A DNA stretch of 64,000 nucleotides from an uncultured Bacteroidaceae bacterium (GTDB lineage: Bacteria > Bacteroidota > Bacteroidia > Bacteroidales > GCA-2748055). Below are positions 1 through 64,000 of this stretch, in pieces; positions within the stretch are counted from its first letter, which is position 1, and every line of letters begins with the position of its first letter. The stretch lies in NCBI GenBank assembly GCA_964528675.1, contig CAZGTU010000006.1, forward strand, positions 29,424 to 93,423, in the 5' to 3' direction. A program made the translations under genes and the position numbers. The notes under the pieces are model-generated. The model was not told the DNA's origin. It saw only the letters and a list, made by a program, of their open reading frames with translations, and did not search any database.

Positions 1-378
1 GTAGGCGTAATTGCTGCCATATATTTCTATAACCTTGGGCAGGACGAACTTTTGAGAGTGAAGCCCGAATATGAAATCACGGCTGAGGAACTTTATTATG
101 AATTTTCGGAGAATGAGGAAACCGCAAATGAAAAATACATTAATAAAGTGATCCAGGTTACCGGCATACTTGAAAATAAAGAGCTTACATCAGAAGGTTA
201 TTTAAACTTGGTTTTAAAGACTTCTGATGCTTCCGGATCAGTGATTTGCAGTTTTGAAGATTCTGATAAACAGGAACTCAATGCTCTCGATGAAGGAAAT
301 GAAATTACCATTCGGGGAATATGTGCCATGAAGCAAATGGATGTGGTCTTAAATAATTGTGTACTAATAAAACCCTAA
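1..378 (+). CDS. OB-fold protein, tRNA_anti-like family, N-terminally membrane anchored (5' truncated by window edge)
   Basis: Frame is open from base 1 (VGVIAAIYFYNLGQD..., tail of a TM segment). Motifs 'ELYYEFSENEETANEKYINKVIQVTG' and 'ITIRGIC...VVLNNC' are typical of this family. Confidence 0.7.
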   Translation, partial: VGVIAAIYFYNLGQDELLRVKPEYEITAEELYYEFSENEETANEKYINKVIQVTGILENKELTSEGYLNLVLKTSDASGSVICSFEDSDKQELNALDEGNEITIRGICAMKQMDVVLNNCVLIKP

Positions 379-399
379 CGTGGACGAGCCACAACTAAA

Positions 400-536
400 C
401 AAATAACAAATAAATTTCAATCAACAAATGACCAAACAGGTTTTTCATTCTGCAAAGCGAGTAAGACTATGTAAAAGAAATTTAAGTAACTTGTTTCGTT
501 TTTGAAATTTTGCTATTGTAAATTATTTGTTTTTTG
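400..536. repeat. Imperfect inverted-repeat element (MITE-like remnant) between the OB-fold paralogs
   Basis: caaataacaaataaatttcaat (400-421) matches the reverse complement of attgtaaattatttgttttttg (515-536) at 19/22 positions. Confidence 0.45.
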
Positions 537-597
537 GAATTTTTGCCAAATAATGCAAGAATATTAGACATTAGGTACTAATTATTAGATATTTTGT

Positions 598-1053
598 ATG
601 TCCGGAAAATCTAAATCTTTATTAATCGTTATTTCTTTATTGATCCTGAGTGTCGCAGTATACCTTTTTATCAATAAACAAAATATGTCAGAGATTGAAC
701 CTGATTATGAGATTCAGGCAACAGATCTATATAGTGAATATTCTGAAAATGAAAGCCTGGCGAATGATAAATACCTGAACAAAATTCTTGAAGTCACCGG
801 TTCCGTTGATGAAGTCAATATAATTTCAGATAATGCACTTGATCCTGTCATTGAAGTAACAGATCCTCATCTGACAATTAAGACCGGGGATCCTGCAGGT
901 TTAGTTTTTTGTACTTTCAAGCAAGAGTTCAGGCTGGACCCGGTTCCTGTAAAAAAAAGTGATGTTATAACAGTTAGAGGAATCTGTAAAGGTTTGGTGC
1001 TTGCAGATGTTCAACTGGATGACTGTATAATAGTAGAATCACCCGGAAAATAA
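598..1053 (+). CDS. OB-fold protein, tRNA_anti-like family (tandem paralog of upstream gene)
   Basis: N-terminal TM helix, then 'PDYEIQATDLYSEYSENESLANDKYLNKILEVTG', which aligns ungapped with the upstream ORF. Ends 'VITVRGIC...VQLDDC'. Confidence 0.75.
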   Translation: MSGKSKSLLIVISLLILSVAVYLFINKQNMSEIEPDYEIQATDLYSEYSENESLANDKYLNKILEVTGSVDEVNIISDNALDPVIEVTDPHLTIKTGDPAGLVFCTFKQEFRLDPVPVKKSDVITVRGICKGLVLADVQLDDCIIVESPGK

Positions 1054-1060
1054 ATAACTA

Positions 1061-2614
1061 TCATAAGGGTGATTTAAAAGGTTCATCTGAATAAACCACA
1101 AGATTATTAACAGAAACTTTTCCTCCCCCGGGATTTTTATGAACCAGTCTGATTTCATGAGCCAGCTTCTCCAATGTATAATTCCAATAAAAATCAGGAG
1201 ACCTGCGGGTAAAATCTGATCTTAACTTTAAGGTTTCAACAAGTACATCATCAAGATAAACTTCGACCTCAGCAACATAGTTATAATAATCATCTCCTTC
1301 TACGTGTCCGCTTAGCACAATGCCGGTGCCGGTAAAATCATAAACAAAATCGGATTCGAGGTCTCCTTCATCACCAAAAGATTCTTTCCTGACCGGAAAT
1401 AATCCTTCAAAAGCCACTTCATATATAACCCTTTGCGGTTCCTGGTAAATTATTTCAATTATTCCTTCTTCTTCATTTAATTCTCCACCATTCAAACTGA
1501 TATTTTCAATTGCTTGCTCATAACTCATCTCGTAGACATCTTTGAGAGAAATGTCTGTATACTTAAAATCAATGTCCTCCACGGGATATAATTTTTCTTT
1601 CCAGAACTCAGGAATATTCTCATATCCGAGTATAGTACCCAGAATCCCGCCGGCAGATGCAGGATTACAATCGGAATCCTGTCCGCATCTGGTGGAAATA
1701 TCAACGGTCTGGTAGAAATCACTGTTTCCGTAAAGCAAGCCAATCACTATATAGGCAGCATTTACTTTCGCATCAATATTAAAGGGGCGCAGCACTCCAT
1801 CCGGACAACCAACATCTTCGCTCCATTTCTTCTCAACCATGAACCATGTTTTCTTCCAGTCGTCCGGATGCTGATAGTAACTTTCAATGGTCTCATTTAT
1901 ACACTGATAAAAGCTGCTTTCCACAGGTATGGTTTTTAAAGCTTCCTTCACGATAAATTCAATATCATCGCTTATAAATGCAAGTGAATACATTGCTCCT
2001 ACATACACACCTCCGTACCAGCCATCTCCATAATTCATGATATGGCCAATTTTGTCAGAAATTTCAGAAGCAGTATTAATCATACCTGGAGACATTATCC
2101 CCGCAAAATCAGCTTCAATCTGGTAGTCAATACAATCGGCATGGGGATTGTTAAGCCAGTGTCCTGATTCAGGAGGCATGATGCCATTCAGAATATTCAC
2201 TCTTGCAGCCTGATTCGCATGCCACAGTGAATAGTCGGCTGTAGCAAAGGCCATGGCAAAAGAATCAGCAGGGGCATCAAGTCCCAAACGGTCAAAAACT
2301 TCAACAAAGGTGAGGTCCATATAAATGTCATCATACAAACCTGGTGCATTTTCATACCACCACTCTACAATTCCAGGCTCCCAGCGAATGGGAGTATAAT
2401 CCTGTATCATAGTGCCATTGAATTTGAACTCCGTAGGTCCTCCGTAAGTCACACCAATTGTCTGGCCTGCCCAGGCTCCCTTAATTTTGTCTTTCAGCTT
2501 TTCCTTATGGATTGTAACCCTCTCTCCATCAATAAACTGTATTCCTATTCCGTTTTTATTTTCACATGAGGCGATGAAGATCAGGATAAGACTAAGAGAA
2601 GCAATTGTTTTCAT
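1061..2614 (-). CDS. ADP-ribosylglycohydrolase-family lipoprotein with C-terminal beta-sandwich
   Basis: Likely start is ATG 2614 (MKTIASL...FIASC lipobox). Motifs 'IKGAWAGQTIGVTYGGPTEF', 'DDIYMD' and 'GQDSDCNPASAGGILG' fit the ARH/DraG fold. Confidence 0.75.
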   Translation of the reverse strand: MKTIASLSLILIFIASCENKNGIGIQFIDGERVTIHKEKLKDKIKGAWAGQTIGVTYGGPTEFKFNGTMIQDYTPIRWEPGIVEWWYENAPGLYDDIYMDLTFVEVFDRLGLDAPADSFAMAFATADYSLWHANQAARVNILNGIMPPESGHWLNNPHADCIDYQIEADFAGIMSPGMINTASEISDKIGHIMNYGDGWYGGVYVGAMYSLAFISDDIEFIVKEALKTIPVESSFYQCINETIESYYQHPDDWKKTWFMVEKKWSEDVGCPDGVLRPFNIDAKVNAAYIVIGLLYGNSDFYQTVDISTRCGQDSDCNPASAGGILGTILGYENIPEFWKEKLYPVEDIDFKYTDISLKDVYEMSYEQAIENISLNGGELNEEEGIIEIIYQEPQRVIYEVAFEGLFPVRKESFGDEGDLESDFVYDFTGTGIVLSGHVEGDDYYNYVAEVEVYLDDVLVETLKLRSDFTRRSPDFYWNYTLEKLAHEIRLVHKNPGGGKVSVNNLVVYSDEPFKSPL

Positions 2615-2754
2615 TCTGAAATTAAGTTTAGTGGATAGTGAATTGAATTTGGATAAAAATAACAAAATAGCTCCATGAAATAAATTCTAGAACACATAAT
2701 GTTTTTAAAAAAGAGGAAATATTTTAATTATTTTCACCGAAAAATCATGCAGGT

Positions 2755-3960
2755 ATGAAAATTGGAATATTACGGGAAACAAAAACTCCGGCTGACAAAC
2801 GTGTTCCTTTAACTCCTCCTCAGTGCAGGGAGTTGAGCGAGAAATACCCGGATATTACAATCAAAGTACAACCTGATGGATACCGGGCATTTACAGATGA
2901 TGAATACAGGGCTGAAAAAATTAAACTTGATAAGGATCTGTCTGATTGTGATCTCCTGATGGGTGTAAAGGAAGTGGATATTTCCACACTGATGGAAAAT
3001 AAAACCTATATGTTTTTCTCACATACAGCAAAAAAACAAAAACACAACCGTGAACTCCTGTCAGCAATTCTTAAAAAAGATATTACCCTTATTGATTATG
3101 AGTATCTTACCAGGGATGAAAAAACAAGAGTAGTGGCCTTTGGGCGATGGGCAGGCATTGTAGGCGCCCATAATGCACTTATCAGCTATGGTAAACGGTA
3201 TCATAAGTTTGAATTGAAGCCGGCATGGCAGTGTAAGGATAAAACCGAAATGTTCGGTGAGGTGAATAAAGTCAACATGGGAAAGATAAAAATTCTGATT
3301 ACGGGTGGAGGAAGAGTAGCCAATGGAGCGATGGAAACTCTTGTTAGTGCAGGAATAAAAAAAGTAAATCCGGATGAATTCCTAACAAAAGAATTTCAGG
3401 AAACTGTATTTACGCAGCTTGATCCCTGGCATTATGTAAAACGGATAGATGGCCAGGAATTTAACCTGGACCATTTTTTTAATTTTCCTGAAGAATATGA
3501 AACTACTTTCTTACCCTATACCCATGTGACAGACATGTTAATTGCCTGCCACTATTGGGATCCGAGGTCTCCGGTATTTATTACAAGAAATGATATGAAG
3601 AGAAAAGATTTCAGAATCCGGATTATTGCGGATGTGAGTTGCGATGTCAATGGTCCTATCCCCTCCACCTTACGAGCTTCCACCATCGAGGATCCGGTAT
3701 ATGGATATGACCCGGTAAAAGAAAAAGAAGCAGATCCATGGGATCACAAAAACATAACAGTAATGGCGGTTGATAATCTGCCCGGAGAACTGCCACGGGA
3801 TGCTTCTGATGATTTTGGCCGTAAGCTCATAGATGAAGTAATGCCATACATTTTAAATATTAAAGAAGGAGACATCATTAGGCAGGCTACAATTGTAAAA
3901 GAAGGCAGATTAACTGATAAATTCAATTATCTGGAGGATTTTGCAGCGGGAAGGGAATAA
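2755..3960 (+). CDS. AlaDh/PNT-family NAD(P)-dependent oxidoreductase, lysine-ketoglutarate reductase / saccharopine dehydrogenase (Lys-forming)-like
   Basis: 'IGILRETKTPADKRVPLTP', 'LLMGVKEV', 'RVVAFGRWAGIVG', 'ITGGGRVANGA', 'IADVSCD', 'AVDNLPGELPRDAS'. Confidence 0.75.
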   Translation: MKIGILRETKTPADKRVPLTPPQCRELSEKYPDITIKVQPDGYRAFTDDEYRAEKIKLDKDLSDCDLLMGVKEVDISTLMENKTYMFFSHTAKKQKHNRELLSAILKKDITLIDYEYLTRDEKTRVVAFGRWAGIVGAHNALISYGKRYHKFELKPAWQCKDKTEMFGEVNKVNMGKIKILITGGGRVANGAMETLVSAGIKKVNPDEFLTKEFQETVFTQLDPWHYVKRIDGQEFNLDHFFNFPEEYETTFLPYTHVTDMLIACHYWDPRSPVFITRNDMKRKDFRIRIIADVSCDVNGPIPSTLRASTIEDPVYGYDPVKEKEADPWDHKNITVMAVDNLPGELPRDASDDFGRKLIDEVMPYILNIKEGDIIRQATIVKEGRLTDKFNYLEDFAAGRE

Positions 3961-3988
3961 GTGAAATTCCAGGGTTATGCTCAAAGCG

Positions 3989-4639
3989 TCAGGATTTTTC
4001 CTTTAATTTCTGTATCATATCAACCGGATCTTTATCCTTGAAGATTGCGCTGCCAACAACGAAAACATCAACGCCGACCTTTGAAAGATCATGAATATTG
4101 GAGATATCGACACCTCCGTCAATCTCAATTAAAGTATGAAGTCCGCGATTGTCTATCATTTTCCTGAGTTTCTTAATTTTTTCTACCGTTTGAGGAATAA
4201 ACTTCTGTCCTCCAAAGCCAGGATTAACCGACATCAACAGGACCATATAAACATCGGGCAGAATATCATCCAGCACACTAACTGGAGTTGCAGGGTTCAA
4301 TGTTACGGAAGCTTTCATGCCCAGATCCTTAATTCTTTGAACAGTGCGGTGCAGGTGGTCACACACCTCATAGTGGACAGTGAGATTATCAGCACCGGCA
4401 TCCCGGAACTCTTCAAGATAACGGTCGGGATCCCTTATCATAAGGTGAGTATCGAGAGGTAGCCTGGAAACACTTTTTATCTGTTTTATGATCGGAAAAC
4501 CAAAAGTGAGGTTCGGAACAAAGTTAGCATCCATTATGTCCAGATGCAGAAAATCTGCTGCTGAAGAATTTACCAATTCAATTTGTTCACCCAGCTTTAA
4601 GAAATTCGAATTTAAAATAGAAGGAGCTATCAGAGCCAT
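3989..4639 (-). CDS. rpe: Ribulose-phosphate 3-epimerase
   Basis: 'IAPSIL', 'HLDIMD..FVPNLTFG', 'DTHLMI', 'LLMSVNPGFGGQKF', 'IEIDGGV'. Confidence 0.97.
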   Translation of the reverse strand: MALIAPSILNSNFLKLGEQIELVNSSAADFLHLDIMDANFVPNLTFGFPIIKQIKSVSRLPLDTHLMIRDPDRYLEEFRDAGADNLTVHYEVCDHLHRTVQRIKDLGMKASVTLNPATPVSVLDDILPDVYMVLLMSVNPGFGGQKFIPQTVEKIKKLRKMIDNRGLHTLIEIDGGVDISNIHDLSKVGVDVFVVGSAIFKDKDPVDMIQKLKEKS

Positions 4640-4695
4640 ATTTTTTTCCCTAAAGATAATAATTCAGGTTTACATCAAAAGTCAATAAAACCCAA

Positions 4696-4802
4696 ATTGA
4701 GCGATTACGCTCAATCGACGAAGAAAAACTAAGCATTTCACATCACCTATTCGGTGAAATGCTATCCCGCAAAGCGGGATCGGGGTTATCCGCCTCAGGC
4801 GG
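4696..4802. repeat. Cluster of four adjacent hairpins (REP-like palindromic unit)
   Basis: attgagcg/cgctcaat (4696-4715), agcatttcac/gtgaaatgct (4732-4763), atcccgc/gcgggat (4764-4780), ccgcc/ggcgg (4790-4802). Confidence 0.7.
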
Positions 4803-4881
4803 TAAGCGCTAGTTCACTTCGTTCGTACCGCTCAACTTAGGTTAAGGTTTTGAATAATCACATAAATCGAAAAGAATGAAA

Positions 4882-5745
4882 TCACCCCAGATAACTTTTC
4901 AGGATACGGCTTCTGGTGGTATGCTTGAGTCTTTTGATGGCTTTCTCCTTTATCTGACGCACCCTTTCACGGGTAAGATTGAACTCCTCTCCTATTTCTT
5001 CCAGTGTATGGGGATGTTTACCGTTTAAGCCAAAATAAAGGCGGATAATACTGGCTTCTCGATAAGTAAGGGTAGAAAGAGCCCGTTCTATCTCTTTTCG
5101 AAGAGATTCATTTAACAATTCCTTATCAGGACTCGGAGTGTCATCATTCAACAAAACATCATACAGATTTCCTTCCTCTCCTTCCTGCAGGGGTGCATCC
5201 ATAGAAACATGACGGCCTGAGGATCTGATTGCATCTTTTATATCGTCAGGTGCCAGCTCCATGGCCTGTGCTATTTCAAGAATGGTTGGTTCCCGCTCAA
5301 AATTCTGTTCAAGTTCGTTAAATGTTTTATTTATTTTATTGATGGAACCAATCTTATTAAGAGGTAATCTGACTATTCTTGCCTGTTCGGCAAGAGCCTG
5401 GAGAATGGATTGCCTTATCCACCAAACCGCATAAGATATAAACTTAAATCCCCGTGTTTCATCAAAACGCTGTGCAGCTTTTATAAGTCCAAGATTTCCT
5501 TCATTAATAAGATCCGGTAAGCTAAGACCCTGATTCTGATATTGTTTGGCAACTGAGACAACAAACCTGAGATTAGCATTAATAAGTTTCTCCAGTGCTA
5601 TTCTGTCATCTTTCTTTATTCGTCTTGCCAGTTCAACTTCTTCTTCAGCGCTAATCAGATCAACCTTTCCAATTTCATGCAAATATTTATCAAGTGAAGG
5701 TGTCTCCCGGTTAGTTACCTGTTTGATGATCTTAAGCTGTCTCAT
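4882..5745 (-). CDS. rpoD: Primary sigma-70 factor, Bacteroidota-type RpoD/SigA (no region 1.1)
   Basis: '[10 protein letters not shown]', '[12 protein letters not shown]', '[34 protein letters not shown]', region 4 '[19 protein letters not shown]'. Confidence 0.93.
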
Positions 5746-5954
5746 GGGGCTGGAAGTGTTTAAGTAGTATTTATACGTAAAACAATTAAATCAGTTACTG
5801 GTTTACTCATAAAAAAGATATTCATTTAGCAATTTTTGTAAATATTGGAATAAATATTTTAATTAACAACTCATCCAACTGGAAAACAAAGTATTATTTA
5901 TATTTTTTTTAGAAGATTTTTTAAAAAAAAGTTCTTTATTTTGCGAGAGAAGTT

Positions 5955-5962
5955 TAAATTTG
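5955..5962 (+). promoter_or_regulatory. Candidate Bacteroidota -7 promoter element upstream of rho
   Basis: TAAATTTG matches TAnnTTTG, ~180 nt before the rho ATG. No canonically spaced -33 TTTG found. Confidence 0.4.
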
Positions 5963-6142
5963 TCGGCGGATGTAAGAATTTATAATGATTTATTTGCAGG
6001 AATTAAGTAAATCATTTAATATTGCAAAAGAATCCATTCTCAAAAATTCTAATTTCCCTGATAATCGCTTCTGAAGCTTTTCAGAAAAAATCAAAATAAT
6101 TTTAAGTTTATATAATAGTATTTTATTTATTTCCCAAATTTT

Positions 6143-7840
6143 ATGTACGACATTCTTGAATTAAACAAGAAGCTTCTGGCGGAACTGCGCCAGATTGCTA
6201 AAGACCTGAAGATTAAAAGAGTAGAATCTTACAAAAAACAGGATCTTATTTATAAGATTCTCGATCAGCAAGCCATTGATGCGTCCGGAGCAAAAGCATC
6301 AAAGAAAAGCAAAGCTGACAAGGCACAATCAAAGGCAGAGGACAAAAAACCAACAACAAATGTCCAGAAAACCGGAAAACGCGGCAGACCGAAAAAATCA
6401 GAAGCTGAAACCGAAGTAAAAAAGGAAGCTAAAAATGCCTCTTCAACCGAAAAAGAAGAGCATAAAGAAAAACAGCAAGCTTCTCATCAAAAAGCCGGCC
6501 AGGCAAAGCATTCAGCAAGACCGCAGCAAAAACAACAGGATAAGCGCCAGGAGAAACCACAGGATAAGCGCCAGGAGAAAGGATCAGATCAAAAATATCG
6601 GCAGGAAGGCAGAAGAGATCATAGACATGAAAATAATGGCGACCGCCGCTATCACCAGGATAAAAATAATTTCAGACGGCAGCAGCACGATCGGGGAAGG
6701 CAAAATGACAAATATGATTTCGAAGGACTTATCAGCAATTCCGGTGTGCTGGAAATTATGCCTGATGGATATGGTTTCCTGAGGTCTGCTGATTTTAATT
6801 ATCTCAACTCACCTGATGATATTTATGTTTCTCAATCCCAGATTAAATTATTTGGATTGAAAACCGGGGATACCATTAAAGGTACCATCCGGCCTCCGAA
6901 AGAGGGAGAAAAATATTTTCCCCTTATCAAAGTGGAAGAAATCAACGGCAGATCTCCTGATTTTATTAGAGACAGGGTACCATTCGACTATCTTACCCCT
7001 CTTTTCCCGGAACAAAAATTCACACTTGTAGGTAAAGGTCATACTAATCTTTCCGTGCGGATTGTAGACATGTTCTCCCCTATCGGAAAAGGTCAGCGTG
7101 GATTAATCGTTGCACAACCGAAAACCGGAAAGACAATTCTCCTGCAAAACATTGCCAATGCAATTGCAGCCAATCATCCTGAAGTTTATATGATTATCCT
7201 TCTTATAGACGAACGGCCCGAGGAAGTAACTGATATGGCAAGAAATGTAAATGCCGAAGTGATCTCATCCACCTTTGATGAACCTGCTGAGCGCCATGTA
7301 AGGATCGCCAACATTGTTCTTGAAAAAGCCAAAAGAATGGTGGAATGCGGACATGACGTTGTTGTTTTACTCGATTCTATCACTCGCCTTGCAAGAGCTT
7401 TCAATACAGTTTCACCTGCATCCGGTAAAGTACTCTCCGGAGGAGTTGATGCCAATGCTCTTCACAAACCCAAAAGATTTTTCGGAGCTGCAAGAAATAT
7501 AGAAAACGGCGGCTCTATGACCATTATAGCCACTGCACTTACAGAAACCGGTTCCAAAATGGATGATGTGATCTTTGAAGAATTTAAAGGTACCGGTAAT
7601 ATGGAACTCCAGCTCGACAGGAAATTATCCAACAAACGGGTATGGCCTGCTGTGGATATCAATGCATCAAGTACACGACGGGAAGACCTCCTGCTTGATA
7701 AGGAGATGATGAACAAACTCTGGATATTGAGAAATTACCTGGGCGATATGAACTCCGTAGAGGCTATGGAATTCTTGCGTGACCGCATGAGTAAAACAGA
7801 TACCAATGAGGAATTCCTGATCTCAATGAACGCAGAATAA
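6143..7840 (+). CDS. rho: Transcription termination factor Rho with long low-complexity N-terminal insertion
   Basis: Rho_N '[12 protein letters not shown]...[11 protein letters not shown]'; RNA-binding '[15 protein letters not shown]'; '[19 protein letters not shown]', '[13 protein letters not shown]', '[14 protein letters not shown]'. Confidence 0.98.
6535..6580 (+). repeat. 22-nt direct repeat (24-nt period) inside the Rho insertion, QDKRQEK x2
   Basis: acaggataagcgccaggagaaa at 6535-6556 and 6559-6580. Confidence 0.85.
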
Positions 7841-7876
7841 ACTGCAGTGGGAAAAATATAGTCCTGAAATTTGATT

Positions 7877-7975
7877 AGTGTCTGTCCATAATGTCCGATA
7901 TCTGCGTTGATCTCGAACATTCTGTTCCGATAGCTATTGGAACAGACACTCGACTTTATTGACAGACTCTAATTA
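7877..7975. mobile_element. Dispersed MITE/REP-like element, copy A
   Basis: 24 nt (agtgtctgtccataatgtccgata) identical to 59571-59594. Central near-palindrome tctgttccgatagctattggaacaga. Ends gacagact-ctaatta like copy B. Confidence 0.7.
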
Positions 7976-8012
7976 GCCGTCTCATTTCATGTATTGAGGC
8001 GGCTTTTTTTTT
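7975..8012 (+). terminator. Intrinsic terminator downstream of rho
   Basis: Stem agccgtctca / tgaggcggct (one G-U pair), 10-nt loop, followed by a T9 run. Confidence 0.6.
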
Positions 8013-8073
8013 CCATCGGGCAGACCTATTTGTAAAGATCTTATTATATTTATAAGCAAAACCAAAATCCTCT

Positions 8074-9009
8074 ATGACCTCCAGAAGAAATTTTATCAAA
8101 ACAGGTAGCTTACTGGCAGCCACAGGAATGCTTTCCAGTTGCAGTCCAGTTAATGAAAAAAAAGAAAAAGAAAAGGCGAATTTCTCTTTTTGTCTGAACA
8201 CAAGCACAATAAGAGGACAGGAGCCAGGCTTAAAAGGCTATATTGAAATTGCAGCAGAAGCAGGGTATGATGGAGTTGAGCTCTGGGTAAGGGATGTGAA
8301 AAAACATATAATTGACGAAGGAAATCCTGCTTCCGATCTGAAAAAATTTATAGAAGATCATGGCTTAAAAGTCGAAAATGCCATTGGGTTTGCTCCCTGG
8401 CTTATGGAAGATACTCGGGAAGGTAAAGGTTTTGATCTTATGAGAGAAGAAATGAAGCTGATGGCCTCCATCGGATGCCTGAGAATTGCTGCAGCACCCG
8501 GAGGCGTTCCGGCTGGTGAGCCACTCGATCTGTTTATTGCAGGAAGACGTTACCGTGATCTCATTGAAATGGGAAAAAATATCGGTATTATGCCCCAATT
8601 GGAATTCTGGGGAGCTTCACCGGTGCTTTATCATTTTGCACAGATCATGATGATTGCCGCAGCAGCAAATCATCCTGATGTACATCTTCTTCCTGATGTA
8701 TACCATCTTTTTCGGGGCGGCTCCGGTTTTGAAGGCTTAAAAATGCTTTCCGGCAATGTCATTGAGATATTTCACATGAATGATTTTGTAGATACTATTC
8801 CCAGGGAACAGCAGCAGGATAAAGATCGCGTTTACCCGGGTGATGGTGTTGCTCCCCTGGAAGAAATACTGACAGATCTATCCCGGGCGGGAGGAAAAAA
8901 AGTCCTTTCGGTGGAATTATTCAACCCCGAGTACTGGAAACAGGATGCATTGCTGGTTGCGAGGACAGCATTGGAGAAAATGAAGGAGCTTGTTGGGAGG
9001 GTGAGTTAG
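8074..9009 (+). CDS. Tat-exported sugar phosphate isomerase/epimerase-family TIM barrel (AP_endonuc_2)
   Basis: Twin-arginine 'SRRNFIK'; 'AAEAGYDGVELW'; metal ligands E (LEFWG), DxxH (PDVYH), HxxD (FHMND), E (SVELF). Confidence 0.85.
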   Translation: MTSRRNFIKTGSLLAATGMLSSCSPVNEKKEKEKANFSFCLNTSTIRGQEPGLKGYIEIAAEAGYDGVELWVRDVKKHIIDEGNPASDLKKFIEDHGLKVENAIGFAPWLMEDTREGKGFDLMREEMKLMASIGCLRIAAAPGGVPAGEPLDLFIAGRRYRDLIEMGKNIGIMPQLEFWGASPVLYHFAQIMMIAAAANHPDVHLLPDVYHLFRGGSGFEGLKMLSGNVIEIFHMNDFVDTIPREQQQDKDRVYPGDGVAPLEEILTDLSRAGGKKVLSVELFNPEYWKQDALLVARTALEKMKELVGRVS

Positions 9010-9111
9010 ACGATGGACGATGGAGGGGGGAGTGATGAGTTGGACCATGGACCATAGACCATAGACCATGGATGATGGATGATGAGTGGTAAACGGTAAA
9101 CGGTAAGCGGT
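9009..9111. repeat. Drifting heptamer tandem array
   Basis: GACGATG x2 (9009-9022); from 9043 GACCATG, GACCATA, GACCATA, GACCATG, GATGATG, GATGATG; then GGTAAAC, GGTAAAC, GGTAAGC (9088-9108). Confidence 0.75.
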
Positions 9112-9151
9112 GGGGGGACCATCAGCCTGAAGATTATCTTTGGTTTTGGAT

Positions 9152-9178
9152 GTAGAGACGACCTATATGGGCGTCTCC
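9152..9178. repeat. GTAG-type REP
   Basis: gtagagacg-acctatatggg-cgtctcc: GTAG followed by a gagacg/cgtctc stem, the layout of GTAG-family REPs. Confidence 0.55.
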
Positions 9179-9200
9179 GTCAGAAAGGGGATAGACCATG

Positions 9201-9280
9201 CCTGCCCGCCGACGCGAAAGCAAGCGCAATGGCAGGCGGGCCTGCCCGCCAACCCTAAGGCCAGAGCGTCGGCAGGCGGG
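9201..9280. repeat. GC-rich REP-like doublet (CCTGCCCGCC...GGCAGGCGGG x2)
   Basis: cctgcccgcc at 9201 and 9241; ggcaggcggg at 9231 and 9271. Outer arms 9201-9215 and 9266-9280 are complementary at 13/15. Confidence 0.7.
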
Positions 9281-9363
9281 GACCAGAGAAAGTTAACGGT
9301 GAGGGGCCCTTTGGCTTACTTCGGCTCCGCTCAGCAACCATCACTCAGGGCCCGTGCTCTTCA

Positions 9364-9525
9364 TAAACGATTAAACGATTAACCCTTAAACAATAACCCA
9401 TAAACCACTAAACCATAAACCATAAACTTATAAACGATTCAACGATTCAACCCTTAAACCCTTAAACCCTTAAACCCTTAAACCTATAAACCATAAACGA
9501 TTAAACCCTTAAACCAATAAACCAC
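9364..9525 (+). repeat. 21-unit 7/8-nt tandem array (TAAACC(C/A)T-like) abutting the GH97 start codon
   Basis: Units include taaacgat, taaccct, taaacca, taaaccct (x3 perfect at 9455-9478) and taaaccac. The last unit ends 1 nt before ATG 9527. Confidence 0.9.
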
Positions 9526-9526
9526 T

Positions 9527-11485
9527 ATGAAAAGCATTCATTTATCCATTTTAATAATTTGTCTCGGGGTATTCATCAACTCATGCACGGATAATGTTCC
9601 CGATTCATGGGAATTGAAAAGTCCGGATAAAAATATCTCATTGAACCTGGATCTTAAAGAATCTGCACTTAGCTACAGTGTGCATGTTTTAAAAGAATAT
9701 GATACGATAGAAATCATTGGATCATCTCCTCTTGGAATTCACAGGGTTGATGGCGACTTCAGCGAAAATCTTTCATTTATCTCAGCTACACCGGTAAAAC
9801 AAATAGATGATAAATATGAGATGATCATTGGAGCAACCGAAAATTATCATGATTTTGCGAATGAACAAAGTTTTCTTTTTAGAAACGAATCAGGTAAAAA
9901 GCTGGAAATTCAATGTCGTGCTTATAATGAAGGAGTTTCATTTCGTTATATATTTCCCGACACAACTGAAGGTAAGTTTATTGTAACAGGAGAAAAAACA
10001 GGTTTTAACCTTCCCGATGAAGGAAAAGCATGGATGCAGCCTTATGATACTATCGTCTGGTGGGCCCCGGCATATGAACAATTCTTCCTAAATGCAATCG
10101 ACATAGGCACAAAAGCCCCTGCCAACCGCAACGGCTGGTGTTTTCCAATGTTGTTTGAGGCAAAAGATTATTTTATCTATGTTTCAGAAACAGGGCTTGA
10201 CACTTCCTATGTAGGTACACATCTCGAAGATGAAGCTCCAGGAGGTCTTTATACCATAAGATTCCCCGAACCAGAAGAAGCTTATAATTATTTTCCTCAA
10301 AACCCGGCCTCTTCCCTGCCCTGGAAAATGCCATGGCGTTATATCCTTTTCAGTGAAGAGCTTGACCCTATCTTTAACTCCCAGCATGTTTATCATCTCT
10401 CACCACCACAGAAAATTGAAAATACCGGGTGGATTGAACCCGGGATATCTTCATGGAGCTGGTGGTCAGACGGAGCCAGTCCGAGAGATTATAATAAGCT
10501 TACTGGATTTATAGATTTCTCTGCTGAAATGGGATGGAAATACAGCCTTATTGATGAAGGCTGGCATGAAATGAAGAATGGAGATATTTCCCAGTTGATT
10601 GAGTATGCTGACACAAAAGGAGTAGGCATACTTTTATGGTACGATTCAGGCGGGAGAGTAGGATATGTAGAAGAAGAACAAAGAAAGATCATGTTCGACG
10701 GAAACAAACGAAAGGCTGAAATGAAGAAGATCTCTGATATGGGAGTAAAAGGAATAAAGGTAGACTTCTTTCAGAGCGATAAGCAGGGAATGATAAAATT
10801 ATATCATGATATTTTAGAAGACGCAGCAAAATACAGGCTGGTTGTGAATTTTCACGGCTGTACCCTGCCCCGCGGATGGGAAAGAAAATACCCTAATCTT
10901 TTGACCATGGAGGCAATAAGAGGTGCAGAGGCATATCGTTTTGATGAAAATTATACCGATTATGCCCCTGTTCAAAATACCATCATCCCGTTTACAAGGG
11001 ATGTAGCAGGACCGGTTGATTATACTCCAATCACCCTGACTGATAATAAATATCCTCATACTACCACTTATGCTCATGAACTGGCTCTGGGTGTTATTTT
11101 TGAATCCGGGCTTCAACACTTCGCCGATCACCATAATAAATATGAAGAGCTTCCTCCAATGGCTTTAGATTATCTTAAGAAACTCCCTGCTGTATGGAAT
11201 GAGTCTGTACTCATTGACGGTTATCCCGGCAAACATGTTGCACTTGCCAGAAGAAACGGAAAGAGATGGTTCATAGCCGGAATTAACGGAGAGAAAAAAG
11301 AAAAGAATTTCGTGATTACGACCGGGTACCTTGAACCCGGTAATTATACACTGAACTTAATAAGGGATGGTGAAACCAGGGATGATTTGATTGAAGAGAC
11401 CTTCACTGTGGGAAAAGACCAGGCCATCGATATAATGGTGAATCAAAAGGGAGGATTTGCAGGTTTTTTTGAAGAAGAGAAATAA
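9527..11485 (+). CDS. Glycoside hydrolase family 97 (alpha-glycosidase), lipoprotein
   Basis: Lipobox 'FINSC'; 'RAYNEGVSFRY', 'WIEPGISSWSWW', 'FIDFSAEMGWKYSLIDEGW', 'GIKVDFF', 'NFHG', 'YPNLLTMEAIRGAE', 'FTRDVAGPVDYTP'. Confidence 0.92.
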   Translation: MKSIHLSILIICLGVFINSCTDNVPDSWELKSPDKNISLNLDLKESALSYSVHVLKEYDTIEIIGSSPLGIHRVDGDFSENLSFISATPVKQIDDKYEMIIGATENYHDFANEQSFLFRNESGKKLEIQCRAYNEGVSFRYIFPDTTEGKFIVTGEKTGFNLPDEGKAWMQPYDTIVWWAPAYEQFFLNAIDIGTKAPANRNGWCFPMLFEAKDYFIYVSETGLDTSYVGTHLEDEAPGGLYTIRFPEPEEAYNYFPQNPASSLPWKMPWRYILFSEELDPIFNSQHVYHLSPPQKIENTGWIEPGISSWSWWSDGASPRDYNKLTGFIDFSAEMGWKYSLIDEGWHEMKNGDISQLIEYADTKGVGILLWYDSGGRVGYVEEEQRKIMFDGNKRKAEMKKISDMGVKGIKVDFFQSDKQGMIKLYHDILEDAAKYRLVVNFHGCTLPRGWERKYPNLLTMEAIRGAEAYRFDENYTDYAPVQNTIIPFTRDVAGPVDYTPITLTDNKYPHTTTYAHELALGVIFESGLQHFADHHNKYEELPPMALDYLKKLPAVWNESVLIDGYPGKHVALARRNGKRWFIAGINGEKKEKNFVITTGYLEPGNYTLNLIRDGETRDDLIEETFTVGKDQAIDIMVNQKGGFAGFFEEEK

Positions 11486-11488
11486 TTA

Positions 11489-13903
11489 TTATTGATAATC
11501 TCTGACCGATGATCGTATTTCCCGGCGTAATTGTTGGTTTATGCGTTCCACTTTGTTATAAAAACCTTGTTCACCGGGTTTTTTATTGATATTAAACTTT
11601 TCTGAAGGAACATAGTTTAATTCACTTATCTCTTGAAGGATATTAAAATTAGGGCTAAGATCTGTGATCATACTGAATTCTACCAGGGGAAAATTATCTG
11701 TATTAATACCAGTTCCCCCGGTAAAACTTTTCAGTTCATCGGTTCCGGCAAGAAAGTGTCCAAGGAAATGGGCAGGACTGTTAATATCAACCTCATACAA
11801 ATTCCTCATAACTGCCGGTCTTTTGAATTTTCTTTTTAATCTTTCGGGATCAACACTCTTCTCCATCGAAGAGCCCATTAAAAGCATATGTCCCCGGGTA
11901 ACATACCATAATCCGGAATGAGGAAAAACTTCTGTAAAAGATTTTACCAGTGATTTAAACTCCCGCTCAGAAAGCCAGTTAGAAGGTAACCACTGACACA
12001 TATATCCATGCTCAGATAATTTATCCAGGCAAATTTCATAAAACTCCTTTGTATATAAATTTGCTCCTAATCTTGCATGCACAGCATTAGAAGTAATCAA
12101 ACCATACTTTTTGTCCTGGCGCAATAAAAAACTTCTGCCGTCCTCATAATATATGTTCACTTTTGGATTACTGATTACATTCTGATTTAAGAAATTAAAG
12201 TGCAAGGAAGAGGTACTTACCACCTCCGGGGATAACTCAGCAATATCGATAACAGAAATTTCAGTCTGGGCAAGACAATTAGCTGTTACCCCCATTCCAA
12301 AACCAATTATAAATGCAGAACCAGGATCTTCTGATAAGAACCAGGGAGTATAAGCCAGCATAGTATGAACTTTCAGGTCGGAGGTTGTAGAAAAGGCAGT
12401 TTTTGCCCCATTAATGGCAAGCGCTTTATGTCCCGAAGGCAGCTTATGCACAGAAACTGTTGCTGCAACTCCTTCATCGTATGAGATTACCTCATCGCCC
12501 GGATAATAGCGAACCCTTTGACGGAAATATTCAGAATATCCGGGGGTAAGAATAACAACAATTGCAATGATCAGGGTGGTAATTAATACTACTTTCCTTT
12601 TATTTTTCAGGTAAGGATGAAAATAAAAAAGCGATAGTCCCAGAATAACATTCAGTAATACTATAATTAAAAAGGAGTGAAAAATTCCGAATACGGGGAT
12701 CATGATAAAACCGGCAATGAAGGAGCCAAAAATAGAACCAACGGTATCCAAAAATCCTATGATCCCTATTTTCGATCCCAGGTCTTTCAGGTTATCCGAA
12801 GTTATTTTACCGACAATTGGAAAGGTTGCACCCATGAGCGTTACGGGCATAATAATGATTAAGAACATGATCAGGTATTCTTTTCCCGATATAGATATCC
12901 AGCTACTCCCGGCACTTCTTTCCTGCACAAGAAGTGGAGAAAGATAAACAAAGAAAATAAGAAGGATAAAAGATATTGCAGCAATCCCAAGTTGGATATA
13001 GCCCATTACAGCAGGCAAATCCCTGAATTTATTGATCCATTTCCTCACGATCATACTTCCCACACTCAAACCAAATATAAAACCCACAACAATGACCGAA
13101 TAAATATAAACCGTTTTATCATATGAAAACTCAATAAATATCCTGGTCCATAGAACTTCATAAGCCAGTGTGGCAAATCCTTCCAAAGCAAATACAAAAA
13201 GAATCAGCCGTATATATCCTGATGGCCATTTCGGGACTATAGCTGTTTTTGAAGATTTATGTATTGATCTGGTGTAATTACCCTTTCCGGATTTGCGTAT
13301 CAAGAAAATGATCACCGCGTTCATGAGATTCAAAGCAGCGGCAAGATATAGTGTTTCCTTCATTCCCAATAACCGGATGAGGAAAAAACCGGCTGCAAAT
13401 CCTCCCAGCGCGGCACCGAAATTATTAAGGGCATAGATAAGACTTAATTCCTTACCCAGCTTTTGCAGGTTGGTAACAAGAATTTTTGCCACTACAGGCA
13501 CTGTACCGCCCATAAGGGTTGTGGGCACAATGAGCAAAAGAAAACTCTCTGCAAATTTTATGAATTGAGAGGGCAGTACCGAATCTAAATCAGAAAAGAA
13601 ATTAACATATACATCTCTTGTCAGATTAAAGAAGGGTTGAAAAGCAAGGGCATATATAAAAAGACCGGTTTCAATCATAAAGTATATCAGCATGGGATTT
13701 TTCACCCTGTCAGATAATACCCCGAAAAGATAACTCCCTATTGCCAGACCTGCCATAAAAGCTGTAAGAACAGCACTTGTTGAATAAACATGAACACCAA
13801 AGGTCAGATAAATGGATCTTAACCATACAACCTGATATGCCAATGCGCAAAATCCCGTTAAAAAGATTGTAAGCAATAATAAAGTTGTAAATGTCCTGTT
13901 CAT
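11489..13903 (-). CDS. Fused multi-TM / spermidine synthase-like SAM-binding protein
   Basis: About 12-13 hydrophobic segments in two repeated halves ('ALAYQVVWLR' / 'TLAYEVLWTR'), then a SpeE-like domain 'IIGFGMGVTA', 'AELSPEV', 'EDGR', 'LYTKEFY'. Confidence 0.85.
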   Translation of the reverse strand: MNRTFTTLLLLTIFLTGFCALAYQVVWLRSIYLTFGVHVYSTSAVLTAFMAGLAIGSYLFGVLSDRVKNPMLIYFMIETGLFIYALAFQPFFNLTRDVYVNFFSDLDSVLPSQFIKFAESFLLLIVPTTLMGGTVPVVAKILVTNLQKLGKELSLIYALNNFGAALGGFAAGFFLIRLLGMKETLYLAAALNLMNAVIIFLIRKSGKGNYTRSIHKSSKTAIVPKWPSGYIRLILFVFALEGFATLAYEVLWTRIFIEFSYDKTVYIYSVIVVGFIFGLSVGSMIVRKWINKFRDLPAVMGYIQLGIAAISFILLIFFVYLSPLLVQERSAGSSWISISGKEYLIMFLIIIMPVTLMGATFPIVGKITSDNLKDLGSKIGIIGFLDTVGSIFGSFIAGFIMIPVFGIFHSFLIIVLLNVILGLSLFYFHPYLKNKRKVVLITTLIIAIVVILTPGYSEYFRQRVRYYPGDEVISYDEGVAATVSVHKLPSGHKALAINGAKTAFSTTSDLKVHTMLAYTPWFLSEDPGSAFIIGFGMGVTANCLAQTEISVIDIAELSPEVVSTSSLHFNFLNQNVISNPKVNIYYEDGRSFLLRQDKKYGLITSNAVHARLGANLYTKEFYEICLDKLSEHGYMCQWLPSNWLSEREFKSLVKSFTEVFPHSGLWYVTRGHMLLMGSSMEKSVDPERLKRKFKRPAVMRNLYEVDINSPAHFLGHFLAGTDELKSFTGGTGINTDNFPLVEFSMITDLSPNFNILQEISELNYVPSEKFNINKKPGEQGFYNKVERINQQLRREIRSSVRDYQ

Positions 13904-14104
13904 AAGTCCTTAGGGGCTTCCAGAAGAAAAAAATTTCCTGAATGACAAAGAAGCTTAAAAGTAATAAATAATTTTAGCGTGATGAAAATAACAATTCATT
14001 AAGGACTTTTCCTGCTGGAATTGTTTTTTATCAATTAATTCTTAAAAAAGTGATAATTTATCATTTTATGCCCTGTTTTATTATTAATTTGGATAATAAG
14101 TTCT

Positions 14105-14112
14105 TAAATTTG
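14105..14112 (+). promoter_or_regulatory. Candidate -7 promoter element of leu operon
   Basis: TAAATTTG (TAnnTTTG), 85 nt upstream of the leuC start. Confidence 0.45.
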
Positions 14113-14196
14113 GCGCTTGTTTTATTTGTAAGAATATTTATACCCCCTGCTTATTCATAGCAGAATAACTATTTATAAATCTAAAAATAAAGAACA

Positions 14197-15615
14197 TTGA
14201 CAGGAAAAACTTTATTTGATAAGATCTGGGATGCTCATGTAGTAGAAGAAATCAAAGGGGGTCCCAGTGTATTGTACATAGATCGGCACCTGGTACACGA
14301 AGTAACCAGCCCACAGGCATTTGCCGGCATTGAAGAACGCGGAATCGAGGTATTTCGTGCTCAGAAAACTGTGGCAACATGCGATCACAATGTTCCTACC
14401 ATTGATCAGCATCTTCCTATTAAAGACACGCTTTCAAGATTCCAGGTAAATAAGCTTTCGGAGAACTGTAAGAAACATAACATTACCCTGTATGGCCTGA
14501 ATCATCCTTATCAGGGTATTGTTCATGTGATCGGACCGGAACTGGGAATCACTCAGCCCGGGATGACCATAGTGTGTGGAGATAGCCATACCTCAACTCA
14601 TGGAGCTTTCGGAAGTGTAGCATTTGGAATTGGCACCAGTGAGGTGGAGATGGTCCTGGCTTCTCAATGTATTCTTCAACCCAAACCAAAAAAAATGAGG
14701 ATTAATGTTGAAGGTGAACTTCAAAAAGGAGTAACTGCCAAAGATATTATCCTGTACATCATATCTAAAATCACAGCCAGCGGTGGTACAGGTTATTTTA
14801 TAGAATACGCAGGATCTGCAATAAGAGGTCTTTCCATGGAAGGAAGGATGACAATATGCAATATGAGCATTGAGAGCGGGGCGAGAGGAGGACTTATTGC
14901 TCCGGATGAAACAACATTCGAATACCTGGAAGGAAAAGAATTCGCTCCCCGGGGAAAAGATTTTGATGTTGCACTGGAAAAATGGAGAGAGCTGAAAAGT
15001 GATGAGGATGCCGTATTCGATAAAGAATATCATTTTGATGCAGCAGATATCACCCCTATGATCACTTATGGTACCAATCCGGGCATGGGAATAAAGATCA
15101 CAGATCATATTCCACACGAAAGCGAAATGCCTGACAGCGCCTTGCCAAGTTTTCGAAAATCATTGGGATACATGGGACTTGAAGCCGGCATGGATGTTCT
15201 GGGAAAAGAAATTGATTATGTTTTTGTAGGAAGTTGCACAAATGGAAGAATTGAGGACCTGCGGGAAGTCGCCAAATTTGTAAAAGGTCGGAAAAAAGCG
15301 GATAATATTACAGCCTGGATCGTTCCGGGATCCAAGCAGGTCGAAAAGCAGGCTAATGAGGAAGGAGTCACAAAAATACTGGAGGAAGCCGGATTCAAAC
15401 TGAGGCAACCGGGGTGTTCCGCCTGTCTGGCCATGAATGAAGATAAAATTCCTGAAGGTAAACTGGCTGTTTCAACTTCCAACCGGAATTTTGAAGGCCG
15501 TCAGGGACCCGGAGCAAGGACCATGCTTGCAAGTCCTTTAACAGCCGCAGCTGTTGCCATAACAGGAAAAATCACTGATCCCAGAAGACTTATTCAGGAA
15601 GCTACAGTGGCTTAA
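14197..15615 (+). CDS. leuC: 3-isopropylmalate dehydratase large subunit (TTG start)
   Basis: '[17 protein letters not shown]', 'GIVHVIGPE', '[13 protein letters not shown]', '[12 protein letters not shown]', '[10 protein letters not shown]', '[12 protein letters not shown]'. Confidence 0.98.
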
Positions 15616-15691
15616 GAACTTTCTGTTCAACTATTAATTATTAAATAATTCCTTCACCTGGGAAGGAGCTTATATAAAAAAAATGTGAATC

Positions 15692-16285
15692 ATGCCAATA
15701 GAAAAATTTTCCATAATAAATTCCTCCGTTGTGCCTTTGCCGGTTGAAAATGTTGATACTGATCAGATCATTCCCGCTCGTTTTTTAAAAGCCACTACCC
15801 GGGAAGGATTTGGAGAAAACCTTTTCAGAGACTGGCGCTATGATAAAAATAATCAACCCAGAACTGATTTTCCGCTCAATGATGAAAAATATAACGGAAC
15901 CATCCTGGTTGCAGGCAAGAACTTTGGCAGTGGTTCAAGTCGCGAGCATGCAGCCTGGGCCATTCACGATTATGGATTTAAAGTAGTGGTTTCCAGCTTT
16001 TTTGCTGATATTTTTAAAAATAATGCATTGAATAACGGTTTGTTGCCCGTGCAGATTTCAGAAGAATTTCTTGCCAGAATATTCCGGGAGGTAGAAAAAG
16101 ATCCCGGTGTAAAACTGAAGGTGGACCTGGAAAACCAATCCATTACCATACTCTCAACAGGTGAAAAAGAAAATTTCGATATTAATGCCTATAAGAAGGA
16201 ATGTCTGCTTAATGGTTACGATGATATCGATTATCTGCTTAACCTGAAAGATAAGATAGAGGCATTTGAAAAAAGCAGAACCTAA
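15692..16285 (+). CDS. leuD: 3-isopropylmalate dehydratase small subunit
   Basis: '[14 protein letters not shown]', '[14 protein letters not shown]', '[16 protein letters not shown]'. Confidence 0.97.
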
Positions 16286-16297
16286 AGAATTTCTATT

Positions 16298-17830
16298 ATG
16301 CGTGTAAGTATTATGGATACCACCCTGAGGGATGGTGAGCAGACTTCAGGCGTATCATTTACGGCTACCGAGAAGTTGAATATCGCAAAACTTCTTCTGG
16401 AAGATTTGAATATTGACCGTGTTGAAGTTGCCTCCGCGCGAGTATCGGCCGGAGAATATGAAGGAGCTAAATCAATCTTTGACTGGGCGAAAAATCATGG
16501 TTTCCTTGAAAGAGTTGAAGTTCTCGGGTTTGTGGATGATCGCGAATCTCTCCAATGGATAAACAATGCAGGAGGCAAAGTGATTAATCTGCTGACTAAA
16601 GGTTCTCTTAAACACTGCCGGCATCAGTTGAAAAAATCACCGGAAGAACATATTTCGGATATAAGGCAGCTTTTGAAGAATGCAGAAGAAATGAATATGC
16701 GAGTGAATATTTATTTCGAGGACTGGTCAAATGGCATGAGAAATTCTCCTGAATATGTATATCAGATGCTTGATAATCTCAAAGATGAAAAAATTGACCA
16801 CTTCATGCTTCCTGATACTCTCGGAATATTGAATCATGAAGAAACCCTGGCATACTGTAAAGATATTAAAGAACGATATCCTGATCTGCAATTTGATTAT
16901 CATGCTCACAATGATTATGATCTTGCCACTGCAAATGTGTATTCAGCTCTCAAAGCAGGTATTGGCGGTATTCATACAACCCTGAACGGCCTGGGTGAAA
17001 GAGCAGGGAATGTGCCCCTTTCCAGTGTAATTGGAATAGTGCAAGATCATCTGCATTATGAATTATCAATAAATGAGAAGAACCTATACCGGGTAAGCAA
17101 GTTTCTGGAATCTTTTTCAGGCATTCGTATTCCGGCCAACAAACCCCTCATTGGGGAAAATGTTTTCACCCAAACCAGCGGTATTCATGCTGATGGTGAT
17201 AGTAAAGATAATCTTTATTTCAATGACCTGTTGCCCGAGCGTTTTGGAAGAAAGCGTCAATATGCGCTCGGGAAAATGTCGGGGAAAGCCAGCATTTTGA
17301 AAAACCTGGAAGAACTCGGAATTGAGCTGAACAAACAGGAAATGAAAAAGGTAACCAAAAGAGTCATTGAACTGGGTGATAAAAAAGAAACCGTTACCAA
17401 AGAAGACCTGCCTTACATAATTTCTGATGTTTTACGCAGTGAAAGGGTAAAACAAAAAATCAAAATCAAGAACTATTCCCTCTCAGTTGCGGCAGGATTA
17501 AGATCGATGGCAACTCTTAGCATAGAGATTAATTCAAAGGTATACGAAGAGACTGCCTCGGGTGACGGTCAATATGATGCTTTTATGAAGGCACTATGGA
17601 GGATTTATGACCGGCTTGGCAGGGGGCATCCCATTCTCAGAGATTATATTGTTACAATACCCCCCGGCGGGAAAACCGATGCTCTTGTTGAATGTATGAT
17701 CACCTGGGATTATAAGGGTAAGAACTTTAAAACCCGGGGACTCGATTCTGATCAGACTATTGCTGCAATTAAAGGAACTATCAGAATGTTGAATATCATT
17801 GAAGAAATGGAAGAAGCTACTGAAGCATAA
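16298..17830 (+). CDS. cimA: (R)-citramalate synthase (LeuA/CimA family, Bacteroidota/Leptospira type)
   Basis: 'DTTLRDGEQT', 'HAHNDYDLATAN', 'NGLGERAGN', 'SGIHADGD', C-terminal allosteric domain. Overall pattern is closer to CimA than LeuA (by eye). Confidence 0.75.
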   Translation: MRVSIMDTTLRDGEQTSGVSFTATEKLNIAKLLLEDLNIDRVEVASARVSAGEYEGAKSIFDWAKNHGFLERVEVLGFVDDRESLQWINNAGGKVINLLTKGSLKHCRHQLKKSPEEHISDIRQLLKNAEEMNMRVNIYFEDWSNGMRNSPEYVYQMLDNLKDEKIDHFMLPDTLGILNHEETLAYCKDIKERYPDLQFDYHAHNDYDLATANVYSALKAGIGGIHTTLNGLGERAGNVPLSSVIGIVQDHLHYELSINEKNLYRVSKFLESFSGIRIPANKPLIGENVFTQTSGIHADGDSKDNLYFNDLLPERFGRKRQYALGKMSGKASILKNLEELGIELNKQEMKKVTKRVIELGDKKETVTKEDLPYIISDVLRSERVKQKIKIKNYSLSVAAGLRSMATLSIEINSKVYEETASGDGQYDAFMKALWRIYDRLGRGHPILRDYIVTIPPGGKTDALVECMITWDYKGKNFKTRGLDSDQTIAAIKGTIRMLNIIEEMEEATEA

Positions 17831-17850
17831 AATATTATTTTTCAACTTTA

Positions 17851-17858
17851 TATATTTG
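17851..17858 (+). promoter_or_regulatory. Candidate internal -7 promoter element upstream of leuB
   Basis: TATATTTG in the 66-nt cimA-leuB gap. Confidence 0.4.
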
Positions 17859-17896
17859 CCTGAAATTTTAATTTTTAAATATTAACAAGAACATCC

Positions 17897-18955
17897 ATGA
17901 ACTACAAAATTGCAGTTTTGCCAGGTGACGGAATTGGTCCTGAAATCGTTGAGCAAGCCATAAAAGTATTGGAAGCAACAGGAAAAAAATTTAATCATCA
18001 GTTTGATTTCACCGAGGCACTGGTTGGGGCCACTGCAATTGATAAAACAGGGAATCCATTTCCGGATGAAACCTTCAATTTGTGCATGAACTCCGATGCT
18101 GTGCTTTTCGGTGCCATTGGAGATCCAAAGTATGATAATGATCCCAAAGCCAGGGTGAGGCCAGAGCAGGGGCTCCTTGCCATGCGCAAAAAGCTGGGCC
18201 TTTATGCAAATATCCGTCCCGTAACTACATTTAAATCTCTTATCCACAAATCCCCCTTGCGCAGGGATCTGGTCGAGGATGCCGATTTCGTGGTTGTGAG
18301 AGAACTCACAGGGGGGATATATTTTGGCGAACCCAGCGGCCGGTCGGAAGATGGAAATAAGGCCTTTGATACCAATATTTATACCCGTGAAGAGATCAGG
18401 AGAATTGTTCAGCTTGGTTTTCAATACGCAGCAAAAAGAAACAAAAGTTTAACGGTGGTTGATAAAGCAAATGTCCTGGCTACATCACGCTTGTGGAGAG
18501 AAACTGTCCAGGAGATGGCCCCGGATTATAAAGATATAGAAGTTGATTACATGTTTGTGGATAATGCCGCAATGCAGATCATTCAATGGCCGAAGAAGTT
18601 CGATGTACTGGTTACTGAAAACATGTTCGGTGATATTCTTTCGGACGAAGCCAGTGTCATAACCGGCTCTCTTGGATTGCTGCCATCAGCATCAGTTGGC
18701 ATACATACTTCGGTATTCGAACCCATTCACGGATCCTATCCACAGGCTGCCGGCAGAAACATTGCCAATCCGCTTGCAACAGTGCTTTCAGTTGCAATGT
18801 TGCTTGAGCTAGGGCTCGATCTTACAGAGGAAGCAAAAGCTGTGAGAGATGCGGTTGATCGTTCAATGGATGAGGGCATTGTCACCGAGGATATAAGCAA
18901 GGACAAAGCATATAAAACTTCCGAAGTCGGCGATTGGCTTGCAGAAAATATCTGA
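17897..18955 (+). CDS. leuB: 3-isopropylmalate dehydrogenase
   Basis: '[10 protein letters not shown]', '[11 protein letters not shown]', '[11 protein letters not shown]', '[11 protein letters not shown]', 'EPIHGS'. Confidence 0.98.
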
Positions 18956-18988
18956 TTTATCATAGCTCTCCCGATGAAATAAAAGCAA

Positions 18989-19792
18989 TCAGTCTTTCTT
19001 CATAAGTTCTTCTGGAGATAATATCATCCGTTTGATATAACGGAATAATCTGCCTCCGTGTATGGCATCCACAACACGATGATCGAGTGTGCAGCTAAGA
19101 CTCATTATGCGCCTGATTTTAATTTCATCCCCGATTACAACCGGTTTTTTCTTAACACCGCCTAGAACAAAAACCATAGCTACATTAGAAACCGGAAAGA
19201 GTGCGGGATATCCTGTATCCAGACCGATGCTTCCAATATTTGATACAACAAATGAACCAAAGTTATTTGCGGTCAAACCAATGGAGGGAATCGATATCCC
19301 CCACCCTACTGTTAATTTTTTTATCAGGTTAAAAAACCAGGTTCTGAAAGGCCATGGAATGGATGAAATTTTTCCCTTCATGCGCATTGTTCTATCTTCC
19401 TTCCCTGAACGCAGGTTTTTAATTTCATCAGCGAGCTTTTCTCCTAATTCATTCAAATCCATCCTATCAAGATTTTCTATCCTCACCGAACTCATCTCCC
19501 TGTCCTGAACCAGCACACTAACCATTGCATCTATGGATTCTCTTTTAATCACCCTTCCCCTCCGGATAAAACAGTTTAATTCAGGCACTTCATCTCTTAT
19601 GGCCCGGGCAATAATTAATGTTATGATATGCGTTAGCGTGATTTTTATGCCTGATTTCCGCTTTTCGGTAATAAACTGCTCAAGCTCTGTCACATCTACC
19701 TCCACCGATCCAAATATCTTAGAATCGACCGGTTTTTTATAAATAGCGGCAGAAACTTTTCTCCAGTCAGTGTTGAACTGAGTTTCAGTCAT
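18989..19792 (-). CDS. Stand-alone 2-oxoacid dehydrogenase E2-type acyltransferase catalytic domain (no lipoyl or E3-binding domain)
   Basis: Likely start ATG 19792 (MTETQFNTDWRKV); 'ITLTHIITLIIARA', 'SFVVSNIGSIG', catalytic 'TLDHRVVDA'. Confidence 0.75.
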   Translation of the reverse strand: MTETQFNTDWRKVSAAIYKKPVDSKIFGSVEVDVTELEQFITEKRKSGIKITLTHIITLIIARAIRDEVPELNCFIRRGRVIKRESIDAMVSVLVQDREMSSVRIENLDRMDLNELGEKLADEIKNLRSGKEDRTMRMKGKISSIPWPFRTWFFNLIKKLTVGWGISIPSIGLTANNFGSFVVSNIGSIGLDTGYPALFPVSNVAMVFVLGGVKKKPVVIGDEIKIRRIMSLSCTLDHRVVDAIHGGRLFRYIKRMILSPEELMKKD

Positions 19793-20072
19793 AGATTTTT
19801 TTCGGTAAAAATAGAAATAATTTCGGGCCTGGTTAAAATCCCACTGCAATCTCCTTGCAGTGTGAAAAAAAAATAAATAATATTTCAGTTTTCGCATCGT
19901 ATTCATCAGACTTAATGTATATTATACATATTCCATTATGTATAAAATGAAAAAGGTTTAAACCATGATGCCATAAAAAGGTTATATTTATAAAGATTAT
20001 GAATTGTACCCGAAATTGACTTAAATCGATTTTTTGATATATTGCTAACTGTATTCATAAAAAACCTGTGTT

Positions 20073-21032
20073 ATGAAAAGAAGAAAATTCCTCAATTTAA
20101 CGGCATTAACAGTTCCTGCATTAACCATGTTTCCTGCCGAACTGCTATCCATTAGCAGGGAAATCGCCAAAGGAAAAATTGAAAAAAGATCGCTGGGAAA
20201 GACCGGAGAAAAACTTTCTGCAATTGGTTTCGGCGGAATTGTGGTGAAGAACGCAACACCGGAGCAGTCCTCGAGAAGGGTTTCCCAGGCCATTGATTAC
20301 GGGGTAAATTATTTTGATGTTGCTCCTACATATGGTGATGCCGAGATAAAACTTGGTCCCGCTTTAAAGCCCTACCGGAAAAATGTATTTCTTGCCTGTA
20401 AAACACAAGAGCGTAAAAAAGATGGAGCTTTAAGGGAGCTTGATCAGTCCCTGGCAAATCTTCAAACTGATTATTTCGATCTTTACCAGTTACACGCTGT
20501 AACGACCATGGATGATGTTGACACCATTTTCAGCAAAGGAGGAGCAATAGAAGCCTTTAATCAGGCGAAAAAAGAGGGGAAAGTGAACTACCTGGGATTT
20601 TCTGCACACTCGGTAGAAGCTGCCTCTGCTCTTATGGACAGGTTCGATTTTGATACTATTCTGTTCCCATTCAATTTTGCCACATGGTATGCCGGTAATT
20701 TCGGTCCCCAGGTAATGGAAACAGCAAAAGGAAAAGAAATGGGTATACTTGCGCTAAAAGCAATGGCATGGCGCCCCTGGCCCAAGGGAGTTGAAAGAGA
20801 TGTTTCCAAAGTATGGTATCAACCTCTTGATCCCGATGAGGCTAACATGGGATTGAGATTCACCCTCTCACATCCTGTTACATCGGCAATTCCCCCGGGA
20901 AATGAAGATCTTTTTGCCCTGGCGTTAAAACTCGCTGTCGATTTTAACCCCATGGATAATGAGGAGATCGCGGAAGTTAAAAAGAGAGGCATGAATACTG
21001 AACCTTTGTTTGAGTATCCGAGAAGGGGGTGA
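20073..21032 (+). CDS. Tat-exported aldo/keto reductase
   Basis: 'KRRKFL' Tat motif; 'KRSLGKTGEKLSAIGFGG', 'NYFDVAPTYG', 'FLACKT', 'DYFDLYQLH', 'LGFSAH'. Confidence 0.9.
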   Translation: MKRRKFLNLTALTVPALTMFPAELLSISREIAKGKIEKRSLGKTGEKLSAIGFGGIVVKNATPEQSSRRVSQAIDYGVNYFDVAPTYGDAEIKLGPALKPYRKNVFLACKTQERKKDGALRELDQSLANLQTDYFDLYQLHAVTTMDDVDTIFSKGGAIEAFNQAKKEGKVNYLGFSAHSVEAASALMDRFDFDTILFPFNFATWYAGNFGPQVMETAKGKEMGILALKAMAWRPWPKGVERDVSKVWYQPLDPDEANMGLRFTLSHPVTSAIPPGNEDLFALALKLAVDFNPMDNEEIAEVKKRGMNTEPLFEYPRRG

Positions 21033-21103
21033 TGGTGGGAGGATGACCATGGAGGGGAGGGTTTGATGGTTGAGATTGCAAAGTTTTGATTTTTTGAGAT
21101 CAG

Positions 21104-21163
21104 GGCTGAAGAAAGGGAACAAGGCTTGCGCCGAGGCGCAAGCCTTGTTCCCTTTCTTCAGCC
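21104..21163. repeat. Perfect 29-bp inverted repeat between convergent genes
   Basis: ggctgaagaaagggaacaaggcttgcgcc (21104-21132), 'ga', then its exact reverse complement (21135-21163). Confidence 0.9.
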
Positions 21164-21188
21164 TTGTACTCCGCATTCAAAAAACACC

Positions 21189-21216
21189 TGTCATCTCGAC
21201 CGAAGGGAGAGATCTC
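21189..21216. repeat. REP-like 'TGTCATCTCGACCGAAGGGAGAGATCTC' unit
   Basis: Resembles the widespread GTCAT(T/C)(C/T)CGA.CG(A/C)AG.GAG..ATCT small palindromic elements (recognition only). Internal atctc/gagat pairing. Confidence 0.5.
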
Positions 21217-21288
21217 CGCTGGATTTCGTGAGAAATTCAGCGCATATAATAGTGAATACCAACATTAAATTGGAACAAAGCCCCTTTC

Positions 21289-23163
21289 TCAATCAAAAAA
21301 ATTAATATACCAGTTATTCTCATCGAGGAGGTGGTTATAGATCTGATCGCGCATGTGTTCGGGGTATTTGGAAGCAACACGCTCTGCAAGGAAGGAAGGC
21401 TCATTTCTCCGCTTGGCTATCCGCATCAGATCGTAAAATCTTTCTCCTTCATAAGCCAGTTCCCGGGCTCTTTCCCTAAGAATCTCTTCTTCCAGAATTC
21501 TCTGTTTTTCTTCCAGGTTTCCTTCCAGATTAAGGTAATCAATAATTTCATTTGTGAAAGGATCATGGATATACATGATATTGGCAATTTTTATTCCATC
21601 ATTTTCACTTCCTAATCCGACCCGGCCTCTAACTCCCATCTGCTCACGCGTAACGGAAATATCATAATGACTGCCATCGTTTACAATCTTAAGAGCATTA
21701 TTTGTAGCAGTCCGGATAAGACCATTTCTATCAGCTACCCAATAGACGTATAATTCTGCCATATACAAATGAATACCGCCGGCCCTGTAAACAATGTAGT
21801 TTGCATCCTGATCAAAACGGCCTTTGTTTATTGAATATTTGTACACAACTGTGTCCACATTCTCCATTATGACATTTGCACTACGGGTGTCTTCACGAGC
21901 TTTTAAAGAAAGCATTTCCATGTATTCTCCCGTGGACAGGGCGGCTCCACCTTTCAGATACATATAGGAACTTCCGAATCCCCTGTAAAAATCACTCGGA
22001 AAACCAGCACGTGCCATTTCATGTTTAGCAGGATTGTCGTGGCTGTCATCAATGAGCTGTCCTCTCCATACTGTTTCCCAGGTAAAAATAGCAGGTTTGG
22101 AGGGTTTTAACATATAATGATGAGGTGACCAGTTCTCGAACATCGACTGAAACTCATTTTGCTGGAAGTTTGATTTATTGAACCAGATAGTATAAATATG
22201 TTCTCTATTGTCAATATTATCAAAAATATTTCGCCACTCCATATAAGCAAAACTATTATCCAGTTGATATCGGTTGTTCTCGGTAGAGTTATAAATGATC
22301 TTGCTGAAATGATTTTCTGCTTTTAACAAGTCACCCTGGGTCAAATACATATGTCCCAGAAGAGCATGCATAGCATAAGTATTCCAGATGGTAACCTCCC
22401 AGGAAATATCATTATTCTCTATATAATGATTAACACCAACAGCCTTAATCTTATTCTCAAGCTGATTGGTAAAAACATCAATTACCAGATCGAGGTCATA
22501 ATAATTCTTTTCAAGTTCAATGGGCTTATTATAAGTGGTATCGTTATAATAGCCATCTGTAGAATATTCTATATAAATACTATCCACATAAGTGCCGGAA
22601 GAAGAAATATACTGCTGAATCTCATCCATGGTAGTCAGCGATTCATGGATAAAAGGTATTTTTCCATATATTCTTACAGCATTGAAATAAGCCCATGCAC
22701 GCATACAGAGAGCCTCACCGTATAACCTGTCATAATTCGTTACAGGTTCATCAGGATCTAAAACCTCGGGATGCTCTCTTTCAAGTATTTTAATAAAATT
22801 ATTTGTGGCAGAGATCAACTTGAAGAATTTCGTGGGGGAAGCATATTTATTTGTCCTGCTTATATTCCAGTTATATATTTCTACCAGGTCAGCATCTGCA
22901 TTTTCGGTGATGGTGAGCAGATCTCCCCTTAATTCTCCCAGTACCATTAATTGTTCAACAAGATCCTGCTGAAGTCCATACATTCCCATTTCTACGGAAC
23001 GGTATTCGTACCAGTCATCATACAGTTGTTCTTCATTAATATCCAGTTCCTGTTCCGGATCAAGGAAATCTTCACATGAAGACATAAAAACCAGCGGAGC
23101 AAAGATAAAACCCGCGGTGATTACATATTTAAATAACTTTCTCATATTTGACATCATATTCAA
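21289..23163 (-). CDS. SusD/RagB-family lipoprotein (pair 2); true start may be 23154 or 23145
   Basis: Lipobox 'FMSSC'; 'LGELRGDL', 'GEALCMRAWAYFNAVRIYGKIPF', 'ILRERARELAYEGERFYDLMR'. Confidence 0.92.
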   Translation of the reverse strand: MNMMSNMRKLFKYVITAGFIFAPLVFMSSCEDFLDPEQELDINEEQLYDDWYEYRSVEMGMYGLQQDLVEQLMVLGELRGDLLTITENADADLVEIYNWNISRTNKYASPTKFFKLISATNNFIKILEREHPEVLDPDEPVTNYDRLYGEALCMRAWAYFNAVRIYGKIPFIHESLTTMDEIQQYISSSGTYVDSIYIEYSTDGYYNDTTYNKPIELEKNYYDLDLVIDVFTNQLENKIKAVGVNHYIENNDISWEVTIWNTYAMHALLGHMYLTQGDLLKAENHFSKIIYNSTENNRYQLDNSFAYMEWRNIFDNIDNREHIYTIWFNKSNFQQNEFQSMFENWSPHHYMLKPSKPAIFTWETVWRGQLIDDSHDNPAKHEMARAGFPSDFYRGFGSSYMYLKGGAALSTGEYMEMLSLKAREDTRSANVIMENVDTVVYKYSINKGRFDQDANYIVYRAGGIHLYMAELYVYWVADRNGLIRTATNNALKIVNDGSHYDISVTREQMGVRGRVGLGSENDGIKIANIMYIHDPFTNEIIDYLNLEGNLEEKQRILEEEILRERARELAYEGERFYDLMRIAKRRNEPSFLAERVASKYPEHMRDQIYNHLLDENNWYINFFD

Positions 23164-23165
23164 TT

Positions 23166-26100
23166 TTAAAATCCAACCTTAATACCTGCAATAAACTGTC
23201 GGCTCTGTGGCAGTTGTCCGTAATCCACGCCAAGATGTACATGTGAATAGGAATAAGCAAATTCAGGATCGTAACCCAGATACCGGGACAAGGTCAGTAA
23301 ATTATTGGCTGAAATATAAAACTCAGCATTTCTAAAGGTTAAAAATTCATTTGGAATGGTGTAACTTAAAGTGACATTCTTTAATCTGGCATAAGAACCA
23401 TCTTCCACCCACCGACTGGAAAAGTCGGCATTTCCCATCGGATCATTCATCAATGCCCGGGGCACAGCGGTTTCCTGACCGTTATATTGCCATCTTTTCA
23501 ATACATCCACACTTTGATTTTCAAGTCCGGTCATAGACTCATTTTGATAACGTACGTAATTAAATATTTCATTTCCTTTGGAGAAATAGACAAATGCACT
23601 GAGGGCCCATCGTTTGAAAGAGAATTTGGTGAAGAGTCCTCCAAAAAGCTCAGGAATTGAAGATCCAAGTATAGTTTTATCATAATTATTAATAACACCA
23701 TCAGGTTCTCCCTCAGGTCCTGAAATGTCTTCATATATAGCATCACCTCCACTGTAAGCCATATTTCTTTCATTCACCAGGCCTGCCTCTGCAGCTTCTT
23801 CATGAGTTGAGTAAACTCCTTTATAAACGTAGCCATAGAAACTATTCAGAGGAGCACCAACTTTGTTTATTAATTGGGCACCCTGAATATTATTAAAAAG
23901 TTGACCTCCTTTTACTTCCAGAACTTCATTTTGTACAGAAGAAATATTTGCCCGAATATCCCAGTCAAATGAATTGCCATCAATTACCCTGAGAAATGAG
24001 GACAATTCCCAGCCGTTATTCACCATTTTACCGCCATTCTCCATCCTGAAGTCATATCCAAGATAAGAATCAAGAGGTGTGAATATCAACATATTATCTG
24101 TAGTGGATTCAAAATAATTGAAAGAAGAATAAAAACGATTACCAAAGAATGAAAGATCAAATCCGAGATTCATCTTGGTAACCTCCTCATAACTCAACTG
24201 ATCATTGGTTATCACTGCCGGATAGAGACCCACTGTTTCTCTGAATTTCACCGCTTCATAATAATTGGTGGCACTGGATTCACCTATGTCATCATTCCCG
24301 GTTTTCCCATAAGAGAAACGGAATTTCAATTCTTCGAGCCAGGAATAATTCTTGAGGAAGAATTCATTGGATACACGCCATGCAGCTCCTGCCGAATAAA
24401 ACAATCCGAAAGGTTCTCCCAGAACATCCATGGTATTAATAGCATTCTCTCCGACTCTCGATGATCCATCGAGAGAAACTGTGGCATTCAACAGATATTT
24501 ATCCCTGAAAGAATAAGTGAGATATTCATAAAAAGATACCCAGTTCCAGTTGCGGTTTTCTCCACCTATCTCTCTCTGATCGTTTTGGCCATCCTGAATG
24601 GTACGGTATTCATCATTTTGATGGGCATTTTTCGTAAGTCCCCAGTCATATTCATACTGATTGATTTCGAGATGCATTCCCGTATTTGAAGAAAATACAT
24701 GATCGTTCCCTATATTCTTCCGGAAGAGTAAATAGGTGTTGTTATAAATGGAATTCAAATCATTATTGGCAGATTTTGAAACATTAATAGCCTCATCATC
24801 ATAATACATTTCCATCCCTTTATTGGGCATAAATAGATTTTCCTTCAGTATATTATAAGTCAGACTGAAATTTGAAAAGCCGGTCAGATTTTCATTTATT
24901 GCTCCTTCCAGCCCAAGGTTTGCAATAAAATTTGTATTGCTGTTTGAAGCTTCATAATTATCTATTATAGCCAGGGGATTACTTACCTGCATTTCATAAA
25001 CATTTGAAAGAATGGTTAATTCCCGTTCTTCCACATCATATTGATAAGGGTTCAGAAGTGGCGATTTTGCCAGGCTTGCCATTATCGGACTGGTTTCCGG
25101 AACGGTAGCGGCTTCCTTCAATTTTGCCAGATTATAATTCAGGGATACACCGGCATTCATTTTCAACCAGGTAAAAATATTCAACCGGCTCACAAACCTG
25201 AGGTTGTAACTCTGATAATTGGTTTCCTTTATGATCCCGTCACCATTATAATAACCAAAAGAAAGACCGTAACGAGCTATCTCATCGCCTCCTTTCAAAT
25301 TCAAATTAAGATTTGTAAAGGAAGCATCCCTGAAAACGATATCCTGCCAATTTGTATCATGTTGAAAATCGATATAATTATCATCATCCTTCGTAAGAAA
25401 CAGATTAGGATATCTTTCTTTAATTTCCTCCTCAAGCATTCCGGATGAAAAAAGCACTTCACTCATTAATGTTTTATGCTGCTGCCCATTAAGCTGTGGT
25501 ATGTATCTTTCAGGGGCAAGGGAATAGCCTGATCTTAAATCAAGTTCGATTGTGGTCTGGGTTACACTGGGATCGAGCGTTTCAATGAAAACAATACCAT
25601 TCGATCCCCTTGATCCATAACTTGCTGCAATTGTAGCATCCTTTACCACAGTGGCCTTGGAAATATCATGTGGATTTATTCCAACCAGGGGATTATAGGA
25701 ATAGCCATGAATATTGGATCCGAAAATCTCATGCGGAGTTATGGGTATGCCATCCACGATGTACAGGGGTTGATTTGAAGTATTGACAGAGTTTATTCCC
25801 CTGATATTTGTTACTGCGCCACTTGAAGGTAAGCCTGATCGCTTTATTACATTCATGCCGGTAACACGACCCTGAAAATATTCATCAAGAGTAACAGCCG
25901 GAGTATGATGCATGTTATCCACATCAACTTCCGAATACGTTGCAACTATATTTCTTTTTCTTACCGGTTGGGTCATCAGAAGAACCTGATCTTCTCCTGA
26001 AGTTACATCATCTGAGGTCAGATAGATCTTGAGCTCCTTCCTTCCACTGAGGAATATTCTCTTCTGTTTGTAATTACCGGTTGGATCGATTATTAACCAT

Positions 26101-26357
26101 TCATTGCGACCGGGCACTACCAACTCAAATCTCCCTTCTTCATCCGTTACAACAGGCATTAAAGATGAGCCTTCCACACTTACAGAAACATTTGAAAGGG
26201 GTTTATTGCTCTGGGACACAATAACCCCGCTTACCTGCAGCGAATCCTGAGAATAAGCCGAAAAGAAACATAACAGCATAATGGCCAGCAAGTTTACTCT
26301 TCGCGTTAAATCCTTGATTTTAAATAGTGTATGCATTTTATTATGGCTTTCCTTCAA
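23166..26357 (-). CDS. SusC/RagA TonB-dependent transporter (pair 2)
   Basis: N-terminal carboxypeptidase-regulatory-like extension; plug 'FQGRVTGMNV', 'IRGINS...QPLYIVDGIP', 'KDA..AASYGSRGSNGIV'; barrel; ends 'GIKVGF'. Confidence 0.95.
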   Translation of the reverse strand: MKESHNKMHTLFKIKDLTRRVNLLAIMLLCFFSAYSQDSLQVSGVIVSQSNKPLSNVSVSVEGSSLMPVVTDEEGRFELVVPGRNEWLIIDPTGNYKQKRIFLSGRKELKIYLTSDDVTSGEDQVLLMTQPVRKRNIVATYSEVDVDNMHHTPAVTLDEYFQGRVTGMNVIKRSGLPSSGAVTNIRGINSVNTSNQPLYIVDGIPITPHEIFGSNIHGYSYNPLVGINPHDISKATVVKDATIAASYGSRGSNGIVFIETLDPSVTQTTIELDLRSGYSLAPERYIPQLNGQQHKTLMSEVLFSSGMLEEEIKERYPNLFLTKDDDNYIDFQHDTNWQDIVFRDASFTNLNLNLKGGDEIARYGLSFGYYNGDGIIKETNYQSYNLRFVSRLNIFTWLKMNAGVSLNYNLAKLKEAATVPETSPIMASLAKSPLLNPYQYDVEERELTILSNVYEMQVSNPLAIIDNYEASNSNTNFIANLGLEGAINENLTGFSNFSLTYNILKENLFMPNKGMEMYYDDEAINVSKSANNDLNSIYNNTYLLFRKNIGNDHVFSSNTGMHLEINQYEYDWGLTKNAHQNDEYRTIQDGQNDQREIGGENRNWNWVSFYEYLTYSFRDKYLLNATVSLDGSSRVGENAINTMDVLGEPFGLFYSAGAAWRVSNEFFLKNYSWLEELKFRFSYGKTGNDDIGESSATNYYEAVKFRETVGLYPAVITNDQLSYEEVTKMNLGFDLSFFGNRFYSSFNYFESTTDNMLIFTPLDSYLGYDFRMENGGKMVNNGWELSSFLRVIDGNSFDWDIRANISSVQNEVLEVKGGQLFNNIQGAQLINKVGAPLNSFYGYVYKGVYSTHEEAAEAGLVNERNMAYSGGDAIYEDISGPEGEPDGVINNYDKTILGSSIPELFGGLFTKFSFKRWALSAFVYFSKGNEIFNYVRYQNESMTGLENQSVDVLKRWQYNGQETAVPRALMNDPMGNADFSSRWVEDGSYARLKNVTLSYTIPNEFLTFRNAEFYISANNLLTLSRYLGYDPEFAYSYSHVHLGVDYGQLPQSRQFIAGIKVGF

Positions 26358-26387
26358 TTTTCAATTAAATAACTTTCTCTCAAAAAT

Positions 26388-27926
26388 TTATTCATCATAA
26401 GGGATAAATTCAATATAGTCTATTACGAGTCCATTGGATAAAACATTTGCCGGGCCCTTGTATTCAAACCTGATCTCAGCATCTCCATAACCGGCTTTGT
26501 TGTCAAGCCAGCAATCCCATTTATTAAAGCCTCCCTCTGGACGGTATCGAACACCTGTGACACTCCAGAAATACTCCCTGTTTTTTACATAATCGTAATA
26601 GTCGATGGTGGCTATAAGCTCATCATTTGCATAAATTTCGTACAATCCGCCAACATACATATGCGTTCTCACAACCATCAGATATCTCCTGGGGAAAATG
26701 TTTTCAACCTTGATTGTGGCTGAAAAATCACCATCATATCCTTTTTGAAAATCAACCTTTAAAATAGAATCGTTGGAGGCCGTATTTACATATTCCCTCT
26801 GTGGTTGGGTGGCAATATCGCTGTTAATGGTAACAAGTTCTGGCAACCATGAAAACTTATTTATTCCGGTTTGTTCCATCAACCATTCCCCTTCCATCCT
26901 CACAGAACCTGTAAAAAGCGTGTCCGGGATAGAAAAATCCTGGTAGTTATAGGCATATCCATTGCTGCAAAGTGTTTTTTCAGTGGGTACATAGTCAATA
27001 ATGATACTGTCGCCCAGAACATTTTTCAACTTCACGGTATCGGTTGGCAGGGTCTTCATAAATTCCTGTGGTTCAAGCATATTTAAAAAAACTCCATTTT
27101 CCAGCAAGTAAGGAATTAAAACATCTTCCTGCCATTCATAGGGAATATCATTATAGTCCTGGTAGATATCGCCCAGAGAAAGAGCCATTTCAGTCAGAGC
27201 GTTGTTATAATCTTCTTCTTTGGGAAATACTATGGTTGCAGTTTTGTTCCTGAATTCTTCCTTTATGGGGAAAAAGAATTGCTCGAATTCATTGTATATG
27301 ATTGCAACCGTATCATATATGGTTCTTCCTTCTTCATCAAATCCAATTGGGCGACTTTCTTCCCTGTCCAGAATTATGGAATCCTGGTCATCATAATACC
27401 TCTTGAAAACAGGGTTGGTATAAGAATAATACTCATAGAGATTTGGCTTGGGTCGGGGAATCTCTCCCATTACAAAAAACTTTCCGTTTTTATATAAGGG
27501 ACTTTCAAATTCCAGGGGAATCTGGTCATAATGACTTGCACTTCCGGAACGTTCGAAAAGCGCATACTTTTCTGCAAGCGTCTGCACTTTTCTTTTTCCC
27601 CGGATATTTCCGGATTGTATATAATGATTTGATATAAGGTAGTTCAAAAATGAGCCTCCTATTGTATCCGATCCGGTAAATGAATCGAAAGCATCATTGT
27701 CAGGAATAAATAAGGTATAAGGATCGTCTTTCAGAAAAAGAGTATCATATTGATTTTCCTTAACATACTGAGTGAAAGTACTCAGATTCTCATCCTCCTG
27801 GATAGCTTCCCATACATTCTTGTTGACTGTTGGTGGAGTATTTCCGTAATGTTCCTGCCAGTCCTCTTCACATCCCGCCAGCATTATGATCAATGCGATT
27901 AATAATATCCCTTTTATTGTATCCAT
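26388..27926 (-). CDS. Fasciclin (FAS1)-domain surface lipoprotein with C-terminal beta-sandwich
   Basis: Lipobox 'MLAGC'; FAS1 motif 'YTLFIPDNDAF...YLISNH'; second FAS1-like 'TIVFPKEEDY'; C-terminal CBM-like sandwich ending 'LVIDYIEFIP'. Confidence 0.8.
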   Translation of the reverse strand: MDTIKGILLIALIIMLAGCEEDWQEHYGNTPPTVNKNVWEAIQEDENLSTFTQYVKENQYDTLFLKDDPYTLFIPDNDAFDSFTGSDTIGGSFLNYLISNHYIQSGNIRGKRKVQTLAEKYALFERSGSASHYDQIPLEFESPLYKNGKFFVMGEIPRPKPNLYEYYSYTNPVFKRYYDDQDSIILDREESRPIGFDEEGRTIYDTVAIIYNEFEQFFFPIKEEFRNKTATIVFPKEEDYNNALTEMALSLGDIYQDYNDIPYEWQEDVLIPYLLENGVFLNMLEPQEFMKTLPTDTVKLKNVLGDSIIIDYVPTEKTLCSNGYAYNYQDFSIPDTLFTGSVRMEGEWLMEQTGINKFSWLPELVTINSDIATQPQREYVNTASNDSILKVDFQKGYDGDFSATIKVENIFPRRYLMVVRTHMYVGGLYEIYANDELIATIDYYDYVKNREYFWSVTGVRYRPEGGFNKWDCWLDNKAGYGDAEIRFEYKGPANVLSNGLVIDYIEFIPYDE

Positions 27927-27932
27927 TCCTGA

Positions 27933-29501
27933 TTAATTTTTAAATGGTTCAAATCTTATATAATCCCATAGAAATCGGCCGGGTATCAGAGACTTTACCT
28001 GTATCCTGTGTTCTTCATATCTTGAAAAATCTATGGTTCCCAGTTCAATTCTTGCAAAAGGATTATCAGTACTTCCACCCGAGGACAGATCGATGAGTCC
28101 CCCCATATTTTTACCGTCGATATAAACTTCAACTACAGCATTCCCTTCATTAAAAGCTTCAGCTCCAAGGAATACATTATACTTTCCCTGGATGATCTTC
28201 GGGATATCGTAGTTAATAATAAAATCTCCATCTAATTGAAGATAATCATTACTCCATGCGGGGTGATCATCATCTGCTTCCATTACAAAGAAAAGATCTG
28301 TTCCGGAATAACTTATTACAGATAATGCCGAGGAGTCTTCAATAATGTAAGTACCTGGTTCCTGCCGGTACTCATGAAATGTAGGCTCATTGTAGAACTG
28401 ATAGGTTTGAACTGCCCTCGAAGGTTTCTGACGTCTCATTACCTGGTCTATGAAATGTATGGCACCACTCTGGGTCAATATATTGCTTTCATCATAATAA
28501 AATCCTATATAGTCAATGATGGTGGTATCTTCTTCCACCACAAGGGTATCAAATATTTGTTTGCCTTTATTAATCTTAATGTCAAGATCGGTTCCATTAA
28601 CATTAAGCGGAATCTCGGCATAAGTGCTGAAATTTGAGTTAACACCAACAAAATCATCAAGGAAATGATTCTCCTGCAGGATATGGTATCCCACATAATT
28701 ATAAAGAGGATTGGAAGGATTCGTGTAATCTGCGTCATCAGGACTTACCAGGGCGATCAAATCCTCCAGATCGTAAATTTCATTTCTGTTGTACACGGAA
28801 TCGGGTTCCACAAACATGGTAAAAGTACCCTCAATATTTTCTGATTCTTTCTGGTTGAAATCGACAGAATCGGATAAGCCGGTGGCTTCCAGTGCAGATA
28901 GGAATATAGAAAATTCTGTATGCTGCTTAAGCCAGTCATAACTTGTAAAAGTGACCGGACTTAATGCTTCACTGATTTCGTGAACGATTCCGTTGGATAA
29001 TTCTACATTTGGGAATACCACCGGAGCCTGGTTATTGATCTTATAATAAGAAGTATCCGGTTCAATAACAAAACTTACCGTCAGAAAATCCTGGGAAAGT
29101 GTATATTCAGGCAGTGCTCCGAAAGGAAAATCGTTGGAAAGTATGGCCAGGTTAATTACATGGTAGCGGCTGAAGGCCTGAACATAAGCTTTATTGCTTA
29201 GCATATCTTCAAGAGAATTAAACTGATCATTGACCTGAATGAACCTTTCGATTGCCAGATTATCGGGAAGAAAGAGAGTATAACCAATACCATCAGGGTT
29301 GTAGGCGCTCATAGTTTTGTGAATGCCTCCTTCTTCAAGGATCCTTTTAAAACTTGAAAATCTTTCTTCATTCTCCAGGATATAATCCCAGATAGTCATT
29401 TGTTCCATATCCTCGAAACCGGGGTCCACGGTAGGTTCCTCGCAGGATTGTATTCCTGCAAATAAAAGGATGGTAATTATTATGTTGAATATTCTTCTCA
29501 T
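27933..29501 (-). CDS. Tandem fasciclin-domain surface lipoprotein with C-terminal beta-sandwich
   Basis: Lipobox 'IQSC'; 'YTLFLPDNLAI...RYHVI...NGIVHEI'; 'FTMFVEPDSV...GYHIL...GAIHFID'; ends 'FLWDYIRFEP'. Confidence 0.85.
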   Translation of the reverse strand: MRRIFNIIITILLFAGIQSCEEPTVDPGFEDMEQMTIWDYILENEERFSSFKRILEEGGIHKTMSAYNPDGIGYTLFLPDNLAIERFIQVNDQFNSLEDMLSNKAYVQAFSRYHVINLAILSNDFPFGALPEYTLSQDFLTVSFVIEPDTSYYKINNQAPVVFPNVELSNGIVHEISEALSPVTFTSYDWLKQHTEFSIFLSALEATGLSDSVDFNQKESENIEGTFTMFVEPDSVYNRNEIYDLEDLIALVSPDDADYTNPSNPLYNYVGYHILQENHFLDDFVGVNSNFSTYAEIPLNVNGTDLDIKINKGKQIFDTLVVEEDTTIIDYIGFYYDESNILTQSGAIHFIDQVMRRQKPSRAVQTYQFYNEPTFHEYRQEPGTYIIEDSSALSVISYSGTDLFFVMEADDDHPAWSNDYLQLDGDFIINYDIPKIIQGKYNVFLGAEAFNEGNAVVEVYIDGKNMGGLIDLSSGGSTDNPFARIELGTIDFSRYEEHRIQVKSLIPGRFLWDYIRFEPFKN

Positions 29502-29504
29502 TGC

Positions 29505-30974
29505 TTAAAAATTATAATATGGATTCTGAACCAGTGCCTTATTTCTTTCTATCTCCTCTTCATGTATGGGAAGATACCATCCGAGAGGATTATTAAGCTT
29601 AATGGACAAAATTCTTTTTTGGGTTGAATTTACGTTTTGGACAATGATCTCAATCAACTTACTTTTCCTGCTGAAATTATTACGTCTACCCATTCTCATC
29701 AAATCAAACCAACGTTTTCCTTCAAAAGCCAGTTCTCTTGCTCTCTCTTCCAGTATTGCATCTTCGTAGGCTGAAGCTGAGTTGGCAAGTTTAAGGGGTG
29801 GTACATCAGCTCTTTCCCTGATGTCATTTAAAATGCTAAGTGCTTCCGGAAAGCGTTCAAGCTGCGAAAGGGCTTCCGCTTTCATGAGAAGAACATCAGC
29901 CAGCCGGTATACGATCCAGTTGCATGAACTCTGGTCTGAACCTGTTCTTTCGGTTGTACCATCATTTGACCGTCCCAGGTATTTCCAGATAATATAATCA
30001 TCCTCTCCTCTTTTGGCAATTGAGGCATCCTCTCCCCTTACCAGCTCCTTGGCGTATTTCTTAGCGAAAAATTCAAGTGCTTTCTGGCTGGGATCTATAT
30101 TGTAGCTATTATAGCGAGTCAAACCGAACATGCTGTTATCCTGATTCAGTTCGGTGTCAAATTGAAATTCGAATATTCCCTCCAGGGAGTTTCCCGGATA
30201 ATATAATTCAAACCATTTCCCCGCAGGAAGTAAAACATAGTCTTCATTTGCCTCAATTCTACTTACATATTCAAGTACTGCTTCATAATCAAATCTCCAG
30301 AGAGCGATATCTGCCAGCAAGGCATCTATTGCAGCTTTGGTAGCACGTCCTTTATTTTCCTTGATTGTGGGATGTCCATCAATGGTTGCGTATGGTCTTA
30401 TATCCTCCAGATCGATGATCAATTGCTGAAGAATTTCATCCCCGCTTGCTTTTGGCACATATATATTAGATTCATCGCTAATTGTTGGTTCAGTTACGTA
30501 AGGTACATCTCTGAAAATTCTGACAAGGTAAAAATAACTGAGGCTTCGCAGGAAGATAGCTTCTGAGAGATATCCCTGTAACTGATAATCGGTAAAGGTG
30601 TTATCGATTTCCTGGACCTGCGGTGCATTCAAAATTACCTCATTGCAATAACCAATTACCTGGTAAAAATCCTGCCAGTTGCAGAGATAATTATCGGGAT
30701 AAATATTTCCTTCCATTATATTTCTTTCAGAACCGCCAAGGTTCACATCGGCACGAATCATGTCACCTCTTAGTTCACCGTATCTGAAAAGCTTACCATC
30801 CATTACGGCAAATGACTCATAGGCTCCCATTAACACGGCCTCCACATCTTCCTTGGTAGTCCAGAATTCCTCCCTTATCAAGCCTTCAGGCGGAATAAGA
30901 TCCATCCATTCATTGCATCCAAAGTTCAATGTCAGAGTCAGAAATATCAAAGTATGTTTAGCTATTCTTTTCAT
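29505..30974 (-). CDS. SusD/RagB-family lipoprotein (pair 1)
   Basis: Lipobox 'NFGC'; 'YGELRGDM', 'SEAIFLRSLSYFYLVRIFRDVP', 'YRLADVLLMKAEA', 'EERARELAFEGKRWFDLMR'. Confidence 0.95.
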   Translation of the reverse strand: MKRIAKHTLIFLTLTLNFGCNEWMDLIPPEGLIREEFWTTKEDVEAVLMGAYESFAVMDGKLFRYGELRGDMIRADVNLGGSERNIMEGNIYPDNYLCNWQDFYQVIGYCNEVILNAPQVQEIDNTFTDYQLQGYLSEAIFLRSLSYFYLVRIFRDVPYVTEPTISDESNIYVPKASGDEILQQLIIDLEDIRPYATIDGHPTIKENKGRATKAAIDALLADIALWRFDYEAVLEYVSRIEANEDYVLLPAGKWFELYYPGNSLEGIFEFQFDTELNQDNSMFGLTRYNSYNIDPSQKALEFFAKKYAKELVRGEDASIAKRGEDDYIIWKYLGRSNDGTTERTGSDQSSCNWIVYRLADVLLMKAEALSQLERFPEALSILNDIRERADVPPLKLANSASAYEDAILEERARELAFEGKRWFDLMRMGRRNNFSRKSKLIEIIVQNVNSTQKRILSIKLNNPLGWYLPIHEEEIERNKALVQNPYYNF

Positions 30975-30992
30975 GTCAATTCCTTTATAAAA

Positions 30993-33900
30993 TTAGAAAC
31001 CTACGGAGATACTGAGAGTTATGATCCTTGGTGGGGGTGTTTTTGCATAATCAACCCCTATCCAGAAAGGATTAGTTGCATCCTGACCTATCTCCGGATC
31101 CTGTCCTGAATAATTCGTAATAGTGATGAGTTTCCTGGCACTTAAAGCAAATGCCATATTTCTTACATGAAGCTTCTCGGCAATTTCTCTTTTTAACCTG
31201 TATCCCACTTTCATATTGATCAGCCTGAGATAATCCCCTTTTTCAACATACCTGTCAGACCCAAGATTATTGGCAGGGTGATTCATATATGCCCGGGGCA
31301 ACATTCCCTCTTCATCCTGACCCTGGACACGCCAGCGGCTAAGAACAGCTTTACTCTGATTATTCCGGTTATTCATGCCCTCGGTTGAAATGGCCACTCC
31401 GTTAATAATGTCGAAGCCAATGCGGTAATGAAAACTGGTTGAAAAATCAAAGTTCTTATAGCTCACAGATGTACCAAAGCCCCCTACGAAATCAGGATTG
31501 GAATCCCCGATGTATACAACATCATTGAGATCTATGATACCGTCATGATTAATATCGGCATACATAGCATCCCCGCCTTTAAAAGTGTATGTTCCTGTAT
31601 AAGTCATGGGAATGGGATTTCCCACATTATCAGTAAGAAGATTACCTTCCGCATCTTTTGCAAAAGCATCCTGATCGGTAGGATAAACTCCAAGATAACG
31701 GAATCCGAAGAATGATCCGATAGGCTCTCCCTCAAGCACTCTGAGTGGATAATCCCCATTACCTATGGCTGTTGATCTCTCTGTGTTGAAATTATCCGGC
31801 AGAACATTAAAAGCATTGATGTTTCTTGATGTATTAAAATTCACAGACCAGGAGAAATTATCCCTGCGCATAAGTTCTATGTCTACCATCATCTCCCAGC
31901 CTTTATTCTGTAATTCGCCGCCATTTAAAAACTTCAGCTCATCAAAACCACTTGACCATGGTATAGGATATTCACTAAACAAAAGATCGGTGGTTACTTT
32001 ATCATACACATCAGCTTCGAAGTAAACACGATTCTTGAACAGGCTTAACTCCAGTCCCATATTCCATGATTCCTGTGATTCCCATTGCAGGTTGTTAAGC
32101 TGCACCTGCGTTGGTACGATTGCCGGATTGGTAATATAATTTCCTGTATGGGTAGATGCAAAGGTTGCAAACCTGGCATAGGCATCGCCCGGCTGTCTTC
32201 CGGTCACTCCCCAACTGGCTTTTAGCATACTTTCACCCAGCCAGGTGAAACTATTGAACAGGGGTTCACTTGAAAATCTCCACCCCATAGAAACACCTTT
32301 AAAGACTCCCCACCTTTTATTTGAACCGAATGATGAATTGGCATCAGCCCTTACAACAGTTTGCACCATGTACTTGTCTCTGAATTTGTAATTGAGGTTT
32401 AACAGGGCTCCAAGTTCACGTTGTGATCCCGAACCATTTCCGATCCAGTTAATCTGTGCGTCGATGGCCGGATCCTGTATATCGGTACTCGGGGTTTTAT
32501 TACTTTGAATATTCATCCATTCGTAACTTGATTGATTGGTAATCCAGGTAGCAGCCCCCGTAAGCTCATGCGCATTTGATTTGAAGGGACTATCAAAAGC
32601 AAGCTGGGTTTCCGTACGAATGGAGGAGGAAAGGTTATTGGATTCTTCCGCTTTATTCACGTTCCAGGCAAGCCAATCTGCTCCTATAGCATTATAAGGC
32701 AGGTAATTCTGCGATTTAGATCCATTGAACTGGAAAGATACGGTTTCTCTGAAAGTAAGCCAATCTGTTATGTTATATCGAATACGGAAGGTATTTTGAA
32801 GGTTATTCTCAAGACGGTCATCTTTTCCGAGATTAGCCACGGCAACAGGATTGAAAAAAGTGGTACCGTCTCCCTGGTAGCTGTTTATAGGTGTGAAATA
32901 CTCTCCTGTTAAGTTACCATAGGCATCGTACTCCCAGATGCTCATATTGGGCGACTTGATGTAAGCCATTTCACGGATGTTTCTTCTCTGCCATCCGCTT
33001 CCAAGTTCCAGGTTACCATCGCGTTTTGTGTTATAATAACTGAACTGGATCTGGAACAGAAATTTTCTTGACAGGTAGTAATCAAGATTAACACGTGTAT
33101 TGAATCTCCTCGAACTGGTATTGATGGTTGTTCCTCCTTCATCTACATAACTAAAAGAAGTGAAATAACGTGTCTTCTCTCCACCTCCTGAAACCTTAAA
33201 ATAATGATCGTGCGTAACAGCATCCTGTGTGATGGCGCCAATCCAATCGGTGTTGGCCGAATAATTATAAAAATCAACATAATCTCGGTCATAAGCAATT
33301 TCAGGCGGAATATTGAAAACTCCCCGACTGTTGTGCCATTCCTCGAGTTGTAGCATGATATATTCATCCCCGTTCAACATAGGGATAGCAGGGGGCTGAA
33401 AGTTCAAAGAATTCTTATACTGATAATCAAACTGAACCTTACCCATTCTTCCTTTGTAAGTTTCTATCAAAAGAACACCGTCTGCTCCTCTTGAACCGTA
33501 AACAGCGGAAGAAGCAGCATCTTTAAGAATTTCAATTGATTTTATATCCTGAAGAGCAATGTTGACAAGATTACTGATATCTTCTGTATCTGCAGAGCTA
33601 AGATCAAAACCGGAGGAAACACGCTGCTGAGGAACACCGTCAATTACAATAAGAGGCTGACTGTTCCCCATCGAACTAAGTCCCCTGATAACCAGTTGAG
33701 ATCCCGAACCCGGGTCTCCTGAAGCAGCAATAATATCAAGACCACTGACTTTACCCTGAAGTGCATCGGCAGCAGATAGTACACCGGCATCCTGCATTTC
33801 GATCATATCCACTTTTACCGTTGAGGAAGCATTGTCTCTTTCAGAGATATTCGTCAGGCTGTGATCCGACTTCGCCTTGGCAGTTACTACAACCTCCTCA

Positions 33901-34226
33901 AGTTCCATATTCGATTGTGCTAACTCAATTGTCATCGGCTTTGAGGGATCCGGTTCAATCTCTTTGGTTTCATAACCGATTACACTTACCTTAACAATAT
34001 GATTAATATTTTTCATCTCGAGTGTAAAGTCACCGTTAACATTGGTAATCGTACCATTAATGATCCGGTTTTCATCATCATACTCAATAACGTTTACACC
34101 AATCACAGGTGTTTTTTCAGCTTTATCAATCACTCTTCCTCGTATGATCGCACTCTGCTGGGAAAAAGCGGTAAAGGTTGTCAGAAAGATTAAGCTGATT
34201 AACAGGATATGTTTGACTTTTTTCAT
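30993..34226 (-). CDS. SusC/RagA TonB-dependent transporter (pair 1)
   Basis: NTE 'IRGRVIDK...IGVNV'; 'ALQGKVSGL', 'GDPGSG..LVIRG', 'IEILKDAASSAVYGSRGADGV'; ends 'SISVGF'. Confidence 0.96.
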   Translation of the reverse strand: MKKVKHILLISLIFLTTFTAFSQQSAIIRGRVIDKAEKTPVIGVNVIEYDDENRIINGTITNVNGDFTLEMKNINHIVKVSVIGYETKEIEPDPSKPMTIELAQSNMELEEVVVTAKAKSDHSLTNISERDNASSTVKVDMIEMQDAGVLSAADALQGKVSGLDIIAASGDPGSGSQLVIRGLSSMGNSQPLIVIDGVPQQRVSSGFDLSSADTEDISNLVNIALQDIKSIEILKDAASSAVYGSRGADGVLLIETYKGRMGKVQFDYQYKNSLNFQPPAIPMLNGDEYIMLQLEEWHNSRGVFNIPPEIAYDRDYVDFYNYSANTDWIGAITQDAVTHDHYFKVSGGGEKTRYFTSFSYVDEGGTTINTSSRRFNTRVNLDYYLSRKFLFQIQFSYYNTKRDGNLELGSGWQRRNIREMAYIKSPNMSIWEYDAYGNLTGEYFTPINSYQGDGTTFFNPVAVANLGKDDRLENNLQNTFRIRYNITDWLTFRETVSFQFNGSKSQNYLPYNAIGADWLAWNVNKAEESNNLSSSIRTETQLAFDSPFKSNAHELTGAATWITNQSSYEWMNIQSNKTPSTDIQDPAIDAQINWIGNGSGSQRELGALLNLNYKFRDKYMVQTVVRADANSSFGSNKRWGVFKGVSMGWRFSSEPLFNSFTWLGESMLKASWGVTGRQPGDAYARFATFASTHTGNYITNPAIVPTQVQLNNLQWESQESWNMGLELSLFKNRVYFEADVYDKVTTDLLFSEYPIPWSSGFDELKFLNGGELQNKGWEMMVDIELMRRDNFSWSVNFNTSRNINAFNVLPDNFNTERSTAIGNGDYPLRVLEGEPIGSFFGFRYLGVYPTDQDAFAKDAEGNLLTDNVGNPIPMTYTGTYTFKGGDAMYADINHDGIIDLNDVVYIGDSNPDFVGGFGTSVSYKNFDFSTSFHYRIGFDIINGVAISTEGMNNRNNQSKAVLSRWRVQGQDEEGMLPRAYMNHPANNLGSDRYVEKGDYLRLINMKVGYRLKREIAEKLHVRNMAFALSARKLITITNYSGQDPEIGQDATNPFWIGVDYAKTPPPRIITLSISVGF

Positions 34227-34278
34227 CTGAAAATGATTATTTCTTTTTTTGAACTATCATTTATTAGTAAGTGAAGCT

Positions 34279-36600
34279 CTATTCCCGGTCTATTTCTTCA
34301 ATAAGAATTACTTTATCAACCTCATGGACAACAGCGGTATTCACAACATCCGGATAGACCGGATTACCCCCGCCTTCATTTAGATCTCGGCCTGCTAGAA
34401 TGTTAGTAGACGCTGACTCATTCACGGTTATGTAATTTCCTGTACCGGATTTATCTTTAATATTAATTACATCAATTCCGGTTTCAATATTGATTTTAGT
34501 ATATCTGGTAAGAAACTCGGTAGATTCTTCATCTTCACGTGTTGTTTCGTAATATCCGGGAGCCTTGTTTCCATCTGTGAAGATGATCTCACCCTGGATA
34601 AAATGAGCCATCAAAAGATCTCTCAGGTCTCTGTCGGAAAGTGTATCTGCCTGGTAATCGGCAAGTGCCTGCGCTGACGGGGCAAATACAGTATAATATT
34701 CGCTTTCGGATAAAAAGGTATATCTCAACTCTTTATCATTGGCAAGGCCTGATTTCAGAAGAAGGTTATGGAAGGCAGGAAATTCAGATGCGACTGTCAG
34801 GTATAAAGAACGTGCTGAAAAACTCAGCCAGTCATCAATGCTCCATGTGGTTCCATTATCGGTAGTAGCACTGATTTGCTCCGGAATTACTTCCGTTGGA
34901 GTTGTACCCCGATATCCTTCCATCGTCTGTGCTGTGCCGCTAATTTCACCGGTTTCATTGTTTAGAATCAGGTAATTTCCTGCCAGGTTACGGATAAATT
35001 CTTTTCGGGCGAGGCCCCTGGGCTGACTGACACCAATATGATTCAGCAACAGAATTCTGACATCATTGTAGGAAATGTTTGTTCGTAAAGCCGAATTACC
35101 TGCGATAATAAAAGCTGAGAAGCTCTCCGAATAGGGTTCATAAATAAATGAGGAATCACGCCTGCATTCGGCATCGGACTCAACAAGTAACATATAATTT
35201 TCATTCTGTCTTTTCAATGCAGAAAGCAAACCGGTTTTTTCTATCGCATTCATAGCAAATGAATACCCTCTTCTTAAATAAATAGGACCGGTAACAGATT
35301 TAAACGCACGTGGAACAATTGCCTCGTTTATCCCTATGAAAGAGCTGTTGCTTCCGAACTGCCTATCAACTATTTTATCTTCACTGATGGTAATAAGATC
35401 AAGTTCGCCATTGAAAAACCCGGTATTCATATCACTTGGGTAAACCGGATTAACCGACAGGTGGGTATTGGTTATAATTCGCTGGATATTTTCAGGAGCA
35501 TCCTCCAATGTTCCCCATCCTCCCCTAAAAGAAAGGTACTCATCTTCAAAAGCCTCCATGGCAGCATCTGTAGGTGCCATCATACCATGGTGATAACGAA
35601 TAGTAACATCCCCCGGTAAGCCGAATGTTCCTGAGGGTGGACTGGTTCTTTCATTGGAAACATCAAAGGCCAGTTCGGGGAAGTTAAGGTCAAAAAGTGA
35701 ATCCACCTCCAATCCAAGGTCAGCCCCGGGCTGATCAAAAGTCTTCTCTTCATTGTATTCAAAATTCGGGAACATATTTATTAACTTCCTGAATCGGTTA
35801 TAGCTATGGTCTCCGTCCTGTCCGGCAATTATCTGATAGGCATTGGGAAGCGGCTCTACAACCCTGTCAATATTGTAAACAAAACCGTTTTCTGCAAAGA
35901 TCTCTTCACCGATTACTTTTGCACCTGCAAAATAAATATCATTTGAACCTTCTAAAGGCCTATTGAAATAAAATTGATAATCTGAGGATGCAAGATCATA
36001 GATATTCAAATAATCTCTGAAAAAAATGGGAGCAAATTTCCTGGAGTCTGTAGCAACCCTTCTATGCCATGGGGTTTCCAGGGAATCTACTATGATAAAT
36101 CCCTCTCTACCTTCCTGGTTCTCATCCACCCCATACCATTTATCTTTACTAAGGAGCAGGGTTTCTCTCTTAAAACCTCTGGGTTCATCATTGTTAAGGT
36201 CGGTGGAATCAATCCATCCATAAACATCCAGAGACATGAGCTGGTTTTTACTCCAGGGATTTTGCAGGATGTGATATTTTACCAATTGAAGCAACTCTTC
36301 CCCTGGTATATCCTCAATCGAATTGTACTCCGGTTTGCTTTGGAGGTAAAGGGAGAATGCCTCATTATTGGGAGCAAAAACGGTATAGCTTCCTGAAACA
36401 TTTATTACGGTATCATAACCGGTCAACTCGAGGCACTCTGCAAATGTGGATAGTTCGGGGCTTTCTTTAACCTGGGTGTAGACTTTTCCTGCGAGCCAGT
36501 CCGGACGGGCGTATTTGCTTTCCTCGTCCAGTTCTTCATTACAGCTCATAAAAAACAGGCAAATTGAGCCCAGGATAGCTAGTTGTTTAGTTCGGATCAT
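34279..36600 (-). CDS. Multi-fasciclin surface lipoprotein
   Basis: Lipobox 'FMSC'; FAS1 motifs 'YTVFAPNNEAF...KYHIL', 'NGFVYNIDRV', 'HGMMAPTDAAM', 'YTVFAPSAQAL', 'AVVHEVDKV'. Confidence 0.85.
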   Translation of the reverse strand: MIRTKQLAILGSICLFFMSCNEELDEESKYARPDWLAGKVYTQVKESPELSTFAECLELTGYDTVINVSGSYTVFAPNNEAFSLYLQSKPEYNSIEDIPGEELLQLVKYHILQNPWSKNQLMSLDVYGWIDSTDLNNDEPRGFKRETLLLSKDKWYGVDENQEGREGFIIVDSLETPWHRRVATDSRKFAPIFFRDYLNIYDLASSDYQFYFNRPLEGSNDIYFAGAKVIGEEIFAENGFVYNIDRVVEPLPNAYQIIAGQDGDHSYNRFRKLINMFPNFEYNEEKTFDQPGADLGLEVDSLFDLNFPELAFDVSNERTSPPSGTFGLPGDVTIRYHHGMMAPTDAAMEAFEDEYLSFRGGWGTLEDAPENIQRIITNTHLSVNPVYPSDMNTGFFNGELDLITISEDKIVDRQFGSNSSFIGINEAIVPRAFKSVTGPIYLRRGYSFAMNAIEKTGLLSALKRQNENYMLLVESDAECRRDSSFIYEPYSESFSAFIIAGNSALRTNISYNDVRILLLNHIGVSQPRGLARKEFIRNLAGNYLILNNETGEISGTAQTMEGYRGTTPTEVIPEQISATTDNGTTWSIDDWLSFSARSLYLTVASEFPAFHNLLLKSGLANDKELRYTFLSESEYYTVFAPSAQALADYQADTLSDRDLRDLLMAHFIQGEIIFTDGNKAPGYYETTREDEESTEFLTRYTKINIETGIDVINIKDKSGTGNYITVNESASTNILAGRDLNEGGGNPVYPDVVNTAVVHEVDKVILIEEIDRE

Positions 36601-36698
36601 TTTAGTTAGTTTCTTTTAAAAATCTCAATCAATCGCTTCACATATTTTTTCCGAAAATTCCGGAAAAACCTTTTCAATTTAGTTGCAGTTGTCTTCTG

Positions 36699-36706
36699 CA
36701 AACATA
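36699..36706 (-). promoter_or_regulatory. Candidate -7 promoter element of the SusCD/fasciclin operon
   Basis: Plus strand caaacata = minus strand TATGTTTG (TAnnTTTG), ~100 nt upstream of ATG 36600. Confidence 0.45.
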
Positions 36707-36783
36707 AAAAAAAATCAGTTAATCTTTTGTTAAATTATATTGCTACAGGATGAAATGCAATAAAATCAATACCTCTGACAAAT

Positions 36784-39700
36784 TTAATGTTCTAATTTTG
36801 ATATTTTTGAATTTTTTGTGTTATCTGAATTATGATCGACATCTACCCCGCCATTATCCTTAACGGCAGCAGGAGTGACACCATATTGGTCTTTAAAGCA
36901 CTTAATAAAATAAGATACATTATTAAAGCCCGAGAGATAGCAAATCTCCTTAACGCTTTTTGTTCTTTTCACAAGTAGTTCATAAGCTTTCTGGAGTTTA
37001 ATCAAGCGGATGAATTCACCGGGCGAATAACCCGTAAGTGCTTTGATCTTTCTATATAGTTGTGTACTGCTAATATTTAAACTTGATGCCAGCTCTTTTA
37101 CATTATAATCGGGATTGGCAAGATTGGATTCAAGCAATTTTCTGACATTGATAATAAATTCATCATCCCTGGATAGATTATTTTTTGTCACTTCAATCAT
37201 AAAATTCTGATCCAGGTATTTTTTACGTATAAGCTTTCTGTTTTTAATCAACCTGGAAATTTGTGAACTGATCACTCCCAGATCAAATGGTTTGGTGACA
37301 TAAGCATCTGCACCCACATCATATCCGGATATCATCTGCTCATTGGTATCTTTTGCAGTAAGCAAGATGACAGGGATATGACAGATGCTTTGAGAATCTT
37401 TGATTTCCTTGCAAAACTTATATCCATCCATCACCGGCATAATGATATCTGAAATAACGATATCAGGCATGATTTCCTTAACCAATTCAAGCCCATCCTT
37501 ACCATTACCAGCTTCATAAACAGCATACTCTTTTGATAGTACAGATTTAAGAAAACTCCTGAGATCTTCATTATCCTCAACAAGTAAAACTTTTAGCTCA
37601 TTGGAATCATCAATATCCCCATTATCGGATAAGTGCCATCCCTCAGAGGAGGCTTCTATTATTTCTGATTTGACTAATTCCTGATCAGTAGTTTCAGCAG
37701 CTTCTTCTCTTTCATATGGAAGATAAACATGAAACACCACTCCTTTTCCATTGTAAGACTCAACTTCAATCCTTCCTCCATGCAATTCAACCAGGGATTT
37801 TGAAAAAGAGAGCCCGATCCCGGCACCTTCAATATTCTCATCTTTTTTGTAAAACCGTTCAAAAATGCGATACTTTTCGTTTTCTTCAATTTCACTACCC
37901 TCGTTGAATACCGATATCCTTACCTCAACATCTGTTTTACCGAGTGATAAAACGATCGACCCCTCATCGGGAGTATGCTTAAAGGCATTGGATAAGAGGT
38001 TATATAATACTTCTTCAATTTTCTGGGAATCAACAGAAATAATTACCGGATCATCAGGAATCTCAAACTGCATTCTTACCTTCCTCCTTCCTTCAAATCC
38101 TTTAAAATTAATTCCAACCTCTTTTACCAGTTTACCAATATCCAGATTCTGACGATAAAGAGTAAGTTTCCCGGCATGTAATCTTCTGAAATCAATGATC
38201 TGGTTTATTAGCTTCAACAGGTAATTGGAGTTCCGATGGATCAGTAACAGATGATTTCTCCATTTAGGATTCACATCTGTGTAATTCTGCAGCATATCTT
38301 CCACCGGTCCGATAACCAGGCTTAAAGGTGTTCTGAGACCATGAGCAATATTGGTTAGAAACAGCATCTTACTCTCATTGGTTTGTATCGACATATCGTC
38401 CAGTTTCTTCTGGTATGCAAGTTTCTGCCGGTTGTATGCTATCCAGGCAAAGCTGAGAACGATAGCCAGGCCAATCAGAACATATACCAGTATGAAATAC
38501 CATTCTTTGTACCAGGGTGGAGTAATAATTAATCCTAATTGTTTAATATCGCCCAGGGGTACATCATCGGAACTATAAGCCCTGAGTTTTAAAGTATAAT
38601 TTCCATGAGGCAGGTTCGAAAATTGCAAATATCTTTTTTCTGCAGGAATATAATTCCAGTGATTGTCAAAACCTTCAAGTTTATATGCCAGATAATTACC
38701 CTCAGGATATTGATAATGCAAGACAGCAACACCTATGCTGAAGACTTTCATTGAAAATGGTAATGTCAACTGTTCTGTATAATTAATATTATTTGCCAGT
38801 GTATTATTTTTCGATATGGTATCACCAACTTCAATTTCTCTGTCAATGATCCTTAAGTCAGTAATGGCAAGTTTAGGAGCTATATTGTTTGGCTTAATAT
38901 CACCCGGAGTGAATGTTGTAAATCCATTATCTCCTCCAAAAAACATATCGCCATTCACATACCGGTAAAATGCATTTACCATATAAATATTACCCTGCGT
39001 TCCATCATAAAAGCTATATCTCACAAAACGAGGATTCTCTGCATATTGATTATAAGAAACAAGATCACTTTTTGTACTCATCCAGAGGACCCCTGTTTCA
39101 TCCCGTAAAATACCCATCACATCATTGCTTGGTAAACCATCCTCAATTGTCAGATGACTGAAAATATCTTCATCTGGATGATAAATATTGATACCGCCAC
39201 CCTGAGTCCCAAACCAGATGGTATTATCGAAATTCTCAAAAATACAGTTAATCTCATTGTTGTTCAGAAATTCAGGATCCGGTCTTGTAGCGACAAACCT
39301 TTTGAATGTCAATTCCGGAGCAACATTTCCAGAAAGATTAATTTTATTATAAGGAGTATTTAAAAGGTTAAGCCCGTTGGTAGTCCCAATCCAGAATCTT
39401 GACTTACTGTCAACATGCATGCTGATAATCTCATTATCACTCAGGGTTTGTGGATTATCACTTTCTGAAGTAAACTGATAATATATTAAATCCTCATTAT
39501 CAATAATATCCGGAACAAGTATAAGTCCGTAGCCTGCTACACCAAACCATGCATTCTTATTCTCATCTACGAATATTTTCCTTGTACTCCATCCAAATAT
39601 GGACTCTTCAGAAAATGGATACATTCTCCATTCGCCTTTTTCTTTGATTACCTTGTAAACCCCTTCCAATGTGCCGGCAAGGTAATAATCGTCTGTCACC

Positions 39701-40959
39701 CTCTCAATGTCCCATATTCCTTCTTCAAAATTACCTGTTGAGCCCTCGGAATATAACCTAATTCTATGAAATCTATTCATCCCGGGTTCATTATCCTTTT
39801 TCATAACGGTAATGCCCCCGACCCTGCATCCCACAAAAATTTCCCTTTCAGCTCCTTCAAAACACATCACAGTGTTTGATGCCAGGGAATTTTCATTATA
39901 AGGAATATGTCTGTATGTATTAAATTCCTTTTTCTGCAGATTTAAAATACTGATGCCCTGTCCCTGGTGGCCTACCCATAAGTTACCGGAAAAACCTTCA
40001 TAAAGAGAGAGAATAGTATTATTGAGCAAACTTCCCCATCGATAGGGGTTTCCCTCATAGGTGCCGGTATTTCCGGTATGCAGATCAATATAATGCAGTG
40101 CAGGATTGATTGCAGAACAATAAATTCGATTATCACCGGCATGGAGAATGTTTTGAATATCCTGTCCTTTAAAATAACTTTCTTTCAGATAATCATTTTT
40201 AATAACAGAATAAGGCTTTACACCTTCAGTAGTGGCAAGATAGATAGAACTTTCATTTTCCACATATACAGCATCATTGACATTACCTGAGGCTATATTC
40301 AGCTCTTTTACAAAAATATGGGGTGTGCCGTCAAAGTCGGAAAATTCACCGGAATACATTGTGGCAATATTTGTCTCTGAATTATTGGAAGCAAAATACA
40401 GCTTGTCGTCATTCGACATTGAAAAATTAAAGTAATAATTTGTTCCGGGATAGGAACTTCTGATCTCAATTTTGGGTGCAGGAGAATCCTGATTTACAAC
40501 AGGATCGGTCATTATGTAATAGAAACCATCAAGAGCATGAATTATCATCCTGTCCTCCAGTTCCAGGAAATGTAATACATTCAAAGAAACTGATTCATCT
40601 CTCTCAAATTCAAGGGTGATAAAATTATCTTTCTCACGGTTATATAAACATAAATGTCTGTCGGTAGCTATCCACAAATTATTTCTTGAATCAACAAAAA
40701 GCTCCTTGATCTTCTTTGTAGGCAGGCTCCTGGGATTGCCAAGCTCAGGCCTGTAGTGGCTAAAATCATATCCATTATATTTGATCAACCCCGACCATGT
40801 AGCAAACCACATCAGCCCGTCATCATCCTGGGCAATAGAGGTAATTTCACTGTCTTTCAATCCATCATAAGGGCGCAGGTATCTAAAATCGAAACCCGCG
40901 GTAGTTTTTACAGAAAATAACAGGAATGTAGTTAATAATATAGCGGTAGATTTTTTCAT
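36784..40959 (-). CDS. Hybrid two-component system regulator (beta-propeller sensor, Y_Y_Y, TM, HisKA/HATPase, receiver, AraC HTH)
   Basis: Reg_prop repeats ('WIGT..GL', 'GLPSNDV'); 'YKLEGFD..W'; H-box 'NIAHGLRTPL'; 'GAGIGLS'; receiver 'LLVEDN...SDIIMPVMDG...KPF'; AraC 'GFNNVSYFIKCFKDQYG'. Confidence 0.96.
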   Translation of the reverse strand: MKKSTAILLTTFLLFSVKTTAGFDFRYLRPYDGLKDSEITSIAQDDDGLMWFATWSGLIKYNGYDFSHYRPELGNPRSLPTKKIKELFVDSRNNLWIATDRHLCLYNREKDNFITLEFERDESVSLNVLHFLELEDRMIIHALDGFYYIMTDPVVNQDSPAPKIEIRSSYPGTNYYFNFSMSNDDKLYFASNNSETNIATMYSGEFSDFDGTPHIFVKELNIASGNVNDAVYVENESSIYLATTEGVKPYSVIKNDYLKESYFKGQDIQNILHAGDNRIYCSAINPALHYIDLHTGNTGTYEGNPYRWGSLLNNTILSLYEGFSGNLWVGHQGQGISILNLQKKEFNTYRHIPYNENSLASNTVMCFEGAEREIFVGCRVGGITVMKKDNEPGMNRFHRIRLYSEGSTGNFEEGIWDIERVTDDYYLAGTLEGVYKVIKEKGEWRMYPFSEESIFGWSTRKIFVDENKNAWFGVAGYGLILVPDIIDNEDLIYYQFTSESDNPQTLSDNEIISMHVDSKSRFWIGTTNGLNLLNTPYNKINLSGNVAPELTFKRFVATRPDPEFLNNNEINCIFENFDNTIWFGTQGGGINIYHPDEDIFSHLTIEDGLPSNDVMGILRDETGVLWMSTKSDLVSYNQYAENPRFVRYSFYDGTQGNIYMVNAFYRYVNGDMFFGGDNGFTTFTPGDIKPNNIAPKLAITDLRIIDREIEVGDTISKNNTLANNINYTEQLTLPFSMKVFSIGVAVLHYQYPEGNYLAYKLEGFDNHWNYIPAEKRYLQFSNLPHGNYTLKLRAYSSDDVPLGDIKQLGLIITPPWYKEWYFILVYVLIGLAIVLSFAWIAYNRQKLAYQKKLDDMSIQTNESKMLFLTNIAHGLRTPLSLVIGPVEDMLQNYTDVNPKWRNHLLLIHRNSNYLLKLINQIIDFRRLHAGKLTLYRQNLDIGKLVKEVGINFKGFEGRRKVRMQFEIPDDPVIISVDSQKIEEVLYNLLSNAFKHTPDEGSIVLSLGKTDVEVRISVFNEGSEIEENEKYRIFERFYKKDENIEGAGIGLSFSKSLVELHGGRIEVESYNGKGVVFHVYLPYEREEAAETTDQELVKSEIIEASSEGWHLSDNGDIDDSNELKVLLVEDNEDLRSFLKSVLSKEYAVYEAGNGKDGLELVKEIMPDIVISDIIMPVMDGYKFCKEIKDSQSICHIPVILLTAKDTNEQMISGYDVGADAYVTKPFDLGVISSQISRLIKNRKLIRKKYLDQNFMIEVTKNNLSRDDEFIINVRKLLESNLANPDYNVKELASSLNISSTQLYRKIKALTGYSPGEFIRLIKLQKAYELLVKRTKSVKEICYLSGFNNVSYFIKCFKDQYGVTPAAVKDNGGVDVDHNSDNTKNSKISKLEH

Positions 40960-41116
40960 ATCCCCTCCTCCCTGAAAATACTTCCAAAAATTTTTAGTTA
41001 ATAGCAGTATTCTGTTTTTAAACGAAAATTAATGATTTTAATTGCAAATTATTCGACAGTAAAGTAAATAGAAATGAATTTATTATGCAAATGGGGAGGG
41101 AGTTGGGAAGTTCTGT

Positions 41117-41192
41117 AGTTATGCAGTTATGCAGTTATGCAGTTATGCGGTTATGCAGTTATGCGGTTATGCGGTTATGCGGTTATGCGGTT
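41117..41192. repeat. Octamer tandem repeat (A/G)GTTATGC x9.5 in the HTCS / T9SS-arm divergent promoter region
   Basis: agttatgc x4, ggttatgc, agttatgc, ggttatgc x3, ggtt. Confidence 0.95.
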
Positions 41193-41530
41193 GGACAGTT
41201 CATAATTTTAGCACGCTCAGGGACCGGTTCACCTAGGTTTGGTGTATTTCATCATAAATAAGTGTAGTCAATGCTGTTTCCTCTGAAGATTAAAGCCTTT
41301 GAGAGATCGAAACTTATTTCGAATACTCAAAGAACCTGCATATACAGCTATTTCTGTTATTCTTGTAACAAACTAGCATGTTCTACAATATGGATGTAAT
41401 GTAATAATTATTTTATTTTTGAATGAATACTTTTATTCTTCAGTTTGTAAGTTTTATGATGAGTTATAAAAAATTGTAATATTTGCCTACTGACGAGTTA
41501 ATTTTATTTTCTAACTAAAACTTAACCACT

Positions 41531-44500
41531 ATGAAGTTAAAACTGTTACTTTTAACTCTGGCGGTATCCTGCGGTGTTCTAAATGCCCAGGATACTATCA
41601 GATCTTTGATTATTTCGGAGGCCAGGCTTGATGCTGCGCAGAATGCTTATGTTGAAATCACAAACGTAGGTGATGCTCCTCTGAATATGTCTGATTTTGA
41701 GTTCGGTACTGTGGGGCCATGGACACAACCTTACGAACCCGAAGAGAATTATTTTTTCATGCTCCCTGACAGGGAACTTGGAGTGAATGAAAGTTTCGTT
41801 ATGGCTATGGTCTATGATTTCGGACCCGAGCAATGGCTGGTTGATCCGGACAATTTCGATGAAAAGATCACCAAAGACGAAATGTGGACACTCGCTGATA
41901 TCCAGTTGCACTTCCCGGAACCCAAAGGATATCCGGATAACCCGACTGATTCCGTCTCTCCGAATTATCATGCGATGGAAGTATGGAACGGAAGGGATTG
42001 CTGGTATATTAGGCATCATGTTAGCGAAACAGATTCTGTTGTAGTTGACCAGGTTGGAGGCATCTTCACTGAAGATGACGGAACCAGCGAGGATAAGGCA
42101 CATGATGTTGCCGGTGTAACCGATGCAACCAACAACAGTGTCCTTGTCCGGAAATTCAGTGTTAAAACCGGTAATACCGATTTTGAAGCAGCGAGAGGTG
42201 TTGACCTCGCTGACTCGGAATGGATGCCTATTCCATTCTTATTTGGTGGTTGGGAACCCAATCGTGCTGTATTCTGGACAGTAGGCAACCATGGAGATTA
42301 CAACCTGAATGAAACAACTTTGGTTTCTGATAATGTGGATATCAACTGGCAAGACTCCATTCTTACCGTACCATGGGGTGTGAGAAATGACGACTCCCTG
42401 ATGTTCCAGTTTGACAGACAGCCGGGACTTGCATGGCATTATCATTATGCACCCAATCATGAAGATTCAGGATATGTATCAGCTCGTACGGGTGATGTAC
42501 TGACTGTTTATGCATGCGGAAATGACCTTGACAGGATCGACTTCAATGTTGAAGTTGCCGAGCCAACTGCAGATGCCAATATTGTAATTCCGAAGAGAGT
42601 TCCCGGAGATAACGGCTGGTACGGACAATGGGCAGGTGCTCCTTTTGAAGTTACCGACGGTGTTCCCGGTATGGACTCTATCAGGGAAGTTCCTTTCGGA
42701 ATAAGAACAGATACCATGCTCAAGTATCTTGAAAAAGCACCCAATGCTACATGGGAATTTGTTTGGGTTGACGGTGAAGAATCCACTTCCGTAGAAAACG
42801 GTGATATTCTCAGGGTTACTGCCGAAAGCGGAGCTCAGAAAGATTATTACATTCAGGTAGAAGAATACAGTCCAAGTCATAATGCTTATCTAAGCTCCAT
42901 CACATGGCCTGATATTCCTGAATTCTATTATGATGCTTATGGCTGGATTGGCGATACCGTACCTAATTTTGTCAGATCGAAATACGATTATAAGGTACAG
43001 GTTCCTTTCGATGTGGAGGGTATTCCTTCTCTCGTGCCGAAAACAGAACACCTGAATGCAAAAGTTGAGGTTGAAAGAGCTGCTTCACTTACAGGACCCG
43101 CTGCAAGCAGAACCATTACTTTCAACACAACTGCAGAAGATGACACCACGGAATTAATTTACAAAGTTCAGCTCGAGAAGGAGAAAAATCCCGATAATCT
43201 CCAGTCATGGGAAGGCGAACCCTTTGTTTCACAATTGATCTTCTGGGAACAGTGGGACAATGGTTTTGTTGAATTCTGCAATCCGGGTACAGAACCTCTC
43301 GATTTCAGTGATTATATGATCTTCTTCCAGTGGTCAAATGATCCGGCCGAAGCTATTACCTGGTTTACAGGCGAAGATGAGTGGATGGACAGGTACGTAA
43401 AATACATTCCCGGTTATAAATGGCAGGATTCCACCAACTGGAAAGTTGAGCCAGCAATTGCTGTTCAGGATCTTAATGTGAATCCGATTATACAACCCGG
43501 TGATGTATTTGTTATCGCTGATATCAGATCTACCGGTAACAGTGGGTATCCATGGTTTGCCAGTGAACAGTCTGACATAGACTTTAGCAATAATCCATGG
43601 GATGAACCGGTAGGTGAAACCTGTGCACGTCAGTGGACCGGTGCTAACCTTTTCCTTTACAAGATCCTTAATGACTCCATTAAGCAGGGACTTAAGCCTG
43701 CCACAGATCCGAATGACTTCGAACTTATCGAAACATTTGGCGGTGGAGATGGCAATGCATGGGTAATCGGAGGCCACACTGCAGATATGATCAACGGATG
43801 GGTAAGAAAGCCCCAGTATTTTGAACCCAAACCAGGATTCAAGGAATCATTCGGCAGCAATGAGGAAGACAGCGAATGGATCATGACTGACAGGGCGCAT
43901 TACCAGAAACTCAATGTCGGATGGCCTGCAGAGATCCTGCTTGTTGCTGACGGTCTTGGAAATCATTTCATGGACGAAGTAACTATCTTCAAATCCACAG
44001 TTACATCCCTTGCATACAAAGTGAGTCCGGGATATTCAATGGAAGAAGAGATAAGAGGTGTTGTTACAGGAACCACAGTAACTGAATTCCTTGATAACAT
44101 CATTCCTGCGGATACAGGACAGACATTGATTGTTAAGAGTGCTACAACAGATGAAGAACTGACAGGAGATCAAACCCCTGCAGATAGCGACAGTCTGATC
44201 GTGATCTCTGCCGATTCTGTCAATACTTCAGCATACCTCCTCGAGGTTACTGAAGATGGTCTGAATTCAGATGCCGTTCTTACTTCAGATCCTTATACAA
44301 TCACTGTTGATGGTGAAACCGGTACCATCGAAGGATTTGACTACGGGACTGCAGTGAAAACTGTTATGGAGAACGTTACCGTTCCTGCGGGAGCTGTGCT
44401 CACCGTTGTTGATGAATACGATGCTTATGTACCTATGAAGAAACTTAACTTCGATACCACTTACACAGATGTTGAAGTAAGAGCTGATATCTACTTTGAG

Positions 44501-45325
44501 GTTATTGCAGAAGATGGTGTGACCGAGATCACCTATCAACTCGTACCGACTGCGGAAGCTTCCGATGCTTTCGTAATGTCAGAAGTCTACAGTGTAGACC
44601 AGGCTACTTCACTCATCTCACTTGTTCCGATGGGAACCACTGCACCGTCAATGTTAAGCAACCTGATTGCACCTCCGGGAGCAACAGTTGTTATCGTTGA
44701 TAAGCTGGGAGATGAGCGTACCATGGGTGATGTTTACAAAGATGACCAGGTAATTGTCACCGCTGCTGACGGTGAAACAACCCGGACATACTACATGTCT
44801 ATGCTTGAAGAAGAAACCTTCCTGGCATATGTTGTTTCCGAAATGTATGATGTAGACCAGCAGGAGGGCATGATCTCAGGTTCCGGAGTTACAGGAAGCA
44901 CTACACTCACCGACTTCTATAACAACCTGACACCTGCACCCGATGCCACTATGGTAGTTCTTAACCAGGCCGGTGAAGAAAACACCACCGGAGACCTCGA
45001 TGAAGGTGACTATCTCATGGTTACTGCAGGTGACGGAGTAACCGTTACATATTATGAAATCACTCTGGATTACACAGGTGTAGATTTCGAAGATGCAGGA
45101 ATTAACATCTATCCTAATCCTTCAACCGGTATTATCAATGTTGCAGGACTCACCCAGGGAACCCGTATACATGTATACAACTCCGTTGGGGTAAGACTCC
45201 GCGACATTAAGGTACATCAGGCACATGAAGTGATCTCACTGGATGATCAGCCTGCAGGAATCTACTTCATTGTTGTTAGTGATGAAGAAAATGTAGTCGG
45301 ACGTTACAAATTACTTCTTAAGTAA
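41531..45325 (+). CDS. Large acidic non-catalytic T9SS-secreted protein (two lamin-tail-like domains, ~6 related ~85-aa repeats, cadherin-like sandwich, type A CTD)
   Basis: Sec signal; 'LIISEARLD...YVEITNVG' and 'FVSQLIF...FVEFCNPG'; repeats ending 'V.A.DG.T...Y'; CTD 'IYPNPSTG...VYNSVG...GIYFIVV...KLLLK'. No glycoside hydrolase motif seen. Confidence 0.8.
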   Translation: MKLKLLLLTLAVSCGVLNAQDTIRSLIISEARLDAAQNAYVEITNVGDAPLNMSDFEFGTVGPWTQPYEPEENYFFMLPDRELGVNESFVMAMVYDFGPEQWLVDPDNFDEKITKDEMWTLADIQLHFPEPKGYPDNPTDSVSPNYHAMEVWNGRDCWYIRHHVSETDSVVVDQVGGIFTEDDGTSEDKAHDVAGVTDATNNSVLVRKFSVKTGNTDFEAARGVDLADSEWMPIPFLFGGWEPNRAVFWTVGNHGDYNLNETTLVSDNVDINWQDSILTVPWGVRNDDSLMFQFDRQPGLAWHYHYAPNHEDSGYVSARTGDVLTVYACGNDLDRIDFNVEVAEPTADANIVIPKRVPGDNGWYGQWAGAPFEVTDGVPGMDSIREVPFGIRTDTMLKYLEKAPNATWEFVWVDGEESTSVENGDILRVTAESGAQKDYYIQVEEYSPSHNAYLSSITWPDIPEFYYDAYGWIGDTVPNFVRSKYDYKVQVPFDVEGIPSLVPKTEHLNAKVEVERAASLTGPAASRTITFNTTAEDDTTELIYKVQLEKEKNPDNLQSWEGEPFVSQLIFWEQWDNGFVEFCNPGTEPLDFSDYMIFFQWSNDPAEAITWFTGEDEWMDRYVKYIPGYKWQDSTNWKVEPAIAVQDLNVNPIIQPGDVFVIADIRSTGNSGYPWFASEQSDIDFSNNPWDEPVGETCARQWTGANLFLYKILNDSIKQGLKPATDPNDFELIETFGGGDGNAWVIGGHTADMINGWVRKPQYFEPKPGFKESFGSNEEDSEWIMTDRAHYQKLNVGWPAEILLVADGLGNHFMDEVTIFKSTVTSLAYKVSPGYSMEEEIRGVVTGTTVTEFLDNIIPADTGQTLIVKSATTDEELTGDQTPADSDSLIVISADSVNTSAYLLEVTEDGLNSDAVLTSDPYTITVDGETGTIEGFDYGTAVKTVMENVTVPAGAVLTVVDEYDAYVPMKKLNFDTTYTDVEVRADIYFEVIAEDGVTEITYQLVPTAEASDAFVMSEVYSVDQATSLISLVPMGTTAPSMLSNLIAPPGATVVIVDKLGDERTMGDVYKDDQVIVTAADGETTRTYYMSMLEEETFLAYVVSEMYDVDQQEGMISGSGVTGSTTLTDFYNNLTPAPDATMVVLNQAGEENTTGDLDEGDYLMVTAGDGVTVTYYEITLDYTGVDFEDAGINIYPNPSTGIINVAGLTQGTRIHVYNSVGVRLRDIKVHQAHEVISLDDQPAGIYFIVVSDEENVVGRYKLLLK

Positions 45326-45347
45326 TCACAGATTATCCTATATAAAG

Positions 45348-45377
45348 AAAGAGCCTGGTATTCAGGCTCTTTTTTTA
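45348..45377 (+). terminator. Intrinsic terminator after the large T9SS protein
   Basis: aaagagcctg-gtatt-caggctcttt followed by a T-run. Confidence 0.8.
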
Positions 45378-45462
45378 TTTATTTTCAATATATTATGTCA
45401 GTCAGTTGATACGGTTGAGAGACCTGTTGAATAAAGGAAAGTTCCATTACAATTTAATATAT

Positions 45463-47433
45463 ATGAAGAAGCTAACTCTACTAACTGCACTAACATTTAT
45501 TTCCTTACTTGCATTTCCCCAGATCACAGCCTGGGAAGCTGCAGAGCAAATGCACAAAGGCATTAATCTGGGAAATACACTGGAACCACCCCTGGAGGGA
45601 GGCTGGAACAATCCACCTGCAGAGGAATATTATTTTGACCTCTACAAGAATGCAGGATTCCAATGTGTAAGAGTTCCCGTAAGATGGGATAAACACACTC
45701 AAACAAGCTCGCCTTATGCTGTAAATGAAGAATGGCTTCAGCGCGTGGAGGAAGTACTTGACTGGGGGCTGGAAAGAGATTTATTTGTTGTGGTCAATGC
45801 TCATCATGATAACTGGATTAAGGATAATTATGAAGATCCTGCCATGAGGGCCCGGTTTGACAGTATCTGGGCACAGATCTCACGACGCTTTAAAGATAAA
45901 CCCGAAAAACTAATCTTCGAGATCCTCAACGAACCTCACGGACTCACAAAAGCCCAGAATGATGATATGCATGCCCGGGTACTTTCCATTATAAGGAAAA
46001 CCAATCCGACACGACTTGTTATATTCCAGGGACATAACTGGGGAGGCTCAGATGAACTGATCGAAGCCGCAATACCCCGGGATGATTACCTTATTGGATC
46101 TTTTCACTCATACGATCCCTATCTTTTCGGACTTGAAGGAGAGGGAAGCTGGGGATCTCCCTCAGATGTAAGCACACTGAAAAGCAAATTTCAAAAAGTA
46201 AAAGACTGGTCCGACACACATAATATCCCGGTATTTCTGGGAGAATTCGGGGCTATTAATAAATGTGAATATAATTCACGCATGAAGCATTACAAGTTTT
46301 ATGTTCAGTTCGCCAGGGAATATGGTTTTGTGTATTGTGCATGGGATGACGGCGGAGATTTTCGCATTATGCAGCGGCAATCAAGGGGATGGAACGAAAT
46401 TAAAAACATACTTTTGCATACCAGCAAGAATTCACCTGCCGGACCAAAACTGGAACTTCACCAGGACACTATTATGAGATTGAGCTGGGAGAATAAATTA
46501 GCAGAAGCAGACAGCATTTGCATTGAGCGGCGCAATGATTTCAGTAACTTCTGGAAGATTGCCACTCTTGAGCCCGATGCTACAGCGTATTTTGATGAAG
46601 GACTTTTCCCCAATTCATATTACTATTACCGTGTAGTTGCCTATTATAACGGAGGAGAAAAATTATACTCACATCCTGTAAAAAAACTTATGCCCGTTTA
46701 TGTTCCGAAAGTGAGAGAAGCTTTCAAAGGATATCCTTTCCCTATTCCGGGTATCATTGAGGCTGAAGATTTTGATAAAGGAGGAGAAGGTCTCTCCTAT
46801 CACGATGGGACCCCGGGCAACATTGCCGGAGCTTACCGGCCCAATGAAGGAGTGGATATTTATGAAACCGGCAATGAAGAATACCAGGTTGGCAGCATAA
46901 TGCCCGGAGAATGGTATGAATATTCCGTAAATGTCCGGAATAAAGGCATTTATGGCCTGGATGTTTATATATCGGCAATTCAGGAAGGAGGAAGCTTTAA
47001 AGTATCAGTGGGAGATTCAGAAACAAATACCCTGCAGGCTCCAAATACCGGAAGCTGGCTTGTTACAACTCCCGTGAGCACAAACATTGAACTTTCTGCC
47101 GGTGAACAGATAATGCGTTTCACTATAATTGATGATCCATTATTTAACATTGATAAGTTTGAATTTAGCCTCGACAATACATCTGCAGAACAATACCCTG
47201 AACATTTCTCATTCCAGGCTTATGTGAACAATTATGAGGAAATCATTATCAAGTTTGAGGAAGGCACTGATATTTCAATATTGCATTTATATGATGTAAG
47301 GGGAAATCGGGTAAAAAGCATTACAGCTCCTTCTTCAAACCCGAAAATCCAGACTTCTGATCTGGAAAATGGAATTTATATAATTCAAGCCTTGTCTGAT
47401 AAAATGAATATAACAAAGAAGATAATACTGTAA
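45463..47433 (+). CDS. GH5 endo-beta-glucanase/mannanase (GH5_25-like) + FN3 + CBM6-like + T9SS CTD
   Basis: Likely start ATG 45463 (MKKLTLL); 'GINLGNTLEPP.EGGW', 'VRVPVRW', acid/base 'EILNEP', nucleophile 'FLGEFG', 'WDDGG'; 'IEAEDFDKGGEG.SYHD'; CTD 'LYDVRG...GIYII...KKIIL'. Confidence 0.88.
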   Translation: MKKLTLLTALTFISLLAFPQITAWEAAEQMHKGINLGNTLEPPLEGGWNNPPAEEYYFDLYKNAGFQCVRVPVRWDKHTQTSSPYAVNEEWLQRVEEVLDWGLERDLFVVVNAHHDNWIKDNYEDPAMRARFDSIWAQISRRFKDKPEKLIFEILNEPHGLTKAQNDDMHARVLSIIRKTNPTRLVIFQGHNWGGSDELIEAAIPRDDYLIGSFHSYDPYLFGLEGEGSWGSPSDVSTLKSKFQKVKDWSDTHNIPVFLGEFGAINKCEYNSRMKHYKFYVQFAREYGFVYCAWDDGGDFRIMQRQSRGWNEIKNILLHTSKNSPAGPKLELHQDTIMRLSWENKLAEADSICIERRNDFSNFWKIATLEPDATAYFDEGLFPNSYYYYRVVAYYNGGEKLYSHPVKKLMPVYVPKVREAFKGYPFPIPGIIEAEDFDKGGEGLSYHDGTPGNIAGAYRPNEGVDIYETGNEEYQVGSIMPGEWYEYSVNVRNKGIYGLDVYISAIQEGGSFKVSVGDSETNTLQAPNTGSWLVTTPVSTNIELSAGEQIMRFTIIDDPLFNIDKFEFSLDNTSAEQYPEHFSFQAYVNNYEEIIIKFEEGTDISILHLYDVRGNRVKSITAPSSNPKIQTSDLENGIYIIQALSDKMNITKKIIL

Positions 47434-47444
47434 CAATAACGAAA

Positions 47445-47762
47445 ATGAAAACTATCAAACTAATCCTGATAATAATTACCCTTACACCTTTACTTGTTGG
47501 CGCACAGATTGTTAAAAAACATGGAGATCTATCTGTTAACGAAATTTACCTGGTTGACAAGTCAGGAGAACCCTTAATGTTAAAAGGTGTAAGTTATGGC
47601 TGGCATAACTGGTGGCCCCGTTTCTACAATAAAAGCACGGTAAAATGGCTGGCAGAAGACTGGAATGCAATGGTTGTCAGAGCGGCAATGGGAATAGAAC
47701 CGGAAAAAGGATATCTTGAGCCCGGCGAGAGATCATTGAGGCTCGGGAAGAAGGAAAAATGA
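47445..47762 (+). pseudogene. Truncated GH5_2-type cellulase (signal peptide + ~70 aa of catalytic domain only)
   Basis: 'HGDLSV...LVDKSGEPLMLKGVSYGWHNWWPRFYN...DWNAMVVRAAMGIE..GYL' is a GH5_2 N-terminus. Similarity stops at ~aa 92, both catalytic Glu are missing, and the next gene starts 23 nt after the stop. Confidence 0.8.
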
Positions 47763-47785
47763 AGAATTAAAAAATACAGTTTGCA

Positions 47786-50700
47786 ATGCGAAAACTACTG
47801 CTAATTAAACTAACACTACTCTCGCTTTTTACAACATTTGCACAGGATCCGGAATACGGCTATCTGGCTGCAGAGGCAGAAGCAGAGGACGGAACTCTTT
47901 CGGGAGTGGTTGTTGGAAGCTCCGATCCAGGATATTCAGGAAGCGGCTATGTGACCGGTTTTGACAGTGATAATGATAAGGTAACAGTTGATATGGATGT
48001 ACCGGAAACAGGATTTTACAGGCTTGTAATAGATTATAATGCCCCCAATGGCGAAAAAACCCAGTTCCTTTCAGTTAATGCCGGACCTTCTTCATCACTG
48101 GTCTTTCCGGCTACAACTGCCTTTGCCCGGGTTGATGCCGGTAAATATCACCTTCAAAAAGGACAAAACAGCTTTTCAATTATAAAATCCTGGGGCTGGT
48201 CAAATATAGACAAGTTTTCACTTTATTATGCAGAAGCGAATGAATATAACATCTCCCCTGCCCCTGTCGATTCTGCTGCCAATGAAGAAAGCATTGCTCT
48301 TTATGATTTCCTGAAGCTTCAATTTGGGAAAAGAATAATTTCAGGGCAAACTCACAATTACTACGATGAAATTGTCAGTTTAACAGGAAAATCTCCAATG
48401 TTGAGAACAGGTGACTTCCAGGTTTATACGGAGGGTTACCCCTACCTGTGGAAAGACGGGGGACATACCTTTGGAAAAACCGATGATGGCACTGTGGATG
48501 AACTCATCAACTGGTATAATTCCACCAATGGAAAAGGAATAGTATCATTCCAGTGGCACTGGCACTCCCCTACTGGCGGTGAAGCCGGAACCAATACTTT
48601 TTATACCGATTACACTACATTCGACATCACCCGTGCAGTCACCCCCGGAACTCCTGAATATGATGATATCATCAGGGATATTGATGACATATCAACTGAA
48701 TTGAAGAAATTTCGTGATGCAGGAATTCCTGTTCTCTGGCGGCCGCTTCATGAAGCAGGGGGAGGATGGTTCTGGTGGGGAGCCAGAGGAGCAGAACCCT
48801 GCCTGGAGCTCTATGATATTATATATGACCGGATGAAAAATCATCACCAGCTTCATAATCTTATCTGGGTATGGTCAACCCCTGAAGAAGAATGGTATCC
48901 GGGAAATGATAAGGTGGATATTATAGGATATGATTCCTATCCCGGAGATTTCAACTATGGCATACAAAAAACCATGTTCGATGCCCTTTACCGGTTGACT
49001 TCAGGAGAAAAGCTCATTGCGATGACAGAAAACGGACCGATTCCCGATCCGGATGCCTGCCTGGAAGAAGATGCCCCATGGTTATTGTTTATGGCCTGGA
49101 GTGACCTTGTGAGCAGTCAGAATTCTGAACAGCATATAAAAGATGTGTACAATAATACGAATGTGCTTACACTTGAATCGGATAATGCGATTACCGGACC
49201 TGAATGGAGAAGTGCGCTTTATCCCGAAGACTGGAAACCGGGATACCAGGATGAATATGGTCGGTATCTGCATGATTTTTCATACGCAGGCTATCATAAA
49301 AGTGAAAAAGAGATACCCTTTATCACCGAAAATATTGTGGATGTAACCCAACCCCCTTACAATGCAGACAATACCGGCAATGATGATGTCACAAGTATAA
49401 TTCAACAGGCACTTGATGATGTGAGCTCCTCCGGAGGGGGTGTAGTTTTCCTTCCTGCCGGCACTTACAGAATTAAGCCCGCTGCTTCAGGTGACTATGC
49501 CCTCAGAATCCGATATGACGGGACTATCCTAAGAGGTGCCGGACCAGGTGAAACCTACATCTGGAATGATGAGACTTATATGAGACAAAAAGATATCATC
49601 AGGGTGAATGGAGACTGGTCTGGTTGGTTCGAAAATTACGGTACTACCACAAAAGTAGCTAAAGATGTACTGCTCCCAACCCGCATTATTCCGGTTGAAT
49701 CGGTAAGTGGCTTCAAAAAAGGTGATAAAATTATGATCACCAATCCTGCTACCGATGCCTTTATAGCCGAACATGACATGACGGGCCACTGGAAACAGTC
49801 TGCTATCAAAGGTGTTGCATTTAAGAGAGTGATAGATTCGATAGATGTACAGAACAATCTGCTATTTATTGATGCTCCGACTCGCTATTTTCTTAAAACC
49901 CGCGATAATGCAAAAGTGAGTCATGCAGGAAAGCACATCAGAGAATGCGGTATTGAAGACCTGTCCATTGGAAATACGGAAAATCCGAAAAGCGGCTGGG
50001 ATGAAGAGTCTTACTCAACCTCAGGGACAGGAGCATATGATGTACATTTTTCTCAGGCTATCAGTATGAATTATGTTGAAGATTCATGGATCAAAAATGT
50101 AAATACCTACAAGCCAGACGTGAATACTCTGGATTTCCACATTCTCTCAAACTGTCTTATCCTTCGTTCCTGCAGACAGGTGACTGTGGATTCTTGTTTT
50201 TTCCAGAAACCCCAATATGAAGGAGGAGGCGGAAACGGTTACATGTATACCCTCGAGTCGAACGATTGCCTTATCAAAAACAGCAGGGCAAATCACAGCC
50301 GGCATAATTATGATTTCAAGTTTCCCTTCAGCAATGGCAATGTTATCCATAACTGCCTGGGGGAGAACTCAAAATATTCCAGCGATTTTCACATGTTTCT
50401 GAGTATGTCCAACCTTTTTGATGTATTCACTGTGAATGGTGATTATCTTGAATCCATGTTCAGGCCATGGGGAGGAAGCTGGTCCATTCACGGATATTCA
50501 TCAACGGAATCGGTTTTTTACAATACCTACGGTGAAGCTTATCATCCCAACCGTGATTACATTGTTGAATCGCGGCAATATAAATGGGGCTATATCATAG
50601 GTACTTCAGGACCTGCCGACAGGGTGAAGACAGAACCTGTTTCCGGCACCAGCAATGGTTTTTCTTATGACACCTCTCCTGAAGATATGGTTGAAGGTGT

Positions 50701-51745
50701 GGGAATGGGGCAGGATCTGAGACCGGTTTCCCTGTACCTTGATCAATTTGAAAGACGTACAAAAACATATCCCGGTATAGGTACATTTGATGTTAGCATT
50801 GAAGTGAGAGATGAAATATCTAATGAAACAATCAGTGATGCTGATGTCAGTATTTACAATGAAACCCTATCTACCAACAGTTCCGGTAAAGCGGTATTCA
50901 ACAATGTATTGAATTCATTTTATCTCAGCATCGACGGAGGAAATTTCAGGGATCTTACCGAAAGGCAGATAGTTATTTACAGCGATACAAGCCTTGTGTT
51001 TTACCTGGAAAGAAATAATTATGATGTAAGTTTTCGATTATATGATGAAAAGGATCTTGAGCCGTTCTGGGGAGTGAATGTAAGGCTGGGAGGTTCTACG
51101 AAAGTTACTGATAACAATGGTGTTGTAAACTTCAATGTACCGGAAGGTGAACACGAATATTCGATTGACAAGCTATCGTACCACCGGGAAACCGGAACAT
51201 TGGATGTTCATTCAGATACGGTAATGGATTTTTTCCTGGTCCGTACACATGCAAATATAAAATTCAGGCTCAGGGAAGGCACTACTCCCGTAAATGATGC
51301 AATCGTAAAGATGAAAGATGACTCACTTGTAAGCACTTCCCTTGGATTGGCTGAATTCAGGCAAAAACCTGTGGGAGAAAATTATTCTTACAGTATAACC
51401 AAAGAAAATTATCATAACAGAGATGGCAGTCTTTACCTCACTACAGATACTACCATAAATGTTGAAATGCTTAAAAAACCCTCCGGAATTAATGAAATTC
51501 ATCCTGATGATAATTTCCAGTTCTGGCCAAATCCGGCAGAAGATGTGTTATTCTGTCGATTCAAGGATTATTCCAAAGATATAATCCTGAAGATTACCGA
51601 TCTTAAAGGGAAAGAAATCATTGTTATTGAAAATCATGGTGCTCATGAACTGATCATTAATACCGCTAAGCTGGATACGGGATTGTATTTACTTGAATAT
51701 AATTCTTTGAAAATGAATAAATCATTTCTTCTGCTGGTCAGATGA
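47786..51745 (+). CDS. Multimodular CBM35-GH26 beta-mannanase + unassigned right-handed beta-helix + 3 beta-sandwich spacers + T9SS CTD
   Basis: CBM35 'AEAEDGTLSGV...GYSGSGYV'; GH26 'WHWHSP', acid/base 'LWRPLHEAGGGWFWWG', nucleophile 'AMTENG'; beta-helix 'HDFSYAGY...IIQQALD...GGGVVFLPAGTYRI'; CTD 'FWPNPA...ITDLKG...GLYLLEY'. Confidence 0.88.
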   Translation: MRKLLLIKLTLLSLFTTFAQDPEYGYLAAEAEAEDGTLSGVVVGSSDPGYSGSGYVTGFDSDNDKVTVDMDVPETGFYRLVIDYNAPNGEKTQFLSVNAGPSSSLVFPATTAFARVDAGKYHLQKGQNSFSIIKSWGWSNIDKFSLYYAEANEYNISPAPVDSAANEESIALYDFLKLQFGKRIISGQTHNYYDEIVSLTGKSPMLRTGDFQVYTEGYPYLWKDGGHTFGKTDDGTVDELINWYNSTNGKGIVSFQWHWHSPTGGEAGTNTFYTDYTTFDITRAVTPGTPEYDDIIRDIDDISTELKKFRDAGIPVLWRPLHEAGGGWFWWGARGAEPCLELYDIIYDRMKNHHQLHNLIWVWSTPEEEWYPGNDKVDIIGYDSYPGDFNYGIQKTMFDALYRLTSGEKLIAMTENGPIPDPDACLEEDAPWLLFMAWSDLVSSQNSEQHIKDVYNNTNVLTLESDNAITGPEWRSALYPEDWKPGYQDEYGRYLHDFSYAGYHKSEKEIPFITENIVDVTQPPYNADNTGNDDVTSIIQQALDDVSSSGGGVVFLPAGTYRIKPAASGDYALRIRYDGTILRGAGPGETYIWNDETYMRQKDIIRVNGDWSGWFENYGTTTKVAKDVLLPTRIIPVESVSGFKKGDKIMITNPATDAFIAEHDMTGHWKQSAIKGVAFKRVIDSIDVQNNLLFIDAPTRYFLKTRDNAKVSHAGKHIRECGIEDLSIGNTENPKSGWDEESYSTSGTGAYDVHFSQAISMNYVEDSWIKNVNTYKPDVNTLDFHILSNCLILRSCRQVTVDSCFFQKPQYEGGGGNGYMYTLESNDCLIKNSRANHSRHNYDFKFPFSNGNVIHNCLGENSKYSSDFHMFLSMSNLFDVFTVNGDYLESMFRPWGGSWSIHGYSSTESVFYNTYGEAYHPNRDYIVESRQYKWGYIIGTSGPADRVKTEPVSGTSNGFSYDTSPEDMVEGVGMGQDLRPVSLYLDQFERRTKTYPGIGTFDVSIEVRDEISNETISDADVSIYNETLSTNSSGKAVFNNVLNSFYLSIDGGNFRDLTERQIVIYSDTSLVFYLERNNYDVSFRLYDEKDLEPFWGVNVRLGGSTKVTDNNGVVNFNVPEGEHEYSIDKLSYHRETGTLDVHSDTVMDFFLVRTHANIKFRLREGTTPVNDAIVKMKDDSLVSTSLGLAEFRQKPVGENYSYSITKENYHNRDGSLYLTTDTTINVEMLKKPSGINEIHPDDNFQFWPNPAEDVLFCRFKDYSKDIILKITDLKGKEIIVIENHGAHELIINTAKLDTGLYLLEYNSLKMNKSFLLLVR

Positions 51746-51780
51746 ACTATGTTGCTTCCTGATGATGGTTACCGGGTTTA

Positions 51781-51814
51781 TCAACGTAGTTAAATACGTA
51801 GTTAAATACGTTGA
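51781..51814. repeat. 12-nt tandem repeat nested in an 8-bp inverted repeat (possible operator) upstream of GH9
   Basis: acgtagttaaat x2 + acgt (51784-51811); tcaacgta (51781-51788) / tacgttga (51807-51814). Confidence 0.6.
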
Positions 51815-52049
51815 TGATTTTTTTTATATAACAAACTATAGATCATTTACAGAAAAAAAATAATTCCGGGGTGCTCATGTCCATTGGTTTTTAATCATGT
51901 TTCCCAATCCATTTTCAAAGAAATTCGTGATTTTTCATACAGTTGACATCAAACGGCGTTTATTTCAAAAAAAAATTAAAACAATAAAAAACGCATTAAT
52001 ATTCATATAAATTATTCAATAGTATTATCAGAGATAATTTCATTTCAAA

Positions 52050-52057
52050 TATATTTG
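52050..52057 (+). promoter_or_regulatory. Candidate -7 promoter element upstream of GH9
   Basis: TATATTTG, 26 nt before ATG 52084. Confidence 0.45.
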
Positions 52058-52083
52058 CTATATAACTCAAACCTGCATTCACT

Positions 52084-54936
52084 ATGTCTATCAAAAAAAT
52101 CGCATGCATTATTTTACTGTCAATTCTGACGCATTCTCTTTTCTCCCAGACCAAATTCATTATAATTGATCAGTTCGGGTATTTGCCACAAGCTGAGAAG
52201 ATTGCCGTAATAAAAAATCCTATTAAAGGATTTGATGCCGGAAGAAGCTTTCAGCCGGGAAATATTTACTCGGTGGTGAATGCCGCCAGTGGAGAAAAAA
52301 TTTTCACCGGATCTCCCGTTGCCTGGAAGAGCGGCATGACTCATTCAGGTTCCGGCGACCGGGTATGGCATTTCGATTTTTCCGGGGTGAGTGAACCCGG
52401 AACATATTATATTCTCGATGAACAGCGGGGACAGCGGTCTTACGATTTTATCATTGCCGAAAATATATATAATGAAGTCTTAAAACATGCCATGCGCACC
52501 TTCTTTTATCAAAGAGCAGGTTTTCCTAAAAAAGCCCAATATGCCGGCGAGGAATGGGCAGATGAAGCAAGTCATATCGGGCCTTTACAGGATAAAAACT
52601 GCCGGAGTTTCTTTGATAAGGACAATCCCGACACTGAAAGAGATGTAAGCGGTGGCTGGTATGATGCAGGTGATTATAACAAATACACCAATTGGACAGC
52701 AAATTATATAGTTGAATTCATGAAAGCTTATCTTGAAAGACCGGAGGCCTGGGGAGATGATTACAACATACCGGAATCGGGGAATGGGATCCCTGATATT
52801 CTGGATGAGGCTAAATGGGGGATTGACCATCTTTTAAGAATGCAGCAGCAGGATGGAAGTGTTCTCAGTATAGTAGGAGAAGCCGGAGGAAGCCCTCCCT
52901 CCTCCGCTACCGGAGCATCATATTATGGACCTCCAAATACCTCAGCAACCTTAAATACTGCTGCAAGTCTGGCCATAGCATCAAAGGTATACAGAAGCAT
53001 CGATATGAATTCTTATGCCGACAGCCTTCTCACCGCAGCCCGGGATGCCTGGGACTGGGCAGAATTGTATCCTGATTCCCTCTTCAACAATAACGATCCT
53101 GCATACAATTCACAGGGTCTGGGTGCAGGAAGGCAGGAGGTTGATGATTATGGTCGTCTGATGGTAAAACTGGAAGCAGCATGTTACCTGTTTGAAGTCA
53201 CCGGCGATGTCATGTACCGTGATTTTTTCGATGCAAACTACAAACAAAGTCATATGTTTCAATGGGGCCATGCCTATCCCTATGAACACCGAAACCAGGA
53301 CGCCCTGCTTTATTATACCAGCCTGGAAAATGGCTCCGCAAATGTAAAACAGGATATCCTTGATGTATACAGAAATGCTATGCTTTCTTCCGATATCAAT
53401 TTCCCTGCCCATGAGAACAAAATGGATCCCTATTTCGCGTTTCTGGAGAGCTATACATGGGGTAGCAATGGGATAAAATCCGCCCAGGGAAGCATGTTCT
53501 ACAATCTAATATCCTATTATGAAAATTCATCCGACAGTGCAAAAGCCAGCACTGCAGCAATGAAATACATAAACTACATACATGGGGTCAATCCCCTGAA
53601 TTTTGTATACCTGTCAAACATGTATGATTACGGAGCAGACAGCTCCGTGAATGAATTTTATCATTCATGGTTTACAAATGGAAGTGAGAAATGGGATCGC
53701 GTGGGTGAGTCTTTATACGGACCTCCTCCGGGTTATCTTACCGGGGGACCAAATCCCTCCTACAACCGGGATGGTTGCTGCCCGGATAATTGTGGTGCCG
53801 GGAACAACAGTAAATGTACATCAGAATCATTAAGTCCTCCCAAAGGTCAACCCGAACAGAAATCTTATAAAGACTGGAATACAAGCTGGCCTCAAAACTC
53901 ATGGGAAGTCACCGAGAACAGTTGTGGCTACCAGACAAACTACATACGATTATTATCAAAATTTGTAAATATTGATAAAGACTGCAATGGAGATCCGGGA
54001 GGAACTGCATTTATCGATTCATGCGGCGTATGTGCGGGCGGAAATACAGGGATAACTCCTTCACTTTCAAAAGATGAATGTGATTTTCCGGTTGATTGCA
54101 GGGGAATTGAAAATGGCGCTGCTTTCATAGATTCCTGTGGCAATTGTGCCGGAGAATATACTGGAATTACACCAGTTTTGGATACCAGCCTTTGCATAGA
54201 GCCTGTTGAGGAATACGATGTAACAATCAGACTATTGGACAGCTATAATAATGATCCATTCTGGGGAGTTCCTGTGGAGCTGGGAGAATATTCGGAAGTA
54301 AGTGATGGAGAGGGAGAAGTTGTTTTTATTCTCGCAGAAGGGGAATACAATTACCAGATCAACAAGATTTCATATAAACCGGAGAGCGGAACAATAAATA
54401 TTGTTTCAGATACAGTTATAGATTTTTTCCTGGTCAAAACCCATGCGAATATAAAATTCCGGCTGAAAAACGGCACTACACCTGTAAACAATGCATGGGT
54501 TAAGCTGAGGAATGATTCTCTGGCTACAAATTCACTGGGTATAGCAAATTTCAATGAAATACCGGTCGGAGAAAATTATAGTTACTCTGTCAGGAAAGAA
54601 GGTTTTTACCTGATTGAAGGAACAATTTCTCCTTTAAGCGACACCACGCTGAATATTGATATGGAGAAAAAACCGGTCAATATACCTAATCAATTTAAGG
54701 AAAGTAATTTCAGTTTTTATCCGAATCCTGCAGATAATCATATTCGTTGCACATTGGAAAATATGAAATCCGATATCTCAATCCGGATCACAGACCTGAA
54801 TGGAAGGGATTACATCAACATACATCCGGCGGAAGAGGAGTTTATCCTTAACACATCGGATCTCAATACCGGACTTTATATTCTGCAATATTTAGCAGGA
54901 AATAAAAAGGAAAATTTCCTCCTCATTATCAGATAA
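52084..54936 (+). CDS. GH9 endoglucanase (N-terminal Ig-like) + 2 Cys-rich repeats + 2 beta-sandwich spacers + T9SS CTD
   Basis: 'IDQFGYLP..EKIAV' Ig domain; 'GGWYDAGDYNKY', 'PDILDEAKW', 'YIHGVNP', 'SWEVTENSCGYQ'; CTD 'FYPNPA...ITDLNG...GLYILQY'. Confidence 0.9.
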   Translation: MSIKKIACIILLSILTHSLFSQTKFIIIDQFGYLPQAEKIAVIKNPIKGFDAGRSFQPGNIYSVVNAASGEKIFTGSPVAWKSGMTHSGSGDRVWHFDFSGVSEPGTYYILDEQRGQRSYDFIIAENIYNEVLKHAMRTFFYQRAGFPKKAQYAGEEWADEASHIGPLQDKNCRSFFDKDNPDTERDVSGGWYDAGDYNKYTNWTANYIVEFMKAYLERPEAWGDDYNIPESGNGIPDILDEAKWGIDHLLRMQQQDGSVLSIVGEAGGSPPSSATGASYYGPPNTSATLNTAASLAIASKVYRSIDMNSYADSLLTAARDAWDWAELYPDSLFNNNDPAYNSQGLGAGRQEVDDYGRLMVKLEAACYLFEVTGDVMYRDFFDANYKQSHMFQWGHAYPYEHRNQDALLYYTSLENGSANVKQDILDVYRNAMLSSDINFPAHENKMDPYFAFLESYTWGSNGIKSAQGSMFYNLISYYENSSDSAKASTAAMKYINYIHGVNPLNFVYLSNMYDYGADSSVNEFYHSWFTNGSEKWDRVGESLYGPPPGYLTGGPNPSYNRDGCCPDNCGAGNNSKCTSESLSPPKGQPEQKSYKDWNTSWPQNSWEVTENSCGYQTNYIRLLSKFVNIDKDCNGDPGGTAFIDSCGVCAGGNTGITPSLSKDECDFPVDCRGIENGAAFIDSCGNCAGEYTGITPVLDTSLCIEPVEEYDVTIRLLDSYNNDPFWGVPVELGEYSEVSDGEGEVVFILAEGEYNYQINKISYKPESGTINIVSDTVIDFFLVKTHANIKFRLKNGTTPVNNAWVKLRNDSLATNSLGIANFNEIPVGENYSYSVRKEGFYLIEGTISPLSDTTLNIDMEKKPVNIPNQFKESNFSFYPNPADNHIRCTLENMKSDISIRITDLNGRDYINIHPAEEEFILNTSDLNTGLYILQYLAGNKKENFLLIIR

Positions 54937-55034
54937 GCAACTGAGCGGAATAGTTTACAAATGATTTTTGAACAAAGGAGTCTTTTTTTTGCTATAGTAT
55001 TACAGATCTTAGTTTTTAAGAAGATTAAAAGAAC

Positions 55035-55286
55035 ATGAAGAACTTATTATTCAGGATCACAATATTATTTTCATTACTGCTGTGGAGCAGTTTTATTATC
55101 ACAGCTCAACTACCCACGCATTATCCTTCGGGTGACGAGCCTGTGAGAATAAACCTGGTAAATATTATCATCTTTTTCGTGGTCCCGGTCTTACTCCTTG
55201 TATTTTACATATACTGGCTACGCTCGAGGCGTAAGAAAAGAGAAAAGGAGAAAGAAGAAAAAGAGAAACAAGACAGAGCCTCCTAG
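55035..55286 (+). CDS. Small membrane protein, unknown function
   Basis: Signal-like N-terminus, one TM helix 'IIIFFVVPVLLLVFYIYW', charged tail. Confidence 0.6.
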   Translation: MKNLLFRITILFSLLLWSSFIITAQLPTHYPSGDEPVRINLVNIIIFFVVPVLLLVFYIYWLRSRRKKREKEKEEKEKQDRAS

Positions 55287-55308
55287 TTTTAGGTCAAATG
55301 CAAATTGC

Positions 55309-55701
55309 TTAAATTACCCATATCAATCCACTAAACACCAGTACCAGCAGCAATATTAAAAGAAACCAGAAAAACACTCCCAGTGCAATAAAAGCTACTT
55401 TATCCCCCTGATATTCTTCACCTGCCTGATCCACTCTTTTTCTGTCCTGTTTACCCGGGCTGGCCGCAGCAAGAATGAGGGCAAACAATATTCCCACTAC
55501 AAGGGGAGGCAACCAGTATACATCCCTGTAATATGGCCCTGTGGGTTCAATCCATATATCGGCTGCCATTACTGCTAATAATATAACAAGGAAAAAAGTC
55601 CAGAATCTTCCCCACGGGCCTCTTACACGAAAAAGATAGGTAAAAGCAAGTGTGATAAGCAATGTAATGCCTATTAAATAAATTAAAGTTAAAGCATCCA
55701 T
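55309..55701 (-). CDS. Hypothetical 4-TM membrane protein
   Basis: Four hydrophobic segments; 'RGPWGRFWTFFLVILL' pattern. Confidence 0.65.
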   Translation of the reverse strand: MDALTLIYLIGITLLITLAFTYLFRVRGPWGRFWTFFLVILLAVMAADIWIEPTGPYYRDVYWLPPLVVGILFALILAAASPGKQDRKRVDQAGEEYQGDKVAFIALGVFFWFLLILLLVLVFSGLIWVI

Positions 55702-56139
55702 AACATTCTAATTTTAGTTGTTATCGGGTTAAGAAATGAGAATACTGTGCCACCCCGGACCAAAATTTCTGACCCGATCATTAACAAAGCTTATTTTTTA
55801 GTGTTTGTCTTTCCTCCGGTCTCGAATAACTTGAAGAATAAGGGATATGCTTTTTTCTATCTTTTATATAGATCTCCCTCATACGTTCTGTTTTTAATGA
55901 GTAAGGATTGCCAATAAACGTGGAATAAGTTCCACAAATTCAGTTACCCAAAACCACCGAAAAATAGAAGAATCAAGATAATTGACCGAGGCACAGGGGA
56001 ATTCCGGAACTTGATTTCCATACAGGATTTTTGGAACAATTATTTCAGTAGATGATCACAGAATAAGATAAGATAGAATTTGTTGAATTAACTGAAGTTT
56101 CGCACTTGATTAATAATTGAAAACTAAAAAATATACATT

Positions 56140-56691
56140 ATGACACAAGAAAAGAAAGCACTGAAAGATAAAAAAGTAGCCATAGTTGCTACCAATGGAT
56201 TTGAAGAAATTGAATTAACCGCGCCCAAAGAAGAGCTTGAGGGATACGGAGCCACTGTTGAACTATTATCCAATGAGCATAAGATTAAGTCATGGGATAA
56301 AACAAACTGGGGAAAGGATTTTCAGGCAGATAAACTGATAAAGAATGCAAATGTAGATGATTATGATGGCCTTATTATCCCCGGAGGAGTAATAAACGGT
56401 GATAAGTTGAGAAGGGATGAAGTGGCAGTGCAAATGATTAAAACATTTGCGATGAAAAACAAATTGATTGCTGCCATTTGTCATGGACCCCAGCTCTTAA
56501 TTGAAGCGGACCTGGTTAACGGGAAAAATCTTACATCACACAAAGCAATAAAAACCGACATGAAAAATGCAGGTGCGAATTATGAGGAAAGGGGTGTGGC
56601 TGAAGACGAAAATATCATAACAGCGCAGGGTCCTGATGATATTCCCGGCTTCATGAAAAAAATCTATGAATATTTAAAACCTGAAGTTTAA
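56140..56691 (+). CDS. PfpI/DJ-1 family protein (type 1 glutamine amidotransferase-like)
   Basis: 'ATNGFEEIELTAP', 'YDGLIIPGG', nucleophile elbow 'AAICHGPQLLIEA'. Confidence 0.92.
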   Translation: MTQEKKALKDKKVAIVATNGFEEIELTAPKEELEGYGATVELLSNEHKIKSWDKTNWGKDFQADKLIKNANVDDYDGLIIPGGVINGDKLRRDEVAVQMIKTFAMKNKLIAAICHGPQLLIEADLVNGKNLTSHKAIKTDMKNAGANYEERGVAEDENIITAQGPDDIPGFMKKIYEYLKPEV

Positions 56692-56731
56692 TGAGGATGT
56701 ATTGAAAAGTTAACTTCATTAAAAAGAACTT

Positions 56732-57439
56732 ATGAATATATTGATTACAGGCACCAGCAGCGGAGTTGGATATGGCCTTGCTAAGCTTTACCTGGGGCAG
56801 GGAAATGTTGTATATGGTATCAGCAGGAAAATGAATGAAGTTCTGGAAGCATTTTCCGATTTCAGCTTCTTGTCCCTCGATCTCAATCATTTTTCCAAAA
56901 TCGAATCAGATATCCCCTTATTTCTGGATGGAATCTCCTCTCTTGATCTGGTCATACTAAATGCAGGGATTTTAAATGAAATAAAGGATCTGAAAGATAC
57001 CTCACTGGATGAGATCAAGAAGGTAATGGATATAAATGTCTGGTCAAATAAGATTCTTATAGACGCTCTGTTCCAATTATCCATCCCCATCCATCAAATT
57101 GTTGCCATATCTTCCGGAGCTTCGGTAAGCGGCTCACGGGGATGGAATGCTTATGCTTTATCCAAAGCAACATTAAATATGCTGATCGAACTTTATTCAA
57201 AAGAAAAAGCAGATACACATTTCACTTCCCTGGCACCGGGGCTGATTGATAGTAATATGCAAGATTATATATACAGTCTCGAGGAAGAGGAAAAATTCCC
57301 TGTTATTAAGAAATTAAAGTCAGCAAAAGGTACCGATGCGATGCCTGGTCCTGAAGAAGCTTCAAAAATTATTTCCGAAGGGATTAAAAAAGCGAGGAAT
57401 TATGAGAGCGGGGAATTTTTGGATGTGAGGAAGATTTGA
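56732..57439 (+). CDS. Short-chain dehydrogenase/reductase
   Basis: 'ILITGTSSGVG', 'ILNAG', 'ISSGA', catalytic 'YALSK'. Confidence 0.9.
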   Translation: MNILITGTSSGVGYGLAKLYLGQGNVVYGISRKMNEVLEAFSDFSFLSLDLNHFSKIESDIPLFLDGISSLDLVILNAGILNEIKDLKDTSLDEIKKVMDINVWSNKILIDALFQLSIPIHQIVAISSGASVSGSRGWNAYALSKATLNMLIELYSKEKADTHFTSLAPGLIDSNMQDYIYSLEEEEKFPVIKKLKSAKGTDAMPGPEEASKIISEGIKKARNYESGEFLDVRKI

Positions 57440-57459
57440 TTATTGGCTTGCAGGACCTC

Positions 57460-57508
57460 AGGGTTTAAGACCCTCAGGGTTGGAGAAACCCTGAGGGTCT
57501 TAAACCCT
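57460..57508. repeat. Perfect 22-bp inverted repeat, ACCCTnAGGGT-type REP
   Basis: agggtttaagaccctcagggtt (57460-57481), ggaga loop, aaccctgagggtcttaaaccct (57487-57508). Each arm contains the accct-n-agggt palindrome. Confidence 0.85.
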
Positions 57509-57656
57509 AAAAAAAGAGGCGTTCAAAAAGTCCTCCCGATTATGCAACCCCCTTGCAATATGTGCCTTAACCCCTTTGTAACAGATGCAAGGAATAATCG
57601 TTTTTTACTTTCTGACAGCCCCCTTTTTAAAGTCTGCTTTTAGAATTATTATTATA

Positions 57657-58259
57657 TCATTTAGCGATTCCAATTACTCCGCAGGCCAGTCGTGCACCCG
57701 CAGCGCCCGTAGGCTGAGATTCCAGATCATCTTCACCTGCATGAATTATAACCGCTCTTCCTATAATTGAATGTTCGCCATTTAATTCAATCACATTATC
57801 AATTCTTTCATAACCGGCATTACCGTCGGCATCGGCCACGATATTTCCTAGGTCCCCGACATGACGTTCAGTATCATCCGGTCCGCCATGTTCTTCACCT
57901 GTTGGATTATAATGGCCTCCTGCTGACGTCCCATCGGGTGCAGTGCAATCACCGTATTCATGTATGTGGAACCCATGTTTCCCTTCCGAAAGCCCTGAAG
58001 CGTCAGCAACAATTCTTACGCCTGTTTCGGTTCTGGTAAAAGTCACTGTAGCGGTAACATCATTTCCTTCTGTCGGATGAAGTACACAAACAGCTTTCTC
58101 CACAGTGGGTGCTTTGTATTCTTCATCCGGCATTTCTTCCATTGTCCCTTCTCCAGTTCCAGCTTCCGAAGTGTCCGAGCCATTTTGTGGACCACAGGCA
58201 CTGAAAAAGAATAATATCCCGAGGATCATTAAACTTTTAAAAAATATTCTTGATTTCAT
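57657..58259 (-). CDS. sodC: Cu/Zn superoxide dismutase, lipoprotein
   Basis: Lipobox 'FSAC'; 'HGFHIHE', 'SAGGHYNP', 'HVGDLGN', 'GRAVIIH', 'GARLACGVI'. Confidence 0.93.
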
Positions 58260-58295
58260 AATTTTATACTTTTCTGATTATTAATTATTTATATT

Positions 58296-58640
58296 TCAAA
58301 CTATTTTATGACGATGTTTTGCAATCAAATCATAGATCCGGTTTCTGAATCCTACCGGTAATACTTTCGCCCATGAAATTATTTTAACCCATCCCTTTAA
58401 TTCTTGTGCAATTCTCAAAACTGCTTCCGATTTCAGATAAACCTTATTATCTTTAATCAACACCACTGATTCAGTGTAATTGTTTGGAAGTCCGTAACTT
58501 TTTAGTTTTTCTTTACCTTCATCGGAATAAAGAGATAAAAAATTAAAGTTACCTTCTCCCCCATTTCTTATAATAAAATTCACAGTTTTATTGCAAAAAA
58601 CACAGTCGTCATCTATCAGTAAAACCGGTTTCACCTCCAT
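58296..58640 (-). CDS. DCC1-like thiol-disulfide oxidoreductase family protein (DUF393)
   Basis: 'LIDDDCVFC', 'KSEAVLRI', 'RIYDLIAKHR'. Confidence 0.85.
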   Translation of the reverse strand: MEVKPVLLIDDDCVFCNKTVNFIIRNGGEGNFNFLSLYSDEGKEKLKSYGLPNNYTESVVLIKDNKVYLKSEAVLRIAQELKGWVKIISWAKVLPVGFRNRIYDLIAKHRHKIV

Positions 58641-58652
58641 ATTTATTATTCA

Positions 58653-59516
58653 TTAATCACTGCTATAAAACAAAACCGGCGTATCTGTTTGTTCAAGAAG
58701 ATTCTTCATGAGATCCTTCTTAAATAATTTTTCAAAAAGGTTCTTTTCACGTTTAAAAAGCAAAACAAGATCCGGTTTGTCTTTAAGTACATAATTGATC
58801 AATGTTTCCTTATAATGTTTTCCGGTAAGCATCTTACTGTTTACCGTCGATTCAGAAAAAACGGCTTTTGCTCCTTTTTCCCATTGACTCGATTTCATTT
58901 CGGTACCCAGGTAATCTTCATTTTTCGCAACATCCACAGCAACAATATTGGGTTTAAAACCTTCAAAAAGGTATGAGATCTTTGGATATTTTCCCAGGTC
59001 CTCAGCAGTGAAATGTGTGGGCAGAATTACCCTCTCAAATTCATGAAAAACCTGTCCGGGATGAACCAACAGATAGATCGCATTTATGTTTTTTATTGTT
59101 TCAATTATTTCCGTAAGTGAGTTGAAGATATCATTACTTGTCTGAGTATTGATCAGAATAATTGCCTCATGATCCTTCTCTGTCAGGGAGGTCAATTTTG
59201 TCTCAATATCCGTTTCTTCAATTACCGTATTTATCTTAAGCGGGTAGTTTAGCCTGGAACCTTCGGCACTCAATATCTTCTTCAAACCGACATCCGCATT
59301 CTGTTTTTCCCGTTCAATGAGTTTTTCATTGCTAAGCTTGTTTCCCGGTGAGATACTCTGTGAGTCGGCAACAGAACTATAAACACCGGGTAAAGTCCTG
59401 CTATCGATGGTATGGATTATATCCACCTCAGTTTCCAGAAACTTTGCAAATTTTAATCCATATGGAATGATACTTTCTACTTCGCTATGAATATCACTTA
59501 TTATAAAAATTTTCAT
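58653..59516 (-). CDS. Universal stress protein-like (tandem USP domains)
   Basis: USP-like start 'KIFIISD', second domain 'VILPTHF', end 'LLEQTDTPVLF'. Confidence 0.65.
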   Translation of the reverse strand: MKIFIISDIHSEVESIIPYGLKFAKFLETEVDIIHTIDSRTLPGVYSSVADSQSISPGNKLSNEKLIEREKQNADVGLKKILSAEGSRLNYPLKINTVIEETDIETKLTSLTEKDHEAIILINTQTSNDIFNSLTEIIETIKNINAIYLLVHPGQVFHEFERVILPTHFTAEDLGKYPKISYLFEGFKPNIVAVDVAKNEDYLGTEMKSSQWEKGAKAVFSESTVNSKMLTGKHYKETLINYVLKDKPDLVLLFKREKNLFEKLFKKDLMKNLLEQTDTPVLFYSSD

Positions 59517-59570
59517 CTTATGTTATTGTTTTATTTTTCTTCTTTGTTCTACCTTTGTTGAGTTTTTTAG

Positions 59571-59649
59571 AGTGTCTGTCCATAATGTCCGATAATTGCC
59601 CCGATAGCTATCGGGATAGACACATGACATTACAGACAGACTATAATTA
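59571..59649. mobile_element. Dispersed MITE/REP-like element, copy B
   Basis: Same 24-nt left end as 7877-7900. Perfect 16-bp palindrome cccgatagctatcggg (59600-59615). Right end gacagact-ataatta. Confidence 0.7.
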
Positions 59650-59692
59650 AATCTGATTCCTTACATAGCATTCTTTTTTAATCCATTTAACA

Positions 59693-61111
59693 TCATTTTC
59701 GTTTCATGGTATGAGTCGGATGACCGTAATAAAGCTCAGCACTTTCCATGATTGTCTCGGAAAGTGTAGGATGGGGGTGAATGGTTAGTTCAAGATCCCT
59801 GGCGTTTGCTGCCATTTCTATTGCCAGTGCAAGCTCAGAGATCATATCTCCGGCATTTTTACCGACAATTCCCGCACCTATTATCCTGTCATTTTCAGTA
59901 TTGATCAATAATTTTGTAAATCCTCTCTTTTCATTCATGGCCACAGCTCTTCCTGAGGCAGACCAGGGAAATTTCACAGTTTTAAAATCAATTCCCTTTT
60001 CTTTTGCTTCAGCCTGATTTAACCCGCAGGTGGCAATTTCCGGTTCAGTATAAATAACGGCCGGAATAGCCCTGGCATCGTTAATAGCTTTTTTCCCGGC
60101 AATCACCTCAGCCGCCACCCCGCCTTCATAACTTGCTTTATGGGCCAATAGAGGAGGTCCGGAAACATCGCCAATTGCATAAATATGACCGATTGATGTC
60201 TGTTGCTTCTCATTAACCCTGATAAAGCCTCTATCATCAGTTACAACCCCGACCTTATCAAGATTAAGATTTTCGCTGTTTGGTTTCTGGCCAACGGAAA
60301 CCAGCACCTTATCATATTCTTTGCTGAAATCTTTTTCATCTTTGTTTTTAAAGCTCACTTTCAGTGATTTTCCCTTTTTGGAAATTTCATTCACTTTTGT
60401 CTCAAAGAAGATATCCTCAAAAATATCTTTGGCCATTTTCTTATATTCCCTGATCAGGTCTTCATCCATTCCAGGCATGAAATTACCTGTAACCTCAACG
60501 ATAGAAACTTTTGATCCCAGGGATTGATAAATGGTGGCCATCTCAAGACCTATGTATCCCCCGCCAATTATCAGCAATTTTTTCGGAATATCCTTTAATT
60601 CAAGTGCATCAGCCGAGGTCATGATGTTTTCTTCACCGGTATCAATTCCGGGTAATGATACTGGACCGGCACCGGTGGCAATAATTACATTTTGAAAGGA
60701 GAGTTCATTCTCTTTAATCTTTTCTCCCTTCAATTTCAAGCTATGCTCATCCTTGAATTCTGCAATAGCTTTAATATGGTTGATCTTCCTGGACTTAACC
60801 AACTGCCCCAATCCCCCGGTAAGCTTTTTCACAACATTGTTTTTCCATTCTCCGATCTTTTTAATATCAATATCCGGAGAAGAAAACTTCATTCCCATTT
60901 CATCAGCATGCAAAGCATCATTTTTAATCTTTGCAAGGTGAAGCAAAGCTTTAGTAGGTATACATCCCCTGTACAGACATACCCCCCCGGGATTTTCTTC
61001 AGGATCAATGAGGGTGACATCAAGACCGAGATCTGCAGCCATAAAAGCTGCACGATAGCCCCCGGGTCCTCCTCCTATTACAATGAGTTCATGTTTATCT
61101 TTTTCAGCCAT
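59693..61111 (-). CDS. lpdA: Dihydrolipoyl dehydrogenase (E3)
   Basis: 'IGGGPGGY.AA', redox 'GGVCLYRGCIPTK', 'IIGGGYIGLE', 'YAIGDV', 'HPHPTLSE'. Confidence 0.97.
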   Translation of the reverse strand: MAEKDKHELIVIGGGPGGYRAAFMAADLGLDVTLIDPEENPGGVCLYRGCIPTKALLHLAKIKNDALHADEMGMKFSSPDIDIKKIGEWKNNVVKKLTGGLGQLVKSRKINHIKAIAEFKDEHSLKLKGEKIKENELSFQNVIIATGAGPVSLPGIDTGEENIMTSADALELKDIPKKLLIIGGGYIGLEMATIYQSLGSKVSIVEVTGNFMPGMDEDLIREYKKMAKDIFEDIFFETKVNEISKKGKSLKVSFKNKDEKDFSKEYDKVLVSVGQKPNSENLNLDKVGVVTDDRGFIRVNEKQQTSIGHIYAIGDVSGPPLLAHKASYEGGVAAEVIAGKKAINDARAIPAVIYTEPEIATCGLNQAEAKEKGIDFKTVKFPWSASGRAVAMNEKRGFTKLLINTENDRIIGAGIVGKNAGDMISELALAIEMAANARDLELTIHPHPTLSETIMESAELYYGHPTHTMKRK

Positions 61112-61127
61112 AATAACCTATTATTCT

Positions 61128-62438
61128 TTATTGTAAAAGCGCATAAGGATCTTCAATCACATCACATATCCATCTTAAAAATCTTGCTCCGTCTGCTCCG
61201 TCAATAATCCTGTGATCGTAAGAAAGTGAAATAGGAATGATCAGGCGCTTTTTAAATTCTTCATCTTTATATACCTGCCTGTAACTTGCCCTTGAAACTC
61301 CGAGAATTGCCACCTGGGGAGCATATACAATTGGAGTAAATGCTGTACCCCCGATTCCTCCCAGGTTAGAGATAGTGAAGTTTCCTCCCTTCATTTCATC
61401 GGATTGTATCTTCTTGTTCCTTGCTTTCTCTGCAATTTCGGTTAATTCAACAGAAAGGTCTTTGAGTGATTTTTTATTGACATCATTAATCACCGGAACA
61501 AGCAAACCCCTGGGGGTATCTACCGCAACTCCAATATTGTAATAATGTTTATAAATGATCTCTTTCCTCTCATTATCCAGACTGGCATTGAACCTCGGGA
61601 ATTTCTGAAGAGCGAAACCGGCAATTTTCAGAAGTAAGGCAGTGACCGTAAGTTTACCTCCTGCTTTTTCATATTTCTCCTGGTTCTTTTTTCTGAAATC
61701 CTCAAGCTCAGTGATATCAGCTTCATCAAACTGCGTGACATGAGGAATTACCTGCCAGGACTTTTGCACACTATCGGCCGTTATTTTACGAATATTGCTC
61801 ATAGATTCACGTGAAACTGAGCCCCATTGTGAAAAGTCGGGTAATTCCTGTTCTTCGGGTGCCGCCTTCTTTTTTTCAGGCTTTTCAGCATATTTTTTCA
61901 CGTCCTCTTCAGTGATGCGGTTGCCCGGGCCTGTACCTTCAACCTCTGTAATATCAATATCCATTTCTCTTGCCAGTCTCCTCACTGACGGAGAAGCCGG
62001 GACATCTTCAGGTTTTTTTCCATCTTTTTCAGGCTGTTCCTCCTTCTTTTCTTCTTTTTCAGCTTTTGCCTTCGCAGCTTTCTCTTCCTTATCTTCCTCC
62101 GACTCTTCTTCCTCTTCTGTCTCTTTTTCCTTCTCTTCTTTCTCTTCTTCTTTAGCTTCTTCCCTGGTTTCCTTTTTTTCTTTCTCTTCTTCTCCTTCTT
62201 CTTCAACCTCAATAATCATAAGCACCTGGTTTACTTTTACTTCATCACCTTCCTTTACCTTAATTTCATCTACAACCCCATCATAATCAGAAGGAATATC
62301 TGTTGTGGCCTTATCCGTTTCAACCTCAACCAGTGCCTGATCTTTGGATACTTTATCCCCTTTTGACACCAGTACACCGGCAATGAGTCCTGATTCAACA
62401 TTTTCTGCAATATCCGGTACTTTAATTTCTTTTTTCAT
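61128..62438 (-). CDS. aceF: Pyruvate dehydrogenase E2 (one lipoyl domain)
   Basis: Lipoyl 'EVETDKA', E3-binding 'ASPSVRRLARE', catalytic 'SLSYDHRIIDGADGARF'. Confidence 0.93.
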   Translation of the reverse strand: MKKEIKVPDIAENVESGLIAGVLVSKGDKVSKDQALVEVETDKATTDIPSDYDGVVDEIKVKEGDEVKVNQVLMIIEVEEEGEEEKEKKETREEAKEEEKEEKEKETEEEEESEEDKEEKAAKAKAEKEEKKEEQPEKDGKKPEDVPASPSVRRLAREMDIDITEVEGTGPGNRITEEDVKKYAEKPEKKKAAPEEQELPDFSQWGSVSRESMSNIRKITADSVQKSWQVIPHVTQFDEADITELEDFRKKNQEKYEKAGGKLTVTALLLKIAGFALQKFPRFNASLDNERKEIIYKHYYNIGVAVDTPRGLLVPVINDVNKKSLKDLSVELTEIAEKARNKKIQSDEMKGGNFTISNLGGIGGTAFTPIVYAPQVAILGVSRASYRQVYKDEEFKKRLIIPISLSYDHRIIDGADGARFLRWICDVIEDPYALLQ

Positions 62439-62499
62439 TTTGGTTTATATTTTCTTGATGCTAATTATCCAATCAATTCATTATCTGTGGATAAATAAG

Positions 62500-63999
62500 C
62501 TACTGTGATATTTTATATTTTCCTGGAGATTCTTTTTCTTCATCAATACCTAAATCTTTTTTTGCCTTATTCAGTAATTTCTTATCGATTTTATTGTTAT
62601 CGTGAAGACATACCAGGGTACTCCAGACAAGGTGTTTTGCATTGACTTCAAAATGCTCCCTCAATTCATCCCTGTGATCGCTGGGGCCGAAACCATCGGT
62701 TCCGAGTGCGGTAAAACTTCCGGGAAACCAATAAGCTACTGAGCGAGGCAAAGCCTTTACATAATCGGATGCAGCTACAAAAATCCCTTCATCTTTTCCT
62801 ACTGACTTTTCTATAAAATTCTTTTCTTTCTTCTTTCTGAGCCTGTTTTTTCTGTCAGTTTCTATGGCATCATCATACAATTGCTTGTAACTGGTTACAC
62901 TCCACACTTCAGGATAGATATCATAATCTTTTTTCAATATTCCGGCCGCTTCAAGGGCCTCATTCAGGATTGTTCCACTTCCCAGCAGATGTATATTATG
63001 TTCATTTTTCTGAGTGGATTTATATTTATACATCCCATTGATTATTCCTTCTTCCACATCATTTCTTGACGGTTTTTTGGGCATGCGATATTTCTCATTC
63101 ATCATGGTTATGTAATAAAAAACATCTTCTCCATCCTTGAACATTCTCTTCATTCCATCCTGAACAATCACTGCCAGCTCGTAGGCAAAGGCAGGATCAT
63201 ATGCCCTCACGGCAGGGTTAGACATGGCCAGCAGGTGACTATGTCCGTCGGTATGCTGAAGTCCCTCCCCGGCAAGGGTGGTTCTTCCTGAAGTTCCTCC
63301 CACCAGGAATCCCTTTGCACGTGCATCGGCTGCTGCCCAGATCAGGTCTCCCACTCTCTGGAAACCAAACATGGAATAAAAAATATAGAAAGGAATACAA
63401 TTGATTTTATGGGTGGAATAGGCAGTTCCGGCAGCAATAAATGAGGACATGGAACCTGCTTCTGTTATTCCTTCTTCAAGGATAGCACCATCCTTTGCTT
63501 CCTTATAATAAAGCAGGCTTTCTTTGTCTACCGGTTCATAGAGCTGTCCGGTATGTGCATAAATTCCCACCTGTTTGAAAAGTGAATCCATTCCGAATGT
63601 TCTTGATTCATCCGGAACGATTGGAACCATCAATTTTCCGACATTCTCATCTTTCAGTAGTTTGGAAAGCATCTGCACAATGGCCATTGTTGTGGCAACT
63701 TCCCGTTTTCCAGAACCTTCCAGGAATTCTTCAAATAATTTCGGATCGGGCATCTCAAACCCGGGATTAGCAGTTTCTCTTTTCGGTAAATAACCTCCCA
63801 ATTTTTCTCTTCTCTCTTTCAGGTATTTAATTTCATCACTGTCATCATCGGGTTTATAAAACGGGGCCTTTGCAAGTTCTTCATCTGATATTGGAATATT
63901 GAAGCGTTCTCTAAACTGGATCAATTCTTCTTCATTTAGTTTCTTTTGCTGATGGGTAATATTACGGCCTTCTCCTGCCTCACCGAGACCATAACCCTT
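62500..63999 (-). CDS. aceE: Pyruvate dehydrogenase E1, homodimeric AceE type (5' part beyond window)
   Basis: Frame is open to the edge (KGYGLGEAGEGRNITHQQKK...); 'PIVPDESRTFGM', 'EEGITEAGSMSSFIAAGT', 'YSMFGFQRVGD', 'GRTTLAGEGLQH', 'LGTDGFG'. Confidence 0.95.
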   Translation of the reverse strand, partial: KGYGLGEAGEGRNITHQQKKLNEEELIQFRERFNIPISDEELAKAPFYKPDDDSDEIKYLKERREKLGGYLPKRETANPGFEMPDPKLFEEFLEGSGKREVATTMAIVQMLSKLLKDENVGKLMVPIVPDESRTFGMDSLFKQVGIYAHTGQLYEPVDKESLLYYKEAKDGAILEEGITEAGSMSSFIAAGTAYSTHKINCIPFYIFYSMFGFQRVGDLIWAAADARAKGFLVGGTSGRTTLAGEGLQHTDGHSHLLAMSNPAVRAYDPAFAYELAVIVQDGMKRMFKDGEDVFYYITMMNEKYRMPKKPSRNDVEEGIINGMYKYKSTQKNEHNIHLLGSGTILNEALEAAGILKKDYDIYPEVWSVTSYKQLYDDAIETDRKNRLRKKKEKNFIEKSVGKDEGIFVAASDYVKALPRSVAYWFPGSFTALGTDGFGPSDHRDELREHFEVNAKHLVWSTLVCLHDNNKIDKKLLNKAKKDLGIDEEKESPGKYKISQ

Positions 64000-64000
64000 A

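Follow-up and report, generated by a model that had tools for sequence, protein, structure and literature searches.

The locus at positions 21289-54936 was analysed within the window, that is, the whole stretch of 64,000 nucleotides. It is composed of an importer operon and an HTCS gene on the minus strand and a divergent T9SS arm on the plus strand, and all genes were found where the sequence-only reading had placed them. Two adjacent pairs of susC and susD homologues, the feature by which a Sus-like PUL is recognised, are present; the genes for GH5, GH26 and GH9 lie inside 14 kb and the HTCS is placed between both arms, as is also expected of a PUL. The flanks of the locus are occupied by housekeeping genes, namely leuCDAB, aldo-keto reductase, DJ-1, SDR, SOD and PDH genes. 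The sequence of the locus was identical in three sample assemblies with a word depth of 9-56x. The sequence data holding it were sediment DNA metagenomes only, and none of the RNA runs searched contained it.

The import operon has the gene order FAS1-SusC-SusD-FAS1-FAS1-SusC-SusD with intergenic gaps of 2-52 bp, and none of its seven genes is catalytic. The operon's first gene, Fas1 (34279-36600, minus strand), encodes a 773-aa surface lipoprotein with four tandem FAS1 domains (PF02469), whose lipobox cysteine (Cys20) is followed by NEELDEE. The AF2 model of this protein (pLDDT 84) yielded four FAS1 domains, and Foldseek with the model returned the four-FAS1 proteins TGFBIp and periostin (E 1e-22, about 760 columns). 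SusC1 (30993-34226, minus strand) is a TonB-dependent transporter with Plug and CarbopepD_reg_2 domains, scoring 700 bits with TIGR04056 against a cut-off of 368 bits, and is the best conserved cassette protein, with 70-74% identity across orthologous loci. It is followed by SusD1 (29505-30974, minus strand), a 489-aa lipoprotein with PF07980, PF14322 and a lipobox. The next two genes encode FAS1 lipoproteins: Fas2 (27933-29501, minus strand; 522 aa) in the SusE/F (SGBP) position, with PF02469 at 76 bits in two stretches and the lipobox C-EEPTVD, and Fas3 (26388-27926, minus strand; 512 aa), also in an SGBP position, with PF02469 and the lipobox C-EEDWQE. The PDB sequence search gave no match for the C-terminal 300 or so residues of Fas2 or for the C-terminal half of Fas3. 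The operon ends with the second TonB-dependent transporter SusC2 (23166-26357, minus strand; TIGR04056 615 bits) and with SusD2 (21289-23163, minus strand), a 624-aa lipoprotein with PF07980, PF14322 and a lipobox. The lipobox cysteine of Fas1-3 and of SusD1/2 is followed by acidic residues. Fas1-3 are FAS1-fold surface lipoproteins in the slots of SGBPs and, by analogy with other systems, putatively glycan-binding.

The HTCS sensor/regulator gene (36784-40959, minus strand) sits 183 bp upstream of Fas1 and encodes Reg_prop, Y_Y_Y, HisKA, HATPase, Response_reg and AraC HTH domains (Pfam). Orthologues with 47-50% identity adjoin the cassette in the genomes G034 and G418 and in Mariniphaga anaerophila, and an HTCS occupies the equivalent place in L042. 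These true orthologues were recovered by a search of other genomes; a scan of the genome contigs gave only paralogues of 22-36% identity without synteny, with the one exception of a 34-residue fragment at 47%. From its position the HTCS may control both arms, and it would presumably sense an imported oligosaccharide. The control of the whole locus by one HTCS, as asserted in the sequence-only reading, is this same argument from position, and the majority of orthologous loci lack an intervening HTCS.

The divergent HTCS/LTD control region contains an 8-bp tandem array (AGTTATGC x 10.5) at 41109-41192. The genome contains 12 arrays of this kind; the orthologous loci have none. The HTCS/LTD junction runs across this array, where the per-run contigs break. 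The possibility of a misassembly at the repeat was thought unlikely, as the adjacency of HTCS and LTD recurs in three other genomes (L042, L028 and L066). A search for an operator motif common to the upstream regions of Fas1, LTD, GH5 and GH9 revealed only A/T-rich 9-11-mers; the sigma-70 promoter scan is inapplicable to Bacteroidota promoters.

The plus-strand arm encodes four intact proteins, all with type-I signal peptides and without a lipobox. The CTD model PF18962 was above cut-off in all four and TIGR04183 in three, the GH26 protein reaching 22.4 bits against the 23-bit cut-off of the latter. The first gene, LTD_1264 (41531-45325), encodes a non-catalytic protein of 1264 aa with a weak LTD match and a PF18962/TIGR04183 CTD. 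Its AF2 model (pLDDT 84) is a string of beta-sandwich domains, for which Foldseek returned only multi-Ig, S-layer and cadherin-like proteins and no catalytic fold; against PDB sequences the protein matched through its CTD only. A strong terminator-like hairpin with a 17-bp stem and a T-run (45342-45378, plus strand) stands directly 3' of the gene.

The second gene (45406-47433, plus strand; likely start at the ATG at 45466) has the Pfam architecture GH5-(fn3-like)-CBM6-CTD and is a predicted endoglucanase/mannanase with intact NEP and GEFG catalytic motifs. In the PDB it lies closest to 4u3a, 3rjy and 3amc (E 1e-87 to 1e-51), the closest solved relatives of the GH5 domain being CtCelH GH5, FnCel5A and TmCel5A. 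We take these three entries to belong to GH5_25, a subfamily of bifunctional glucanases/mannanases, and their enzymes to be presumably broad in action on beta-glucan, mannan and xylan and not crystalline-cellulose specialists. Of the enzymes, this GH5 protein shows the most constant link with LTD and cassette across orthologous loci. It is followed by the remnant of a second GH5 (47445-47762, plus strand; 105 aa), a small endoglucanase which has a signal peptide but lacks a CTD. The remnant shows 70% identity to residues 27-99 of a 325-aa GH5 in L046, whose full-length sequence is closest to the cellulase 5i2u and the C. hutchinsonii cellulase 5ihs in the PDB, and the truncation was identical in three independent run assemblies. 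The third intact protein (47786-51745, plus strand; 1319 aa) combines CBM35, GH26, a beta-helix, CarboxypepD_reg and a CTD (Pfam), and its best PDB counterpart is the CBM35-GH26 mannanase 3zm8 (E 1e-86); in L048 and L049 the beta-helix part forms a T9SS protein by itself. The last gene (52084-54936, plus strand; 950 aa) encodes a predicted CelD_N-GH9-CTD endoglucanase (Pfam) with the DAGD motif. The closest PDB entries are the endoglucanases 3x17 and BoGH9A 6dht, the C-terminal 241 residues share 49% identity with the C-terminal end of the GH26 protein, and an orthologue with 61% identity is present in L063.

The domain search gave no GH3, GH2, GH94, GH130 or GH1 within 21289-54936. A cellulosome-like organization was also considered and was dropped, as dockerin and cohesin modules are absent, neither having a Pfam match in any locus protein. 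The sequence-only reading had described a tightly packed, enzyme-free import operon of seven genes, a divergent arm in which every intact protein ends in a T9SS CTD, and the absence of a lipoprotein-anchored endo-enzyme and of GH3, GH2, GH94 and GH130 from the locus. All of this was confirmed by the gaps, the PF18962 matches, the type-I signal peptides and the domain search given above. Its further proposal, a SusCD importer joined to an all-T9SS endo-enzyme arm for beta-1,4-glucan or mannan, is supported by the closest solved enzymes as far as sequence similarity can indicate.

The components which such a pathway would need elsewhere in the genome were also searched. The T9SS core gene gldM is present on contig C40 (GldM model TIGR03517, 424 bits), and the SprA model TIGR04189 matched nothing anywhere, its controls being equally blank, and so has no bearing on the T9SS. 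Outside the locus the genome has six full-length GH3 matches, along with one short stop-interrupted fragment, and five GH130 matches. The best-scoring GH130 adjoins a GH92 alpha-mannosidase and a GDSL esterase; its neighbourhood holds no cellobiose-epimerase or transporter operon, and no dedicated downstream mannan pathway was identified.

The reading which we consider probable is that the locus is a PUL for plant or algal beta-1,4-glucan and beta-mannan, built from two modules, the import cassette and the T9SS cargo. Judging from the family membership of the enzymes, glucomannan, amorphous cellulose or mixed beta-glucans would be the most likely substrate. The host is an uncultured sediment bacterium related to Prolixibacteraceae. 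Its T9SS would carry the enzymes, together with the beta-sandwich protein, to the cell surface or into the medium, because each protein has a signal peptide and a type-A CTD and gldM is in the genome. The exported enzymes would cut the polymer extracellularly, the FAS1 lipoproteins with SusD1/2 may then capture the fragments and SusC1/2 import them, as in analogous systems, and the unlinked GH3 and GH130 enzymes could complete the breakdown.

The first alternative is a dedicated cellulose system like that of Cytophaga hutchinsonii, to which a SusCD importer would have been added. Insoluble cellulose would then be the substrate, degraded at the cell surface by the T9SS enzymes GH5 and GH9, with LTD_1264 as a cellulose adhesin and GH26 as an accessory. 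The minimum conserved in relatives is in line with this, as it consists of LTD, GH5-CBM6 and the cassette, with no GH26 (L050, L051, L053, L055 and L058), and relatives carry GH44, GH9 and a cellulase-like GH5 with a signal peptide (compare 5ihs). Cellulose use by C. hutchinsonii requires periplasmic endoglucanases and the T9SS, but SusCD is dispensable for it (PMC6247017). The periplasmic-type GH5 is truncated in this genome, and there is no processive GH48, GH6 or GH9-CBM3 enzyme. Moreover, CBM6 and CBM35 are, as general knowledge has it, not modules for crystalline cellulose, and the presumably broad specificity of the solved relatives of the main GH5 also argues against this alternative, which was judged doubtful.

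The relation of the two arms was analysed in related genomes. Among 91 family genomes, Fas1 and LTD were both present in 48 and both absent from 38, while three had Fas1 only and two LTD only (Fisher p about 1e-19, uncorrected for phylogeny). For 48 of 84 Fas1-type genes an LTD gene lies at most 40 kb away on the same contig. The heptad order, with position-by-position best matches, was found in more than 25 family loci. Orthologous loci keep LTD, GH5-CBM6-CTD and the seven-gene cassette together in at least four layouts (divergent with HTCS, divergent without HTCS, convergent and same strand), which points to selection for linkage, and carry GH26, GH44, GH9 or the small GH5 as accessory enzymes. 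The co-conservation of the arms expected by the sequence-only reading was thus confirmed, the arms co-occurring and co-localising across the family in dozens of related genomes. The cultured Mariniphaga anaerophila, however, carries HTCS and cassette on a different contig from LTD-GH5-GH5, and the arms can therefore function unlinked. This genome itself has three paralogous cassettes, each with its own diverged LTD copy. One of the paralogous platforms carries GH27 and sugar catabolism genes, the other GH16-CTD, GH5-like-CTD, GH2, beta-helix proteins and a sulfatase, and relatives have either GH10-CTD plus GH5-CBM4-CTD or sulfatases plus GH29. The cassette with its LTD partner works as a reusable platform with a differing enzyme set for each copy.

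A closer association may be proposed from this pairing, in which LTD_1264 would join the seven cassette proteins in a single obligate machine at the surface. LTD_1264 would be anchored through its CTD as a long stalk or scaffold and would hold the substrate or the T9SS-exported enzymes beside a double SusCD/FAS1 'utilisome', and copies of the eight-gene platform would have been adapted to different glycans after duplication in Prolixibacteraceae-like bacteria. If true, this would be an undescribed physical and evolutionary coupling of T9SS and Sus systems; we regard it as a tentative and rather unlikely reading.

The opposite view is that the arms are independent neighbours, a generic importer with its own HTCS regulon beside a separately regulated set of secreted LTD and enzymes, their adjacency being a matter of how the genome is organised. 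The location of LTD-GH5-GH5 next to secA and apart from the cassette, in M. anaerophila and apparently in Tangfeifania, would fit this view, as would the strong terminator 3' of the LTD gene, the distant cassettes of other families without LTD and the promoters sharing no motif beyond the A/T-rich 9-11-mers. Against it stand the nearly perfectly matched presence of Fas1 and LTD in the family, with only five discordant genomes, the adjoining of the arms in several layouts and the separate LTD copy of each paralogous cassette, which leave independent arms quite improbable. Least probable is a decaying or non-functional copy in the course of being lost, to which the GH5 remnant at 47445-47762, the lack of exo-enzymes in the locus, the promoter-region array absent from orthologues and the two searched same-genus genomes without a Fas1 or LTD match at E <= 1e-40 or a close HTCS orthologue (best match 35-37% identity) could be ascribed, but the 12 locus genes other than the remnant are intact long ORFs with conserved catalytic motifs, several orthologous loci likewise have no small GH5 and the sequence is the same in all three sample assemblies.

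The two-module PUL for beta-glucan and mannan was then compared with known systems. The import cassette is not peculiar to the locus. A lineage-restricted cassette, suggested by 0 of 300 phylum genomes at E <= 1e-40, was dropped because a permissive search and locus inspection showed the heptad in other families. The same order with 22-39% identity was present in all six loci inspected in distant Bacteroidia, where the heptads gave position-by-position best matches to the locus proteins, adjoin PL11 or PL4 rhamnogalacturonan lyases and have no LTD gene. On these sequence matches, the seven-gene cassette is an ancient block found across Bacteroidia. The core of the B. thetaiotaomicron RG-I PUL comprises BT4164/65, the SGBP BT4167 and BT4168/69, and its published order SusC-SusD-x-SGBP-SusC-SusD matches the cassette (reviewed in PMC8002723). 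FAS1-domain proteins are also encoded by B. thetaiotaomicron, and from the published gene order the cassette is likely homologous to this core. The RG-I systems have a pectin substrate and no LTD partner, whereas the present locus would act on beta-glucan/mannan and has an LTD partner. The enzymes of gut Bacteroides are lipoproteins or periplasmic and not T9SS cargo.

The merging of the T9SS and SusCD strategies, presented in the sequence-only reading as unusual and undescribed, is not new, because in the chitin utilisation locus (ChiUL) of F. johnsoniae a key enzyme secreted by the T9SS is already found together with two SusCD pairs (PMC5127042). Both loci have two SusC/SusD pairs, a sensor/regulator and a T9SS-exported multimodular endo-enzyme, with a recalcitrant beta-1,4 polymer as the target. 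The ChiUL has one secreted enzyme (ChiA) and its own downstream ChiB and GH20, whereas this locus has four CTD proteins and no intact exo- or periplasmic enzyme, the sole candidate GH5 being cut to 105 aa. The enzyme families (GH18/GH20 versus GH5/GH26/GH9) and the substrates differ as well. To our knowledge, ChiUL has neither FAS1 proteins among its accessory binding proteins nor an LTD-type partner.

Multimodular cellulases secreted by T9SS are also known from C. hutchinsonii and Ca. Paraporphyromonas polyenzymogenes, in which PULs are lacking or unneeded (PMC6247017, PMC5831590). The likeness lies in GH5 and GH9 with CBMs and type-A CTD, and relatives of this locus carry the signal-peptide GH5 closest to a C. 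hutchinsonii cellulase. Unlike in this PUL-independent system, the enzymes here occur in linkage with two SusCD pairs across dozens of genomes, and the periplasmic-type GH5 is broken. With canonical Sus-like PULs the locus shares SusC/SusD pairs, surface lipoproteins downstream of susD, an HTCS and co-localised CAZymes. It departs from them in having FAS1 proteins in the SGBP slots, T9SS cargo as endo-enzymes and duplicated transporters within a heptad of fixed order.

What appears to be undescribed is the lineage-specific pairing of the cassette with a beta-sandwich T9SS protein, the occurrence in one genome of three paralogous cassette-LTD pairs, each with a different enzyme set, and the state of this copy, which has no exo-enzyme and a truncated periplasmic GH5. 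The literature search found no paper studying these FAS1 proteins or the LTD-type partner. Sediment Bacteroidota have a large share in the recycling of plant and algal fibre, yet most PUL models derive from gut Bacteroides, in which the surface enzymes are lipoproteins. The locus type represents a recurrent alternative in which all endo-enzymes would be exported through T9SS, capture and import would be carried out by a fixed double-SusCD cassette with putative FAS1-fold binding proteins, and a large non-catalytic T9SS protein is the companion of the cassette in the lineage. The conserved beta-helix module, fused to GH26 or stand-alone, is a candidate uncharacterised activity for enzyme discovery. 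The platform appears to be reused for several substrates and is present in cultured strains such as M. anaerophila (two loci), and the ligands of the FAS1 proteins and the coupling of T9SS cargo with SusCD are therefore directly testable.

The gene map proposed in the sequence-only reading, with an import operon and a divergent arm of T9SS-sorted proteins on either side of one hybrid two-component regulator (HTCS), was confirmed by the open reading frame listing and the Pfam/NCBIfam scans. The import cassette starts with Fas1 (34279-36600, minus strand), followed on the same strand by SusC1, SusD1, Fas2, Fas3, SusC2 and SusD2, the last ending at 21289, with intergenic gaps of 2-52 bp. The scans found no catalytic domain in any of the seven proteins. 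In Fas1, Fas2, Fas3, SusD1 and SusD2 acidic residues come directly after the lipobox cysteine, as is typical of Bacteroidota lipoproteins exposed at the surface. Upstream of Fas1, at a distance of 183 bp, is the HTCS gene (36784-40959); a 571 bp spacer separates it from the plus-strand arm, which reads LTD_1264, GH5-CBM6-CTD, a 105-aa GH5 fragment, CBM35-GH26-beta-helix-CTD and CelD_N-GH9-CTD. All four intact plus-strand proteins showed an N-terminal type-I signal peptide and a PF18962 match, and the catalytic motifs NEP and GEFG (GH5), DAGD (GH9) and RPLHE (GH26) are present. LTD_1264 (1264 aa) has a T9SS sorting domain and otherwise only a weak LTD match. The host genome, a 5.6-Mb MAG (94% complete) that occurs in sediment metagenomes, encodes the T9SS core protein GldM. 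Housekeeping genes flank the locus on both sides; outside it, an 804-aa ORF (11489-13903) in which MFS transporter and spermidine-synthase-like domains are fused adjoins a GH97 gene (9527-11485).

The divergent control region between HTCS and LTD_1264 contains an octanucleotide tandem array, AGTTATGC x 10.5 with 93% matches (41109-41192). Within it, k-mer depth reaches about 200 times that of the flanks, and the per-run contigs break or end inside it; the HTCS/LTD join is nevertheless supported, because synteny is kept in three other genomes. Twelve such 8-bp arrays were found in the host genome, several at contig ends, and none in the orthologous loci; the array may be a contingency-type repeat of variable length or no more than a dispersed microsatellite. 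A hairpin with a 17-bp stem and a T-run (45342-45378) lies 17 bp past the LTD_1264 stop codon, suggesting that LTD_1264 is transcribed for the most part separately from the enzyme genes that follow it.

The AlphaFold2 model of Fas1 (pLDDT 84) revealed a chain of four FAS1 domains resembling TGFBIp/periostin (Foldseek E 1e-22). The model of LTD_1264 (residues 1-1200, pLDDT 84) is a string of beta-sandwich domains, for which Foldseek returned likeness only to S-layer, cadherin and Ig-chain proteins and no catalytic fold. The nearest relatives of the main GH5 were the GH5 domain of C. thermocellum endoglucanase H, F. nodosum Cel5A and T. maritima Cel5A, which we take to be broad glucan/mannan enzymes. 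The CBM35-GH26 part matched the CBM35-GH26 mannanase 3zm8 (E 1e-86), and the GH9 matched endoglucanase 3x17 and BoGH9A. Relatives keep an intact small GH5, of which the 105-aa ORF preserves only an N-terminal stretch (70% identity to residues 27-99). The nearest matches of the intact form are cellulases, one of them from C. hutchinsonii; the truncation is identical in three independent run assemblies. The beta-helix region of the GH26 protein (49200-50760) also occurs in relatives as a stand-alone T9SS protein of 870-890 aa with 57% identity and no CBM35 or GH26 (L048:7309-9924 and L049:11170-13833, loci fetched from other genomes). Its matches, to models of pectate-lyase-like and BT3328-family lyases and to AlgE4 epimerase, are all weak, and it is a candidate for an uncharacterised catalytic module. 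Over their last 241 residues (51020-51745 and 54214-54936), a CarboxypepD_reg-like domain with the CTD, the GH26 and GH9 proteins are 49% identical, and the GH26 protein carries a further, diverged copy upstream, which suggests module shuffling inside the locus.

The two arms had been expected to be co-conserved, and the comparison with relatives bears this out. HTCS orthologues stand beside the identical seven-gene order in genomes G034 (50% identity), G022 (37%) and G004 (40%), and G034 and G022 also keep an LTD_1264 homologue. Metagenomes hold hundreds of homologues each of Fas1 and LTD_1264 at 50-70% identity, the named sources being Prolixibacteraceae, Mariniphaga and Tangfeifania. Inspection of more than 20 orthologous loci revealed a constant set of LTD, GH5-CBM6-CTD and the seven import genes. 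Accessory genes encode GH26-beta-helix-CTD or only its beta-helix, a small GH5 with a signal peptide, GH44-CTD, GH9 and a sulfatase-like protein. The arms are divergent with HTCS between them in the window, L042, G034 and G418, divergent without HTCS in G019, G006, G471 and G522, convergent in G487, G491, G478 and others, and on the same strand in the paralogue type of contig C1 of the host genome. Cultured Mariniphaga anaerophila has the system in two parts, with HTCS and the cassette on a different contig from LTD-GH5-GH5. By raw counts that ignore kinship, 48 of 91 family genomes have both Fas1 and LTD, 3 Fas1 only, 2 LTD only and 38 neither; for 48 of 84 Fas1-type genes, the same contig carries an LTD gene no more than 40 kb away. 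That the linkage outlasts rearrangement speaks for a functional tie between the two arms. SusD2 of G500 is in two pieces (L056:13259-15260) and SusC1 of G508 in four fragments (L057:15886-18864), possibly pseudogenes or assembly errors.

The LTD gene with the seven import genes is a reusable platform, present in three paralogous sets in the host genome, counting the window copy. The C1 copy (106.7-121.1 kb) is followed by an MFS transporter, a sugar isomerase, an aldolase, a kinase, two GH27 genes and an 813-aa CTD protein without family. The copy on contig C2 (60-112 kb) lies within a locus of about 50 kb with GH16-CTD, two GH5-like CTD proteins, in which modules like those of LTD_1264 make up about 340 aa, GH2, beta-helix proteins, oxidoreductases and a sulfatase. 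In relatives the platform is joined by GH10-CTD and GH5-CBM4-CTD, or by GH29, five sulfatases and a beta-helix-CTD protein. A separate ORF or two on another host contig (C188:2519-6201; 299 and 1109 aa) encode at least seven tandem canonical FAS1 domains (115-135 bits each), a very different fasciclin protein, rich in repeats and unrelated to the cassettes.

The import cassette itself is part of an old, widespread block. The strict Fas1 search (E <= 1e-40) found none in 300 genomes sampled across the phylum, and a permissive search at the same scale gave full-length distant homologues (24-28% identity) in 7 of 300. All six distant loci fetched hold the exact seven-gene order, each position best matching its window counterpart; genes found beside them encode, among others, a PL11 rhamnogalacturonan lyase with GH43 and a PL4 rhamnogalacturonan lyase with a type-B T9SS signal. 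The latter, a 1282-aa protein with a CHU_C signal that follows the cassette in G047, of a distant family (L073:468-4313), extends the coupling of cassette and T9SS cargo beyond the Prolixibacteraceae-like family.

The order also agrees, by published gene order, with the B. thetaiotaomicron RG-I PUL core, BT4164/65, SGBP BT4167 and BT4168/69 (PMC8002723); FAS1 domains are encoded in B. thetaiotaomicron. The background of the sequence-only reading, that T9SS cellulolytic Bacteroidota work largely outside PULs, is in accordance with the literature: Ca. P. polyenzymogenes depends on T9SS CAZymes without PULs (PMC5831590), and SusCD is dispensable for cellulose use by C. hutchinsonii (PMC6247017). 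Its view that a SusCD/T9SS merge would be unusual was not supported, since the F. johnsoniae ChiUL is a characterised precedent, joining, like the present locus, T9SS secretion (there of ChiA) with two SusCD pairs (PMC5127042). Full-text searches found no literature in which fasciclin proteins are connected with SusCD loci, or LTD proteins with T9SS glycan systems. For Alkalitalea saponilacus, a 2026 paper describes a laminarin-induced SusC/D pair and does not mention fasciclin. The proposal of an undescribed system thus stands in part: the merge is not new, given ChiUL and the age of the cassette, and the LTD-type partner, the multi-copy platform and the all-T9SS, exo-enzyme-free arrangement appear undescribed.

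Gene content, the signals for export and lipidation, the predicted folds and the conservation come directly from the analysis; for binding, for what is imported, for regulation and for the part played by LTD_1264, we infer the following scheme. The T9SS would export the three endo-enzymes and LTD_1264, and the enzymes would cut the polysaccharide extracellularly; the substrate, judged from family membership alone, is most likely beta-1,4-glucan or mannan. The fragments would be captured by the FAS1 lipoproteins and SusD1/2 and imported through both SusC transporters, with HTCS presumably sensing a periplasmic oligosaccharide. Unlinked GH3 and GH130 enzymes, represented elsewhere in the host genome by six full-length GH3 genes with one short, stop-interrupted fragment and by five GH130 matches, would complete the breakdown.

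Follow-up and report, generated by a model that had tools for sequence, protein, structure and literature searches.

The surface enzyme BT3328 (BtCDH) of Bacteroides thetaiotaomicron, classified in CAZy family PL29 (NF058554), acts on chondroitin sulfate and hyaluronan and has been demonstrated experimentally to be an endo-lyase (PMC9067506, PMC6994673). Its N-terminal region of ~300 aa has been suggested as a possible spacer (PMC6994673), and its genomic context consists of GAG lyases, sulfatases and GH88. Among phage depolymerases, the Klebsiella phage K1 capsule lyase is metal-independent and employs Tyr311/His373/Arg397 (PMC8822698). Two activities in one polypeptide are known from the CelAly-type GH5-PL31 bifunctional enzymes of marine Flavobacteriia, where the substrate of CelAly is alginate (PMC13235733). 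Here we compare with these systems a 519-residue module, termed X, that follows a GH26 domain in a 64,000-nucleotide stretch of DNA (the window) from an uncultured Bacteroidaceae bacterium. A first-pass annotation had proposed X as a second catalytic domain and a candidate new CAZyme family. Our literature searches for PL29 with GH105, and for new beta-helix polysaccharide lyase families, returned nothing on the X family, and a search for the related family DUF4955 found no paper mentioning that name.

The multimodular enzyme and its locus

X is part of a 1319-aa protein composed, in order, of signal peptide, CBM35, GH26, X, Ig-like repeats and CTD. The features of the gene, with the evidence for each, are as follows.

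47786..51745, + strand: whole gene, 1319-aa T9SS-secreted multimodular enzyme (ORF, Pfam)
47876..48220, + strand: CBM35, aa 31-145 (PF16990, E 2.4e-24)
48266..49171, + strand: GH26 catalytic domain of beta-mannanase type, aa 161-462 (PF02156, E 2e-59)
49202..50758, + strand: X module, aa 473-991, right-handed beta-helix assigned to the PL29 superfamily (alignment, model, profile comparison)
49202..49294, + strand: conserved N-terminal extension 'WRSxLYPExWxPG...LHDFSYAGY', module residues 1-31 (alignment)
49358..49600, + strand: PF12708 cap, aa 525-605, resembling the N-terminus of AlgE4/AlgE6 mannuronan C5-epimerases (Pfam)
49574..49936, + strand: inserted beta-rich domain, module residues ~125-245, bounds approximate (secondary structure of model)
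50045..50524, + strand: core coils with invariant polar residues, putative active-site groove (alignment)
50759..51505, + strand: C-terminal CarboxypepD_reg/prealbumin-like repeats, aa 992-1240 (Pfam)
51524..51712, + strand: T9SS type A C-terminal sorting domain, aa 1247-1309 (PF18962 / TIGR04183)

The surrounding locus comprises an enzyme arm and a divergent arm.

21289..40959, - strand: divergent PUL arm with a hybrid two-component sensor, two SusC/SusD pairs and three fasciclin-domain proteins (domain annotation)
41531..45325, + strand: 1264-aa T9SS protein with no assigned function, at the head of the enzyme arm (conserved in 34/49 close loci)
45406..47433, + strand: neighbouring GH5-CBM6-CTD enzyme (conserved partner in 27/49 close loci)
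52084..54936, + strand: GH9-CTD enzyme downstream of the X gene (domain annotation)

The strings quoted in the first-pass annotation all lie where it had put them, base 49202 being the first of codon 473 and residue 991 ending at 50758. As it had also claimed, the GH26 domain is complete (Pfam, profile positions 1-308 of 311). This domain carries the glutamate motifs 'LHEAGG' at aa 322 and 'MTENG' at aa 414, and its closest PDB matches are GH26 endo-beta-1,4-mannanases (3ZM8, E 2e-59; 6HPF; 3WDQ). The CarboxypepD_reg/prealbumin-like repeat cassette is common to the X protein and the neighbouring GH9 protein. In the window and the 49 close (fused-type) loci the partners of X are neutral-glycan enzymes (GH26, GH44, GH5 and GH9), and the window locus is a conserved mannan/glucan locus. 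A GH105/88 gene was found at none of these 49 loci and nowhere on the window's contig; nine lie elsewhere in the genome. The same genome yielded no second copy of X; it does encode a DUF4955 paralog of 543 aa (L083:1513-3144).

Fold, conserved residues and family of the X module

Within aa 473-991, Pfam recognizes only PF12708 over ~80-100 N-terminal residues (34.9 bits, cut-off 27; E 1.8e-8) and assigns nothing to the remainder; NCBIfam matches are below threshold, among them NF058554 at 37 bits. X is a real, strongly conserved single unit. Hundreds of proteins contain it from one end to the other (query 1/2-519), and more than 100 of them match the window's module at 48-69% identity with 100% query coverage; an exhaustive search collected 469 full-length clusters (50% identity) at E < 1e-30. 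Members occur in Bacteroidota, Ignavibacteriales, Planctomycetota (Phycisphaerae), Candidatus Sumerlaeota and Paenibacillus, as well as in human-gut metagenomes. Stand-alone relatives of ~545 aa are ~50% identical over all 519 residues and bear public labels such as 'hypothetical', 'GH28-related' or 'GH55 protein'.

A confident AlphaFold2 model (mean pLDDT 95.6, pTM 0.94) folds X into successive three-strand coils, as in a beta-helix, right-handed and with an extra beta-rich segment at module residues ~125-245. The pectin-lyase-like signature and the inserted beta-domain read earlier from the sequence are thereby confirmed, the former also by the PF12708 cap. Sequence searches of the PDB, whether by the module itself or by a 33-sequence profile, gave cap-level matches only, to AlgE epimerases and assorted beta-helix proteins. 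Foldseek against the PDB returned generic beta-helix matches with TM <=0.47, indicating that no X family member has a solved structure. Its best neighbours include the Klebsiella phage K1 capsule lyase 7W1C (E 6e-12), LKA1 gp49 (4RU4) and AlgE4. The model is matched best by phage tailspike depolymerases (E 6e-12 to 1e-10), which are beta-helices with a comparable inserted domain; 9K4A, the K1-specific capsule depolymerase of Klebsiella phage K64-1, matches the inserted-domain region at positions 171-284 of a 634-position profile alignment (not module numbering). The 24-residue His-to-Arg spacing of the K1 lyase equals that of H397-R421 in X, a possible correspondence judged from spacing rather than superposition. 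The phage proteins differ from X in forming trimers in the virion and, at TM 0.40-0.47 and 10-15% identity, have no sequence-level family relationship to it.

Invariant polar residues of the core coils are H282, N308, S316, Y347, R367, H368 (H840 of the full protein; 50303-50305), D395 (D867; 50384-50386), H397 (H869; 50390-50392), D407, R421 (R893; 50462-50464), H430 and N441 (N913; 50522-50524). The window's module keeps every family-invariant column. The candidate motifs named earlier fall among them, with R367-H368 in 'HSRHNYDF', D395/H397 in 'SSDFHM' and H430 in 'IHGYSS', and the agreement with the earlier observation goes far beyond chance. Judged from the secondary structure of the model, these residues probably lie about one coil apart, at the start of successive first strands, a spacing from which a common groove is predicted. 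Between orthologs, X is the best-conserved domain of the protein (66-67% identity versus 43-66% for GH26).

Profile-profile comparison (hhalign) aligned the X family with the DUF4955 family (Prob 100%, E 3e-48, 462 columns) and with BT3328-like proteins (Prob 99.6%, E 1e-24, 446 columns). The latter alignment spans module residues 9-519 and, on the BT3328-like side, residues 304-839 of 848, the part beyond the ~300-aa N-terminal region and probably the catalytic one. D25, S27, H368, D/E395, H397, D407 and N441 are common to X, DUF4955 and PL29-like groups, and A29 and G30, beside D25 and S27, are likewise invariant. Like BT3328, X has an N-terminal 'D-[FY]-S-Y-A-G-Y' motif, a PF12708 cap, an inserted beta-rich domain (aligned by hhalign in PL29-like proteins) and a C-terminal 'P-x-S-L-Y-x-x-Q-L-x-x-R', and both are extracellular enzymes of Bacteroidota PULs. 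In contrast to BT3328, X is without the ~300-aa N-terminal spacer/DUF4988, R367, R421 and H430 are invariant in X only, and its context is one of plant/algal-type GH26/GH5/GH9 enzymes. Identity is ~25%, over aligned columns only, and the NF058554 match is partial (36.8 bits, E 1.4e-9, versus an equivalog cut-off of 1100 bits). The DUF4955 (PF16315) stand-alone beta-helix proteins resemble X in size and architecture and keep H368, D395, H397, L405 and D407; they nevertheless form a separate family, ~20% identical to X and itself closer to BT3328 (E 2e-30). Pfam did not detect PF16315 in the window's module and gave weak matches in a few X-family members.

By these remote similarities, X belongs to a large family distantly related to PL29 lyases and DUF4955. 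The first-pass statement that X is not placeable in a named GH or PL family therefore holds for Pfam and NCBIfam, whereas profile comparison ties it to the PL29 superfamily; given full-length homology, 'deeply divergent branch of the PL29 superfamily', be it inside family PL29 or a family of its own, replaces 'candidate new CAZyme family'. No match makes X a GH28, GH55, GH87, PL6 or PL9 member. The similarity to PL29 is remote, and beta-helix superfamilies can hold different chemistries.

Gene contexts and predicted activity

A PF07470 (GH105/GH88) gene directly adjoins stand-alone X in Hymenobacter, Pedobacter, Sphingobacteriales, Bacteroidales, Ignavibacteriales and Paludibacter loci. Such genes, mostly directly adjacent, accompany 10 of 31 non-redundant stand-alone loci and additionally L086, L117, L124, L133 and L136; one matches the ulvan-type unsaturated 3S-rhamnoglycuronyl hydrolase 4CE7 (E 8e-126). 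PL14, PL8 and PF05426 (alginate-lyase-like) genes and GH2/GH3 are also often near stand-alone X. A family-wide GH105/88 association was rejected, since only 4 of 80 diverse loci in a broad metagenome sample had such a gene, yet its occurrence is phylogenetically scattered. On a tree of the X family rooted with DUF4955 proteins, the adjacency requires at least 7-8 changes and is present in deep clades. The GH26/GH44-fused clade, which contains the window's module, is monophyletic (support 100) and nested, with the adjacency found in both of its sister clades. Elsewhere X is fused to GH18 or GH44, and in six human-gut loci it stands between two giant GH81 (beta-1,3-glucanase) proteins. CBM96, whose founding member binds alginate (PMC9971899), is present in 13 of 42 multidomain relatives.

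We favour, at a probability of roughly 0.6, the interpretation that X is a second, independent catalytic module, namely a lyase of the PL29 superfamily whose substrate is a wall polymer with uronate residues. A catalytic role, as the first-pass annotation had supposed, fits the conservation of X between orthologs and its full set of family-invariant residues, the activity itself being a prediction. Lyase chemistry is suggested because the only characterized homolog, BT3328, is a lyase, because the best structural neighbours of the confident beta-helix are beta-helix lyases and depolymerases, and because seven polar positions are common to the three groups. The GH105/88 genes that adjoin stand-alone relatives, recur over the tree and bracket the fused clade point the same way, as do the nearby PL14, PL8 and PF05426 lyases and the CBM96 partners.

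On this view, a polysaccharide containing uronic acid would lie in a groove that follows the first-strand face of the helix, and X would break it by beta-elimination. His368 and His397 with Asp395 (module numbering; superfamily-invariant, D or E at 395) are predicted to form the proton-transfer machinery, and Arg367, Arg421 and Asn441 to neutralize or bind the carboxylate. Cleavage would leave a 4,5-unsaturated uronate at the end of the product, a residue that could be taken off by GH105/GH88 enzymes whose genes lie elsewhere in the genome. Fused to the CBM35-GH26 beta-mannanase, X would allow one surface enzyme to attack mannan or glucomannan together with an interwoven acidic matrix glycan. 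Xanthan, RG-I, ulvan-like glycans and glucuronan were considered as targets, and context alone singles out none of them; our leading guess is a glucuronate-containing polymer, such as glucuronan or one of ulvan-like or rhamnoglucuronan type. The earlier proposal of a target co-occurring with mannan or cellulose is plausible, and the evidence points to a uronic-acid-containing polymer. CelAly would share this design, in which a fibrillar beta-glycan hydrolase and a (for X, predicted) acidic-matrix lyase are joined in one secreted polypeptide. The families differ, being GH5 and PL31 in CelAly and GH26 and PL29-like here. PL31 also has a beta-helix fold, and solved PL31 structures showed no similarity to X among the top sequence or Foldseek matches. 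Rather tentatively, and with less than even odds, X may found a polysaccharide-lyase family of its own, a sister group of PL29 and DUF4955 with a specificity not yet described; its target would be a matrix glycan, acidic and glucuronate-containing, from plant or green-microalgal/fungal walls, where it is physically interwoven with mannan, glucan or chitin. Such a family would explain the fusion or adjacency to GH26, GH44, GH5/GH9, GH18 and GH81 as well as to GH105/88, PL14 and PL8.

Several observations counted against lyase chemistry would suit a beta-helix glycoside hydrolase of an unnamed family, a reading that we regard as unlikely. Such an enzyme would act on a neutral beta-glycan, or a side chain, accompanying mannan, cellulose or beta-1,3-glucan, with Asp395 and another carboxylate (e.g. 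Asp25 or Asp407) as the catalytic pair. Nearly all fusion partners and neighbours of X in the window's clade are hydrolases, and the window's locus is without a GH105/88 gene, as are all 49 close loci; the scarcity of such genes in metagenomes, the GH81-flanked loci, the GH18 and GH44 fusions and the remoteness of PL29 also weigh against a lyase, and public pipelines attach hydrolase labels to relatives. Opposing a hydrolase are the lyase activity of the sole characterized homolog, the recurrence of GH105/88 adjacency over the family tree and on both sides of the fused clade, and an invariant set in which His, Arg and Asn abound while carboxylates on the helix face are few. The hydrolase families tried also fit poorly. 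For GH28, there is no PF00295 match, NCBIfam rhamnogalacturonidase models cover ~35 cap residues (E 0.002-0.1), and 1RMG matches the cap only (E 0.054). GH55 (3EQN) likewise matches only the cap (E 0.15) and is absent among the Foldseek top 50, and X is a single 519-aa helix versus the two tandem beta-helix domains of ~700+ aa in Lam55A.

It is still less probable, indeed improbable, that X cleaves no glycosidic bond and instead either modifies the polymer, as an esterase or (like AlgE4) a uronate C5-epimerase, or serves without catalysis as a beta-helix for binding or spacing. By sequence, the cap most resembles the AlgE4/AlgE6 epimerases (E 1e-7 to 7e-11), the D395-F-H397 motif is reminiscent of the DPH motif that mannuronan epimerases carry, and beta-helices serve as adhesins too, PfbA being among the Foldseek matches. 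However, the AlgE similarity is confined to ~65 cap residues, with a Foldseek TM of 0.27-0.34, which led us to reject an AlgE-type A-module. An epimerase would not be expected in a degradative PUL or joined to secreted depolymerases, and strict invariance of polar residues among 40-50% identical sequences, in the best-conserved domain of the protein, argues against a mere spacer.

The X family is very large, with hundreds of 50%-identity clusters that lack useful annotation. Its link to the PL29 superfamily and GH105/GH88 leads to a concrete hypothesis that is cheap to test, namely that X would act as a lyase of a uronate polymer; the stand-alone Hymenobacter and Pedobacter orthologs are convenient test proteins. 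Should X prove to be a hydrolase, it would represent a new beta-helix GH family instead. If the lyase prediction is true, it would supply the 'missing lyase' of many PULs with GH105/88 but no recognized PL, correct a widespread misannotation, and add a hydrolase-lyase fusion design for the deconstruction of plant or algal biomass. Were X also to found a lyase family of its own, GH26-X proteins would be true bifunctional hydrolase-lyase enzymes of wall deconstruction.

The host protein and the limits of its second domain

Translation and Pfam analysis gave the following features for the 1319-aa protein that carries module X (aa 473-991).

47786-51745 (+): ORF of the 1319-aa protein (translation)
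Start of the protein: signal-peptide-like N-terminus (Pfam step)
aa 31-145: CBM35 (Pfam)
aa 161-462: complete GH26 domain (Pfam, E 2e-59)
Within the 1319-aa protein: CarboxypepD_reg-like repeats (Pfam)
aa 1247-1309: T9SS C-terminal sorting domain, CTD (Pfam)

The module boundaries proposed in the first-pass annotation held, with codon 473 starting at 49202 and the 519 residues finishing at 50758. GH26 here is a beta-mannanase-type domain, with the endo-beta-1,4-mannanases 3ZM8 (E 2e-59), then 6HPF and 3WDQ as top solved GH26 relatives. Within aa 473-991, the sole Pfam match was the rhamnogalacturonase A/epimerase cap PF12708 (34.9 bits versus a cut-off of 27), covering ~80-100 N-terminal residues. 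The sole NCBIfam match was sub-threshold: NF058554, the BT3328 family hyaluronic acid endo-lyase (36.8 bits versus a cut-off of 1100), paired module residues 11-301 (counted from aa 473) with profile positions 311-619. By-eye comparison of translations also revealed a closely similar C-terminal cassette of prealbumin-like repeats ahead of the CTDs, common to the GH26-X protein and its downstream GH9 neighbour, with shared motifs such as PFWGV, THANIKFRL and PVGENYSYS.

~51020-51481 (+): cassette in the GH26-X protein
~54214-54675 (+): cassette in the GH9 protein

A beta-helix family and its relation to PL29

AlphaFold2, run on a 33-sequence alignment of X, produced a model with mean pLDDT 95.6 and pTM 0.94. 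An N-terminal extension (~1-44), unstructured yet highly conserved, is followed by a cap helix and first coils, a beta-rich insertion (~125-245) and regular three-strand coils from ~250 to 470. The Foldseek comparison that the first-pass annotation had proposed returned generic beta-helix matches alone from the PDB, every one with TM <=0.47. Lyases and depolymerases led these neighbours (Klebsiella K1 capsule lyase 7W1C, E 6e-12; depolymerase 9K4A; LKA1 gp49, 4RU4), with AlgE4 and GH110 behind. Sequence and profile searches of the PDB gave matches confined to the cap. Membership of X in the AlgE group (AlgE4/AlgE6, E 1e-7 to 7e-11), GH55 (3EQN, E 0.15) and GH28 (RG-ase A 1RMG, E 0.054) was rejected, and the full-length GH28 or GH55 match that the first-pass annotation had set against its proposal of a new family was not found. 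Sequence, profile and Foldseek searches of the PDB found no solved structure for the X family.

The family is large. A word-indexed search found >1000 related proteins, the best 120 sharing 48-72% identity, almost all of them across the full query (100%); an exhaustive search of 1.84 billion representatives yielded 3029 matches at E <=1e-3 and 469 at E <=1e-30, nearly all covering query residues 1/2-519. X is a single conserved unit. Stand-alone secreted members, ~545-560 aa long, are numerous and carry labels such as 'hypothetical', 'glycosyl hydrolase family 28-related' and 'GH55 protein'. Partner domains in 42 multidomain members were CBM32/F5_F8 (15), CBM96 (13), T9SS CTD (7), SLH (5), GH26 (4), CBM35 (4), GH18 (2), GH44 (2), PL6 chondroitinase B (1) and GH115_C (1); one member with a dockerin was also found. 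P0127, a 1079-aa protein from the representative search, has two tandem beta-helix modules, the X-type one at residues 30-538 and a second towards the C-terminal end, where residues 966-1075 match DUF4955 weakly.

In module numbering, invariant residues comprise an N-terminal motif (W2, S4, W11, P13, H24-D25-F26-S27 and A29-G30-Y31) and a helix set: H282, N308, S316, the GGGGNGY loop (341-347), R367-H368, D395-F-H397, N404-L-x-D407, R421, H430 and N441. The helix residues start the first strand of successive coils, ~20-32 residues apart in the AlphaFold2 model, and would therefore be expected to stack along one helix face.

Profile-profile comparison related the X family to the DUF4955 (PF16315) family (Prob 100%, E 3.4e-48, 462 columns) and to four proteins like BT3328, the PL29 lyase of Bacteroides thetaiotaomicron (Prob 99.6%, E 1e-24, 446 columns, 25% identity). 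These four proteins, of about 812-868 aa, contain PF12708, PF16315 and PF16378. Module residues 9-519 align with their residues 304-839 of 848. The first ~300 residues of BT3328, common to BT3329, are possibly a spacer (PMC6994673); the aligned region lies just past them and is therefore taken to be the catalytic part. Conserved across X, DUF4955 and BT3328-like proteins in the merged alignment are D25, S27, A29, G30, H368, D/E395, H397, L405, D407, N441, S510, Q515 and R519. Experiments have shown BT3328 to be an endo-acting beta-eliminase that cleaves chondroitin sulfate and hyaluronan (PMC9067506, PMC6994673). Together with this activity, the profile homology and shared residues place X on a deep branch within the PL29 superfamily. 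The earlier view that the domain could not be placed in a named family therefore stands for Pfam, which recognizes the cap only, and gives way to the profile homology with PL29-type proteins (E 1e-24).

The same genome encodes a 543-aa stand-alone DUF4955/PL29-like beta-helix protein (contig C39, L083:1513-3144, +) that matches the BT3328 model at E 2e-30 and X at 21% identity over ~400 residues. The ORF after it is without a family match.

Genomic company of stand-alone and fused members

Genes for unsaturated-uronyl hydrolases (PF07470, GH105/GH88) occurred in 10 of 31 non-redundant stand-alone loci (modules ~50% identical) and were the immediately adjacent ORF in 9 of these 10; from nine genes per 5.6 Mb, a chance neighbour within ~20 kb is estimated for ~3% of loci. 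The coupled loci belong to Hymenobacter (3), Pedobacter, Sphingobacteriales, Bacteroidales (2), an unclassified Bacteroidetes MAG (L074) and Ignavibacteriales, and in Paludibacter a locus with two X copies and a Pel9A-like protein carries a GH105-DUF4861 fusion directly upstream of X. The Hymenobacter neighbour matched 4CE7, an ulvan-type unsaturated 3S-rhamnoglycuronyl hydrolase (E 8e-126); the Paludibacter neighbour was nearest to the putative GH105 protein 3QWT and also matched YteR (1NC5). Other recurrent neighbours were PL14, a PF05426 alginate-lyase-like protein, PL8, GH2, GH3, GH10 and a GH44-like protein. Two conserved proteins of ~274 and ~471 aa, with no Pfam or NCBIfam match, accompany the GH105-X pair in Hymenobacter, Pedobacter and Sphingobacteriales (L052:7936-8763, L054:4111-5526 and homologs); they are further parts of this acidic-glycan locus.

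A broader sample used distant stand-alone members as seeds; of its 80 metagenome loci, only four (L117, L124, L133, L136) had GH105/88 nearby. Contexts varied widely, with LacI regulators, prepilin-type N-methyl and PEP-CTERM proteins, SDR and 2-hydroxyacid dehydrogenases, and ABC transport. In six human-gut loci (L139, L141-L143, L145, L146), an X protein with two CBM32 and a CBM35-like domain (e.g. L143:6908-9808), downstream of a patatin-like gene, is flanked by two ~1700-1800-aa proteins, each with GH81 (endo-beta-1,3-glucanase) and five CBM32. Therefore, the GH105/88 link is real but does not extend to the whole family, and partners that act on neutral glycans occur often.

Among 80 genome loci, whose ORFs were clustered into families, 49 had a module >=58% identical. 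They are mostly from Prolixibacteraceae and other Bacteroidales MAGs, and X is fused there in several arrangements.

Domain arrangements in the 49 close loci
CBM35-GH26-X: ~1310 aa
GH26-X: ~1190 aa
GH44-CBM35-GH26-X: ~1845 aa
GH44-X: ~1390 aa
X followed by C-terminal repeats and CTD alone: ~870 aa

The commonest neighbour is a T9SS protein of ~1276 aa with no assigned function (34/49 loci), followed by a 321-332-aa GH5 (28/49) and a GH5-CBM6 gene (27/49). SusC/SusD and fasciclin proteins are also conserved, and GH44, GH9, a CE-CBM32-GH5 protein and sulfatase are occasional. No GH105/88 gene was present in the 49 loci or on the window's contig; nine lie elsewhere in the genome.

41531-45325 (+): window copy of the T9SS protein, 1264 aa, with only a CTD and a weak LTD match
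45406-47433: window copy of the GH5-CBM6 gene
47445-47762 (+): 105-aa ORF between the GH5-CBM6 and GH26-X genes
21289-36600 (-): three fasciclin-domain proteins around two SusC/SusD pairs, in the places of surface-glycan-binding proteins

The window GH5 is nearest to CtCel5E, TmCel5A and FnCel5A-type enzymes, which, together with a mannanase-type GH26, points to a locus of the glucomannan or beta-glucan type. The 105-aa ORF is a remnant of the ~321-332-aa GH5 gene, intact in 28 of the 49 related loci: residues 33-108 alone survive (47502-47729, 64% identity), and there is no space for the rest because the next gene begins 24 bp later. The window's fasciclin families reappear in related loci (families 6, 7 and 27 of the ORF clustering).

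In a FastTree phylogeny that covered 144 modules, with six DUF4955 proteins as root, GH26/GH44-fused modules, including that of the window, formed one clade (52 rows, support 100) within a 79-row clade (support 95). Both other sub-clades of the latter hold GH105/88-adjacent members (L057, L074, L075 and L136; L071 and L086), and the next branch outside is the Hymenobacter/Pedobacter GH105-adjacent group. Adjacency recurs in deep clades (L124/L133, and L117, sister to the human-gut GH81 group) and its spread over the tree requires at least 7-8 changes. The fused clade thus arose inside lineages linked to the processing of unsaturated uronates and keeps all invariant residues. Compared with two full-length orthologs, the window protein shows 66-67% identity in X, versus 43-66% in GH26, 30-51% in CBM35 and ~35% in the C-terminal repeats. 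The X gene is accessory: single-copy in the window's genome, it occurs in 5/41 relatives, 0/2 same-genus genomes and 2/151 genomes sampled evenly across the order.

Predicted function of X

The best-supported reading, to which we assign a probability of about 0.6, is that X acts as a second catalytic module: a polysaccharide lyase of the PL29 superfamily whose target is a wall polymer containing uronate. The links to PL14, PF05426, GH105 and CBM96 hint loosely at polymers rich in glucuronate, of the glucuronan, ulvan-like or rhamnoglucuronan type; the founding member of CBM96 is alginate-specific (PMC9971899). The K1 lyase is metal-independent and uses Tyr311, His373 and Arg397 (PMC8822698). 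Its His373-Arg397 pair and H397-R421 of X have the same 24-residue spacing, a likeness that is no more than suggestive as to residue roles.

The main rival, that X is a beta-helix glycoside hydrolase, draws on the neutral-glycan enzymes that accompany X in the window's clade, as well as on the GH81 context; set beside the kinship with a proven beta-eliminase and the descent of the fused clade, we regard it as doubtful. A non-cleaving role, as an epimerase, esterase or binding module, seems quite improbable. With X as a lyase, its joining to a mannanase would allow one T9SS-displayed enzyme to attack two interwoven polymers. CelAly, a GH5-PL31 protein, is a known GH-PL fusion of the same logic (PMC13235733); the design is shared by the GH26-X protein, where the lyase role is predicted. 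X represents a large branch, with misannotated members, within the PL29-type beta-helix superfamily, in this protein fused to GH26, and not a categorically new system. For CAZyme discovery the family offers a sound, useful lead.
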